Of a DNA stretch of 64,000 nucleotides, positions 1 through 64,000 are shown piece by piece. Made by a program: the position numbers and the translations under genes. Source of the DNA: Yuukianura sp. NJ FZ-2021 (lineage: Eukaryota); assembly GCA_046563655.1 (NCBI GenBank), contig CM102284.1, positions 5,208,001 through 5,272,000 of the forward strand, written 5' to 3'. How positions within the stretch are numbered: position 1 is the first letter of the stretch; each line of letters starts with the position of its first letter. The notes under the pieces are model-generated. The model ran no database searches and was not told the DNA's origin. It saw only the letters and a program-made list of their open reading frames with translations.

Positions 1-1944
1 TGAAATTAATACTTGTACAACACAAACTCAAAAAACTCGAACAGCAATATTTCCTGCACTTTTCGAATTCCATAAAAGTTAATGTGATTTCCAAAATGTA
101 GAATGTACTATTTACAGCTAAAAAGTAATTTAAACCGAACAATTTAGTTAAACGAGTAACCAATACTAGCACCTAATCATGATTTTAATTACTAGCAAAG
201 GTAGCACTCTGGGCAAGCAAACAGCAGCATTAATAATTCAAAGCAAAATCAAAGCTCATTTACAAATTTAGTAAGTTGTCATTAGAATTAACTGTTAAAT
301 TAAACTTAACTCTAACTGAAAACAGATCTTTGGTCTCAGTAGATCTAGTTTTAGGTGCTTGAGTCACAAGGTTCATAATTTCTAAATTAACAATCTAAAA
401 TTAACAAAGCACTTTCATTTTTTCAAAAAGTGTGTGAACGTTTCATGGACGCATGGAACTGGACATTGGGATTATTGGAGGTGCTAAGTGATGTACATAA
501 ATTTCGGTGTGTTTGTTCTAAAAAACATTGTTAATCATAACCTCTTTAGCATTTTGTCTCACTAGACGTGTGATTTTAGCACCTCTAAAAACTAATTGTT
601 TAGAAAGTACGTTAAAAACCGCACTCATTATTAACCAAATACCAAAATGCGTGTGACAAATTTCAAACCAGTTGATCTGAAATATTGTTCATTCGTCTTA
701 GAACTGTTTAGTATCTTTAAAAAACGTGTTGGGTTTGTTTGGAATTGGGTACCCTTGAAGGGTACATGTGGTAAAACGTAAACTTTGTGTTAGTTGTTAC
801 GTTTAGCAAGGTTAAGGAGTCTCCTGATGGGTCAACGCGACTAAAGCATTCCAAAAACTTAACAAAAGTTAAATAATTAAATAAAGACGTTCATTTCAAG
901 TCCTTCAAAATTTTATTTTGAATTTTGAAATTTTGAAACTGAACTTAATAGTTTTGAAGGCGTCGTTCGATTTTCCACGAATTTTTGTGCCAAAAGTTTT
1001 CTTGTAAGAATCAGTTCTTGAAATATTTGAAACCGAATTTGGGTAATTCTTTTAGGAAGGATGGTTTTTTCAAATTCAAAATTTTCAAAGTTTTTTCAAA
1101 AATCAAATTCGCTGGTTTTTATCTTGCAGAATTTTTTTTTGATCAATTGATCAATATTTTTTGTTTTATCTTCTAACCTCGATTTTTTTTCTTGTAAGAT
1201 CGGTGTTTTAGATTATAAAATTTGTTTTTTAAAAATCTTTTAAGTCGATTCGTCTGAATTTTAGACATTTTAATTTTGAAATTGTTTAAATCGAAATGAC
1301 TTTTGGAATTAGGTTAGCGATAAGTTAATATATTTACTTGTTTGCCTGTTTTAGTCGCCTAGAGAGAGTGCTGAGCTGACGATGTGTCATAGGTACTTCG
1401 GGGAAATTACCCAATACGCTTTATATGTTTTGCGTTTGTAGAGGTCATGACCTGAACATAGGGAAATCCAGGATTAGTCTCAATGAAAGTCAAAGTGCAA
1501 CTTTTGTTATTTCCTGTTTTTATTATTTTCTACAGGATTGGGACAACTTGTCACCTAAAATCTTGGAAGATGTAATGCTTAGCTCAGGACATTCTGGAAG
1601 AACAGAGACGATGGTGGACCAACGTCATCTCTTCGTATCTCGTAAGTTCTGGAGTGTCAAGTGATATGAAGTGTTGATCCCTTGGGTTTTTTAATTGATT
1701 GTTGACAGCTTATTTGATGGTTTGTTAGTATGTAGGTTTTGGGTGATCATGAATGATGGAGTAATCACAATTTCCACAGCTTCCAGTGTCAACTGCTGAA
1801 AGATGTACTGGAGGACGACGCTTCTTTGGGCACAAGGTTGGAGCATGGGTGGTGGACTGGGGAAGTGACGATAACCAGTGGATTGATGATAAAAGGCACG
1901 AAGATCTGGACATCTTGAACGAGTTTCCTTCGGTCGCTTGAAGA

Positions 1945-4900
1945 ATGGAGTCAGCGAAGATGTCTGGACATCGCTGGAAACCGATCAACCGTTTCTGTGC
2001 TACTGTTCTCGTGACTTTTACTCTACTTAATTCAGGTCTTACAGGTGAGATTTTAACACTTTGTTTAAGATTTCTCCAATTCAGATTTAATTTAACACAC
2101 TTTGAAAACGTTCATTGACATTTTCTACTTATTTTCAGCTCCTTCAGATTCAGCAGAGGGTGAGCAATCCACTTCTTTTTTTCTTAAAAAAAAGCTTTTG
2201 AATTTCTAACTCGAACGTAGCAATTAGCAAGCAATAACAAGATGCGTCGTTGCAAATTGGAAAGGAAAGCCAATAATCAATCATCAATCCTGTCCGAAAT
2301 TGAAATTTAATTTTCAAAAGAGCAAACCTAAAATTTAAACAGTTTAAATTTCGAAAATGAATTTGAAAAGTGTTCAATTTCAAAAATTAGTTTAAAAATT
2401 AAGGAAAAGCCTTTGAAAAATTTAATTGCATCCCGATATGTTTCCATTCAGACGACATGCGACACCCTTTGGTTAATTTCCATCTACAGTGAAACTGCCG
2501 AAAAATATGTTCAAAGTTTTTCAAATTCACTTTGTTTCCAAAATTCTGCTTTCACAACTTTCTGAATTGATTTCTTTACCGTTGAAAACTTAATACTGAT
2601 GAAACTTGTCCGATTTATCGGTGGGATTCAAAGATCGGATGAGTTGTAGATTTGCATGAATGATCTGTTGGAAAAAGAGATTTTGAAACTTTCGCCGAAA
2701 ATTTTAAGCGAATTCCGGAATTCACTGAAAAATAAAGTTTCATAAAATTCAGTTAAAAGGAAGGATTCATTACGTAACATAGGTTAGTGTATTCTGACTT
2801 AAATTTTCGGAAAAGAAAAATAGCGCAACATCTGGGAATTTTGATTTTATGTAAGCATTTTTTGATAAGAAGTTTATTTTATGATGCTCTTGCTTGCTTT
2901 TAGGCTTGACACTGAAGTATGAACCTGGAAAAACCTATACCTATGAATACGAGACGACATCGGTGATAAAGCTTTTGGGAACGAGCGATGAGCAAAGTCA
3001 AGTCCAACTCAAAGGTTATGTTCACTTGACCCCTTCGACCAAGAATGACTTTGTTTTGACTCTGGGAGATTTCGTGCTCGATGTCACAAGTCCCAACGAA
3101 AAGGTTATCTGGACACAGAGAGCAATTAATCAAACAATATCAGCAACTTTATGTCACCCACACTTCATGATGCAACTTCTATTTTTAGCTTGCGTCTCCA
3201 GTTTCACCCCTCAAAGGATCTTCATCTCGGTTCACTACAGATGCAGGGGTCATCCAGAACTTTTATGTCAAAGGAGACGAATCTCCCTGGGTAGCCAATT
3301 ATCACAGAGCCATTGTGTCAGCGTTCAACAACTATGCTCTCAAGGACAGTCAGCAAGCGTTTTACTTGGAGGTTAGGAGATTTTGATTTTCTAGAGCCTA
3401 AAAATAACTTGGAATTTGCTCTTGACCGATAATCGATTAGTAAATATGTTTAAAGAAATTGTTTTTCTTTGTAGAATGATATCTCTGGATCCGATTGTCC
3501 AACGGAGTACAAAATCAAGTCTGATGGTTCATTCCACAAGAGCCGTGATTTGAACAAATGTAAAAATCGAGATGGAGGTTACACGGAGCAGTATGGCGTC
3601 CCATACGCGACTGACAGTGATGTAAAAAGAATTGAATTTCAGCTTATCAATTTATAAATTGCTTCGTTTTATACGAATTCAGCTCGTTTTCAAAACTTTT
3701 ACAGATTTATTTTTTATTTTCAGGAACCTACGTCAGATACATCAGTTCGGTCGTCTCAAGAATGCATTCAGAAATACGCCAACGGCCTCCTGACCAACGT
3801 CGACTGCAGCGAAGTTCATCGCGTCACACTTCTTTCCCCTGGAAAAGATACTGGTGGCAACGCCCATGTCACGACAAAGCTCCGGTATCAGAGCATTCTT
3901 GCTGCTTCACCTGTAGGATCAATTCCTTCCAAATTGTCATCAATTCTGTTTGACCACGCTGGAACCGATTTGACGTCACCAGCAGATGCTAATGAAATTA
4001 TCGAAGGTTTGGTTGGCAAACTCTGTCTGTCAACAGGAAACAACGGACGGCTCTCATCCGACACCGCCGCGGTCTTCCTCACGCTCAAAGCCAAGATTCG
4101 ATTTGCTTCTAAACAAGTTTTGGAGGCGGTTTACAACAAGCTCAAGGGCGGAAGGATCTGTGAAGTCAAAGGAGCTGAGCTCAACACATTGGTCAAACTG
4201 TACGTCGATGCGGTTCTAATGGCTGGGTCATCCGAGTCAATTGCCTTCGGAGCTCAACTAGTCAACGAAGGAGTCGTTTCCAAGAACAGCGCCAAAAGAT
4301 TCCGAATCTACACCGCCTTTGCAAACAGACCTGGAGAGGCTGCTCTCAAAAGCGTTTTAAGTCTTCTAGATGGTGTCAAAGATACGGCACGAGCTGGAGG
4401 TCCACTGGACGCCAAGTACCTGTTGACCGCTTCTGGAATCGCATACCAATTCTGCCTTACCTCCAAAACAGACTGTGTTACGAACAAGGCCTACACAAGC
4501 TTGGTCAAGAAGATTGCGGAGCTGACTACGAGCAAATGTCAAGGAGCAACTGACAACGACAAGGCGCAGGATGCCGTAATTGCACTCCAGGCTTTGGGAA
4601 ATCTGAACAAATTGACACCCGAAGCAGTAGACTCTATCAAGACTTGCTTAACAGGACAATCAGAAAGAATCAAACTCCATGCTCTTCAGGCAATTCGCAG
4701 AGATCCTTGTCAACATCCAATCCGATTAGAAGCTCGTAACATTTTGAAAAATTCTGGAAATCCAGCTCACCTTCGAATCTCGGCTTATTTGACCTTGACC
4801 CAATGCTACGCGGCAGAAGACAGCTTTGCAATCAGGTCTTTCATCAAAACTGAAGAATCCATTCAGGGTAATTTAAATGCTTTTTAGGTATAAAATGGTG

Positions 4901-7900
4901 ATGGACAGTTTGTTGTAAAAACACTTTTTATTTCCAGTACTTTCATTTATCAAGTCCCACCGTGAAAATGCTTGGAGTCAAAGTGCTAGAGACAAGGACA
5001 TTGATGGCGACCTTTTCTACGGAGTGAACTTCGACAAGCTGCAAAGCGACATCAGGAAATTTTCATCGTCCTTGGCCTTTTCCGATGACCTTGACGATTA
5101 TTCTGCTAATGTGATTTATTCAGACGATTCTTTTCTACCAAAAATTGTATACTCAAACACCAGCGCAAAATTGTTCGGACAAGATTTCGGTTTACTTGAG
5201 GTATGTTGTTGGTATCAAAATTGAAACTAACGAACAAACTCAATTTTATTTAAATTGTAACTTAATTAATTTCATTTAGTTTGGAGCCCATCTTGGTGGC
5301 TTGGAACAAGATGCCATGGAAAAAGCTTTCGGCGAAAATCCATCTCGATTCTGGGAGGATGCCCGTCGAAGACCAAGAAGACAATCAGGCCTTGGCGGTC
5401 CAACGCTCAACCAAAATGAAATTGACACTTTCCATGCCAAAGTGCGAGTACCGCAACGTAAAACCGTACCCAGCGACATCTATCTCCGAGTTTTCGGTAC
5501 AACAGTCTATGCCACCAGTTTCACCATGGACGACCTCGCTCTCAGAAAGCTTTCACGACAAGATTACTTGACTGACCTTTTTGACCGGGTTCTCAAAGGA
5601 GAAGAAGTTCAATTCACCGAAGCTTATCCACTTTACGGTGATGAGCTAATCATTCCGACCGTGTCTGGCTTATCACTTTGGATTCAAAATGAGGGTGCGG
5701 CCATCTTCTCCCTCAAGTTCTCTTACACCGGCTCCGAAAACATGGTCACCTTTAACCCCAAAATCAGCCCTGGTATCTCCACTGCCAACAACATGAAATT
5801 GACCATTGCAGGAGAAATCATTGAAGCTGGTCTACGAGCAGAAACGACAGCAGCTGCCTCAACAGACATTTCTGTAACTGGGAAACTATCAGCGACTGAT
5901 GATCAGTATGGATGCGAGGTCAGAATTGCAATGCCAGCAAACGAGGTCAAACTTGTTGAATTCTCCAACGAACTCTTCTGGATTCTGCAATCTCGTCATG
6001 TGGACTATGATCTGAAACAGAAAATGACCACGAAGAATTCACCAGTCGTTGATACTGGTGTGCTATGTACCAAATACTTGCAGATTGTCACCGGAATTAA
6101 GAAGTGCTTTCAAGCACAGTTGCCACCAGCCGCCGGGCGTAAAATTCCAAGCTTCCCACTTTCCGGACCTGCCAAAGTCAAACTGACTTTAAGTCCACCG
6201 GCCGGCGCCAGAGAGTTGGTTCTCAAATTTACTGCTTCAAAACCAGGTTCGTCAAGAACCCGAATTTTTCTGAATTAAAACAAAAACGAAAACATTTAAG
6301 TTACTAAATTATTTACGATTTCAGAAGCTGGCGGACTTGTTGCCGAAATTGACGCCCCCGGCGCTACTGAAAACATCAAATCCGTATTCAAAACTAATCT
6401 GGTCACTGAAAGCGGCTACGAAAAATTCACACTTGACCTTGACTCTCCAAAATTGAAGGCGGGTTTTTCATGTGAGAATGTTTTAGAAATCTTACAATTT
6501 TTGAGCATTTTTCAGAAAAAAAAACCTTAACTAAAAATAATTTTGCTTTGTATTTCGTTAGCTTCTCGCGCCGTTGAAATTCCCGGAGTTCGTGATTTGA
6601 CCTTGAAGGTTTATCGAGACGATCAGCACTATTCAGTCAATTTCAAGCGACAGGAATCCGAAGACACGGCGACTCAAGTCGAAAGCAAATCTTATGCCAT
6701 CAGCTACACCTGGCCAAAACAACGAGAAGTAGAGGTGTTCAGCCTTGACATGTCCGAAGCTATTCCCGGGTCAAACAAAATTTACCGCTCACTTGCTGTC
6801 AAAGTCAACGACTTCAGTTTGGGTAATCCAGAGGTGAAGCCCTTCGTTGCCTATTCTGGTAAGTATCCAATTCGGCAATTGTTTGACTTAATTTAATAAC
6901 AAGAGAAGTAGTTCTGACATTTCGGCTTTTTTTTTAGTGGTGTTCGATGGAACTATGGGAAATACCCCGGGTCAAGTCCTGAATGCCAACAGTCAGCTAT
7001 CACTCTATGGAAAAAAAGTATTCTCATTCAAAGGATCCGGAAAGACGTTGACAGAAACGACGGTATATCTTGACTTGGATGGAACTATCAACATTGCGGG
7101 TAAAGATGAAGACATTAACATCAAAGGAGAACTTTCTGGATTGGGCGTAGGAGGACAACCAACAAAGAAGGGATTCAAAGGAACGACGAAGTCTGTCTCT
7201 CGTCCAGTGCTAAATGGCGACATCGAAGTTTCTGTCGACAAACCAGAACCAAATTTATGGAAAAACATCTTCATTATCAAATCACCCAAATTTGAGCTGA
7301 GTGTTGCGGAAAATATTGACATGAGAGATGGCAAATTTAAAATCAATTATGACGGAAAAGGTAACTAAAATCCTATTTACTGTTTAACTTTTTCTGGCAT
7401 GGGTTTTCAAAACTTATATGTATGGATTCTTTTTTAGTAATCTGCCAAGAATTGCAAATCAACAAGGAAAAGAAGTACGACGTTGAATTTACACCGGAGA
7501 AAGTTCTAGTCGACTTCAGATACGCTTCAGATAAAAAAACTGTAGCTGACATCAAATTCAACTTGAATCGACTTACTAAGGCTTACGATACTGAAATTTT
7601 GGTAATTTTTTCTAAATCTTTTGCCATTGATTGAACTGAATTTTCAGACAATTATATTTGTTTTACTGTTTTTTTTTAGTTTTTCATCTCAGGCAAGAAA
7701 AATTTGTTCAAATCCAAGAACACCCAGACTGGCGACCGTCTCGTTTTTGAGCACAGTGCTGAAGTTGAAGGAAAGTTTACTGGATCAGTTAAGACTGAAA
7801 TTTTCGACTCCAAGGATAACGAAGGAAGCTGGAAAAACCGAGAAACAACGCTCACAAGCGACGCTTTTCCAGATGCTTACGCGTGAGTCAAGATAACCTA

Positions 7901-10900
7901 CAAACTTGTAAATTTTTTAAAGAGAAATGCTTCTAAGACAAACTTTCTTTTTCTAAACAGCTTCAAGGTCAAATACAATGTGGATGCCATCTTCCTCAAA
8001 GCCATTCGTGGATCACAAGAGATGGCCGCATTCAGCGTTTCAAACAAAGTTGACCAAGATTGGACACACAACTGTCTGATTGACATTTCAGCTGAGAAGC
8101 TTATCGTAGCCAGTGTTGGAGTCAGGTGTAATTCAAAGCAAGAACGAGTTGAAATCGTCAGTTCAGTGACACAACCACCACACACTGGGCCACAACGTGT
8201 TGCCAAATTGGTACTTGTCGGAAAGGGAGCGAATGATCAGGCAGGAGAAAAAACTTTTGGAGTTTCGTTTGATCTCAAAATGGATGCTGGCAAAGACCCA
8301 CAAAGTACTTTTGCTCTGACGAATAACAACAAATGGAAGCAATCGTCTGGAGGGTTTGCTCTGGATTCCACGTAAGTGAAACGTCTTTCGCACTTTATTT
8401 GAAAACCTGAAAAATTTTTAAACAAAAAAATTGCTTCCTCTTCCGTTTAGCAATGCGATTGTCGTGAAAGGAAAAAGTCGCACGGCAAACTTCAAGGTCA
8501 ATGGAGAACAACAACCAGAGGCTCAGACATTGTCTTTGACCTTTGACCATGTCAGTCCGGATGGAAAAGCTGACAAGTTGGAAGTTTCAGCACTACATGA
8601 ATACCCACATGGAAAAGTCATGGGCACCCTAAAGTTTGAAGGATTTGGCGAAGGAGGAACACTTCAAGTCGGACTCCAAAATATAAATGCTGTACACAAC
8701 GTTGGGGACTTTGTTGCAAAATACACATGTCTCAAGAAGGGAAAGATTTTTGACATTTCAGTCTCCACACAGAAAAGTGCAACTGGACGAACCTTTTCAT
8801 CTTCCATCAGTGGATTTGGACAGGTCATTGAAGGTGGAATTCAACAAGACGTTTCTGTTGAAACTGGAGCAGGAAAGCACAAGATTAACTTTCTTGGAAA
8901 ATATGCCAAGAGAGCCATTTATTTGAATGCCAATCTCGAAAAAATCAAGGGAACTACGCTCAAGAAAATCATTTTTGATTTGGATTTTGATCGAAATTAT
9001 CAAAAAGAAAACGGAGCTGCACTCACCACCAAAACTACTTTCGCATACCGTTACAACACCGTTTCCGATTTTGAGGTATATTTTTTGAAACCTTTATTTT
9101 TTATGAAACCTTTATATTAAAACATAGATTTTAATTACGTTTCTTTTATCTTTTAGTTACAATCAACCGGACAATACGAATTGAAACGTGACGGCAAGTT
9201 TGTGCACAGCTTCAGTCGCAATGTCAAAGCCAGTCCAGGAAGCCTAAACGTTGAATCCAAAAGCACGTTTCAATATGGCGACAACGCACCAGAGAAGAGC
9301 GAACTGAAACTGAATTTGGAAAATTCCGATAAAAAGGTGGTCGTCGTTGTCGACTTGGAGAGCAAAGTCCTTGCCCTGATCAGCGGTAACGAAAACGTCC
9401 AACCACGAATTGACTTTGATTTTGAAACGACGAAGAACATCGATGACCTTCAATTCCTCTTGTCACTCAAATTGCCAACTGACAAATTCCAATCCGGATC
9501 GCTGAACATCAAACGTACAGTTGCAGGAGCTACTAGAACTTCAAAAGTAACTGGAAAATTGAACCAAGAACAAGTCGATATCGAAGCCAGCGTGTACCTA
9601 ACTGAGGCCAAGAAAACTGCTGACATTTCCTTGAAACTCAACAACGAAACACCCAAGAAACTTAGTCTCAAATACGATACTGCTGGGGGAGTAAGTGTGC
9701 TTGGAGTTTGTTTGAACCGTCTTAGCTGGTAACCGACAAAACTAATTAATTTGCATTTTTATAGCATGTAGCGGAGGCGACATACAAATGGGGAGACAAT
9801 GGACAAGTTCTGACATCCAAGGGGTCCATGACAAAAGACGCCAATGATGGTTTCACAGCTAAATTTGAATTCGACGTTCCAGCGATGAACCAGCAATGGA
9901 ATCTGGAAGTTGCTCGACAAGTGACAGCTACCAAGAAGAGCACCTCGTTTGTCGCAACAAGTACACGCAGTAAACAACACATCAAGTAAGAAGCGATGTG
10001 AATCTTTTTAGTGATATCAATGGTTTCGATTTTTTAACCCGTTCATTATGTCATGTTTAGATTCACCGGAACGCAAGAACACACCCAGAAATCCGCGTAC
10101 AGTGGCTCACTCAACATTGATTTGGCAGCGCCCAATGACAAATACGATTTTGATGGAACGCTTCAACTTGTTCTTGACAAGTCACAACCAGCTAAAAGTC
10201 TTTTATTCAAATTGGATTACGTTGTTGGAGAAGACAAGCGAAGTCGATCAGTAGCACTTGACACTGCTGTTTCACCTGATGAGAAACACATTATCGCAAA
10301 ACTGAGTCTGACTCCAGAAAATACGTTCCAACTCAAATCAACTTTGAAGACGCAAGAATTGGAAAATTCATTTGAATTTTCACTCACAAATCCAAGTCAT
10401 GGTCTGGATGCAACTGCTTCTGCTGGACTAACTCTTTCCGCTGACCGTAAAACAAGATTGACCTCTGTCAAGTACTCGCTGGCTCATTCTTCGCTCAAGA
10501 GCAAAAAGGAGCTTGGAATTTCTTTGTACAAAAAACCTGGAACTGGAAATGATCTCGAAGTAACCAAGTCTGAGGTAGTATATTATTTTCAAAAAATGGA
10601 AAAGTTGAAAAAATATTTTCAGGTTTCTAATTTGTATTACTCATCTGAATTTTCAGATCTCTTCAGCACCTTCTACAGTTTCCACAAGAGGATTCGAGTT
10701 GACCTTGCCAGAACGAACTTACGGTGCTCACATCGTCCACGCTGACTGGAGTGACGCAGATGCCAGGGCAGGAGAGCTCAACCTTTGGTTCGACAAGAAA
10801 GCAGCACCAAATCAGAAGTTGACGATTGGATACGCGTGTTCCAAGCCAAGCGTCGAAGAAGAACAGGGTGGAGACTTTGCTTTTATTATTCGACACCACA

Positions 10901-13900
10901 AATTGCAGAAAGTAAGTTCGCCTTTTTACTTTCATGAAATCATTTCTCGAAATCTAAATTGTAATTTTTCCGCAGGATTTGAGAATCAAAAGCAGATACC
11001 GCTACAACGCCAGCAGCAGCAAAATTTTTGAAGCACGAACTGACCTTGATGTTTTCAAACGAGCAGAAGACAAACTTTCGTTCAAAGTCGAGTTAAACCA
11101 TGACGTCAACTCCGACAATTACACCTTTGTTCACGGACTTTACTCTGATGTATGATGTCAATTTATAGATTCTTCAACCAAGCAAATTACATCTGCAATA
11201 ATGTCGGTAATTTTTTATTTCGAAAAATAGGGTCTAGGAATGGTGATGGAATCAAGATGCGAGGGAATTACCATCGACTTTCCAAGGTACACTTCGATTT
11301 GCACAATCACGCACAAGCATCCAAACATTGCCCCCATCAAGTACAAAGCCGTAACGAACATTTACGTTCGTGAAGGATACGAAGTCAAGTCGCTGTTTCA
11401 GGTACATTAGACGCATCTCTGACCACTCCAATTTTTGACTTCGAAAATTTGACCTTTTTTTCTGATTTGTTAGGTTTACAATGGAGATGAGAGGATCTTC
11501 CATTTTAAACGTTCTGTCGATCTTAGCGATGAGTCACAAATTTCTGTCCGATCACAGTTGCAACTTCCAGGGATGACTGATATTCGAAACATCAATGCCC
11601 GATTGGTACGAAAGCCATTCCGATTAAGCTTGTCAACAAATCCATCTTCATCGAAGGATGTCACTGGATTCTGGATTGGGGCCACTAGCGTTCAAGGCGG
11701 TGGTTTCGGACTTTCACGAACTGATGAAGCTGGAGAAAAGAAAGATCTGGTTGCGTTCAGTGCTAACGTACAATCGAAGAAATTGAAAATTGATTTTGAT
11801 TGGAGCAAAGAAAACATTGCTGCTTATTTGGTAAGTTTTTCCAACCCCAACTACTTTAATACATAATCGTAACTTTTTGAGAGCTTATGCTAAAAAATAA
11901 AATTAATTTTCAGGCTTATTTGGTAAGACGTGGACTAGAAATTGAAAAATCAGCAGTCAAGACTTGTGACCAGGTTAACAAACAAGAATGGGAAGCTCGG
12001 CAATCATTCCGGAAGACCCTCAGAGCAGCATCTCAAGATTTCGAACCAATTTTGCAGTGGTATGAAACTCAGTTGACCCAAATCGGCAGCAAGTACGGTG
12101 CAGAACCTGTCAAATTCCGTGAGTTTTGAAGCTCCTGCAAAGTCTCAGTTAACGTAGTAAGCATTAATTTATAGTAATATAATTACTTTGCAATTTTTGC
12201 AGCACGTGGAAGCATTCTGCGAGACGAAGCTGCTCCTGGACCAAGCCGTTTCGTTGCGAAACTAAAGGCTGCCAACAAATGTCTTCAGGAAAACGCTGAT
12301 TCCATCAATGCGTTTCTGGATTCCATTTCCAAAAAACCAACACTTCCAACTCCCGAAGCAGTGAAAGGTAATTAGTAAAAAGCTCTAATTCCAAGCTAAT
12401 TCGAAGTGAGATTTTGTTAATTTTTTCGTATCTAATTCCTTTCAGAGCGATCAAAGGCAGTTCGTGAATTTGTTGAACGGGTTGCGGGCAAAATCCGAAA
12501 AGTCCTCGGAGAAACAAAAGAACTAAAAGAAAAATTCCCGATTTTGAAAAAACCAGCTAAGAAATTGCGAGAGAAAGTTGTCGCCAAGTTGCAAGCGGTT
12601 GTTGATGAGATCAGTGACGACTTGAACGAAATGTACCCATACGCAGAAGTTAGTCATTTTCTGGAACATTTCCGTAATTACTTTGAAACTGCTCTTCTGG
12701 AACCCGAGAAAATTTCTGCGGAAGACAAGACCGAAATGCTCGGAGATGTTGAGAAGGCCGTAGAGAAGATTCTGTCCAAAACGTACTCCATCAATTTTGC
12801 TGAAGGTCGCATCCGGGCTGAGGTAAAACTTGAGTTCTAGACGTGAAAAATCTAAGGTTTCAATATTTTCAACTGCAATTCAAAAACAAAAAAAAAAACA
12901 CGTTTTAGATTCCACTTTTGAGCAAATTGGGATCACACCAAGGGAGATATGGAGCAGATCATTTTGGAAAAGCCAATTCTGAATGTGTCAAGGAACTCTA
13001 TGACAGTCCAAGGTCAATTCTTCCACCAGTTAACGGTATATCCTGAACCTCATCTTTTCAAACTTCCTAAATTTATTCCCGTTTCCCGGAATTTTATGAG
13101 AATATTTGTGTAACCGACTTTCAGCAACGGCATTCATCGTCGGAAGCAGCAACTACGTAACTTTCGATGGAACGGAAGGAGCTTTCGATAAATTGTGTCC
13201 ATTCATCTTGGCGTCTGATTTTGTCAACAAGAAGTTCACCGTCGCCCTTAATCTTGAGGGAAGTCAAGACACCTATGGACTCTACTCTACTCTCTTTGTC
13301 ACTGATCACAAAACTACCGTTGGAATTCAACGTGGACTCATGCAGGTATTCATATCATCATTCAAAACGTTTGACAACTATTTTAATTTTTGAAATTTTG
13401 AAATTGTATCTTGGACCCACGCTCTTTTTTCTTGACCTAGGTTTCGATCAATGGGAAGAGTTCTCGAGTTGAAGACACTCCAGTTCGCTCTGGAGCTTTC
13501 GTTGTGTACAGAGACGCGTCTTTCGTAATCGTTGAAGGAGACATGGGAATTACAGTTGGATGTAGTGATGCTTTTGGAGTGTGCGCTGTTCAAGTTAGTG
13601 GATTTTACCATGGAAAATTGCAAGGAGTCCTTGGCAAGTACAATAACAATCCCTACGATGACTTGACTTTGCCTACTGGACAGGTACTTCAGAAATTCAA
13701 AATGGTGTCACGCTTTTTAGAAAATCCAGTTTAACTAAATTTTTGATTTTTAGCTATCCACCAACGACGCATCCTTCCAAGCGAGCTGGAAGTTGAACTC
13801 CCAGTGTGGCGGAAGAGTATCAACATTGGGATTGGGTGATACTGCTGCGGTGCTTCCTGGATTGTACAAGTCACTGAAGCAAAAGAGCCTGGACATTGAC

Positions 13901-14050
13901 AACTTTTTCTCCAGGTCATCCAGCGCTCCGTACAAAGCGTTTTACCAAAAATACGCTGCTGTCGCCAGCGCTCCATCTGCGTCACCACTCACATTCATTT
14001 CAATCCTATTTAGCACTCTTCTTGCTCTAATATTGGCACGACTCAACTAA
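1945..14050 (+). CDS. LLTP-A: multi-exon apolipophorin/apoLTP-like large lipid transfer protein (Vitellogenin_N/LLT domain, long beta-rich middle, amphipathic helical region, vWD domain, hydrophobic C-terminal tail)
   Basis: ATG at 1945 opens a signal-peptide-like exon (MESAKMSGHRWKPINRFCATVLVTFTLLNSGLT). A 21-nt exon at 2139-2159 follows, then LKYEPGKTYTYEYET from 2904. LLT motifs: SPWVANYHRAIVS, NDISGSDCPTEY..HKSRDLNKC, IALQALGN, LRISAYLTL, IPTVSGLSL. Furin-type site RRRPRR at 5364-5381. vWD motifs YVTFDG..CPFILASDF and GFYHGKLQGVLGKYNNNPYDD. The junctions I checked splice in frame by GT-AG; not every internal junction was checked. Stop TAA 14048-14050; AATAAA at 14180. Confidence 0.9.
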
Positions 14051-14229
14051 AAAATGTACATAAGCACTTAGCTCTGTTCTTTAATCACAACCAAACCGTA
14101 ATAATTTTAAGTTAGTTGTAAATTAACTTAAAATACTACAGAAATTAGGAATAACTATGAAGACTTATCTTTATACACTAATAAAAGTCACCGCTAACCT
14201 GCCTCGTGTGAAAGAATCAGCCAAAGTTT

Positions 14230-15680
14230 TGATTTCGGTTTTTTATTAAATATATTATGTTTATATAATATTTTATTAAATATATTTAAAAATATTCTTT
14301 GGATCATTCTGAAATCAATCGTGAAAAAATTAGCAATTTATTGCATTCCGTTCCAGAGATATGAATTTTTAAAGTTTTCGAAATTTTGGAAAGAGATTTT
14401 ACACAGCGAGATTGAAGGCTCCTCTGAAAAAGTGTCCGGAGCTATGCGGGGATTAGGCGACTCAAAAAGGTTCCTCTCCTTCCTCAACTTTTTTCCCGCT
14501 GGCGGCTTCCCCATACAAAAAGTACACAAGACCAAAAGACCTATCTCGCCTCTTCGCTTCGTACGATTCCCTGTCAACTTTTCTGCTCTTCCGAAGGCCT
14601 CTTATGTTAAAGACTCTTTACAAAATTTCAAAAACACAAGCACCATTCCCCGCTTTAGAAAACTTTTTAAAAATTTAAGTTGCAACTATTTCTTAGACTC
14701 TATCGCTCAACTCAACTTGCACACATATTTCCGCAAATTTTTTGCGAAGATTTTGCAAAAAACGTGCCTTTGAAATTTTGCCAAAAAAAAAACCTGGCAC
14801 TACTATGATGTAGGGATGTTTTCAAAAAAGATATCATCCAAAAGTTTTTTTGCAAGTTTTTAAAAATTAAAAAAATGCTTAGCACTTTGAGTTCACTGTC
14901 GTCACTAAGTTCAGATTGCCTCATGACACCGCTTCCGCTTCGTCTCACCCCGAATATGAATTTTTAAAGTTTTTGGAATTTTGCCAGGAGTTGCAAAAAT
15001 TCCACTTTGCAATGATTTATGTGGCTCCACCGGCCAACTTATATTGCAAAATAGCATTTTACATAAATTTGGTGCAAACATTGTCCAAAAAACGCACGTT
15101 CAAAATTTTGCCAAATTTTGCAAAAATAGCTGGACTATAGTTCAGGGATTTTGGTAAAAATCAATCAGAATTTCGATTTCGATTTTTTGGGTTTAAAAAA
15201 TTCTTCTGATCATTATGAGTTTAGGCGTGAAGCGATTAGCAATTTATTGCATTCCATTCCAGAGATATGAATTTTTAAAGTTTTTGAATTTTCTGAAATT
15301 TTGGAAAGAGATTTTACATTGTGAAAGGGTAGGCACGGCTTGGAAACTGTCCGGAGCTATGCGGAGATTAGGCGAATCAGAAAGGTTCCTCTCCTTCCTC
15401 CACTTTTTTCCCGCTGGCGGCCTTCCCATACAAAAATCCCAATAGCAGAGAGGGGCTACCTGCCTCTTTGCTCCGTACAATCCCCTATCTCAAATCGACC
15501 AAATTCAGTCCGTACACTTTTCAGTTTCTCAAATCGCAAAATTCGTAATAATTTCAACTTTTTTGCAACTTCTGCGACTACATCGGCCGGTTCCAGTTGC
15601 AGAATATTATTTCGCATAATTCTATGCAAATTTTTTCGCAGAAAGCACCCCGACCATCAAAATTTTTGCAAATTTTGAAT
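14230..15680. repeat. Degenerate direct-repeat block between the two LLTP 3' ends
   Basis: About 14321-14570 aligns with about 15227-15490 (TTAGCAATTTATTGCATTCC.TTCCAGAGATATGAATTTTTAAAGTTTT ... GTCCGGAGCTATGCGG ... AAGGTTCCTCTCCTTCCTC.ACTTTTT.CCCGCTGGCGG). A partial third copy lies near 14950. A second sub-unit recurs near 14680-14790, 15040-15125 and 15550-15680. Confidence 0.85.
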
Positions 15681-15915
15681 AAATTCATAGATTAGATTTA
15701 AAAAAACAAAGTAAATTAAATATTCGTTTATTTAATGCAGATTCAATGCTAAATTCTTAAAATAACCACTCAGATTTTTATGAAAGGTGGAACTGAGTAG
15801 AGGGAGCTAAATTAAATTAAGTTCTAAACAATTAATCAGATTTAGACATCACAATTAACCAAGTCAATTCTCAATCCTTTGATGTAAAATAGAAAAACGA
15901 TTTTAGCGTCAAAAC

Positions 15916-18900
15916 TCAACGGCTGACGCATTGTTCTGAGTCTTCGATAGGAGCTCCGGAGAGGTTACAAATCGCTTGGTACGCAGTCGCTGATGTACAA
16001 ACGGCTCGATTCGCGTCAAATCCCTTTTCTCGTGACAAAGATTCACACGTCCATTTATATCCCACTGGAGATTCAACGCTGAAACATGGCCTGCAATTTT
16101 CAAGAAAACTTTTTAGAAAAAGTTGGCATTTCGGAGTGAGTTTTTTCAAAAATTTTGATTGTTTAGTCATAAATTACTTGAGTCGTGATGATGATCCGTT
16201 GAAGGCATTTGAGCATTTTAGTTCAACAGTTGAATCAATTTTTCCAGAATGAACTGGTAGCGGCTTCTCTTGACATTGACCAAGTTTCCAGCCAGTTGCC
16301 ATTTCTTCCACAGAATTTACAATCTGCAGAAAAATAAATAAGTTTTTAAGTGCATTTGAGTAAAAGTTTTTCCAACTAGAATTTAGAATTCACGAAAACA
16401 TTTTGAACACACCTCTCCGTTTGGCGAGTTCATGTCATCAAATTCTTCATGATTGTAAGTTCCCAGAAGTCCGTTAGTTTTTCCTTGGTAAAATCCGGAA
16501 ATTTTGAAAACACAAACATCTTGAAGGGTGGAGCAAGCGACGGAAAATCCTGCTGGACCACGAGCAATTATCCAATTGTTTTGTTTTTCAACTTTCAATT
16601 CTCCTACTGATGCTGGAACTGCTGTTGCTTCACCATTCAGCAAAACCTACAACAAAATTTAAACAAAGAATTAGTTTGATTAATTAAAAGCGTGATCGAT
16701 TGCTGTGTCTTACGGTATGATCCGATTTGATCGTAATGTCATTTTTCAGATCCGTCAAAGTAATTGATTTCTTGACCTCAGCGGTACTACTTTCACTGTA
16801 GTCGACGACAATTGTGAAATTGTTATCAACAAAGTCCGAAGCTAGTATGTACTGGCACTTGCCCTCAAAATGGAAGAATTTGTTGTCAAAAGTTTTGTAG
16901 TATTGGGATCCCATCAGAACAGCTTTTCCTAGAAACAGCAACAACAAAAATATTTATTTATTCGCCAAGAACCTTTTCCGACTTTAATTTGTAGCTTCCG
17001 TAAGATTCTTTAAAAATGTTTTTTAAAAAAATTAATTTCGACACCAGTTAAAAAGTCTACACCTCAAAGCACGTATAAAAATCAAATTCGAATATTTTTG
17101 ACCAGGTTAAAATTAATTAATGATTTGTACGGGGACGAAACTTTAATAACTAATTAACCTCCGTAGATTCTATAAAAATGTTTTTAAAAAAATTAATTTT
17201 TGTGTAATTTCGACACCAGTTAAAAATTCTACACCTCATTTTTGAGTAGCTAAAAGTAATTAATGATTTGTACGGCGTCGAACTTATGCAACAAAAAAAA
17301 TTTTTTTTAAATTCCTTTTTGTTTTCAAACGAAATCTAACTTGAGTCTCAACTTATTTTTACGAGCCTACTGGCCCTACTGTGGCCATTTTGATATTAAG
17401 AACGAAGGTGAAGTTGCAATTAACATTAAATGCTCACCTCTAGCAACTCAAAAAAAAAACCAACAGCAACAAAAATCAGCGATTTCAAGTAGTACTCAAG
17501 CGATTCCTTACCCTTGAACGGCGGAAGAATGTCTCTAAGGCTATAATTCGGTGCTTTGAGTTGGTTGTAGAGGTCGCGGAGGCTGTAAGTGTGTGCTGGC
17601 GTTTGGAAACTGTACGATGCTGCAGCCTTTGTAAATGAAACGCCAAAGTCCGTCAAAGATTTGATGGGCAGCGGTAGCGGTACCTTCAAAGAAAATCAAA
17701 CTTTAGACAAAAGTTTGCCTTATTTTCATGAAAATTTTGATGTTTTTGAAAACTTACCCGAGCAATAATGAGACCATTGCTCAAATCAATCGTGAACAAA
17801 TTTGCTTTCATTTTCTCAACAGCCTTGACAAACTTGTCATAAATTTCAGTTTGTGCTGCAGTGTCGTTTGTCACTTCCTGTTTGGCTCTCTTCTCCACAT
17901 ACTGAACTATACTGAGCATGAACTCTTGGTACTCACGGTCAGGAAATGCAGTCAGAATGGAGTCTCGCATGGCTTCTAAATCTCTTTGGTATTCCCCTAG
18001 CGTAATCTTCGCAAGTTGTTGGTACTTGTCCTTGTAGTACTGAACGTAGTTTTTAACAAAACTGGATTCTGAAAATACTTCCATCTTCGATTCCAATGTT
18101 TTCCAAACCGATGACATTGCTTGAAGAGCCTGAACTAGCGTCTCCTTAAAAAATTTCCCAATTCCTGAAACAAAATTTGAAAAATTGAAAACAAAATCAA
18201 ATTTTAAAATCTAAAAGTTCCATTCAGAATTTACCTTCAGAAGTATTTGACAAAAACGTGAAAGAACTTCCAGCTACGTATGATTCAGAAAGTCGATTGA
18301 ACATCCCGTAGACTCGTTTCAGAGTTTTCCTGGAAGTTTCAGCAAAATATTGAATCGTTTTGTGGACTCCTTTTTGAATCGCTTCTCCCATTTTGGGAAC
18401 TCCATCAATCGCTGATTTGATCAAATCTGGTATAGCATCTAGTGAATTAATCGCAACTGCCGCTTGAGCCTCGGCCCACTCAACAGCGTTTTGAAATCCC
18501 TTCTGTAGTTCTTGCATGTCTGTTCCAACAACATTTAGGAAAAATTCGACGTAAGCACGGATGTAAGGATTCAAAATTTTGGCATCTTTAACTTCGTCGC
18601 TGATATCTTCAAATTCATTTTTGTAGTATGTCGTAACAGGTTTGAAACCTGGAAGCGCTTTGGTAATTGTGTCGCCAACATGGTCTGATTCCGACTTAAC
18701 CTTCTCCCAAGCTTCGTAGTTTTTCCGCTTGAATTGAATTGCAAGGTCAGTAAGTTTTTGGGAAGTTTTTTCCTGAAATCATAATTTCCGACGTCAACAA
18801 TTTGTTGTCCAATCACGAAATGAATTTGATTTCTTACCAAGCTGGATTTGATGTCATCCTCCTCCCAAGTTGATTTGACAAAAAGAAGACGTGTGTTATT

Positions 18901-21900
18901 CAAAGCAATATTGACGTCAGCGATGGTCCTACGCTGATTTCCTGAATTCGTATACACTCCAGCAACAAACTCTTGATCACTCTTGAATCCAACCCAAGCT
19001 TCATAGGAATCTGAACTCTGATTGGTGTACAATTTGGCATGAGCGCTTTGTGGAAATGAGCTGGAAACGCTTCGCTCAATAATCAGGGAGTTGTCCATTC
19101 CAGGGACCAAAATTTCTCGACGTATAACGGAACTGTCGTATTCATATGTTCTTTGACTCGAAATCAAAAGCTTTAGGCCCTCCGGTGCTAGAAACTGAAA
19201 TAAGATACAAAAAATTACTTTGTATTTTCAAAAAAAAATCTCCTTTTTTTCCAAAAAATGTTGCATTTTTTAAACTAGAATTTTGACGAACCTCAATTTT
19301 TTGGTGGTCTTCTACATAATCTAAATTCAACTGGTAGTTTTTCATTTTCTGAACACTGTTCAAATAGTTGAACGTTGTCTGTGACGAGTGTTCACCTCGG
19401 GTCATGTCAATGTCACTGTGAGCGTTGAATGTTAGTAAGCCCTGAAAGAAGAACAATTTCAAAAGTCAGTTCCAGTAGTTTTAAAATTTATGATTAACTA
19501 AATTGCGAAAGTAATTAATTAATTAACAGAAGTGCTAATTATTTTGCTAAAAACCTTTGGTTCACAGGAATGACCTGAGCAGTTTTCATAGCTACAGCTA
19601 GACGCCATATAAAAATTAATTAAGTTCATTCATACTTTTCAAGCCTAAAATAACAGTACGAAAATGGAAACTTTTTTACACGGCGTAGAAATTATTTGTT
19701 CAGCAACAAAATAAACGCTGAAATGCAAATATAAATTAGATCCTCACTGTTCGAATTTCAAGAATTTGATTATCCGATGATTTAAAATTCAAAAACTAGT
19801 GAATCCCGTGAATTTTTTTTTGAAAACACACTTTGAAACCAAGGTAAATAGAATACTTATAGGTACGGTCGTTGAAAATTGTTTTTTCAAAACTGAGTTG
19901 CTATGGGATTTGTTTGACTCCGAGTTCACTCATTTACAGTGTTGTTCAAAATTTTCAGCATTTTAGTCTTAATACTTTCGCCGCAAACTTAAAAATAGCT
20001 TAAAAACTCGGATGAACCTGTATTTTCACTCGGAGTGACGTCACTGTGAGTGAAATTGTAAACAAATAAAGAATCGGTTTTGGTCGCTAAGGCATTTTTG
20101 CCGCCCCCTGCTTTGAAACTGTGCTTTTTGCAAAATTTTTGCACCAAATTCTGCGAAACTCTGTTCTGCAACTACAACAGTTCGATGGAGTTGAAGAAAT
20201 CGCAAGAAAGTTGAAATTTGTGACATGGCAAAAACTTCGGGTTTTGGAAATCGTTTTGAGATTTTCAACAAGATTTTCTTTGAATTAGTACCTCCAGTCC
20301 GACATCTACTGCGTAGTTGTCAAGCGTCGAGTTCTTGACCTTAAAAATGACAGTTAGCGGTTCCTTGCCAGATCTAAAAATGTCCAGAACGGTATTCGTG
20401 TCGTAGATGTATCCCTCGCTGTTCTTAATTCGAGAGATCACCTTGAATTCCTGGATATATAAAGGAGGGGAACAAACTTTAGAAAAACATCAATCTTTTC
20501 AAAATTTAAATATCAGTTGTAACCTTTGCAAGCGTTGGGAGTTTAAGTGAAAAAGTGCGCAACTCCTGGTTGTCAGAAACTATAGACAACGTCAACTTTT
20601 CCGACGGTTTTCGGAAGCGATCCAACCAAACTTCCACAAGCTCCTCTGTTGAGAGTTGTCCCTCCTTCCGGGTAGCCAAAATTCCAACTTCTCTATCCGG
20701 TAAGTAGATTTCCAGACCAGTTTCAGGGTCTCCAATTTCACGATTTCTGAACAGTTTGAACCCAACAGGCTGATGTTCACCGTGATCCGATTCTCCATCA
20801 TCGCTAACTATTCTAGCAGAGTATTCTTTGTAAGTGCTCATCATCCTCGCAGTGTTGTATTTGTCCAAGTTCTTAATGATGAGTCCATCAGAAAGCGATT
20901 TTCCTTCAGTAGTTGAATTGATTCTAATTATCAGTTCGTCACCACTCATTCCGGAAGTTCCACGTGCATCCATCTTCGTATGCTTGACTTCAAACTGTCT
21001 ACATTCCTGGTCATCCTTTGAACAAAATAGACTTAGAACCTCAAAGCCGCCGACTACGTTGTGACCTTTGACTGGCTTGTAGCTGAGGTCAGCTCTGACA
21101 CAATCCTTGTCTCGAGTAGAACAAAATTTGGTTTCGTAAAAGTCTTGATCCGTAGTTCGTTTTCCAGCAATGACAAAGGTCAAGGGATACTCCTCACTCT
21201 TCAGTTGCAAAGTCAAGGTGATTCCGCGTCCATCTTCAGAATTGCGATGCATTTGGTAAGTTTTGTCTTCTAATTGAAAAGTTCCACCCCAGGCAGCGTC
21301 TGCTCCCAATTTAATTGTTGCTGAGCCGTCGATGTTGGACAGGAAGGGGGTGATTTTCTTGACGTACTCAAGCCTAAGAAAATTGGAACTTTTAATCTTC
21401 TAGTCCAAAAAATCTTGGAATAATAATTCCCTAAGAGAATTTTTTTTTTTTTGGTCTTACACGACAAATCCTTGTTCCTCTTGAGCACTGAGAACATGAA
21501 ACGCAAGAATGTTTCCTCCGCTAGGTGTCGCTGTTTGAGAAACCTGGATTGTCCAATTGTCAATCTTGTTCACTGGACTGTGAATGGTCAGGTCACCGCC
21601 TAAGATTGAATCTGTCCGAAGCAAATTTCCAGTTGTAGAGATGAACTTGTCTCCTCCCCAGGACATCACTGACTCAACAGTGTAGTTGTTCTAAAAATAC
21701 GAAAAGTTAAGAAAACAATAAAAAAAAAATTACAAGAATGAAAATACATTTCTTCTGTTTAATATCTTACCGTATTGAGTCCTCCCAAACTAAATGTGAC
21801 TCGCTTAACTCCGACCTTGTCAGTGAAAGCCAAAATAATTCCTTTCTTGGCATTGGTCAAATCAACTTTACTGGATAGCGTCACCGTTTCATTGTTCAGA

Positions 21901-24900
21901 GTTCCCTGGATGCTCGTGGTGTACCCTTGCCCTTGACGACCTCTTGGTTTGTGGCGTAGAAAGAGTTCGAGGTGATCATATCCAGTGATTGTCGTATTCA
22001 TAGCGTAGTCGAATACAACAGTATTGTAATTTCTGTCAGTGTCCAAAAGGAACTTCGTTTCAGCTTTTCCACGAAAGGTTCCATGGCCCTTGAAAGTAAG
22101 CTTCTTGTCTCCAAAGAGTCCTTTGCCGCTATAAGTGATCAGAGGTTGTCCATTTGGATAAATGTTGTAACGAGAATGAAAGTTGGTTTTCAGATAGGAA
22201 ACTCCAATGTCCCATGTCGTCGGAGCAGCATTGTTGATTGACACGTTTCCGATGCTGGAATACTGCAAATACAAAGAAATTCAATCATTGCAGGATTACA
22301 ACTTACTTTAGTTTATAAATCATTTTCAGTACCTCGTAATTGTCTGATTTTGAATAAATGTAGCCCATTTTATACGTTGCGTCAATGTTATTCAGCTTCT
22401 CAAACGGCGTATTGAGCTTGTATTTTATGTCCAGCGTGGACTTGGGTGACCAATTGTCATATTGGAGTTCCAGCTCACAGTTGCCACTCTTCGTTCCATA
22501 AGCTACATTGCCAGCGTTTTTGATATTTCCAGCTTGTACTTCCGATTTGAAGTCGACATGGAGGGGATTGCTCAGAGCACTTCCGGTGGCATTGACCTGA
22601 AACACAAAAGTTAAGTAAAGTGTCGTCTGTTCATTTCAATTTTCAAGGGAAGGAGAAAATTCTGGAAATCTTACCAGTGCTGTAGTTGTTCGTTTGTTGG
22701 TGACGATAGACCCGACATCAGCTTTAAGTCGAAATGCTTCACTTCCATGATAGGCTACCCTGATATCAGAAGTGTGCTCAAAAGCATAGTTGGAAATGTT
22801 CATGTTTACAGTTCGTTGTGAAATGTCAAGCTGAAAAGGTTGTTGGTTCGGAAGATTCAAAACGGCACTTTGGACAATTAAGAAACTTCTATCGGAAGCT
22901 TCGCTGAAATCTTTCAGTTGAACAGCATATACTTGTCCAACTTGGCCTGTATAGGTGGCGTTTACAGAAAGATCTCGCTTCGGATTGTATCCTGAGTTGG
23001 ATTTCAAATCAAAATCAAATCCATGTTGTGATCCCATCCAAATAAATGTGTTTCTGTAAAAATCAAAAAAAAAAAATTTAAAAAAATTGAGATTTTAATT
23101 ATTTTTTTTTATCGATTACCGTAATTCCAGGAGAGATGATTGTCTCGTCTTCGAATTTTTTACAGCACTGCTCAATGTCATAGATTTGTTGGGGTCAGTA
23201 GCGTTCCATTGAACAGTTCCGTCATATTTAAACGTTTCCTCTTCTTTCCTTAGATTCGACGACGCCTCAATTCTACGTCCAGTTGGAATCCAAGTAGCTG
23301 ACACTTTGACGTTACTTGCAACAATTTGACCACGACCGTGATTTTCTTCAAGACGTGCATCCAAGTAATTCTGGACGAAGATCGTGGACGTAAAGTTTGA
23401 CGGAATTTTGTCAAAACCGCGGCGGTAGTCGGAAGCCAAGTTGAAAACGTCTTCACCAGTTGCTTTGCTTAGGATCAAATGTGTGTGGTAATTGTCCTTC
23501 CTACTAACTACGTTTGAGATCAGCCTAAATTTCATAAAAAATAGTTTGTCAAAAATATATAAAAACTAACTAAAAGTTAAAAATTCAAGCACAAATACCT
23601 CAAAGGCGTAGCTAAAGCCGAGCTACGGATATTGGAATTAAGTTCAGTGTGGATGTCATCGTTGACATTGTTGAGAACCAGTTCTGTGTCAGCATCGAAC
23701 GTAAATGGACTTTTTCCTTCAGGCGCACTGCTAATTGACGAAATGTATTTCCATTTCTTGGGACTCAATTTGAGACAGGTTTCGCTAAATTTTAGTGCTT
23801 GTCCAGGAAAGGTCACCTGTAAGAGGTCACAGAAGGTCAAACGAAGGTGAAATCATGGAACTGAGAGTTTTTACGGTTTAATGTTACCCCAACACTACGG
23901 GAACTTACGTTTCCATTGATGTCATAACTAGAAAGGTCACCGTCAACACCAGTTGCCTGGTATTTGACAAGAGCAGAAATGTCAGAGCCCATCCGCAGTT
24001 GAAAGTCGCCAAGCTGTTCCTGGTTACCATTCGTGGCATCGGCCTTCAAAGTCCAGTCATATCCTCCCTTTGGATATTTCACTGAAATTATGTCAAAATT
24101 TTTGTAATTTTCATTAAAAAAAATTGTGAAACTGTAAAATTATTCTTACATTCAGCCACATTTCGAATGTTGAATTGTTTGCTAGATTCGAAACTGATAT
24201 TCGAAGACTGAAATAATCGAAACTTCGAATCTGTATCCATTCCTCGTTCAAACAAGAAAGTCTTTTCCATTCCATTGACAGTTTCGACACTGTCATATTT
24301 GAGGTCAAAGTTCGCAAAGGTACGACGAGAAGATGAGACGGATAGTGCGAATTTGTTGGCCTTTGGCATCGGTTTGCTCAATTCCGTGTCAATAACAAGT
24401 TCATGCTGAAATTGTTCTCCATACTTCGCAGTGGCGTTCAATGCTTTTCGCGTTTCCTTGAAATCAGCTGTACCGTCCATACTCAACTTTCCAAACATGG
24501 CGCTGTCCAACTTGACGTCCCTGAAGGTGTAATCGGCGTTCTTCGAATCAATTCTATTTCGATTCAGCGTTCCAGAAATGTTTGTTCGGAACTCTGCACT
24601 CAAAGCCTCGTTGATTTTGAGGTCAAAGTCTAGTTGTTTTCCGGAATTTTTGACAATTTGTCCCTTCAAAAACGTTCCGGAGACTGATGGAAACGTGAAA
24701 GCCACCAAAGGTTCGTAGGTTTTAGTATTGGCGCGGGTATTGTCAGTCATTTTGAGAGTAGCTCCAGCCGAGTAGACTGTGTTTCCACGGACGTACTTCA
24801 TTTCATACCCCTTGATGCTGTCTTCGTCCCATCTTTGATCTGTTCAAATTGTTGATTTTTTCAAAATAAGTTCGAAAACTTTCAAAAAAGGATGTTTTTG

Positions 24901-27900
24901 ACTTACATTCAATTCTCAAATGATCTCCGGGCAGGGTAACGTCCAGGTCAAGTTTTGGTGATTGGCCCATAACATAATGTCCGTCAGCTTTGATTAGTCT
25001 ATTCGTTTTTGATCCAGGCGTGTCGAAGACAAAAGAAATGTTCTTCTCAGTGTCACCTTCAAAAACAAGAAAGTTAGAAAATCCGAAGTCAAAAATTAGT
25101 TAGCAATTAGATAATTGAAGAGAATTTTCCAAAAAGAACTTACTTTGCAAGAGTGTCTGAATTTTGAAGTGGTAACCCTCCATCGATGCCTCAGTTTTTT
25201 CAATTGAAAATCCTAGCAAAGAGTCGCCAGCCATCGGGAAGCTTGGTGCTTTCGGAGCAGCATATTCCGGAACTTGAAATTGAGCACAAAGACGGAGACC
25301 AATTTTGGACGACTCAGTACAAAATGGAGTTGATGTTCGTTTAGAAGCAAATCTGGACACCAAAGGAGTTTCCGTGAGCATAAAATTTTCAGCTTCTGTC
25401 CAAACCAATTGAGTCCGCATGCTCAAAACTTGAACTTTGTCTTCCGGAAGATTCAGTTTGACTTCAAACTTCCCATCTTCATTGGCAATTCCAATGTCCA
25501 TGCCCGTAGCTGAATGAAGTTTGCCTTCCAGTTGAAGTCCTGATTCGATCGGTCCTGCGCCGACACTCATTTTCGCCCTATTTTTTTTAAACAGATCAGT
25601 TTTCATAATTCTTTAAAAAATAATTAGCGTATAATACCTTATTAGCGTTGCAGCGCTAGGCACAAAGCGGAGTTTCGTATCGGTGTTAGTATCCCTGTTG
25701 TATAAGGCTCGAATATCCACTTTTCCGTTCATCTCCAGTGACAGAACAGTAGTTCCCTCAATTTCAAAGTTTAGCGGTAGACCAGATGCAGTTGGAACGA
25801 CAAATTCGTCGTCCAAGAATGTAATCGGTTCAGTAAGTTTGATGTTGTGATCTTTGGCTCCTTCCAGAAGTTGATCAAAGACTGAGTACAGTTTACCTCG
25901 ACGAAAATTTTCTCGTAGATTGTCTTGGCTAAATGATGCTGTGTAAACTGTAGTGTCTAGAACTCGAGCGTAGAAGTCACCAAGACCGCTGGAAGCAAAG
26001 TTGTCTTTGATTCGTGTAGCTTCTGACAATTTCTTTTCAACTGCGTTTCGATTAACTGGAGAAGTTGCGACGCTTCGTTTCGATCTGGAACCAGCGTCAA
26101 AAGATCTTGCCATGAACCTTCCAGCGGCTCGTTCCAGCATATGTTCAAATTTTTCAGCGTACATGCCAACCTGTGAAATTATTCTTGGATTTAGAAAATT
26201 GTGAAGAGGCAGATCAAAATATTAAAATGTTGCAAGTTTCTTTTACCTCCAAAAAGTTATAAGATCTTCCAAACAGTTGAGCGTCCAATTTACATGAAAC
26301 GGACCGTGGAATGTAAGAGTCTTGAGAAAAGACCACGTTAGATTCAGCGTCGAATCCGGTGTTAGTAGTTGCGCTGAAAGTGGAGTAGCCAAGATTTGTT
26401 GAAAATTTTCTAGGATCGCTTGGAAACTTTTTCGGTAGCGACAGTTGTTTCATGGCAAGTCGAATTTCGCGTTTCACTGGATTTGGACTCGCCACGATAT
26501 TTGCCACATGAGAGGAAATGAAAGAGCCAACTGCAAAAAGAAAATAGGTTGACCTTTGACCTTGTAAACAAAAGTTTTAGTATTAGAGAATCTAACTCAC
26601 CTTGGTTTGACTGTTCCGAATTCAAAATAGCTTGAAGTCTTCGAACATCTTGTTCTTTGAAACATCGACTTATGGCCAAATAACTTTGAATTCTCAATTC
26701 CGAACTGACCTTGATGTCTTTTAAGATTCCATAAGCTGTTTCCTTCAGTTGACTTTGGCAAGGATCTCTTCGGAAAGCCTGAAGAGCAGCCATTTTCATC
26801 CGATTGGTTGATTTCATACATTCCGTGATGTTCCCAACGGCCTCTGGTGTCAAGCTGTCCAAGTTTCCAAGTGCCTGGAGTGCGTGAACTCCTAAGTTAA
26901 TGGCCGTGTCCTCTTCGCCCATGCAACTCTCTCTTCCAATTTGACTTATGGCGTTGACCATGTCCAGGTAAGCTCTATTCGTTCCACAGTTTGGATTTGT
27001 TTCGACGCAGTAGCGATGACCTAGAGCTGATGCAGTCAGGAGTAACTGTGGGTCAATTTCAGTCGTGCGCAGAAGCGTCGTGAAGGCTGACAGAGCTGCG
27101 ATGTCCGGTCGCGGAGCAAAACTTCCGTAGACACTGAAAACGCCTACGGTAAACGGATCCACTCTTCCTTTGCCAATTAGGGTCGCCATAAATTCAATTG
27201 ATTCTGTTGTTCCAGCTTTTGCAACAGTGTTAACAAAAATCGTGGCTGCAGCGTTCGAGCATTGTGAATCGCTAGTAATCGTTCTGTAAATTGCTATAAG
27301 GTCAGCTGGATCTCTAATGGCTCTGATTGTTTTTCGGAGTGAATTGATAACTCCAGGAACAACGGCTGTTACAGTTCCAGTTCTCGTTTGCATACAAAGA
27401 TCCGTTAAAAGAAGTTTGGTGTTTTGTACTGCCAGATTTGCTGCAATTCCACCGACGTCTGTTTTGGAATGATCGAATAAAATGGTTGTAGGATTTTTGG
27501 CCTGGGAAGTACTAATTGTTGACTTCTCAGTTGAGCTTGGATTGTAGGTCAAAGACGTCGAAACCGTTGAAATGGCGTCACTACTTTTTTCGTCTGCCAC
27601 GAACAGAAGGGAGTGCGTTTCCGTACAAGTGACGCTTGTGATTATTTTCTGATTGTTCAGAGTCTGCTGACAGGTTTGACTAGAGTTGAACACTGGAATT
27701 GAGTTTTGTTCCTGAAAAGATCGAAGCGTATTCAGTTTTTAAGAATTTCTTCAAAAATTTTAGAATTTGCATCAAATTTTGAAACTTGTAACCTACCGAT
27801 GCGACCTTATAAGGTGTCCCTTGAAGAATCCAAATTCCGCCATCACGAGAGGTGCAGCTCTGTAGTGCCTTGGTCTTGACAAAGACGTTACCAGAGACGG

Positions 27901-29724
27901 TGTAAGTCGTTGGACACACTCCGGAAATGTCAGTCTCCAGAACGGGGTCATCGGATTCATCCTTCCTAGCAGTATTTTGGAACATTGATGCAAGTCCTCT
28001 TTTGATATTGACAGACCATGCAGGATCTGTTGATTCAGAACATACTCCACCAATGGCACCATCTTGGAACGAAAATCGGAGTGACGTGCCTTCAAAGGAC
28101 GACAGACCGTTGTTTTTGGTAATCTAGGTCAAAGGTCAACATTTGTAAAACCAAAATTCTTTAACAAATTTTACTAATGATTTTAATCTCACCTCCCTCG
28201 TTGGACCGACAATCTTTGTTCCTCTGACGGTCAGCACAAATTCGCAACTTGATTTTGCAAAAAGTAATACTCTTCCTTGAATTCTGATTTTACTTTCTTC
28301 GTCTGTTGTTTGAGCCAATCGGGTAATTACTTCCGTTTCAAAATTGTAGTTGTACGTATTTCCAGCAGTATACTTTAGTCTATCCGTTGCTGCAAATCAT
28401 AATTGTTAGATTAGTCTCCAAAAAAAAGTTAGTAATTTTACTAGCGTATCTTAAAAAATGCATCGTGGCAATTTTAGCCGTAGTCGACCTGGACAATGGC
28501 AAGGTCAAAAGGTTAAGGTTGTACACAAGAGAAGCTTTTTTAATCGTTCACAGGTTATCAGTTAGCGGTAAGACCTCTTTCGCTACACGCTCATGTGCGA
28601 TTAATATTGCTGCTAAGCACGTTTGTAAGATTATTAGCACGGGTTAGCAAATTTACGACCTCTGGGTGTCAGTTTGCCAATTTCTGATGGGTCATTACGG
28701 GTCATGAAATTTTGATTTCACTTCCTACAGAGTTAAAGCTGTTTTATGAAGACATTTTTTTAAAACGAGATAAAAGATTCAAGACATTGCTATCGTCATC
28801 GACAATAACGTCAACATTGATGCGCGATGCGCATCCTGGTCCATTTTTGTTTGTTTTTCTCAGTATAACTGTTGAATAAAGCCTGATCAACTTGTTTGTT
28901 CTTTTGATTATATTCAGGATTGGTTTTTCAAGTTTCGATTTCGAAAAACCGGATTTTTCAAGAAAAAAATATATAATTAAGAGAATTTTAAATTATGAAA
29001 AGCATAAAATCCAGATAAAGAATTTTTTATACATAACAAATCAAAACACATTTTGAAATCACCGTTTACCAGAAAAAAAATTTTATGCGGCGTCCAACCC
29101 TTTTTCATGGATTTCAAATTGCGATTTCTCGAATTCAATTTCAATTTCAGGAATTAATTAAAAGCAAATTAAATTCTAGCTGTATTTTAATTATTCATTC
29201 GCATAACTTTACGTTGCAATTCTAATGTATTAGATACTTCCGGGAAATTTAATAGTTCATAAATAACTCGTTTAAACCTCCGCGTATCATTTTCAGGTAC
29301 CGAATTTCCGAATTGTTACGCCACATTTTTTGAAATTGAGTAACTTTTTTTAACTTACGTTTGCAACATGCCGGGTCTGGACTACAGCTATCCTGGTTAC
29401 ACACAACTTTGGTTGGAGCTAGAAATCAAAATGAAAAAAATGACATTAAAATACAATTGAATCGTAGATTTCGCACAAAGCAAAAATATGTTTCAACTAA
29501 TAAAGGTTTAGACACAACGTTTTAGGTTTTCAAAAATCCTTCCTTTTGTTTTTTTGTTCATGATTTAACCTTTAATTAATAATTTATAATTAATAATTTA
29601 ATTAATTTTCAAAAATAGTTGAAACAATTTACGTACCTGTTAGAACAAGCGGAGCTAGCGAGACGGTGGAGACAATGACGAGTAGGATGCTGGGGATGCG
29701 GTGACCTTTGGGAGCGTGACCCAT
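15916..29724 (-). CDS. LLTP-B: multi-exon apolipophorin/apoLTP-like large lipid transfer protein (LLT domain, long beta-rich middle, vWD and C8-like C-terminus)
   Basis: ATG at 29724 opens a signal-peptide exon (MGHAPKGHRIPSILLVIVSTVSLAPLVLT; exon ends 29637). The next exon from 28389 reads TDRLKYTAGNTYNYNFET. LLT motifs ETDISGVCPTTY, HALQALGNL, LRIQSYLAI, VPTASGLPL. Furin site RSKR at 26075-26086. vWD motifs YYKTFDNKFFHFEGKCQYILASDF and GFYQGKTNGLLGTYNHE. The last exon is Cys-rich (PCFSVESPVGYKWTC..VCTSATAYQAIC) and ends with TGA at 15916. Minus-strand AATAAA at 15727-15732. Confidence 0.9.
16997..17285. repeat. Intronic tandem duplication (period about 160 nt) in LLTP-B
   Basis: AGATTCT.TAAAAATGTTTTT.AAAAAAATTAATTT..CGACACCAGTTAAAAA.TCTACACCTCA..AATTAATGATTTGTACGG occurs at about 17000-17145 and again at about 17160-17285. 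Confidence 0.8.
19990..20270 (-). repeat. Inverted, diverged copy of the 14230-15680 repeat family inside an LLTP-B intron
   Basis: The reverse complement of 20121-20219 (ATTTCAACTTTCTTGCGATTTCTTCAACTCCATCG..AGTTGCAGAA..TTTCGCAGAATTTGGTGCAAAAATTTTGCAAAAAGCAC) aligns with 15551-15648. Confidence 0.7.
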
Positions 29725-32700
29725 GGTGACCTCCGATGCAGTCCCAGAGAATTTAACAGTACGACTCCAAATGCTATGCTGGGGGTATTGAACTGGATCT
29801 TGTTCTTCCTGGGTCGTTCCCTATGAAATGAAATGAAAACCCGTTTTGAAATCCGACAGTGTCAAAAGAAAACTTGTTCACGATGACGATCTTGTATTTT
29901 TTAACTGTTACTGCTCAAAAGATTGGAACTAACTTTCTGGCCTCCTCTGATCTCCCTTCCGTCGTGGAAGGAAATGTTATGATTAATTACAAAATTAAAG
30001 TAAAGAGAATCTTTAGGATTAAGAGCTACCCAAAATCTTCCAGAGATTCTCATCCCTCTCTCAACATACAAACATAATCTAAAATGCTCCCTTTCCAGAA
30101 TCACGTTCTCAAGAGGTCAAATACAAACTTACTCCAAAAATAGGCTATAACTTTCCAATTCCAGCTTAACCTAACCTAACATTGTATCAAAATGCTGGAA
30201 AAGTGAAAGTTACGTTGCACAGTTGCATATCAAAATAATTCAACAAACAAAAAGCTTCACTAAAGTAGGTCTCCTAACTTCCAGTGACAAAAATACAAAG
30301 GGAAACGTGTAACCGTTTTTCAAAATTTTCAAAAGATGTGTGAGAACAATGATCGAAAAGTTTGGGAATTCTGGTTTTTCTGGGGGAAATTTAGTTTCGA
30401 AATTCGAAATACATTTGGTTTTTTCTTTAAATAAATGGAAATTATGAAATTGAAAATTTTGCGTACCTTTGTGTAGTAATTTTGAAAAGCTTCGTCGAGT
30501 TGACTCGCCTGGTCCAGTTACAGCTTAGATTGACATTCAGGGTTGCGTTGGGCGTAAACCTTCCAGAACAGTGTCGAATTAACTTCCGTTTTCTCTTTGC
30601 AAAGTAATTGAGGTGTCAGGTAACTATCAGATTCTTGATTAGTTAATTGCTGAAGATCTGAAAGATGACTGACGGCTGGAAATCCAGTGTCACACAAACA
30701 AAAGTCACTGGGGCGGATGTCCCAACCGAGGATGTAGTCCAGGATGAAGGTGATGCTGCGGGGGTGGGGGTTAAAAAGTTAAGTAACTGAAGTTAACGCA
30801 CAGTCAATTCTGTAAACTAAACAAACATTATTTAAAAAATATATTAAATAAATAATAAAAGAATAGAACAGATTTTCAGATTTTGCAAGTACACCTCACA
30901 ATTTACGTCACCCTACGCAATTTTTGAATAATTTGGATCTTTCACTAATACAAATTCGCGTGCTATTTAGATAATTTTTTGATGATGAACGAAAACCAGA
31001 TTTATGAATGTTTATGAATTTCAATTCCAACTTTGAAATCTGCAAAACCTACACACGCCACACTATGTAAATGGTTTAAAAAATCGCCAATTCTCTGCAA
31101 ATTGCAAAGCAGAAAGAAAAATGGTGAAAAATTCGCATGAGAGATCATTGACGTCTGTAGAAGATCAAATCAGCTTCAGTAATTGCATGTCCTTGCGTTA
31201 CACGGACAGTGAGAGGCTGTCACTAAACATGTCACTGACAGCTTTAGTATAATTCGAAACTTAAACCTTGAAAAAATTCATTAGTTTGACTTAATAACAT
31301 AAAAAATAGCAATAACACAGTTAGTTACTAAATATAATTGTCATTTTGACATGCGTAAAGAATTGTGAGATCCTAAACATTTAATTCCACTTCACCTTTC
31401 ATACATTTAAATACTACAATTAATTTGCAAGTTCCATCACATGATTTCAATTTTCCCATTTTGTGTTTTTTACACTTCGTGAAATTTAGCATTTAGTGTG
31501 ATTTTGAAATGGAATCAGCGGTTCGGTTTCGGTGGTCTTGTGAATTAACATAAAGTCTCAATTAAATTAATTAACTATAAATTAATTAATTCGGTTCCTT
31601 CTCTTAAGACGATATTTAGTTTTACCTTACTAAACAAAACCAATGCGGTTCCATAAGTGCCTAAAACGAAAAAACTCAACTTTACATAAATTTTTAGCGC
31701 GAAGGAACAGAAGTTCGTTGTAGAGGTCATGGGTTGAAGGTTACTAAAAATTTAGTTAAATTAAACCGTACATACTAACGTAAGAGAATGATTAACGCAA
31801 TTGGACCTACCAAGGCTAGGGCAACATTTTGACCAAAAAAAAATTGACATTTTGACATGATTGTTTTTCGTTCTACACAACAACATCTCTTGGACTAAAC
31901 CAAGTATTACACATCAGTCTAAAAACAATTCATTCTACTTAAGTTACTTACTAGTTTAGCTTAATAATGCGAAAATTAAGGTGCCTACGATTGGCCCAAC
32001 TAAGGAACAAAATTTAGTGCCAAAAGTTAATCTGAGATTGTTTCCACTGGGTTTCAATAGATTGAGCATTTACATAAAATTGCTCATATTGCTCAATTGA
32101 ATTTAATTGAAGTTCATTAAACTAAAGTTCCAGGCCCAAAAACTATTGGAGGGATTAGCACTCTTAACTTCCTTTGTCGACTAAACTTTCATGTCATGTT
32201 CAACTACTCGAAAACCCAAAATTAGCCAGAAAAAACTGCTTTTCGGGTAGTTTTTGGCTGAAATCGTGACGGGTTGAAGGTCATGTTTTAGCAAATTGTG
32301 AAAGGGATACGCTAACGAGTGAATCATCAGTACTCTTGACACGATATCATAAGTGTCCAGATTCCGAAAATTGGTGACTCAACTTTTAGGAAATGTTCTG
32401 GAGTAAGAGTCATTGTCACATTTGAGGTTAATTTGATTCTAAACACTAAACGTTGGGCAACTCCTACTCCAGAACAAACTTTAACTTTCCCCAATTCCAA
32501 GGTTTCTATTTCCAAATTCCCATTTTTTGGCAACAACTATTACTGCCAAATCTGGAGCACACTTTGCGTTAAGCTCGCGGTACTTAACCCACTCTACTCT
32601 GCTCCAAAAATTGCATATTTCGCAAAAAGCTAACACAATTATTGGCCAATTGGAATTTAAATCACAGACTCTCATTACCTTTTGGCTAATGACAGTAATC

Positions 32701-32911
32701 TACTGTTTCCTTATACTGGGGAAATTGGAATTTTGGATTGGCTCATGGGGGGAATTAATCAATTAACGTTGAGGATGACTGATTAAAACCGATTTGAATT
32801 ACGGAAAAGCGAAAATGAGAGGGGGAGGGACACGAAAATGAAATTGTAGTAGAGCAAAGTATTTGAGACGTACTGAAGGACCTGAGATGAGTCGACGAAG
32901 GACTCCGATAC

Positions 32912-35085
32912 CTATAAATCTGGAAATCGATTTGGTTTCTCTTCATAGTCCTTGGGGATACTAAAATGTTCTTCAGGAAGATCCGATCGAAAGGCAAATT
33001 CCTGGAATGTAATTTTTGCAGTAATGGTTGGAAGAATTGGGATTTCAATTTTGACTGGAAATCCATTTGCTAAAAGTTACGAAACCAAACTTAACACCTT
33101 TCATGTGGCAATACGCAAATTACTTCCTAATAAACTAAAAAGTAAAGAAAACGATTGATTCAACTTACGAAGTTTGAGAAGAACAAATTCACGCAGCTTC
33201 TTCAGATGCTTGAATGGTGTGACAACTTCTAGAATGTTGAGGAGCATGTCGACATTCATGGGGAACTCGTCGCTCTAGGGAAATGTAAAACCGATTTTAA
33301 ATGCTTTCTCGATTTTTGTCACTAGCTGTTACAAAATATTTGTAGAATTCATTGCAAGATGACATACCATGGCTAGTGTAGCTTTGAATCCTTTGGTTGA
33401 AGATTTTAACTGTAATGGTCGCCCTAAATGAGGCTGTTGTCCAGGTTCTGAATTAATGTAGTCCTCCCATGACACGTTGGGCTTCGGTGGAGGCGGTAGA
33501 GATTCACGTCTTTTGTATTCATCCTAAGAATTTGATTAAAAAAAATTAACCAATTTTGAAATGAACAACATCATGATAACGTGCGAGGTGTGAAAAACGG
33601 GTAAGAGGTTATGAAATTCAAAGCACGTAATGAGCTATATGCGCTTTGTGGCGTTTACCTCTCCAGGTTCACTGCCGTTCATATCCGAACCGGCATTCGG
33701 TTTTGTAAAACTGTCCACCAGTGCTTCTTTGTTTTTAATGAGATCTTCCTCAGTCAAATGTTCCCGCCTTTTTTGAGATATCAGACTAAAAGCCAAATAC
33801 AAAAACTTGATGTGATCGGCCTTTCAAATTCAATTTCATGAAAGTTGATCCAATGACGAAGTTTACCTAATTCCAGTAACTGAATAGAAATCAGCTGCAA
33901 ATGGTCCCACCATCTCTCGTTTATCCTGCCTAACGAACCAACCGGATTGGGTGCGCTCGAAATGTACTTCCTTTGTGGACATTTGAGCCATGATGATATC
34001 ATTGGACATCAGTATGTCCACTTCATCCTCAAACTCAATGTCAACGTCCTAGGGTAACAAAAACATAGTTTAAGCGAATTGGAAGTCAACAAGGATGTTC
34101 CAGGTATTGATGACTGTGTTTATCTCAGGAATGAGGATATGATGTTAGTTACCTGCTGCGTAATAAGCTGATAAACTTTGAGTTTGTTATCCATTACAAC
34201 TAGAGGAGAATGATTGTTGTTCCCACCGCCAACTTGATGATGGAGATGAGTTCCGTTGAACACAAATGAAATGTCACCACGTTCCCACTTCATGTCATTG
34301 AAATCAAGCAACGTCGTGTCAAGACGGATTGATGAACCTCGCTTGTAGATTTTGCAAATGTCCGACGGCAGTATTCTTGACACAAATGGAACTGCACAAA
34401 AGATTAACATAGTTAACAACCGAATGTACTCGCTTAAACTTAGTATTAATCGTGGACATAGTCAAGTACCCCAGCTTTGAAAGTCCCATTTCAATTCCAT
34501 CTGAAAGTCTTGGATCCTTTCCAGAGCTTTGATTATGTAAGGTCTTCTGGATGACATCTGTTCACGCATTTGTTGCTTGGACTTCCGGAATAAAGATATA
34601 ACTGTAAACAGAGATGGTGAGTCGATTTAGAAGACGATAGTTACTTCAATGTAAACAAATTAAGTCAGTTGAACTGAAATCTTACTTGTTGTTCTATCAC
34701 CGTAACTAATTGCTTCAGCTAAACAGCTCCAACCTTTAGAATTCTTGGCTTTAACTGGAGCACCATGAGCCAGCAGTAGCTGAATACATTCTTTATGACC
34801 AAGCATAACAGAGATGTGAAGAGGCGTGTTTCCTATTGAAAATGTAAACAAAACAAGACATTTTAAAGTACGTCATTTGCATAAGTAAGAAATAGTGTTA
34901 AAAGAGATCATCTTACCGTGAGGATCCTTTTGTGCTACATCATACTGCCCTTGTCGAAGGAGAAGAGCCAGTTCTCGAACACTTGAATGAAATGCGGCCT
35001 TATGTAAAGGGTATGTCATGGCGAGGTCACTGGAGGACTTAGACTTGGACGTGTCCACAACACTCTTCTGCATTATTGCTGACAT
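32912..35085 (-). CDS. ANKRD13C: Ankyrin repeat domain-containing protein 13C-like (ankyrin repeats plus GPCR-chaperone domain), multi-exon
   Basis: YPLHKAAF..KDPHGNTPLHISVMLGHKECIQLLLAHGAPVKAKNSKGWSCLAEAISYGDR; MELKWDFQSWVPFVSRILPSDICKIYKRGSSIRLDTTLLDFNDMKWERGDISF; C-terminus GFPVKIEIPILPTITAKITFQEF..IPKDYEEKPNRFPDL* with TAG at 32912. The start codon is uncertain among nearby ATGs. Confidence 0.92.
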
Positions 35086-36129
35086 TGCTGTTGTAACAGA
35101 CGTTACTGGCCCGGTGTTTGTCTACTTAACAAACTTTGATGAGAGATCTTTGATTCCGTTAATTCTGTCTAAAAATTCAGAAAAGAACACAATGAATGAG
35201 TTGAAATGAAAGCTCACAAATCATATGTGAATGACAAAATGACACCGTACTCGCACTGTTACCAAACCACAAGTCGTGTAGTCTGTAGTAGAGTAACAGT
35301 AACGTGTCTGTCTATTCTAATCAATTCAAGTTTGTCTTTTGTGTTTACCTGAGGCACATGACTTGTGTAATAAAGGGAAGTTTCATCATCTCCATCTCAT
35401 CCGGTGGTGCTGTGACACAATGTTGTCTCGGCCATTCATAACAGATCCATAGACGCCTACAAACAGCTAAAGGAAGAATAACATGAATATGATGACGCGA
35501 ATGAACTGAGCTTCATATCAAATGTTACTTACTACTGGTCTTACGTTTCTTCAGATGTCAGAGGAGTCTAGAAAGTAGAGTTTCTTATTCCCAGATTCCG
35601 GAGTGTTTTTTAGTAGAATTGGCGTACAAACTTCTGGAAATTCCAACATAATCTTAATCAATCATGCCAAAATCTCATAAACAGGCTGTTTGACACAATA
35701 ACCACCATAAACTCATAGTACATAAGTACTCTTAGATTAGAATCTTGACACAAATGCAAAACCAGTGTAATCAATCAAACGTATCTTCAAATTGAATTTC
35801 CTTACTACTGCTTTGACACTTACCCTACCCCAGGCCCCGGCTCGGCTCGACGTCGTAAAGCAATGAACCTTTTGAAATCTTAATTGAAGTCAATTTGGAC
35901 TCACTGGATGTCAACGTGTCATGTCACTATGTGTACGCCGTCTCATCTGGCCGTCTACTTGTTTTGTAAGTACTACTGTGACAAGTGACAGTACTTATTT
36001 ATAACTGTCAGGGTTCACCAGGGCAGTGTGATAGATTATAGAGCAAAATCGTTTTCCAAGCGAACAAATGTCAAACAGCGAACCAAACTAAACAACACAA
36101 CTGCAAGTTCACACTAATCGATTCCAAAT

Positions 36130-36510
36130 TAGCTATCGATTACCTTTTTATGCTCATCGATTAACGAACTGAGGAGAGGAACTAACACACCCAACACAAA
36201 GACAAAACCGAACACCGATTGATTACTTTTGGAAATGGAAACTGAAATTTTAAATTGGAAATTCGAATAATTCAAGGGTCCCGCCGCTTTCCACTGTGCA
36301 GCACGTGAACGAAAACAAGTCTTTATGAATGAACACTACGTCATGAATGAAAACAAAAACATCGACACTGCGCATGCCAGAGTTTTACTACGATGCTCTG
36401 ATTGGCTGTAGTAACTAAGGTTGTAAAAAGGCGTGACCGGAAGTTGTAAAATGTGTAACAAGTTCCGTTTTCGGAAGAGTCCACTCATTTACCTTCTCTC
36501 CCTCCAGTGA
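36130..36510. promoter_or_regulatory. Motif-rich, probably bidirectional housekeeping promoter upstream of ANKRD13C
   Basis: DRE-like TATCGATT at about 36134, E-box CACGTG 36302-36307, NRF1/Ewg-like TGCGCATGC 36369-36377, CCAAT box (CTGATTGGCT) 36398-36407, ETS site ACCGGAAGT 36436-36444, and a pyrimidine run CCTTCTCTCCCTCC at about 36492-36505. Confidence 0.6.
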
Positions 36511-37900
36511 CCTGTTCATTGTCCAACGCCATTCAATTTTCGTCTTTTCCAAACTTCAGTCTTTTTAGTGGATATTCGCTTCAAAACTATTTTTTGAAAT
36601 GTTAATTAATGTTTTAATTGTATTAATTGATTTGACTTGTTTTAATGATTAATTATTAGTGTATTAATTAGAGCATATCATACGTATTTATTAATAGCTC
36701 GTCATTACTATGAAATTAGTGTTATTAAAGTAAATTCGTTTCTATTTTACGCTAAATGAGTTTTTTTCTATGCAGAACCTGTTTCTCTTCAGAATTCGGT
36801 TAAATCAAATGCGAAATCAAAAAGCATTTTCTTCTATCAAAACGATAACCTGCTAACAATACGACGGACAACAAAATTAAATGAAGACGGAAGTAACTTT
36901 TCCTAGACTTTAGACATTACGTACACGTTTCTATTTTTTGTTGGTCTTGATAACTGGAATGACTTTGCCGGAGGCGTTGTATTTGCAATTGGGAATTCAG
37001 GGACCACAGGTTTTGGTCACGTAAGATTTAGGAACACAAAAGTTTTTTGGCAGAAGTAAATTGCGCAGATAAGATCACAATCAAATCCTGCTGGATACAG
37101 TGGGATAAGAATTGAAATTATTGCAGTTTCTCAAACTTAATTTGTCAACATAGTATCAAATTGAAAGTGAACTAATAAGCAGGAAAAGCTTAAATTAGAG
37201 CAGGCAGATCAACCCAGTTTAGACTTTCTGTTCTTAGCTTCTGTGTCATACCTGTTCTAAACATCTTTTTTGTTCTTAATAAGAATCATGCGTTGTGCAT
37301 AGGAAAATTGGTTTTTGAAGGTAAGCTCAATGGTTATTACTTGTGAAGGTCATTGTTCCATTAGATAGGAAATTGGAAATTTGTATGCCATGGCATTGCT
37401 GCATTTCCTTAAGTATTTTGGTCTTGTCAATGCCAGCTTCCTATGTTATCCCATTTGACTTCTACAATGACGCTCTTGCGTCGGACATCCAAACAACCTG
37501 TAATTTCAGACTCCAAATTACTTGGGTCCTAGACGCAGTCAAGAAGAGATCAAGGAACAAACGTACTTCCGCGAAAAGTTTCAGTAAAAATATACCTTTG
37601 TTTACATTTTCCAGTTCTATCTTGGAAATTGTTAAGAAATCATGAAATTCGAAGCGTTATCGACTCATCAATCGACGCCAGAAATCGACGGAAAGGAATC
37701 AGCTAAGACAGAGATCGCTAAGAAACAACAGGCTGCAACTTCCTCATTTTGTTTTGGCGGAATCAAGGTATGGAAATACAAAGTAAGTAGAGTTTTCAAA
37801 TAGTAGAGTTTGATTATTTGAATTATTAATAATTATTTGAATTATTAATAATTATTATTAAAATTTAAAAACAAAATGTATTCAGCCAATCTGAGAGTGT
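36490..37900 (+). other. Putative spliced transcription unit with small exons (non-coding RNA host or micropeptide gene)
   Basis: AG/GT-bounded exon-like blocks at 36907 (or 37001)-37020, 37303-37320 (AG|GTAAGC), 37510-37562 and 37615-37767, downstream of the promoter cluster. No recognisable protein is encoded. Confidence 0.4.
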
Positions 37901-39150
37901 AAGCTTCATTCATCTTTCTACCTGTATTGAATTTATTCCTCGAATCCTTAGTTATAGTTGAAACAAATTTCACTCGGACTTAATGTACAGCATCTTGTAT
38001 GTTGTTACCTTACAAATTGTATTTTTCAAAATTTAAAATTTAATCAACATATTTTATATCTCCATAATACGAAACATAATTTCTAATGTTTTGTGTTTTT
38101 TATAATATCTTTTTATAATTATGTTTGTCGTTCCTTGGATAGTGCCAAATAGATTTGGGTCACACCTTCTAATTTATCTAGATTGCGATATGGTGCTTGG
38201 CTAAAAGCAGTTCCACGTTGAAGTGAAGCGTTAAACAGACCGACAAATTACAGCCCGCCCCTTGTAGTTAGACCGAAAAGTGACAAATGACACTTCATAT
38301 CATCCACATATCTCAAATCACACGTCAATATTCTCCCTCAAAATGTTTAACGATAGGTCAAAGATCATTTTCAGAGGTCAAACATCTAGTATGATCTAAA
38401 CATTTCTTTAAGCGAAACCTTTTTTTCTGATTTACATTTTGACTCTTCCGGATCTGAACTTTCTACTGCCTTGGCTCAAAGTGAATCCAAGATTACCAGA
38501 GACAGCAAAAGATTGACATCTTTGTTGATTTCTGTGAAGGCCCATCCTGGATGAGTCATCCAGAATCAATACTCCGTCATGAATAAAGAAATTCCAAAAC
38601 TTTTGTTTAGAACAGAGCTTTTTTTAAGCGACGGAGCTGGAAGGAGAAGTGCATAGGGGGTTGCTTAGGAACAAAACTACACACTAGCCCGAAATATACT
38701 GGTTGTCCAGAGTAAACTTTTTGCGCAACGTCCAATTCCAAAGTGTCAACTCAACTGATAATCGAAACTGTGGTTCATAGTTTCAATCTAGAGCAGTTCA
38801 TTAGTGGAAATTAGAAACAGAGCTATAAAACTATTATGCCAAACAGTTTTAGACCACTTCTAGGCTTCTAGGCTTCGAAAACACTTATATTGCAAAATAG
38901 CGTTATACCACTGGGGCACTACCCTACTTTAATTTAAAAAGTGCAGGTTTTAGCACATTTACAACTGAGAAAATTTCTGTTAATTATAACGAATTTCCAC
39001 AAGGGGAAAAAAGTTGCGAATTTTCTCACGCTATTAGACAGTTCCGAGGATTAAAATTTTCACAGTCAAATAAATTTTTCAGTTTAGATTGACTGTGCAA
39101 AAATTGTGCACCACATAAATTCAGAGCGCATTACAGTAGTATTTAAGTGC

Positions 39151-39163
39151 AGGTCAAAGGTCA
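39151..39163 (+). promoter_or_regulatory. Perfect DR1 nuclear-receptor element 20 nt upstream of the FAAH-A ATG (one of eight perfect copies in the window)
   Basis: Exact AGGTCAAAGGTCA. DR1 is the consensus bound by HNF4, COUP-TF/Seven-up and RXR/USP. Confidence 0.55.
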
Positions 39164-39182
39164 AAAGTACATTTGAGTAACA

Positions 39183-42009
39183 ATGTTAGCAGAACTAATT
39201 GCTTTTTTAGTTGAGTGGACAACGGTAGTAGTTGCAGGAGTTTCCGGATTCATTGTTTTCTTGTACAAGTACTTCTGGGATGACACCAACGAAGTATGAA
39301 TTTTTCCACGATAAAATATTCATAATTTTGATTCAGAATTTTTGTTATGTCATCTACAAAGCTGGTTCTATCGAAATTGTTAAACATTTCCAAAAAATAT
39401 GATTTTTTTTGGCAGGAAAGGCAGCGATTACGCAAAGTTTTGGAGCGAAAGACACTCGAACGTCATGCGGAATTTGAGCGTCTTCGGTCTACGTATGGAC
39501 TTGGACCAGAACAAAAAGAGATTCTGAATTTATCTTGGGAAGATCTCACAGGAAAATTGCAAAAGAGAGAACTCAAAGCATCACAGGTTCTGGAAGCTTA
39601 TATTGCAAAAGTAAGTTTTTTCAAGGAAAAAAACTTGAGAATTTTAATTTTTAGCAATTTTCCGTAATTTGCTAAAATCGCTAAAAAGTGCTTTGCTAAA
39701 ATTGAATCTTGGAATTCTTTGATGTTTTCACCGTTTTCAGGCCTTAGAGGTTTCAGAAAGATGCAATCCCGTTACCGATTTCATTGCAACCGCTCATGTA
39801 AGTTGCCATTGAAAATACTATAGTGTGATGATTGTTGTGCAATTGCAAATCAAAGCTTAATTCAATATTTTTGTTGTGACCTTTTGACCTTTAGGCACGT
39901 GCCAAAGAACTAGACGAAATGAAGGAGGTCAAAGGTCCTCTGCATGGAGTTCCATTTGCAGTAAAAGATGACACGTCAGTTCAAGGACTAGATAACACAC
40001 ATGGATTTGTGAAGAGACTGTACAAACCTATGACCGAAAGCGCCGTCCTAGTCAAAGTCCTGGAAGATCTGGGCGCTGTTCCATTTTGGTAAAAAAAAAA
40101 TTGGCAAAAACAAAATTCCAAATTCGGAAAAACTATGACATTCCTTTGAAAAATTCCAGCAAAACAAATGTTCCACAGACGCTGTTTACCTATGGAAGTA
40201 AGTTCAAAAAAGTTCTAAATCTTTTGGAAACATGAGATTTTACAGTACTATGTAATACTAAAAAACATAAATGTGTATAAAATATAAATATGAACTTCTT
40301 AGGTGATAATCCAGTATTTGGAACAACAACAAATTGTCACAATCCGAAATTGGGCCCTGGAGGGAGTTCCAGTGGCTCCGGGGCGCTCGTTGGTGCAGGC
40401 GGTTGTATGTTTGCTACTGGGTCTGATGTAAGGGCTCGAAAATTCTGAGTTTGAATTTTGAAAACTTAGAATTTTGAATTTCAAAATTTTGAATTTTGAT
40501 CTTTTTTTAAAGATTGCCGGTTCTCTCCGCATTCCAGCCCACTTCAATGGTGCGTCTTCCATAAAACCAACGTGTGGTCGCATCAGTTTAAAAGGCTTAG
40601 ATGGGTCACTGCCGAATATCACTGGAGTCGAAGTTTCATTGGGAATCATTGGTCAAAATCCTACAGTTGTCTCATCAGTCACAAAACATGTGATTGAAAG
40701 TGGACTACAACTCAAGTACGACACAAGAGCGTTGCCAATTCAGTGGAACCCTCAAGTAAGTTCTTCAAAATTTTGAAATGTGAAAACACAAAAACAACTT
40801 TTGCAATTTTTTTAGGCTTTTGAGTCCAAAGAGAAACTTCGAATTGGCTACTGCACATCAATGCCTTTCTTCCCGACGATGGGCGACTCTGCCGAAGTTC
40901 TTTTGAAAGCGAAACAAGCTCTGGAGTCGCTAGGTCACACACTAGTTCCAGTGGAATTGCAGGATGGATACAAAATCATGAGACTGTGCGGAAATCTCAT
41001 GTTGGCAGACGGGGCACGTCACTTTAAAAAGTGTTGGTAAGTGACCTTTGACCTTCGCCTTTCAATTGTTGAATTCTCATGTCTTCTCATTTTTAGGAAG
41101 GGAGAAGAAATTGCAAGTGGGGTGAAATTGCTCTGGATCGGTTCGAAAATTCCAATGTGCTTGCAAAAACTTGTGGGTCGAATTATGACGTCCAAGGTCA
41201 TTCCGTTTTTACATTCGAAGAGGTCAGGGGTCATGTTTGGCTCAGGCGCCCAGAAGTCCACGGACATTTGGGATGCCATGGGAGACAAGCAGGTTTTGAT
41301 TGACGAAACGACCAGTCAGTGGGAGCATTTGAAATTGGACGGACTCATTTGCAATGTCATGCCATTTCCGGCACCACTTGTAGATTCACCCGGAATGCTG
41401 CCAGGTAAGTAGCATACTGTTTATTTTTACATGTTTTGCATGTTTCAGCACATGGAACGGCTAAAAAAATTCACATGCTATAGTTTTAGTCTAAAAGATA
41501 GAAATTTTGACAGAAATAATTTTTTTGCGAGGTATGTGAAAAACTAATTTGGGGTTTTTTGAAAATTAATTTTTAGCTGCAGCCTCGTACTGTGCTCTCT
41601 GGAATCTGGTGAGGATGAAATTTTGAAGATAAAATTTACAAGCAATTGCAATTAAAATTTTAATTAAAGGTGACAAAAATTTATCAAGTTTTTAACCTCG
41701 TTTTAGGTGGACTTCCCTTCCGGTGTTGTGACAATGGGAACTGAATCAGGGAAAAATCTGCGAGTTTACGATGATGAAGGAGATATGACACTCAAGTTGG
41801 CAAAGAAGGTATTGAGTCAATTTTCTAAAAATTTTGAAAACCGATTTTTGAAATTTTGAAATTTGAAAAAATTGCAGAGTGTGCAAGAGTCTGCAGGAGC
41901 TCCAATTGGTATCCAAGTGGTAGGCAGGCCGTTCAAGGAGGAAGTTGTTTTTAGATTAATGAAGGAGTTAGAACCGTTCAACACATTTAAATCAGCAATC
42001 AAAAGTTGA
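39183..42009 (+). CDS. FAAH: FAAH-A: fatty-acid amide hydrolase 1-like amidase with an N-terminal transmembrane helix
   Basis: N-terminus MLAELIAFLVEWTTVVVAGVSGFIVFLYKYFW. Amidase signature GPLHGVPFAVKD (catalytic Lys), KTNVPQ, PGGSSSG and GSD|IAGSLRIPA (both catalytic Ser). FAAH1-type C-terminus VDFPSGVV..GAPIGIQVVGRPFKEEVVFRLMKELE. TGA 42007-42009. Confidence 0.9.
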
Positions 42010-42907
42010 ATATAAAAGATTGTGATAAAGTTATCCAATGATTTGTTTAAATTGATTTTTCTAAAGTTAAAATCTCCCAAATTCATTGAAGTTTTCGGAT
42101 TTGCGGAAAGTAAAAAATTTCAGATGAAAAGAATCACAATAAACAAAAACTTCACGGTCACAAATTATAATCGAAATTATCTAAATTTCATCATTGCATG
42201 ACAAAATTTGCGCAATGTTATTGCAGCTTCCAGGAAAAAAATTTTTTTCACCTTGTCGAAACATACTCAATTTTGACAAAAATTTCGACAATTACTATTT
42301 GATTCCACAATCTCCAAAACAAAATTTCCCACGATTTATGTGCTTAAAATTCAAAAAGTTACACCAAAGTGTTGTTTTCGTTGACTGATTACAGAAATGA
42401 GTTTAACCTTAGCCAGGATGTCAGAGGTCACGAGACTGACTTGGTTCAAGCAACGTTAAGTGATGAATTTCACTTTCAATGTTAAACATTTACGTTAGAA
42501 TGTTAGTTGTGACAGTTTCGATATACATTCGGCAGCCGTATTTGTGGCTTCTGCATTAGTTCATCCTAAAGCAAATATGTGTAAGCACTAGACCAAAATA
42601 CAAGGTTATGCTAACCTAAACCTTTGCTCTTTCAAGAGACCAAAGTCTAAATTTAGTTTATAGTCTTCAGCAACCTCATGACAGCACTTGTGAACTTTAT
42701 CGTGCAAACAGATCCGGGTCCGGGTTCCCAATTTGCACTTGATAACTGCTGACCACTTTGTCACTTTCAATTTCCTTGTTTAAATTTTTCTTAATTAGTA
42801 TATTTTGCAAACTTTTTTGATACCAGCACTTGCTGCAAAAATATTTTGTAAAATAAGAGTCTGCATTCGTTATACATATGCTTGTTCGTCTAATCTGAAA
42901 TCTGGAA

Positions 42908-45438
42908 ATGATCAAGACACAAGCTCAGAAAGTCGTGCGCCCTACGGTAAGTCTAAATTTTGAAATGTACAGTGACTTTTTTACAAATGCTGAGCAATTT
43001 TTTTTACTAAAAACAATTTCCTTAGAAAAATAATAGGAAATAAACCCACTTTTTTTCTTCGTTTTTTTTTTACAAAATTGTATTTTTTTAAACTTTATAT
43101 TTGTGTAGGGCAGAAAAGAAATTTTGAAACTTGTAAAACGAAAGCAAGCAGAGCGAGAAGAGGAGTTTAAGCGTCTGCGCGGTTTGTACAGCTTAGGCCA
43201 AGATGAAGAACGAATCGTTGGACTAGGATGGGACAACCTTGTAGGATCACTGCAAAGTCGACAGTTGTCAGCAACAAAAGTTCTAGAAGCATTTATAGCA
43301 AAAGTAACCAAAACAGGATTTTAAAAAATTGAATTTCAAAAAATTTCGAAACAGGTTAAAACTTTGTATATTGTTGTGTGTATAGGCTTTGGCAGTTTGC
43401 GAAAAATGCAACCCCGTAACCGAGTTCATTCCACAGGCACATGTACGGCTAAATTGTAAAATTCAACATTTGTCGGTAGAATTTTTTTGAAAAGTTACGA
43501 TTTTTTGTAAAAGTAGACATGGGCCAAGGAGTTGGACAGTCTGGCAGAGGTCAAAGGCCCTCTACACGGAATTCCATTCTGTGTGAAAGATGATACCAAC
43601 GTTATTGGTATGGATACTTCACATGGGTTTGGCAAAAGACTGTACCAACCTGCTTCTGAATCAGCAGTCATTGTCAAAATCCTTCAGGATCTCGGAGCCA
43701 TTCCATTTGCAAAGACAAACGTAAAACTTCAAACTTTTTGAATCCAGGTTTTCAAAATTTTCAATTTTTTGAAAACTTTTCCAAAGGTTCCTCAAGGTCT
43801 CTGTAACATTGGAGGTACAAACAACGTTTGGGGCAAAACTACAAATGCACATAACCCAGAGCTGAGTCCTGGTGGGAGCAGTAGTGGGACTGGAGCACTG
43901 GTGGCTTCCGGTGGGGCCCTGTTCGGGACTGGATCTGATGTGGGTTCAAAATTTTGCAAAATCATAAAAACGAAAAAACTCTAAACTTCTTTTTGAAAAT
44001 CCTCCATTAGCTTGGCGGTAGTCTCAGAATTCCAGCGCATTTCAATGGTGTAGCGACCGTGAAACCTTCGGTAAACCGAATCAGTGGAAAAGGATTCATT
44101 CCGCCGGTACATCCCCCTGCGGTTGGAGTCACTGCAGTCGTGGGGGTCATAGGTCAAACGCCCAGCATCTTGGCAGCAGTATACAAAGCAATTATTGAAA
44201 GCGGTCGAAGTCATCTCTACGATCCATTTGTTCCACCAACTCCTTGGAATTCTACGGTAAAACTTCAAATTCCCAAATCTGCGAATCGTCCAAATTTTGA
44301 AATTTTCTGAAACTTTTTTCTTCTAAGATGTTTGAATCCAAGAAAAAATTGAGAATTGGCTATAATACTGCCATGCCTTTCTTTCCACCAATGGGAGACA
44401 GCAGCCAAACAGTTTTAGACGCCAAAGCAGCACTGGAGTCACTCGGTCACACTTTGGTTGAAGTCACACTTCCTGAGCCAGAGCGATTCTTTACATTATT
44501 TGGGAAGATGATGCTGGCGGATTCCCGGGATTTCAAAAATATTTGGTTAGTGAGTATCATGTCGGTTTTAAATTCGATAGTTCTTTTTAACGTTTTCCCG
44601 AAATTTCGGTTTTGCTGTTTCTAGGAAAGGCGAAGAGATCACCAAGGATAATGAACTGGTAAAAATGATAAGTGCTCCACAGTGGCTTATTCCGTTAGCC
44701 CGAAGTCTAACCACTGCTAGATGGATTCCTAACCTCTACTCCAAAGTTCAAGCCATTTTTCTAAGCAAAACAGCTCAAACATCCGTGGAACTCATAGATT
44801 GTGTAGCAGAGAAAACTGAACTCATCAAAGAACTTTTAGCAGAATGGGAAGAACTGGAATTAGATGGACTGATTCACAATGTCTCTTCAATTCCTGCCCC
44901 ACATGCTAAACTTGTTGCAAAAATAAGTCGTAAGTTACACTAAAAGTCAAAAACTGATTGAGCAAACGTATAGTTAAGTGAACTAAAATCAATTTGTTCC
45001 TTTGCCTAGCTTCCATGGTGTATACAGTTTTGTGGAATGTGGTAAGGCGAAATTATTTTTCGCTTTTGAAAAGGTTATACAGATGGTAGGATTGCTCTTG
45101 ATTTTTTAGAATTTGTGAAATTTTTAGGTCGAATTTCCAGCAGGAGTTGTCACTTTTGGAACCGAATCAGGTCAAAGGTTAGCAGAGTTTGATGACCGAG
45201 GGGACGTTGTGCTTAAAAAGGCCAAAAAAGTAAATTTCTGAAAAAAAAAACGTTTTTAAAAATTTATCATAACTTTTCAAAATATCATGTTTTTTTTTAA
45301 ATTTTGCAGCTTATGACAGAGTCCATTGGAGCTCCGATTGGAATTCAAGTGATTGGAAAGCCATTTCAGGAAGAACTTGTTCTAAGGATTATGAAGGAAC
45401 TCGAGCCTTTTAATACATTTAAGTCAAAATTAATATAG
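42908..45438 (+). CDS. FAAH: FAAH-B: tandem FAAH1-like amidase paralog (5' end uncertain)
   Basis: MIKTQAQKVVRPT|GRKEILKLVKRK; GPLHGIPFCVKD; KTN|VPQ; PGGSSSG; GSD|LGGSLRIPA; VEFPAGVV; GAPIGIQVIGKPFQEELVLRIMKELE. TAG 45436-45438. Confidence 0.88.
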
Positions 45439-45493
45439 AACATACATATGTGCTTATAATATAATAAATAAATTAATAAAATGTAAAACAAAA

Positions 45494-46749
45494 TTAAATG
45501 CCAGCGACTTGTCGAATCCAATTTCGGTAGTAGCTGACTTTGGAGTAAACTCCGAGGCCTCCGCAATGAGCTCCAGCAGACACGACGCCACAGCAAACCC
45601 AACCAGAAGCTGTGTCTGACGATGGACACATCAGAGGACCTTTTGACGAAAAAGTTTCAAAATTCGAAAGAGAAAGTCACAAAAGTTGACTTTTTTCAAA
45701 ATTGAAAGCAAGTCTGACCTCCACTGTCTCCGAAACAAGCTGACTTTCCGTCTCCACCAGCACAAACGACTGCGTCGGAAATATGAATCGGAGTTTGATT
45801 GGCGCTGGAGTCGTAGTATTTTTTACATTCAGCATTGGATACAATCGGAATCCGAACTTTGAGCAAAGCGTTGGGCTGAGTCTGCGAAGTTTCACTTTCA
45901 ACTCCCCATCCCGCTACGACCACATACCCTGATTTGAAAATTTGAAATTTTTTAAAACCAATTGTACAGAACACAATACACAAGACTTTTGTCAAAGTGT
46001 TACCGTCGGCGACATAGTCGTCCCCCACAAGATCAATTGCAGTGACGCGATTGTTGAATTCAAACGGAGACTGAAGCCGGAGTACAGCAATGTCATTCTG
46101 ACCGTTCATCCTGTTATGAATGCCAGAAAAGTTTAAAATTTCAGTTCATTTTTGATGAAAAACGTAATTGGTCAACGTACAGGAGGGGAAAATTACGTTT
46201 TTTTAGTGAATTTGAAGGTTAAAGTTACGTTTTTCTCACATTGAGAAATATTTGTGAACGGAAATATTTCTGACAGCATGGGACACTTCGTAGCCCGACG
46301 GTGTCTTAAGGGAATGGACTCCAGCAGTGACTACATAGCGTGACACATGCGCAGTTCCACAGTGCCCAGCAGTCAGTACCAACGACGGACTGATCAACGC
46401 TCCGCCGCAAAATTCTGCACGAGTCAAGGTCAAAGGTCAAGTTAAGTGAAAACCCTAATTTTAACTTAATTGTTCTCAGATTAATGTTAGGTAAGTTAAA
46501 TAATTTACCTTTGTCAGTTTTAATGGTAACCATCCATGGGAATTCTCCTGCAGACGCTTCAACCCCGCCAACAATTTTGTCCGAGCAGTAGACGAATCCT
46601 GAAATTTCAAAATTAGGTATAATAGACCTTATTCCATTACAATTAGGTTAGTGTGGTTAGGTTAAAATTAAGTTAGGCTAAACCTAACTCCTGAACTTAC
46701 TACCAATCGATGTGAAGACCAAGATACAGAAGAACTGCAAGTTGTGCAT
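45494..46749 (-). CDS. Small secreted S1A serine protease, chymotrypsin-like (Ser at position 189), catalytic triad intact
   Basis: Signal peptide MHNLQFFCILVFTSIG; activation site DK|IVGG; EFPWM; FCGGALI; TAGHC; NDIAVL; GKSACFGDSGGPL; GVYSKVSYYRNWI. TAA at 45494. Confidence 0.92.
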
Positions 46750-47352
46750 CGTTCCAAAATGGCGATTAGGTGAGTTAAGTTAAAGTCACAAAGCGAGCAC
46801 TAAAAGTTTTCGAGAAGTCGAATGTGCTTCTACTGTGTAGTTTTGTCGAAAGTTTTTTGTAATTTCAGATTTTTAGTTGCAACTTGCAATTGAATTTGGA
46901 ATTTTCTTTTGTTTAAAAAGGTTCCCCTTTTTGTTCTATTTTGGTTTTTAAAATTTCAAAAAAAGGTTTCAAAGAATTTGTTAAGTTGGGAAGCTTTTTA
47001 TACAAAGGCAGCAAAAAATCCGCACTAAAAAAGTATCTGATTTGTAGTTTGGCAAGTTTTAAAACATGAATGCAGATCAGGTTAGTATTGCCTAACCTAC
47101 ATTTATGTTTCTCGTATTAAAAACTTGACAGAACGAAGATGAATTTATCCTCTGGTTCACTTTTCTTGTTTATGCATTTTGAAAATGAACAAAATCAAAA
47201 GTTTGCATGACTTGATTTCTTTCAGTTTCAATCGTGGCCCAGTGACTTAGGAGTCAAGTTCATAGGTCAATAACAACAATCAACCAATTTAAGCAACTTT
47301 TGTATTTTTCTTTACTCTTTTATTCTTTCCGACGAGGTCAATGACTTTTGAC

Positions 47353-48603
47353 ATGAACGCGATCCGAGTGACCTTACAACTTACTTCAGTGACATTAGCA
47401 TTTGTGCTACTTCCGACTTATATCAATGCCAACTACGAAACGGAGGACACAATTGTTCTTGAAGGCAAAAAGAGTTCTACATCTTCTATTTTTAATTAAT
47501 TTGTGCTTTTTTAATGAATTAAAAAATATTTTTATTGTATCAATGTTGATTTTAGCAATCAAAGGAGAAGAACCGAAAGAAAATCCAGACGCTCCAGGAC
47601 CAAAACTGTTTCCGTTTTTGGTATTGCTTTACGTTCGAAACTTTACAAATTAGTTCAAAATTTTGAAAATCAAGATTTCTAAAAAATCACAAATCTTTTT
47701 TCAACAAATTTTAGGTTTCGATTACCAAAGATGGAAAGAACATTTGTTCGGGTGCACTCTTAAATAAGCTTTACGTTTTGTCCAGTGCGTACTGCATGCA
47801 AAAGTAAGACTAGAAAACGCTTTCATTATCTGAAAATTTAAACTTAAAAGACGCCAAATGTCAAAAACTTATCATTCCTTGTGGCATTTAGGTTTCAAAA
47901 TTTATTTTAAACGATTCTTATTTCAAAATTTTAGCATTTCAAATGAAGAGATCTCAAAGTACCAACTTGGAATTGGATTCAAGTCGCTTGGTGGAGACGA
48001 AAAAGTTTCAGATGACAGAGGACGTGAAGGGCCCTACTATGTTCGGAGGGTCACCAAGGTCATCATGGACAGAGGATTCTATTACCAGTCCCTCAAAATG
48101 GTACTTTCAAATAATATATATATATTATTTATTTAATTTTATATCATTTCTAGCAAAATAGTCTGCTACTCCTAAAACTCGACACTGAGGTGATATTCAA
48201 CGACCACGTTCAGCCCATCTACCTCAGCGACAACTCCACTATTCCTGCACATCGTCGGAAACATCCGCTTCCGCCAATTCGAACCGCGTTGCTCTCCGGA
48301 TGGCGCAAGGGCAACGAGGTCAAAGGTCGTGACATGACATTTCTGCGCGGAGTGACACTGCGCGTGTACAGTTACGAAGAATGTCGCAAGGAATTTCTAA
48401 ATTCAACCAAATTAGACGAAGTCATCTGCGCCAACATTCCGACAAACAATCCATGTCAGTTCAGTATCGGTTCGCTCTTGTCCGCGAAACGGTACGGACG
48501 GACTTATCTGATTGGTCTACGAGAACGTGACTGTCACTTCCCCAGCGTCTTCACACGATTAGAGTACTTCGTTCCTTGGATTCGACGTAACCTCGTCCAC
48601 TGA
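47353..48603 (+). CDS. Secreted serine protease homolog without a clip domain; all three catalytic residues lost
   Basis: Signal peptide MNAIRVTLQLTSVTLAFVLLPTYINA (an in-frame ATG also lies at 47341). FPFL|VSI..ICSGALL..LSSAYC (His to Tyr), QNSLLLLKL (Asp to Ser), PCQFSIGSLL (GDSGG lost), PSVFTRLEYFVPWI. Confidence 0.8.
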
Positions 48604-49196
48604 AACCACAAAACCACAAGAACATATGCCATCAATCACCAGGCATGCGCAGACGCAATCAGAGCATCAAATTTTATACAAAACACTTTGGAAAAAGCAC
48701 TTAACTTTTTTAATAAGAGTTTTCACGCTTTTATTCATAACAAAAAACAATTGAGATCCAATGAACTACATTCGATTAAAATGTCGGTTGAGTTACCGTT
48801 TCGATTGAGAAAGACAATAAATGGAAGTTTTTTGTAGTTTCCGCTAAAAGAAAAGTTCTTTGAAATGAAGTGTAACTGTATGACTTTGTAACAATGAGGC
48901 ATAACAATGGTTACACTTTTTATGAAAAACGAGGTATGTCATTGGGTCACAAAACACAAAAACCAGAAGTTCCAAGTAGGTCAAGTTCTTGGATTGGAAT
49001 CATATCACTTTTGGTGACCTCAAATTCTGCATGCGCAGGAGGTACTTTGCGCAGTTTCTTTTTCTGGGATGCTGTCGGTTAATTTCAAGTGAAATTCAAG
49101 TTTTATTGAAATTGCAATCGTGGTAGTTGAAGTGTGGCGTTGCGGAAGGACAGTTCAGGAGACATCAGTTGAACAGTAAGGTTCTGACTGGACACA

Positions 49197-52100
49197 ATGT
49201 GGTCACTAGTGCTCAAGGTCAGTTTGGTACTCGGAGTGACCTTGACCTCAACAGTGGTGAGTCGTAAGGTCGAATGGACCGATGATGACACAATCATCGT
49301 CGAAGGTAATTTGCCAAAGTCTTTTGGATCCATTTGAACAGCATTTTTTGCAAATAGTGCAACCTATTATTTTAGCACTCATTCAACTAGTACCATTTTT
49401 GAAATACTTCAAATTATCGATTTATTTTGTATTGGATGGATTTCAAATTTAAATTTCAAAATTTCACTTTCAAAATTTCAAATTCAAAGTAATAAATGCA
49501 ATATACATACACAAAAACACATTGTGTGTACCTGGATGGAAAATTTGTGTTCAACCTTCGAAATTTTGAAAAAATTTTTTAAAATTTTGACGAAAATTTT
49601 GATTGGAAGCGACTAGAGAAGAAGACGCTCCGAACGCCGTGTTTGAGCGGAACGACATTCCATTCTTCTACTACGCTCCACCAATCCCGTCACTTCAAAA
49701 AAGACGAGGTCACGGCAAAGGTCAAAGGGTCAAACGCAGTGACCCTGGCAAGGGGTACATTCACACATGCTACACCGTACTGGGTGACCAAGGATACTGT
49801 ACTACATTCAACGAATGCTTTCCAATGCTCTACTACACTGAGGGAGATCACAAAGGAGAAATCAAGCATCCAGTACTGGCTGACCTCTTGATGTCAACAT
49901 CCGGACCGTGTCAACCACCACCTTTGTCATTCAGAGATGGTAAAAACCTCAACATTCAAAATTTCGAAATGAAAAAGGAAACAATTGAAATTCAAATTTT
50001 CCAAAACTGTCAAACTTTTGCAGATTTTGTACCGTATGAAGGAAGTGAGGAAGAAGGAGGTCAACAACCTCTGACGACCTTGGATTTCGTCAACCGAAGA
50101 GATTTGATATGTTGTCCATCAACTAAGTCTACACCTATTCCCCCATCAGGGGAACATTCAAAATATCCAACTGTTCCAACTATGTTACCAGTAATTGAAC
50201 GAGTTCAAATGCGAACGACTCCCAGTACCACGACTAACAAACCGGTACTTCAGGATTCCGAAACCGACGAACCCGAAGTAGTCAGCACTGCGCAGAAGCA
50301 AGATGCCGTAGCCGGCTTCATTGCAGCTTCGTATCAATTTCCAACTGGAGATGCTGCTCCGCCTCCTCCAAGAATTCCAACCACTTCCAAGCCGAATCCT
50401 AGCGTGGGTCAATGGGGTCACCGAATTCCGACTCGGAGCACAACGGCACTTCCGAAACTTCCCGACAATAATCTTGCTGAAGCTGTCTCAGAAAATGACG
50501 AATCAGAAGAGAAGGAAGTTAATGAAATTATTGCTGCATTTATAAAATCTACCAAGACGCCGCCCACTATGCCAACATCTCGACCTCCGGCATATGTAAA
50601 AACGAATCGACCGAAGTTACCGGTCAAAGGTCAATCATCTGACGTATCTAGCGACATATCGGTCAAAGGTCAATCGGCTGATGCATTTGCACCAATGGTA
50701 ATCCGGAAACCAGTCGACAAAAGTCCAGCTAGTACCGTTCACCAAAAGCTGACATTCCCGCAACCTAGTGGCTCCGTTCCACCTTCGACCGAGAAAGCAC
50801 CGGATGTGGACGCCAGTGTACCGATTCCTGGTGTCGTTTCAGCATCGGCGTCTCGGCCTTCAACAAAACCGAAACGGCCAATCCAACCTATTCAAAATCA
50901 GGATCCTACAATAGGAGATGTCTATGTTCCGGTCATCAGCGTAGGGTCAATGACCCCTGATGACCAGATTATTATGCCAATGCCTCCTCCAACAACTACT
51001 ACTACAACTACTGCTCCGTCTACAGTAAAATTTTCATCGCTGCAAAACAGTACGCCAAAACCAACACCGCCAGACGCTGCTCCGGCGTTTCCGTTCCAAG
51101 CTACCAAAGTTCAACTTGTGACCGGGACGAGTGGGCCGTCAGCGATCGCTCCTTCGCAACAAATTGAGCACAGTGACGCTTCGGGTCAATTCTCGAATTT
51201 GACTGAATCTGCATCTAGCGCAGCCGTAGCTCCTGAAATTGATGCTAACCCTGTACAACCTGATGCAGGAGGTGCTCAGATGACCTTTGCCCCAGAGATT
51301 GCCGAATCTTCGGTTCCTGAAATCACGACAGTGTCTACGACAACGACTACAAAATTTCCACCAATTGTCAAGGCTCCCTGTGGACGGCTGAACAGCACCT
51401 CTGATCCCAAGTACCCCTGGGTTGTAAGTATCCCGTTCCCTTAGAACTCTTTTTTTTTGAATTTTTGTAATTTGTGAGAGTTTTTTGTCCAGGCCGCGAT
51501 TAAACTAGGACCAAAGTTCATCTGCGCCGGTTCTGTAGTAAGGAAATCAATATTAAGGAATATGTCAAGGTCAAAATAAAAATTATATGCTGTTGTTGTT
51601 CGTTTTAGATCGACGAATATCACATTCTGACCTCTGCAGCCTGCGTTGCACAGTAATCTGTTTCCAATTTTTTCAAAATTTTAAAACAAAACAAAAAGTT
51701 TTCATTTCTTTTAAACTTTCAAATTTCTTCTCCAGTTTGTCCAGTACTGATATTGGGAAACTACGTGTTTACTTGGGCGAGAGGATTTTGAATTCTAACA
51801 TGGATGGTCCAACTATTATTCGGAAAGTTTTAAGAACAATGCGACACCGTGGATTTTCTGTCACCACATTGGTAAGAGTACAGAAATTACAAAAATTTTC
51901 ATAAAAGCAAAGTGATTTTAACTGAAAAAACTGAAATTTTGAAATTTCAGCGCCACGACATAGCTCTGCTAAAATTGAGCTTGCCGATTCCAATTGGAAC
52001 TAAGCGGGTGATGCCAGTTTGCTTACCGCTGGAAGACGACAGTGACTTGATGCTGGAATCTTCTGCTGAAATTGTTGGCTGGAGCTCCAATTGGAACCAA

Positions 52101-52535
52101 GTTCAAAACGAAGTGACGCAGGAGAGTCGCTTGGCCATTTGGAGCAAAGACGCGTGTATTGACAAGTATCGCTTCTTCATTCCTGACACGCACTTTGATG
52201 ATGAAGACATGATCTGTGCCCAAACGAGAACTGACATTCCGAAAAGCCAAAAAGCTCTGGCCAATCCGGTACCGCAGACGCAGGTCAACAAATTTTGCAA
52301 CATGTATTTAAAAAAAGAAATGAGCGTTTACTTTTACTTTCACCGTTTCTTTTCAAAATTGTTTTAGGAAGTTGAAACAGACGGAAGTCCGTTGATTGTG
52401 AAAGGTCAAACTGGAATTTACCAACAAATTGGCATTAGTTCCTGGAAACTGGGATCAATATCTAACTTTCCTCTGGTTCTCACGAGAGTTAGCGCCTATC
52501 GTCACTGGATTGAAAAGAATCGTCTGAGACCATAA
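49197..52535 (+). CDS. Clip-domain serine protease homolog with a very long Pro/Thr/Ser-rich linker
   Basis: Signal peptide MWSLVLKVSLVLGVTLTSTVVS; RVKR; clip CYTVLGDQGYCTTFNECFP..GPC..ICCP; roughly 400-aa mucin-like linker; CG..YPWV; LTSAAC (His to Ala); HDIALL; ETDGSPL in place of GDSGGPL; TRVSAYRHWI. TAA 52533-52535. Confidence 0.85.
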
Positions 52536-53531
52536 AATTAACAAATCAAGTTAACCTAATACCAATGTTTTAGTAAATTATTAAAATTAGTTATCTTGAA
52601 TTATTTGTTAGTATTATTAATATTATTAGATCAATTTTGATCAAAAGAAAAACCAATAATTCAAAAAAGAAAAAGAAAACAAGTAATTTAAAATTAAATT
52701 ATTTATCAAGTGAAAATCAATTCGTTTTTTTAAACCCAATGTTCATTGCACAAGAGGAAACAATACGAAAGGTTGCAAATTATAAATTTCCAATAGAATT
52801 TTAATACACAGTAGTAATCATCATTCTTTTTAACAAAAATTTAGCAAAAGTTTCAGAAGAAAAAAAAACGTCCGTAAAATTCATAAAATACAAGGCTGTG
52901 GCGTGCACACAACTACAAGAAGCTCCAATTAATGGCGAACTACGGAAATTATTTTGTGGTTGGCGTTTTAATGAAGCAAAATTTATTGAATGATTTTTTT
53001 CATTTATGGTCAAATTCATAAAATTTTTTAAACAAATACATTTATCACCTCAAGCACCACATAATTGTCAAAACTTAGTATAAATAACTATGACCTTCAT
53101 TAACTTAAATGACTTTTGTCCATATGTCACTTTCCAAACTAATCTTTGCAAGTAAGAACAGTACAATACCGAACAGTAAGTTAGTAAGTACATAATATTT
53201 TTCAAAGTTAAATTTAGTAATATTTAAAGTTAATATTGAAAGTGAAGTTAGTACATTGAGTGTAATGTACTAGATTTTGTATTTGAAAATTAATATTTGT
53301 TAAAAATTAGTTTCGAAAACACAGTTGTTAAAGTGAGCTTAAGAATTTCATAAGGAATATTATTTCTCTTGGGAGTATTGATGCACTTTGTGCCCACATT
53401 TTCAATATTAGTTAATGTGTTAATGTCATCAATTCAAGTTTCAATTAATTTTAAAATTGTCAATTTAAACACAGCTTCTTTGGTCAGAAGTCGTAAGGTC
53501 AAAGGTCAAATTCCCCATGACTGTCTGCTGC

Positions 53532-56500
53532 TTAGGAAGCTGCGAGGTCATCGTAAGTTACAATTGTAACGCTCAATTCTCCTGGATGTCGTTCGGATTG
53601 CTTGCGACCTCGGCCAACCAATGGGCTTGTGATTGACTTGGTCACATTTGTCGTACTTTCACCAAAGACAGCGCATCCCAAGAAATGGTCCCTTCGTAGT
53701 CTCCGGTGAGCCCATAACTACAAAATACTTAGGTAAGTAAATTTAAAAGTCAAAGGTCAAAGGTCATTCACTTTTGAAATTGAACCTACCTCAATAAAAA
53801 TAGGCTTGCAAATGTCGTAGCGAAAGAAGACTCCTTGGAGGTTGAACTTTGGGTGTTGCGAATTCGGGACCAAAGCAGATCTCAATTTTTCTCGTTCCAC
53901 GCGAATTATACAATATGTATTGTCCGCTGGAGCAGAATTAACGTTAACCCAAGATTTAATTGACGAAATAACAACAATTTGAGTTAATTACGATTAACTT
54001 TAAATGGCTTACGCTGCGCCAGGCCATTGGCCCCCTCGACTGTAATAGAAGTGACAACCATTGGTGTAGAGCAGCAGCAGGAACAATATTTGGATGGTGC
54101 TGGAAAGTCCTTCACCAGCCGTTTGACTACGACTGGAGTCTCGGTGTACATTCTTAAGAAGTATTCTGTTTCGATCTTGGGCTCAAATGTCGTCGGTAGC
54201 AAAATGTACCTTCCAGTGTCCAACGTCCCTGAAAAGTAGACACTTCTGCCCTGGACATAGTCCGATGTCACAACTCTCTTGCCCAAGTGATGAGCCCTGT
54301 ATCGTCGATTGTCCTCGACTCCCATAACGTGAAATCCAATACTTTTGTACCTTGAGCCGCCACTTTGCTTTGTCCAAAATCCACGATTGTCCGTCTGTAG
54401 TAGAAAGACGACCAGCTCCATTCCGTCTTTCGGTACTTCGAAGCAGTACTACAAAAACAGTACAAAATATTTTCAGTTTTTGAAATGCATTTTGTGAATT
54501 TTGATTTGTATTCTAATTTTTTCCACACAAAACTGACCTGTGGATTCTGAAGAAAAGTAGGATGATTTGGACAGCCTCCGGCGTTGTTAGGCAACGTCCA
54601 CTCTCCCTTAAAACAATTTTCGTGCCAAGTTTTCTTAAAAGTGAAGGCAGAAGTGTTAATCAAGTGACAAATGCATAATTCACTGAATTCTGTCACAAAG
54701 TCATCAAACGGAATCCTAAAAACGAAAATTTCGAAATCATTTTCGGAAGTTTTTTTCTTATTTTGAAAACTCGATTTCGACGGAATTTCACTTTTGAGTA
54801 GTTTTGTCAATTACCAAAATTCACCGTCATCTTCAAAAGTTAGACCGAGTTTCTCTCGTTCCGCTTTCGAAATTTTGGACCACTCGGGTGATCTGGAATG
54901 AATTTGAATTAGTTGCCGAGGACTAAAAGCATGGGAACGGAAGCTCTTAGGCGAAGTTACGTTGAGAGGGCAAAGGTCAGCAGAAGCCGTGCTTGACATT
55001 GACACAACACCTCCATTTTGTCCAGAACTTTCTCCGACATTTGACATAGCAGCAGAAGCTAAGGCACTAAGCATCCAGAAATTGACTTAAATTACTAGAG
55101 CGTAGTGTCGGATTCTGGTTTTAGCATAAGCAATATTTCGAATTTGTGGATTTCAAAAAAGCACTTTCACCAAAAGCTTACAGTGTTTTTTTTTTTTTCT
55201 GTGACTTGCCCTTGTAAAGCTTCTCTTATTTGCACTAAACTTACGAGTCACTGAATGGTCCATTCCATTCCTTAGCACCCCAAGGATTTCGTAGACGCAG
55301 TAGCGTCAGTTTGTCTCGTTCTCTGTGTTTTCAAGAATTGAAATTAATTTGAAAACCAAAATTTTAAATTTTGAAAAAATCTACACTTTACTTAAAGTAG
55401 GAGAAGAGCGATGTTGAGCCCAGATTGATTGTTTTGACTGCGGTGATTCCATAGGCATGACCAAGAATCAAACCATTCTTCGTCCTTGTTTCAAATAAGG
55501 ACGAATCAGTGGCCTAAGAATTTGTGTTTATGATTATTGTAAAAGTATACTCACCAAATTAGTGACAAGAATTTAGTACATTTAGTACAATTTAGTACAT
55601 TAAATGTAATTTGTACAAGAAACGCTCACCGTAATAGCACAACACATCAGCGCATGTTCATCATGTTGACGTAACAGAGTTTTACGTAATGAATTTCGTT
55701 TTTCCTCCTGGTCGTATCCATTGTTTTTCAATTCAATCATCTCTGACAGTCCGGAAGTAAAGTCCACAAGGGCGTCAGCCAAAGTCCCACCTTCCATGGA
55801 TCCATAAGAGCCACAAAGCCTAAATTAATTGAATTTAAACATTTACTAAATGTTTCAAAAAACTGAAATTTCAGAAACTTATAAAGTTCAAATGAACGTT
55901 AAAGTGTTTATACTTGGCATAAGCTTTCTCCAGTAGAGCACTCCAGAACTCGTTTTCAGTAGTCGAGTGGCAGAAGATCAGTTGTCCATCGATTGTCGGT
56001 AGACGATCATCCACAACAACTTCCAACCACTTCCCAAATCGCTGTAATTCCAACAACCAATTACAAATTGGCAATTTTGAATTAAATAAATTTTGTTTTG
56101 AAAAGTCAACTTTCTATACCCAAAATCTGAAACAGAATATTCCACCGTAATTCTCCGGATGTGTAGGATCCCATTCCTAAAAAATTCGGGTATTTCACAT
56201 TATTTTTACATTTGTAGAAAAATTGTTGAGATCTTTGAATTTTGACTGACCTGGCCTTTGTAGTCGGGAATGACCTGTGACCAGAGTGACTTGACGGTGG
56301 CCAATGACGAACAGGCAGCCACGAACCAGCAGTTGCCCAGTCGCCCTTGGGTCACATCCTTTGAACTGGCTTTCTCCACGAACAGCGAAGGACCCTCACA
56401 CAGTTCCTAAATTTAAAACGGCAAAATTTGGAAATTACAAACCAATTTTCAAAATTCAAAAAGTTGTGAAATAATTTTATGATATTGATTGGTGTACCGG

Positions 56501-56674
56501 TGGTCGCTTCCACTGAACCGTTCCACCAAGCTGCTTTGTTAAATTCAAACTGTGTTCACTGGCCGTGAACAGTGGATCTTCAAAGAGTTCTTTGGCACCA
56601 ACACATTTCTTGTGCAGGGTCTTATAGTCTTGACCTTTGAACTTCTCAATGCCGCTACTCCCAAACAAACCCAT
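53532..56674 (-). CDS. CAPN5: Calpain-5/TRA-3-like atypical calpain (protease core, domain III, C-terminal C2/T domain)
   Basis: [32 protein letters not shown] (catalytic Cys); [25 protein letters not shown] (His); LRNPWG (Asn); [26 protein letters not shown]2-like tail ending TYDDLAAS* (TAA at 53532). No EF-hand domain was seen. Confidence 0.93.
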
Positions 56675-58211
56675 TGGTCACGCCTTGAAGCTGAAGTCTC
56701 ACCAAGTCACTGATAAATTTTTTTTTCGAAACCTGACAAATTGCGAAACCAGAATTTAAAGTTTTAATGATGAATTCGGAATTCAGCCCTTAGTACAATT
56801 TACTCTAATTTCACACCTTCAGCAATAAATTTGATCTGTGTAATTTCTCCAGTTCTATCTGCTTGCTAATCTCGTACAACACTTGCATATGAAATCTCGA
56901 TCGTCTCACAACATCCTTGTTATGTTTAGAATTCTGAAATATTTGTGGAAATTAAAAATGATGAATTGCAATTTCGAAATACAAAAGTGTATTTTGTGTC
57001 TTACGGTTAAATTGATTAGCGGAATGACGACAAATGAAAGACAGAAGACGGAAGGAGGAACAGCTCATCACTATTCTTAAAACACAATTACCTAATTTAA
57101 TGACTAATGAAAATGATTGAGCTGTCTATACTAGGATCTAACATAAGTACGAGGCCAGACGACAGGGTGGTATGTTCTAATGTAAACACCAAAAACATCA
57201 TCATCTCGGATATATCCCACTTCAAAACATACTCAAAATCTCACTTCCACTTTCCAAAGTGGAATTGTATACACATGTTGACAATAAATACAAAAAAAAA
57301 AGTTGAAATCATATCCCTCTGTGTATGCCATTTGAGTAGGAATTTTTCATCAAAAGTTTAAAAAAGTAATAAAATCACAAACATTTGTAATTAATGCAAT
57401 TCAATTTTGAAAATGCATTTTCGTCCAAAAATTTAATTTTAAATTTTTTGTTAGCAGAAGCAGAACTTTTCGAAAAGCGGAATTGTACATAGAATTTCAG
57501 AATTGATAAATTCTCAAAAATTGAAAAACTTTGCAATTACACAGAAGTGCGTTTCGAAAAATTTGCAATTATTGAGAGATTTTTTTTTTGACTAATTCGT
57601 CTTTTTTTCAGAATTTATAAGTTTGTTACCCGTTTTGTATTCAAGCAGGAATTTCAATTTTGTTTGGATTAGTGACTCTTCTTATTTTCGGAACCCGTTT
57701 CATTTCATTATTGTTGTATTTTTCTTATTTTGCAGTTTACAAAGTTCTTCATTAGGCTTAGCAAGTATAATGAAAATTTTGCGCATTCTGGACAGACAAC
57801 AAAAATTGTTTTTGCAAGGAAAAAGTTTTTTTTTCGCTTATTAAAGTTCATTCCTCTCCTCATCTAAGCTGGTATTTTACATTGTTTGACAAGCTTAAGA
57901 CCTTTGGTCCATTCGCGTGGCCTTCCACTTGATCCAAAGGATTTTCTTAAGTAGATTTTCAACTTTTGGACACAGGGAAAATTTGCGTGCAAAAAAACAA
58001 TGGATATGCAAAAGATTCCGGCTTGTGTTTCTTCTCCAAAGGTTGTTGTCAGATCCTGTGTCAAAGAATTCCATTGTCTTGTCTTCTGCTCCCACTTAAC
58101 TGCGGTCCAACTGTCAATTACTACTAAAACACTTAAATTAATTTTCATTAATTAGTAAAGTAATTAGAAACTTAGCTGGTTAGAGTTTTTTGTAGAAATT
58201 GTCCATAAGAT

Positions 58212-60393
58212 ATGAAGTTAGGTTTAGCCTTGCTCCGTTTGAGTCTCTCAATAGTTGCATTTGAATTGATTTTTCTATGTCCAGTGACCTCTGCATTCCG
58301 ATGGGAAGATGACGATTCTGTAGTTGTTGAGGGTAAGGTTGAATTTTTAAGTCAATTTGGAAAGTATTTCTTAAAATTCAAAAAGTTTCATTTTTGCTTC
58401 TCTTTTTTAGCGTTGACCTCAAGTGCACTTTTGAAGCGTCGCGGTGGCAAGTTTCCGTTTACATGGCCATGGGAGAGTCAAGGGTTTCATGGCAGAGGTC
58501 GAGCAGAGAATAATGTCATTGACCCCGACTTTACTTGCTACACGACCTTAGGAGAGCAAGGCGTCTGCGCAACGCTGCGAGAATGCTACCCTATGCTGTA
58601 CTCGGTAGAGTACGGAAAAAGTCGTCAAGAGTCACTTGAGACCACTAGTTTAATTGACACGCTCAAATCCATTTCTGGACCTTGTGATTTTCCAAATTTC
58701 GGCAAATTTCGAATTGGTACAAAAAAAATCCGAAAGTTATACAATGGATTTGAGAATTTTGAGTTTGATTTTTGGCCTCCTTATAGACATGCCGGACAGC
58801 CTAATTTGTTGTCCAAGCAGAATCGTCTTTCCGGAGCCTGGAATGGAGTATCTGACCAGCACTACTACTCCGAAAACAACTACTGCAAAATCTGCCAAAA
58901 CTACGACTACAACTGGGTCACCAAAGGTCAAGGAAGGAGATTCGGCTGTTCCAGGGGTTACACTTGAGCAACTGACTAAAAAAGAGAGACCAGCATCATC
59001 TCCACCAGAGGTCGTTCCAACAGTACCAGACGCCGTGGCGGCTCACTTTCACCGTGAATACATTTGCGGGTTCAAAAACGAAAGTGGAATGGGCGCAATG
59101 AGTGCGGAAGAGGCTTCAAATCGCTTTCCATGGATAGTAAGATTTTCAAAAATCTTTGATATAAAAATTTCAAAATGACGAAAAAATTTTGGATTGAAGG
59201 TGGCTCTTGTCGGAAACCGAGGTCACTTTTGCGCTGGTGCTCTGATTGATCGCTACAACGTCCTGACTTCAGCTTCTTGCACATATTTGTAAGCTAACTT
59301 TGGTTTAAAACAAGCCTTGACCTTTCACTTTTACGTTTATTTTGTAAGTTGTGTATTTTAGCATTTTCTAAATTTTGGACTTTAGCATGACCTCTGAAGA
59401 CGTTTCGAACTTGCAAGTGTATTTGGGAGACTACAAATTGCATTCAGTTGGTGATGGACCTCTGATTATTCGTAAAGTTGCAAGAATTATTTACCATCGT
59501 GCTTTCGACAACCAAACTCTTGTACGTACCACCTTCATAAAATCGAACCCATATTTTGAAATTGAAGTTTAGAAATTTAAAATTTTAGTTCTGTTTTGAA
59601 TTTTAGAAAAATGACATTGCGATTTTAAGATTCAAACTTCCAGCACCGGTCGGAACGGAGCGCGTTCTTCCAGTATGTCTTCCAAAGAAAACATTTCAGC
59701 GTCGAAAAGCAGAGCTGCAACAAAACATGCTCGTCGGAAACGAGGCTATTCTGGCTGGGTAAGTATGAAATTAATATAATCTCCTTTTCAAAAATTCTGG
59801 ATCTTAAAAATTTTACTCTTGATTGAAAACTTCTGATTTTTTCAAAAAACAAAATAAAAAATCTCTGTGTCGATAGGTGGGGTCGCAATTGGAATCCATC
59901 TCCGGTTCCAGTGCTTCGAAAAGCAAAGCTACGGATTTGGAACAACGAAGACTGCCGAATCAAGTATGGGTACCTCGCTCGATCTGGAATCACCGATCAC
60001 ATGCTATGTGCTTACCCACCACGACCGACGCTGGCGCAGTCTCCCAGTGTTGAAACAGCACCAGCAGATAAGGTCACCAGCATAACAACCGGTGACAGTG
60101 TTATCGTGCCGGAAGTCACAGAAACCAATCCGATTCCGGCTAAACCCACCGAGACAGTACAAAGTAGCAACAAGAATGTACGACACTCCGAAGTGTCCAT
60201 TTCGACAATGCCAGAAACCGAATTTCATGACTGTGTCGGGGATACCGGTGGTCCACTGATTGTCTTAAATGAAGATCAACGTTACGAAATTGTTGGAATC
60301 GTGTCATGGAACATCGGTTGTAGTCATTATCCGTACATTCACACTAGGGTAGGCAGCTATTTGAACTGGATAGAAAAAAATAGGCATCGCTAA
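58212..60393 (+). CDS. Clip-domain serine protease homolog with a large insertion in the protease domain
   Basis: Signal peptide; clip CYTTLGEQGVCATLRECYP..GPC..LICCP; Thr-rich linker; ICG..RFPWI|VAL..FCAGALI; LTSASC (His to Ser); NDIAIL; CVGDTGGPL (Ser to Thr); TRVGSYLNWI. TAA 60391-60393. Confidence 0.87.
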
Positions 60394-60978
60394 ATATTTT
60401 TTACGAAAATTACAAATTACACAAACTCTCCCACAATCCGCGAATTCTTGAAGTTCTGCTCAATAAAACTTCGGTTTTTGTCAAAATTTTCTCTAAAAAA
60501 CTCTCTGTTTTTTCAGCTTCGTTTTTTTTTCTCAAATTTTTTTTTGCATGTTTTGACAGTTCTCTGTGCAGTTCAAAGGCACACTTCAAGGCTACAAGAG
60601 TAATAGCCGCCAACGCCCAAGAAACCGGCTCGTCTTCATTAATCTTCCAAATTACAGAAATTCCTCAGAGATGATAAATTGAGATCACTTTTTTCACAGT
60701 CTGAAGTGCTGCTTAACAATTATTTTCGCTACGGAGAAGATAACGATGTATAAAAAAAATTGCAACAACAGGATAATTATTGCAAGCGTGAAAAAATCTT
60801 GCCAATTTGAAGATGTGATTGAACTTTACTAAAAAAAAACCTTCGACAATGTAATTTATTGCACCAGTTTAAACTAAAACTCCCCATTTTATTTCGGAAA
60901 AATTGAAAAAGGAGCGACAGCCTTCAAAAGAATCGGACCAGTTGAAAAGTTGGACCAGAACAAGAAACTTGTGCAAAA

Positions 60979-62736
60979 ATGAAAATTGGCACAATTTTGG
61001 CACTGTGGTGCTTGACCTCAGGTCAACCAAAATTTGCAAACTCTTTGATCCCGGGTGATTTGGGGGATGAAGACACCGTTGTTATTAATGGTAATTCTTC
61101 CAGTGAAATTTTGCTCTTGAATTTTGAAAGTTTCGTTGACCACATGTATTTGATTCCTTCTATTGGACACGACGATTTTTTTTTCAAATGTTGAAATTAT
61201 AAAATTATATCAATTTTGTTATAAATTATGTTTTTTTTTTCATTTACATATTTTCAGCCGCCACTGATGGAGAATGGGATGAAATCGCTGAAACCTCAGC
61301 AGGAGGAAACCGGCACAAGCGTCAATTTTCAGTATTTTATCCAGCAGTACTTCCAGCTGAAGTTCCAGTGAAATTGGAAGGCAGTCCTTGCGATTCGCTT
61401 AAAAATGAGCGTGGAAATTGCACAACAATCAGCGATTGTTACCCATTGTTGTATGCATCTCCTGGTGAAGAGAATCGTGAGCCAGGATTGGTGGACATGT
61501 TCAAGGCCAATTCTGGAGTTTGCGAAGATGTCGCCGTTGGTGGATTTCGTACGTACGGAGCTCTGTTTCCAGCGTTTCGTACAGGTAAAATCTTGATACG
61601 CATGCACTTAAGTTAAAAAGTGACACATGTTTTTTTGCAGTTTTGCGCAGTCAGCAGGAATTGATTTGTTGTACGTCGGGTCAACAGAGGTCAAGGCCTA
61701 TTCCAAATCCATTTCCACAACCACCAAGAGCAGAAAAATTTGTAGTAGGTGGCAGCAGCGTCAATGACATTTCGAAATTCCCGTGGCTCGTATCCATGCA
61801 TATCAGAGGGAGACACAGTTGTGGCGGATCGCTGATCACCGCTAATACGGTTCTCACGGCTGCTCACTGTTTGATGGGCTTGACCTCTCGGGATGTTGCG
61901 ACCATGAAAATCTATTTCGGACATCACGACATTTCTCAGGCAGCGGCATTTCGAGGTCAGCTTGAGGTCAGGACGCCTGCGCAGGTCAAGTATCACCGAG
62001 CTTTCAGCATGCGCGGATTGGTAAGGTCAAGGTCAAAGGTCACAGTGTAAAAGAAACTTTGGCTCACATGAATTTTTTGTTTGTTCAGAACGATGACATT
62101 GGTTTGATTATTCTGAATTCTCCAATTCCTGCAAATCATGCCAAAATCAAGCCCGTGACGCTTGCTACTCTTGGAGGAAGTGACAAGGAGGTGACAGTGG
62201 CCGGTTGGGGTCAAACTAGTTGGACATCTAGCACTTCATCTAGACTTCTGGAAGCTACGATGGACTTGTGGAGTCATAGTAAATGCCAACTGAAGTACAG
62301 TGGATTCCAAGTGCCCGTAAGAATCTCTCCGGACAAACAAATCTGCGCTGGGTCTCCCGGCAAGGATTCCTGTCGGTATGTGAATTCTGACATTTCTGAC
62401 AATTCTGACATTTAGTGGGTTTGCTTTCACTGAACTTTCACTTTTACCTTTTTTCTTGTTCAGGGGCGATTCGGGAAGCTCTCTTCATGTAAATCGAAAT
62501 GGAGTTTATCAACAAGTTGGTATTGTCAGTTTTGGTGGCAAATGTGGCGAATTCCCAGGTTTGAGATTGTTTTCACTACAAATCTTAGTTCAAGTATCAT
62601 TTGGTGTTGTGCTAACAATTAATTAACGTTAGGATAAACTTAAACGTGGATTTAAACTTACTTTTCATTTCAATTAGGTGTTTACACCCAACCATCCGCC
62701 TATAGCGCCTGGATTGAAAAGAACAAAAAAGACTGA
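60979..62736 (+). CDS. Clip-domain serine protease, catalytic triad intact, trypsin-like S1 pocket
   Basis: Signal peptide; RHKR; clip CDSLKNERGNCTTISDCYP..GVC..LICC; activation site EKF|VVGG; TAAHC; NDDIG; GKDSCR|GDSGSSL (Asp189); GIVSFG; GVYT..AWI. TGA 62734-62736. Confidence 0.9.
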
Positions 62737-63466
62737 AAGTCTTTACTGAAACTGAATTCGCATTCTCTAACACCAAGCACGAATTTTTATCAAACTCCAA
62801 ATCTCATGCAATTCAAGCAAATCAAGCAAAAAATTCTAAAGCAATTGTGTACTCAAAAAGTAGAATTTAATCAAAATTCTAAAAATAAAATTCTGAAAAG
62901 ACTTAAGTTGCTTTCCTTTTGAAGTTGGTCAATTTGACCTCGTCAACTCTATCGTCGGCATCACAAGAGATTAGATCTTCAATAAATAGAGAAAATCAAT
63001 GAGAGTTAATTTCAGACAAGATTTTTTGGAGACTTTGTTTAGCTAGAGGCTGTAGGCGTGAGAAATTGATTTATTGGATGAGGTAGGATACAATTGATAC
63101 TGAAGTGATTAATCGACTAATTTCAACCTCCGGAACGGCCATTCAACTTCTGCTTCAACTCAACCATGAAAGTCTTTCACCTAAAGGTAGATCCTTAGGT
63201 TATGGACAGATCTTCCAAGAACTTTGGTAACAATGTCCATGTACCTCAGGATGATCATGACTTTTCATGACTTGACAATTGACCGCCCACAATTCCCAGA
63301 ACAGCAACTGCGACATTATCCATCGACCACGCCCCATTGTGACTGATCCATTTCCTTTAATTTCATCAATCCCTTCAGATTCCTGTCAGTTGCTGATCCA
63401 GAGAGACTGAAACCAGAACGGAATTGTAAAATTGCAAGCTCACAACGACAATAAGACCACAACAAC

Positions 63467-64000
63467 ATGAAGATTTTGACGGTCACTGTTTTTTGCCAAG
63501 TGACCTTGTACGTGACCTTGGCCTTTGGACTCACGTCTCAAGTCACGACTGGCCAAGATGACACAATAACAATTGAAGGCAAAAACATACGGACTTTCTC
63601 TTTACAACTTTTTTACACCGATTTTTTTTAATTATCAATTGCGTAATTCATTACTTTTAGCTTGCTCAAACTGCGCATCGGAAAACATTGCTGGAAAAAC
63701 CCGAGTCAAACGACAATCACATTTGCCGGGATCGATTTTTGCTGGATTTCCTGGATTTGATGGACAATTTGGAGCATTTCCTGGAAGCAACTTGGGTGGA
63801 ATTCCACAAAATCCTGGATTTCCACAGTTTCCGTCATTTCAACTTCAGCCGGTCACGCAGAAACCTGTTTCGCCTGTGGCTTCATCTGGGACATGCCGAA
63901 CAACCAATGGGAGTCCAGGGAAATGTGTTCCACTGCGCCAATGCTTTCCACTTTTGTTTTCATCTGCGCAGGATGAACTCGGATACTCAGGGTTAGCCAA
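63467..64000 (+). CDS. 5' part of a further clip-domain protease/homolog gene (runs off the window)
   Basis: MKILTVTVFCQVTLYVTLAFGLTSQVTTGQDDTITIE, intron 63579-63660, then RVKR, a Gly/Phe/Pro-rich stretch and a clip start CRTTNGSPGKCVPLRQCFPLLF. The frame stays open to the window end. Confidence 0.8.

Follow-up and report, generated by a model that had tools for sequence, protein, structure and literature searches.

Apolipophorins, apoB, vitellogenins and LTP are regarded as soluble, secreted shuttles, and how soluble LLTPs reach cell surfaces for lipid loading and unloading is an open mechanistic question. In mammals, a cell-surface platform for lipoprotein processing is provided by GPIHBP1, a GPI-anchored, small Ly6-fold protein that is unrelated to LLTPs. 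A GPI signal consists of small residues at omega and omega+2, a short polar spacer and an uncharged hydrophobic run of about 12-20 residues near the C-terminus. For the insect apolipophorin-II/I precursor, a feature list running from the signal peptide through to the VWD domain is given in a section of PMC8545670. By its title, PMC4486166 reports that Drosophila lipophorin receptors bring LTP to the plasma membrane for lipid uptake, and lipophorin-like particles are reported in part of PMC10216265 to carry GPI-anchored proteins in their phospholipid monolayer. Our literature search found no precedent for a GPI- or membrane-anchored LLTP.

Two genes with LLTP architecture, here LLTP-A and LLTP-B, lie tail-to-tail in the window (the whole 64-kb stretch of DNA that was analysed). 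The features of LLTP-A are as follows:

1945-14050, plus strand: LLTP-A, whole gene, about 2,995 aa in 28 exons (our own model)
1945-2044, plus strand: exon 1, with ATG at 1945 or 1960, reading M(ESAKM)SGHRWKPINRFCATVLVTFTLLNSGLT and ending in phase 1 before G/GTGAG
2904-13683, plus strand: exons 2-27, about 2,900 aa (our own splice-aware DP model and Pfam)
2904-3103 and 3724-4867, plus strand: Vitellogenin_N (Pfam)
5280-6246, plus strand: Vit_open_b-sht and a weak DUF1081 (Pfam)
5370-5381, plus strand: RPRR furin motif, model residue 676
13125-13345 and 13441-13683, plus strand: VWD (Pfam)

Pfam searches placed Vitellogenin_N (Vitellogenin_N/LpD-N) at 96.9 bits in the ORF at 3658-4887 and at 32.2 bits in that at 2885-3376 (cut-off 24), and Vit_open_b-sht (formerly DUF1943) at 52.9 bits in the ORF at 5280-6278 (cut-off 23.7). 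DUF1081, a marker of the apoB/apoLp branch, was weak (17.2 bits versus a cut-off of 25; profile 7-60 of 112, at the exon end), this being an intron-split domain whose profile was run on the unspliced exon ORF. Both VWD exon halves were recognized, one at 22.3 bits, just missing the cut-off of 22.9 (profile 3-76), and the other at 30.6 bits (profile 93-156). RPRR is the sole R-x-[KR]-R motif in the model (~2,994 aa), and all 27 of the 27 modelled exons are open. A scan for an ATG, a hydrophobic core and a phase-1 donor identified a signal-peptide-like exon 1 with a donor of 9.3 bits. Exon 1 of LLTP-B ends in LVLT, in phase 1, the same ending and phase as in this exon, which we infer to be a candidate signal-peptide exon of LLTP-A.

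Judged by these domains, LLTP-A is a member of the LLTP superfamily with an apolipophorin-II/I-type layout, in the apoB/apolipophorin-II/I branch. It resembles the insect apolipophorin-II/I precursor in its signal peptide (a candidate in LLTP-A), Vitellogenin_N/LpD-N, open beta-sheet (DUF1943-type) and, as a sub-threshold match in LLTP-A, DUF1081, as well as in the single furin motif after the N-terminal module, the C-terminal VWD and the length of ~3,000 aa. Known members are described as secreted lipoproteins of the circulation. In LLTP-A, a GPI-type signal takes the place of a Cys-rich end behind the VWD.

Transcript evidence came from one public metatranscriptome run, X1, which contains 0.09 of the query words and was compared over 2500-17500. 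Four RNA contigs with 95-100% identity to LLTP-A covered parts of 7038-7281, 10741-11028, 11322-11614 and 12656-12968, and three of these contigs span GT..AG introns (10912-10975, 11402-11473 and 12823-12908). The open exons together with these four matching contigs, including the intron-bridging ones, indicate that LLTP-A is a live gene. It would be an expressed apolipophorin-II/I-type lipoprotein precursor with a signal peptide, a lipid-binding N-terminal module and a VWD domain, and predicted cleavage at the furin site would yield chains of ~675 and ~2,300 aa.

The neighbouring paralogue is located 1.9 kb from LLTP-A on the opposite strand:

15916-29724, minus strand: LLTP-B, about 2,950 aa in our own model, some exons probably missing
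26075-26086, minus strand: RSKR furin motif, model residue 650, aligned with RPRR of LLTP-A

LLTP-B encodes Vitellogenin_N, Vit_open_b-sht, a weak DUF1081 (20.3 bits) and VWD, and has no hydrophobic tail. The two genes are alike in architecture, in the ending and phase of exon 1, in the position of the last intron and in the aligned furin motif, which is the sole one in each, and they share 26-38% identity in six tblastn-alignable blocks. Their ends differ: LLTP-B closes with ~90 Cys-rich residues and LLTP-A with a GPI-type tail. The end of LLTP-B had been described as a Cys-rich, C8-like region; the Cys-rich part stands, with seven Cys in the last 90 residues, and C8 is a fair label for it that is not established, the last ORF scoring 15.3 bits (E 0.025) against the Pfam C8 cut-off of 23.7. 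The suggestion that LLTP-A serves as a docking or unloading partner of LLTP-B had gene adjacency as its sole basis and is not retained; the two are ordinary diverged paralogues.

The end of LLTP-A, on which the proposal of anchoring depends, is laid out as follows:

13684-13753, plus strand: last intron, 70 nt, phase 0, position as in LLTP-B
13754-13807, plus strand: first part of the last exon, reading LSTNDASFQASWKLNSQC; its paralogous counterpart in LLTP-B is IVNSVEEMATGWKLGQC
13808-13954, plus strand: spacer of 49 residues without Cys, standing in place of the LLTP-B Cys-rich end
13955-13987, plus strand: small-residue stretch AAVASAPSASP, with admissible omega sites A69, A71 and S75
13988-14038, plus strand: hydrophobic tail LTFISILFSTLLALILA, 17 residues (translation and KD scan)
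14039-14050, plus strand: RLN and the TAA stop (translation)
14180-14185, plus strand: AATAAA, 130 nt past the stop, a candidate polyadenylation signal of putative function

The exon at 13754-14050 reads as the original prediction had it: 13754-14047 translates into 98 residues ending AAVASAPSASP-LTFISILFSTLLALILA-RLN, followed by TAA at 14048-14050. The in-frame junction PTGQ/LSTNDAS was likewise recovered, the preceding exon ending at 13683 before the 70-nt intron (CAG/GTACTT...TTTTTAG/CT), and the position and phase of this intron agree between both gene models, LLTP-B reading PNGE/IVNSVEEMATGWKLGQC. With PWMs trained, like the codon table, on LLTP-A itself (the first-pass training set including the acceptor of this very intron), its donor scored 8.4 bits (model median 7.4) and its acceptor 12.4 (model median 8.9). 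A first-pass donor at 13704, giving a 49-nt intron, was discarded, as the PWM- and codon-based model and homology to LLTP-B favour 13683. The frame of the tail exon is identical with either donor.

Codon usage in the last exon is coding-like up to the stop. Read in frame, the exon scored 0.223 per codon, and out of frame -0.262 and -0.285. The in-frame value falls inside the 0.15-0.47 span of the other held-out exons; of 283 control ORFs, a set that still includes genuine exons of other genes, two attained it. The spacer region (13811-13960) scored 0.277 per codon, and the last 29 codons, taken separately, scored 0.233, a value equalled or exceeded by four of the same 283. On the plus strand of 14051-15900 there was no ORF of at least 40 aa with a codon score above 0.025, and tblastn detected no relic of the LLTP-B C-terminus downstream of LLTP-A in any frame. 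A 191-codon ORF at 14198-14773 was considered as an alternative last exon and rejected, with a codon score of -0.247 and an overlap with an intergenic repeat. The idea that the tail arose from the Cys-rich end by a frameshift was dismissed because tblastn similarity was absent in every frame.

Another possibility is that the 3' end is mis-modelled or represents a minor isoform, the main product being an ordinary soluble apolipophorin-like protein. Consistent with this, no RNA contig of X1 falls on 13021-14523, which includes the terminal exon, and the exon holds four internal GT sites of 4.0-6.5 bits, so that a tail-skipping isoform is conceivable. The absence of a contig over the last exon is no evidence against that exon. 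The intron position shared with LLTP-B, the strong donor and acceptor, the coding-like codon usage up to the stop, and a downstream region that offers an AATAAA 130 nt away and neither a coding-like ORF nor a Cys-rich relic all argue against a mis-modelled end, which we regard as improbable. Taken together, the codon score, the splice strength, the intron shared with LLTP-B, the AATAAA and the lack of a coding-like exon downstream make it very likely that the coding sequence of an apolipophorin-type LLTP truly ends with 13754-14050.

The C-terminus of LLTP-A is real, and it is unusual. No Cys follows that of WKLNSQC, in agreement with the Cys-free spacer claimed for it. The tail comprises 17 uncharged residues with a mean Kyte-Doolittle value of 2.50, after which come RLN alone, as expected of a hydrophobic tail without a cytoplasmic extension. 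It is the most hydrophobic 17-mer of LLTP-A (2.50; next 1.76), and the maximum in LLTP-B is 1.32 on the same scale. The candidate omega site placed about 28 aa from the end corresponds to A71 of the exon, the 28th residue from the C-terminus. Three sites are candidates: A69 (omega+1 V, omega+2 A; spacer of 7), A71 (S, A; spacer of 5) and S75 (A, S; spacer of 1). The 64-kb window contains 334 stop-to-stop ORFs that are 60 aa or longer; two of them have such a hydrophobic C-terminal run, and a single one, the last exon of LLTP-A, has the full GPI layout under a crude heuristic of our own, drawn from general knowledge and not calibrated on known GPI proteins; LLTP-B fails it.

The same hydrophobic segment could instead be retained, either as a short type I single-pass anchor whose last three residues, RLN, face the cytosol, or as a helix embedded in the lipid of the particle that LLTP-A itself assembles. 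A mean hydrophobicity of 2.50 across 17 residues is within the membrane-spanning range and is followed by Arg, and LLTPs are, by family assignment, lipid-binding scaffolds. Yet 17 residues are short for a plasma-membrane helix, and small residues 5-10 positions upstream combined with almost no cytosolic tail are the general pattern of a GPI signal; we consider a retained tail unlikely.

For the tail exon, none of 555 candidate longer proteins (173-2000 aa) matched at E<=0.01; for the 409-aa Vitellogenin_N exon, none of 8,000 scored candidates (717-2045 aa) did so at E<=1e-5; and no relative of the last VWD exon was found among 56 candidate proteins (143-2000 aa), these length ranges all stopping short of full-length LLTPs (~3,000 aa). 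A phmmer search of the tail exon against 1.84 billion representatives returned one match, P0002, and no protein sharing the tail. P0002, a 1,017-aa protein of 11-fold repeats whose match is limited to query residues 4-25, was judged irrelevant as a relative. The ESM Atlas gave no usable match for the tail, and for the N-terminal LLTP-A exon gave generic Vitellogenin_N clusters alone; the 409-aa exon had no match among PDB sequences. Since relatives of the two other LLTP-A exons searched were also not found, the missing relatives of the tail say little.

The tail might be a young, lineage-specific accident, in which the Cys-rich end was lost and the frame ran into formerly non-coding T-rich DNA without a selected function, the protein then being secreted, degraded or retained. 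No homologue of the tail is on record within the scope of these searches, tblastn detected no similarity to the LLTP-B C-terminus past the WKL..QC motif, and T-rich codons lie behind the hydrophobic residues, T-rich DNA readily giving Leu, Phe and Ile. Against this, the spacer and the last 29 codons score like real exons, with few control ORFs equalling them; small residues, spacer and tail are combined in 1 of the 334 ORFs; and the frame stays open for 80 codons past the conserved Cys. We consider an accidental origin unlikely.

GPI anchoring is, in our view, the best reading of the LLTP-A tail; it is unproven, and with sequence as its footing we give it an even chance. The last ~30 residues show each of the GPI-signal features examined in the sequence, and exon 1 is signal-peptide-like, in partial support of the predicted anchored protein. 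On this reading of GPI anchoring, the last exon of LLTP-A would have lost the Cys-rich end retained by its paralogue and acquired a GPI-attachment-type signal in its place. Once the protein has been translocated into the ER, its 17-residue tail would keep the C-terminus at the luminal face, where GPI transamidase may cut at A69, A71 or S75 within AAVASAPSAS and join the large apoLp-I-like chain to the GPI lipid, so that this chain would be held by a lipid and no longer free. It could be fixed in this way to the outer side of the plasma membrane or in the phospholipid monolayer of its own particle, and the sequence is compatible with both. The original prediction of a cell-surface-anchored protein is accordingly kept in its GPI-type signal and widened in its outcome, the lipoprotein monolayer also being possible in the light of what is reported in part of PMC10216265.

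Such an arrangement would differ from each of the described systems. In Drosophila, apoLTP/LTP is an LLTP-family lipoprotein held at the cell surface by receptor binding, whereas LLTP-A would have a putative covalent anchor. In lipophorin-like particles, as far as that same part of PMC10216265 describes them, the GPI protein is a passenger, whereas in LLTP-A the apolipoprotein scaffold itself would bear the anchor. The likeness to GPIHBP1 is a functional analogy alone. That an apolipophorin-type scaffold is itself covalently GPI-lipidated, either as a fixed cell-surface lipid platform or as a particle-pinned apolipoprotein, is a tentative proposal to which we assign somewhat less than an even chance. 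If true, it would represent an undescribed way to hold an LLTP at a lipid surface, be it a platform or its own particle, and would demonstrate that a membrane-attachment signal can replace the Cys-rich end behind the VWD. A surface platform of this kind would be a built-in counterpart of receptor-mediated LTP recruitment, and LLTP-A would then be a natural, genetically defined tethered lipid-transfer scaffold.

LLTP-A, the apolipophorin-II/I-like gene on the plus strand, combines the architecture of that family and an intact frame with expression of its internal exons and a GPI-type sequence layout at its end. This is eukaryotic DNA; its GT..AG introns are short and its G+C content is ~38-42%. 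A splice-aware model, based on a PWM for donors and acceptors and on a codon table, both trained on LLTP-A itself, has 27 exons (2906-14050, ~2,994 aa, introns of 64-114 nt). A candidate first exon lies upstream (ATG at 1945 or 1960, end at 2044); its start resembles a signal peptide and it ends in phase 1 (..GLT G|GTGAG), much as exon 1 of LLTP-B, the minus-strand paralogue, ends ..VLT G|GTACG (29724-29637). Pfam searches of single-exon ORFs of the plus strand gave the following for LLTP-A:

Plus strand, Vitellogenin_N, 96.9 and 32.2 bits
Plus strand, Vit_open_b-sht, 52.9 bits
Plus strand, DUF1081 at an exon end, sub-threshold (17.2 bits, cut-off 25)
Plus strand, VWD in two halves, 22.3 and 30.6 bits
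13754-14050, plus strand, last exon (tail exon), no Pfam match

The only R-x-[KR]-R motif of the whole model is RPRR (residue 676, 5370-5381). With DUF1081 as a weak match, this feature set corresponds to the layout given in the available text of PMC8545670 for apolipophorin-II/I of insects and for its relatives in crustaceans, namely LpD-N, a DUF1943-type sheet, DUF1081, one furin site and a C-terminal VWD in ~3,000 aa.

Translated in the frame of the preceding exon, the tail exon reads LSTNDASFQASWKLNSQC GGRVSTLGLGDTAAVLPGLYKSLKQKSLDIDNFFSRSSSAPYKAFYQKY AAVASAPSASP LTFISILFSTLLALILA RLN, followed by TAA, identical letter for letter to the original prediction. From the generally known layout of GPI signals we drew up a rule: an omega (attachment) residue S, N, D, G, A or C, with omega+1 not P or W and omega+2 A, G, S or T; a non-hydrophobic spacer of 4-12 residues; and a tail of 12-24 uncharged residues with mean KD >= 1.9, ending <= 4 residues from the C-terminus. 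By this rule of our own, which is uncalibrated and denotes a fit to the layout as distinct from a call by a validated method, LLTP-A passes with A71 as omega, the 28th residue from the C-terminus and so where an omega site had been predicted. A69 passes as well, and S75 satisfies the residue rule with a spacer of just 1 residue; LLTP-B fails. The window contains 334 stop-to-stop ORFs with a length of 60 aa or more; two of them have a hydrophobic C-terminal end of this type and a single one, the tail exon, passes the complete rule. The 17-residue run at 13988-14038 is the most hydrophobic stretch of LLTP-A (mean KD 2.50; next 1.76), and the maximum in LLTP-B, 1.32, is far below it. GPI-anchored proteins typically combine a signal peptide with a C-terminal GPI-type signal, and the signal-peptide-like exon 1 and tail of LLTP-A would fit this pattern. 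We rate it unlikely that the tail stays uncleaved as a transmembrane or particle-embedded helix.

The last intron of LLTP-A has a donor of 8.4 bits and an acceptor, itself a member of the PWM training set, of 12.4 bits (model medians 7.4 and 8.9). In frame, codon log-odds per codon are 0.223 for the tail exon, 0.277 for its Cys-free spacer (13808-13954, scored over 13811-13960) and 0.233 for the final 29 codons, compared with about -0.26 to -0.39 in the other two frames and 0.15-0.47 for the remaining exons kept out of training. The score of the exon was matched by 2, and that of the tail by 4, of 283 control ORFs (>= 60 aa, elsewhere in the window, true exons of other genes included). On the plus strand of 14051-15900 no ORF of at least 40 aa scores above 0.025, and an AATAAA lies at 14180-14185, downstream of the stop. 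Within the tail exon, four GT sites reach 4.0-6.5 bits, which leaves room for alternative splicing inside it. RNA contigs from one run (X1) bridge three introns, 10911/10976, 11399/11472 and 12820/12907, the latter two offset by 2 from the model in an equally valid placement. The four contigs of this run are 95-100% identical to the window, and none extends to 13754-14050. A mis-modelled or minor 3' end seems to us improbable. Four single-base differences between the contigs and LLTP-A exons (7101, 10784, 11554 and 12719), each seen in one low-depth contig, may be strain differences or errors.

LLTP-B (15916-29724) runs tail-to-tail with LLTP-A, its stop (15918-15916) lying 1.9 kb from that of LLTP-A. 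It has the same set of Pfam matches (112.6, 77.7, 20.3, 36.7 and 34.0 bits), is 26-38% identical to LLTP-A in the six blocks alignable by tblastn and likewise holds one R-x-[KR]-R motif, RSKR (26075-26086), in the same alignment column as RPRR. The two genes share the position and phase of the intron after the VWD (PTGQ|LSTN.. in LLTP-A, PNGE|IVNS.. in LLTP-B), followed in both by W-K-L-x-(x)-Q-C. Beyond this motif LLTP-A has no Cys and LLTP-B has 7 within its final 90 residues. The Cys-rich end ascribed to LLTP-B is thus borne out, and for a C8-like nature there is a weak, sub-threshold Pfam match (15.3 bits, E 0.025). The LLTP-B C-terminus shows no similarity, in any frame, to the LLTP-A tail or the DNA downstream of LLTP-A. 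We give little credence to the idea that LLTP-A is a truncated paralogue whose tail is young and unselected. The LLTP-B model contains four long 'introns' (285, 223, 850 and 583 nt; the others 65-130 nt) and probably lacks several exons, so the true protein is likely to exceed 2,950 aa.

In the 1.9 kb between the two 3' ends, a ~240-nt element occurs twice in direct orientation (14286-14521 and 15192-15436), with the copies 83-85% identical and ~910 nt apart. It is perhaps a small repeat or the remnant of a transposon, and it gives rise to long, non-coding-looking ORFs there. Trypsin matches of 36-66.5 bits in five ORFs (45696-46142, minus; 48154-48600, 51876-52364, 59827-60390 and 61589-62047, plus) suggest that the right half of the window contains several genes for trypsin-like serine proteases. 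The longest ORF of the window (49603-51441, plus, 613 codons, no Pfam match) encodes an N-terminal piece with Cys and then a long Pro/Thr/Ser-rich stretch. An ORF with a trypsin domain follows just downstream, so this one may encode the linker in a modular serine protease. Unrelated neighbouring genes are marked by a Calpain_III match (27.3 bits, 54268-54807, minus) and by an exon with ankyrin repeats (Ank_4, 41.3 bits, 33300-35120, minus).

Word-seeded homology searches with three exons, including the tail exon, found no relative within the length ranges covered; for the tail exon, exhaustive phmmer returned one irrelevant repeat protein only and an Atlas search no match. LLTP-A exons certainly conserved in the family likewise found no relative in the same databases, which as searched therefore hold no close relative and make the silence of the tail uninformative. 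The original prediction knew of no described GPI-anchored LLTP, and our search of the open-access literature also found no GPI- or membrane-anchored one. The passages on GPI in PMC9265791 and PMC10665701 concern other proteins, and the terms 'GPI' and 'transmembrane' are both absent from the available text of a study on two salmon-louse apolipoproteins (PMC8545670).

Overall, the tail is as originally described, and the anchoring proposed from it gains partial support from the sequence layout; no other single reading accounts for this C-terminus as well as GPI anchoring, to which we give about an even chance. The precursor would enter the ER, be lipidated as other apoB-family proteins are and undergo furin cleavage, and the large C-terminal chain would then receive a GPI anchor at an A or S in AAVASAPSAS and be kept at a lipid surface. 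For GPI proteins the default surface is the plasma membrane. The anchor could also sit in LLTP-A's own particle, since GPI-anchored proteins are reported, in the text available, within the monolayer of lipophorin-like particles (PMC10216265). A tethered LLTP would in effect resemble Drosophila LTP, which the accessible part of PMC4486166 describes as recruited to the plasma membrane via receptors. That LLTP-A might be a docking or unloading partner for LLTP-B, as also proposed, is suggested solely by the adjacency of the genes. A GPI-anchored LLTP, if real, would be an apparently new variation within the known LLTP family.

Follow-up and report, generated by a model that had tools for sequence, protein, structure and literature searches.

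Why does one 64-kb stretch of animal DNA (the window, meaning the whole stretch analysed here, from which all counts are drawn) carry eight exact copies of the 13-mer AGGTCAAAGGTCA, a perfect match to the nuclear-receptor DR1 consensus, and why do most of them sit in tiny introns? An earlier note on this DNA had proposed either a local HNF4-type regulon across a lipid/immune neighbourhood or a genome-wide motif marking exon boundaries. All eight copies are where it placed them, on the same strands, and 100 dinucleotide-preserving shuffles of the window yielded not a single copy; with up to two mismatches allowed, 32 sites are observed in the window against 2.03 expected. The eight copies prove to be the extreme of a word about fourfold too common throughout this gene cluster, rather than a switch peculiar to its lipid genes.

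Setting of the eight exact copies

The window holds an arthropod-like gene cluster, and domain matches bear out the gene identities that had been proposed: two lipid-transfer (LLTP) genes with Vitellogenin_N/VWD matches, two tandem Amidase (FAAH-like) genes, trypsin-family genes and a calpain, with a CLIP domain that is weakly matched. An atlas look-up led no further than a vitellogenin-like protein of an arthropod or a chordate, and protein searches returned either nothing or one weak match (33% identity) to an insect clip-protease-like protein, so that the organism can be called arthropod-like and poorly sampled. No Rfam family was found in the window.

Six of the eight copies fall, as claimed, in short predicted introns (60-94 nt); four of these come from the gene model built here and two from a local reading of GT..AG boundaries and open frames, the intron calls thus combining a sequence-based gene model with local reading. 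Short introns make up 12% of the window (P 7e-5 for six of eight) and 24% of its non-coding DNA (P 3e-3). In the gene model, the copy at 26550..26562 (minus strand) is sense in the 70-nt LLTP-B intron 26531-26600, with the acceptor 19 nt further on; that at 28126..28138 (plus) is antisense in the 69-nt LLTP-B intron 28124-28192, 2 nt away from the acceptor AG; that at 46427..46439 (plus) is antisense to a minus-strand trypsin-family gene, within its 94-nt intron 46415-46508, the acceptor lying 12 nt on; and the copy at 62030 (plus) belongs to a triple half-site (DR0 then DR1, 62024..62042, plus) that is sense in a trypsin/CLIP-type protease gene, where it begins 3 nt past the donor of the 68-nt intron 62021-62088. 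The locally read introns are 41037-41096 (60 nt) of FAAH-like gene A, where the copy at 41042..41054 (minus) is antisense and lies 5 nt past the donor GTAAG, and 53718-53789 (72 nt) of the calpain gene, where the copy at 53754-53766 is preceded by a one-mismatch unit to give about three heptads (53747..53766, plus, antisense). The two other copies, described earlier as lying before an ATG and after a stop codon, do so: the one at 39151..39163 (plus) ends 19 nt upstream of the ATG of FAAH-like gene A (promoter or 5' leader), and the one at 53496..53508 (plus) is antisense to the calpain gene and begins 23 nt past a TAA in the calpain-strand frame, probably in the 3' UTR. A plus-strand model exon at 53496..53508 is without Pfam support.

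A contig from a separate set of reads of this organism (X1, covering 40552-41381) has the 41042 copy intact, with its five differences all outside it. Among the differences listed for contigs of a second organism none falls inside the five DR1 copies that these cover, which does not count as a sign of conservation. Every variant site named previously was also found. Besides the triple half-site, there is a DR2 at 39877..39890 (minus; TGACCTttTGACCT on the plus strand) in FAAH-like gene A intron 39798-39894, 4 nt before the acceptor; a DR4 at 23824-23839 that forms, with a third half-site at 23810, a group with spacings 8 and 4 (23810..23839, plus), antisense and spanning the acceptor of LLTP-B intron 23817-23908; a DR0 at 49237..49248 (minus; TGACCTTGACCT on the plus strand); and near-DR1 sites at 38355, 48317, 50621 and 50660. 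The last two, one-mismatch copies of the form CGGTCAAAGGTCA (50621..50672, plus), lie in a coding exon for a Pro/Thr/Ser-rich linker of a CLIP-like protease, where both encode the peptide VKGQS.

Half-site density and DR1 spacing

The most over-represented hexamer of the window is AGGTCA, the DR1 half-site (125 observed against 29.9 expected under an order-2 Markov model, z 17), and it ranks first in the coding and non-coding parts alike. Counts are 68 against 15.7 in exons, 16 against 2.0 in short introns and 36 against 8.7 in other DNA, the enrichment of exons (4.3x) and other DNA (4.1x) being nearly equal. When coding sequence was shuffled 500 times with protein and codon usage kept, the 57 coding copies compared with 15.8 +/- 3.7 (shuffle maximum 31), and the excess held for both the sense (37 against 8.6) and the antisense orientation (20 against 7.2); among the 4096 hexamers of this test AGGTCA ranked 1 and TGACCT 9, the other top words being mostly parts of the motif that overlap one another. 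The excess is present in each gene that offers enough coding sequence. It is specific at the level of the hexamer: A follows AGGTC in 125 of 161 cases, and of the one-step neighbours just GGGTCA, AGGTTA and ATGTCA are raised, about 2-fold.

Across positions 1..64000, in exons, introns and other DNA, the background population comprises the 125 AGGTCA/TGACCT hexamers, 96 of them solitary, and 23 DR1-like sites at up to one mismatch, which amounts to about 2 half-sites per kb and about one DR1-like site per ~3 kb, coding sequence included. Half-site clusters are spaced in a Poisson-like manner (CV 1.03), and neither long-range periodicity, as in chromatin phasing, nor enhancer-like homotypic clustering was found in the window. 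Literature searches, which were not made by species, returned no account of AGGTCA or DR1 being pervasively over-represented, whether at synonymous sites or across an arthropod genome; a Daphnia paper, as excerpted, mentions AGGTCA just as an EcR/USP inverted repeat (PMC5569996).

Within this population a single geometry stands out. Exact half-site pairs comprise eight DR1 and two DR0, every other arrangement occurring at most twice and inverted or everted pairs being nearly absent; at up to one mismatch there are 23 DR1 pairs against 3-5 each for DR0 and DR2-DR5. The spacer base is A in 18 of the 23 DR1-like sites, and the mismatch in the one-mismatch sites (n = 15) falls in the 5' half in 10 and in the 3' half in 5, which is thus the better kept. 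TCAAGGTCA is also raised (13 against 0.9 expected), yet DR1 dominates. With two direct RGGTCA half-sites and a favoured one-base spacing, the 13-mer has, as proposed, the sequence of a nuclear-receptor DR1, and A/GGGTCA-n-A/GGGTCA is, in the excerpted text of a review, a known site of HNF4, RXR and COUP-TF homodimers (PMC10315846).

Weighing the explanations

In a local regulon, the DR1 copies would be enhancers through which HNF4, or another receptor, co-regulates the neighbourhood's genes for lipid transfer, amidases and proteases, in gut or fat body. The perfect consensus, the copy 19 nt upstream of an ATG, the plausibility of lipid-transfer and amidase genes as receptor targets and the regulation of lipid transport genes by HNF4 in vertebrates (PMC10315846, in excerpt) all speak for such a regulon, but we give it little credence, and this part of the earlier proposal is not supported. 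The 3' half preferred by HNF4, CAAAGTCCA (H4-SBM in the excerpted review, PMC10315846), is not enriched (1 against 1.6 expected), whereas CAAAGGTCA is (20 against 1.0); according to the same excerpt, which is based on vertebrate HNF4-alpha data, the idealised DR1 consensus does not belong among the natural sites of HNF4. Nor are sites concentrated at related target genes, since lipid-transfer, amidase and protease genes and non-genic DNA carry the excess alike, silent codon positions included, and the half-sites show none of the clustering expected of enhancers. The 41042 and 39877 elements of FAAH-like gene A have no counterpart in the paralogous introns of its tandem neighbour, gene B, and in two organisms the motif is scattered over further loci. 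An RNA-level signal, acting in pre-mRNA as a branch point, pyrimidine tract or intronic or exonic enhancer and marking exon boundaries, seems to us similarly improbable. In 6 of 9 introns, antisense copies (TGACCT in the RNA) do lie within 19 nt of the acceptor (P 0.014), several copies adjoin a donor or acceptor, and TTGAC agrees with the loose yUnAy branch-point pattern. A splicing signal would be strand-specific, at a fixed position and present in most introns or exon ends; however, the word occurs in only 11 of 92 short introns, and TTGAC in only 9 of 89 intron 3' regions, these being otherwise simply rich in T. Exons are enriched in the word in either orientation, and exonic copies have no bias toward exon ends (13 against 14.0 expected); the word is enriched outside genes too, and the eight intronic repeat elements lie about as near to intron edges as chance would place them (a hand estimate, P ~0.06). 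Of the proposed genome-wide exon-boundary motif, then, the boundary part finds no support and the dispersal part gains ground: contigs from elsewhere in two organisms match the window at the DR1 places only and then diverge (for example, nine X5 contigs ending at 53766), which indicates dispersal beyond the locus.

Could the copies be remnants of an interspersed repeat, or of an (AGGTCAA)n heptamer microsatellite? A DR1 whose spacer is A amounts to two heptad units, about three units occur at two places, and an idealised three-unit 20-mer is present in at least 120 metagenome contigs from diverse organisms. Such an origin is nevertheless very improbable. When the +/-40-nt flanks are aligned, the 13 motif columns are the only invariant ones and no other column is nearly so; the earlier note had named membership of a larger interspersed repeat as an outcome that would tell against its reading, and the copies have no shared flanks. 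Arrays do not exceed about three units, other hexamers recur at +6, +7, +8 and +9 in 51, 64, 61 and 56 cases and thus show no generic 7-nt slippage, insertions cannot yield an in-frame excess at silent codon positions, and the metagenome contigs with the 20-mer are unrelated to the locus. With unrelated flanks and both orientations relative to the transcript (3 sense, 5 antisense), the preference stated earlier for a DNA-level signal over a splicing signal or transposon remnant is supported. The same metagenome contigs, in which AGGTCA outside the match is in about 2-fold excess (329 against 157), were not taken as a background, their only match to the window being 43 nt at the motif and their composition signature being different; no orthologous loci were found among metagenome contigs. 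A neutral bias of mutation, repair or gene conversion, specific to the hexamer and driving sites to AGGTCA with neither reader nor function and with DR1 as a by-product, is a more serious competitor, although we still consider it unlikely. It would account for the comparable degree of enrichment across exons, short introns and the remaining DNA, on both strands, for the Poisson-like spread and for the different places of sites in paralogues. Point-mutation bias, however, leaves the sole favoured offset of +7 unexplained (half-site density predicts ~0.1-0.5 DR1, against 8 exact and 23 near copies), other hexamers have no preference for +7, and the one-step neighbours show no depletion as precursors (580 against 534 for all together). 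We know of no process in animals with six-base specificity of such strength.

The explanation we favour, tentatively and at a little under even chances, places the eight 13-mers at the perfect-consensus extreme of a dense half-site population that spans the window, and takes this population for a recognition word at the level of DNA, probably genome-wide in extent, that a dimeric DR1-binding protein would read. On sequence grounds, that reader would be abundant and bind DNA as a dimer with DR1 geometry; the likeliest candidates are nuclear receptors related to RXR/USP, COUP-TF/Svp or TR2/4 (HR78), and HNF4 fits less well. The organism's receptor genes lie outside the window. Weak selection, or a conversion bias linked to binding, could keep up the word across gene-rich DNA; exonic AGGTCA would be kept through silent codon choice on both DNA strands, with one-mismatch versions and single half-sites in exons and perfect 13-mers in tiny introns, where the latter would gather because only there, in gene bodies, do 13 bases escape coding constraint. 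Splicing would filter the orientation of intronic copies: beside acceptors the pyrimidine-rich strand (TGACCT) would be tolerated, and the purine-rich strand would lie close to donors or at a greater distance from acceptors. Several observations weigh against a recognition word of this kind. The half-site clusters, with their Poisson-like spacing and lack of periodicity, are unlike enhancer-type clusters; similar enrichment in exons and other DNA is also expected of a compartment-blind mutational process; and ~2 half-sites per kb in coding sequence far exceed the needs of ordinary receptor regulons. Moreover, the old LLTP paralogues have no half-sites in common (0, of 7 and 6 aligned sites) and the FAAH introns share none, so no long-term conservation of individual sites is seen. 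A bolder extension, which we think doubtful, is that a transposon-independent, genome-wide carpet of orphan-receptor sites (AGGTCA, DR1), reaching into coding sequence via silent codons, would be a global gene-body or chromatin mark instead of a means of controlling individual genes. Such a carpet might offer a pioneer-type receptor its landing pad when the genome is activated wholesale, or might be a word that gives a chromosome its identity.

Implications and known systems

Were the excess to hold across the genome, the most frequent surplus word in the DNA of an animal would be a textbook hormone-receptor site, and it would shape silent codon choice on both strands. It would be a clear instance of selection on the DNA itself, or of biased conversion, within coding sequence, brought about without the transposable elements that carry such sites in mammals, and it would offer a testable system for the share of codon usage dictated by DNA-binding proteins. 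If the cause were a neutral six-base mutational bias, that would be unusual in itself. For annotation, a perfect DR1 in this genome should not be taken as evidence of HNF4 regulation.

Short words far over expectation in both coding and non-coding DNA, fitted by codon choice, are familiar from bacterial DNA uptake sequences and Chi. Those are prokaryotic and have known uptake or recombination machinery, whereas the word described here is in animal DNA, and we know of no machinery of the uptake or recombination type for AGGTCA in animals. With the canonical DR1 element (RXR/USP, COUP-TF/Svp, HNF4 and also TR2/4) the copies share the 13-mer consensus, the direct half-sites and the one-base spacer; canonical elements, however, are sparse, clustered and gene-specific, whereas the sites of the window, recognised from their sequence, occur in every gene and in coding sequence and are Poisson-spread. 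HNF4-specific sites have the CAAAG core and DR1 geometry in common with them but differ in CAAAGTCCA, which is not in excess here. In mouse zygotic genome activation, as excerpted from a preprint (bioRxiv 10.1101/2022.05.17.492379), the orphan receptor NR5A2 similarly reads a word of half-site type that occurs in very large numbers near many genes, a motif within SINE B1/Alu; its site is monomeric, extended and repeat-borne, whereas in the window DR1 is dominant and no repeat is involved. Closest in sheer number are the primate Alu repeats, which, in the excerpted sources, have spread consensus DR2 elements and HNF4-alpha sites (PMC1785376, PMC3252374), so that very many AGGTCA-type repeats are dispersed through a genome; but Alu sites are carried by a transposable element and so have their flanks in common, whereas the sites of the window have unrelated flanks and many of them are made by silent codon choice.

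DR1 copies and the half-site population

A pattern search recovered all eight exact copies of AGGTCAAAGGTCA reported in the earlier note, at the same places and on the same strands; this 13-mer, a direct repeat of the nuclear-receptor half-site AGGTCA (reverse TGACCT) with one spacer base (DR1), had 0 copies in 100 dinucleotide-preserving shuffles vs 8 in the window, and 32 sites lie within two mismatches of it (2.03 expected). The variants listed with it are likewise present: a triple half-site (62024-62042), DR0 at 49237, DR2 at 39877, DR4 at 23824 (where 23810 adds a third half-site), and, with mismatches, near-DR1 copies at 38355, 48317, 50621 and 50660. The gene model and local open-frame reading place six of the exact copies in short introns of 60-94 nt. 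One ends 19 nt upstream of the ATG of FAAH-like gene A, and the copy said to follow a stop codon starts 23 nt past a TAA in the calpain-strand frame. Both orientations relative to the transcript occur (three sense, five antisense). The original observation is thus confirmed, in a stronger form than first given, but its interpretation is altered: the frame was too narrow, and the perfect 13-mers form the top end of a dense half-site and DR1 population that spans the window.

No hexamer of the window is more over-represented than AGGTCA (125 copies on the two strands vs 29.9 expected from an order-2 Markov model, z 17), which also ranks at the top when coding and non-coding parts are taken separately, with 68 copies in exons (15.7 expected), 16 in short introns, whose GC content is 27.7% (2.0 expected), and 36 in all other DNA (8.7 expected). 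Its specificity extends over six bases: the base after AGGTC is A in 125 of 161 cases, and the one-step neighbours, pooled, are at expectation (580 vs 534), only GGGTCA, AGGTTA and ATGTCA being raised about 2-fold. Most sites are solitary (96 of 125), with weak flank preferences.

A second, unrelated word family, AATTTTGAAA / TTTCAAAATT, also occurs; its 10-mer has 37 copies in the whole window, and TTTTGAAA, of the same family, is found 87 times vs 29 expected in non-coding DNA. It is the usual filler of short introns, often as imperfect tandem units of 7-10 nt (e.g., 40439-40499, 43721-43786 and 49440-49488).

Genes, silent positions and short introns

Gene structure was predicted by coding-potential segmentation followed by a Viterbi gene finder run on both strands, with splice matrices, GT/AG constraints and a minimum intron of 45 nt, giving 90 trusted short introns (median 79.5 nt); local open-frame reading added two, making 92. 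Pfam identifies two large lipid-transfer genes lying tail to tail (LLTP-A and LLTP-B; 2900-16100, plus strand, and 16400-28200, minus strand), with Vitellogenin_N, open beta-sheet, DUF1081 and VWD content; they are old paralogues of about 30 or more exons each, sharing 27% identity over 838 aligned residues. Near 33-35 kb it identifies an ANKRD13-like gene. On the plus strand there is a tandem pair of Amidase (FAAH-like) genes with identical exon structure (A, 39200-41950; B, 43100-45420), whose exons align easily as protein and whose introns have wholly diverged. Pfam also supports several genes of the Trypsin family, of which one matches CLIP weakly, and a calpain on the minus strand (53.6-56.7 kb). 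In another Trypsin-family gene a CLIP-like N-terminus precedes a long Pro/Thr/Ser linker: a 613-codon open exon (49603-51441, plus strand), upstream of the trypsin domain exon, encodes a CLIP-like cysteine motif and then the linker, for which there was no Pfam match, and contains two near-DR1 copies, each encoding VKGQS. Over the calpain domain III exons (54481-55129), a contig from X5, a read set from a second organism, is about 6-8 times as deep as the contigs beside it and contains a joint stepping back by 649 bases, which suggests a tandem duplication or multi-copy segment in that organism. Protein searches returned almost no close relatives, so the source organism is classed only as arthropod-like and poorly sampled; no Rfam family matched in the window.

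In coding sequence, AGGTCA was compared with 500 synonymous shuffles, in which codons are permuted among positions of one amino acid so that proteins and codon usage are kept; it occurs 57 times vs 15.8 ± 3.7 (maximum 31), with 37 sense copies (8.6 expected) and 20 antisense (7.2 expected). Among 4096 hexamers so tested, AGGTCA ranks first (z 8.7) and TGACCT ninth, the rest of the top 20 being mostly overlapping pieces of the motif. The excess is present in each gene having enough coding sequence: LLTP-A (14 vs 5.4), LLTP-B (14 vs 4.9), FAAH-like (6 vs 1.1) and protease genes (9 vs 2.6; 8 vs 1.2). Because both orientations are enriched at silent positions, the cause is to be sought at the DNA level rather than in an RNA or translation effect, which bears out the earlier suggestion of a DNA-level signal. 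A 16-mer containing a half-site, ACATCAAGGTCAGTTC, also recurs in one exon of each lipid-transfer gene (11029-11058 and 26694-26723), with opposite orientations (antisense and sense) in the two genes; we estimate the chance of ten shared bases beyond the hexamer at about 0.01.

Short introns hold a disproportionate share of the exact DR1 copies: 6 of 8, compared with their 12% share of window length (P 7e-5) or 24% share of non-coding DNA (P 3e-3). Sites with at most one mismatch are more evenly spread than the exact copies (11 in exons, 7 in short introns, 5 elsewhere; 0.34, 0.91 and 0.21 per kb, respectively), and the occurrence of imperfect versions in exons and perfect ones in introns is what coding constraint would predict.

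Candidate reader and competing explanations

The spacing of the half-sites is selective. Among exact pairs there are 8 DR1 and 2 DR0, no further direct spacing up to 30 nt occurs more than twice, and inverted and everted pairs are almost lacking in the window; when one mismatch is allowed across the 12 half-site positions, DR1 rises to 23 sites, 18 with A as the spacer base, and DR0 and DR2-DR5 have 3-5 each. Among the non-trivial 12-mers of the window, GGTCAAAGGTCA is the most frequent (11 copies). Such a motif-specific preference for a single spacing and relative orientation is expected of a dimeric reader. AAAGGTCA (28 vs 4.5) and TCAAGGTCA (13 vs 0.9), which we take to be extended half-sites of other receptor classes, are also raised, in part because they overlap DR1 and DR0. 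We tentatively favor as the cause a putative abundant, DR1-preferring dimeric reader of RXR/USP, COUP-TF/Svp or TR2/4 type, acting with weak selection or binding-linked conversion; either process would maintain the half-site and DR1 population at the DNA level, silent codon positions included.

A review of HNF4 structure (PMC10315846) describes A/GGGTCA direct repeats with one spacer base as bound by HNF4, RXR and COUP-TF homodimers, ascribes to HNF4 a strict preference for a 3' half of type CAAAGTCCA, and counts the idealised DR1 consensus as no natural HNF4 site. In the window CAAAGTCCA is not enriched (1 vs 1.6 expected) and CAAAGGTCA is (20 vs 1.0), so the sites look generic, of RXR/USP or COUP-TF/Svp type, rather than HNF4 sites. 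The earlier proposal of a regulon across this lipid/immune neighborhood is contradicted on this count where HNF4 is the reader, and as a local phenomenon it is at odds with the gene-by-gene coding excess and with half-site clusters whose spacing is Poisson-like (CV 1.03), pair distances being inside random scatter as far as 1200 nt. The introns of FAAH-like gene B that correspond to those bearing DR2 and DR1 in gene A have no element, and none was common among the 7 and 6 aligned half-sites of the LLTP paralogues. When contigs of X5 and of X1, another read set of the source organism, were compared with 39000-58999, many among the matches listed agree at DR1 places only and then diverge; among these, nine X5 contigs stop at 53766, with continuations agreeing at 0.48, and X1 contigs join 39169 to 53749 and 46443 to 53750. 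Such matches indicate dispersal of the motif at many further loci of both genomes, again contrary to a local HNF4 regulon, which we regard as improbable. One X1 contig covering 40552-41381 has five differences in all, none within the copy at 41042.

An RNA splicing signal would account for the position of the antisense copies, pyrimidine-rich TGACCT in RNA, which in 6 of 9 introns end no more than 19 nt from the acceptor (P 0.014); the sense triple site at 62024 adjoins its donor. However, only 11 of the 92 short introns have any AGGTCA copy, which rules out a general intron signal, and enrichment of both orientations at silent codon positions also contradicts a splicing signal, so that we give it little credence. 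The marking of exon boundaries proposed earlier is not borne out by the exonic copies, which have no exon-end bias (13 within 30 nt vs 14.0 expected). The eight intronic repeat elements lie no nearer to intron ends than chance allows (hand estimate, P about 0.06). No strong branch-point word was found in the introns; of 89 intron 3' parts, which are just T-rich, 9 contain TTGAC. We read the acceptor-side preference as an orientation filter, by which an element near the acceptor would be tolerated only where its orientation fits a pyrimidine tract. A neutral mutational bias over six bases is rather unlikely, and it leaves the spacing specificity unexplained. Remnants of a repeat or microsatellite are most improbable: as the earlier note observed, the flanks of the eight copies share no similarity, the alignment with ±40 nt having 13 invariant columns, those of the motif, and no other even nearly so, and heptad arrays reach no more than about three units. 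Nor is there a general 7-nt tandem duplication habit, as other non-trivial hexamers recur at +6/+7/+8/+9 51/64/61/56 times; the hexamers with the most +7 repeats are without exception sub-words of the AGGTCA/DR1 motif. The local HNF4 regulon, the splicing signal and the repeat or microsatellite remnants are each contradicted by specific tests.

Comparison with other sequences and known elements

Orthologous loci were not found among metagenome contigs. At least 120 of them contain an idealised three-unit 20-mer; these are of diverse composition and unrelated to the window, their half-site excess outside the match is only 2-fold, and some are satellite-like arrays. They were left out as background. 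Three unrelated metagenome contigs (L062, L055 and L038) have same-strand AGGTCA clusters every 125-150 nt, which look like satellite arrays built round the half-site.

A literature search made without the organism name returned no description of such a pervasive AGGTCA/DR1 excess. The closest precedents are ordinary DR1 response elements and the receptor sites reported to have been spread in mammals by Alu and SINE B1 repeats (PMC1785376, PMC3252374 and bioRxiv 10.1101/2022.05.17.492379). The sites of the window differ in having no carrier repeat and in extending into coding sequence.
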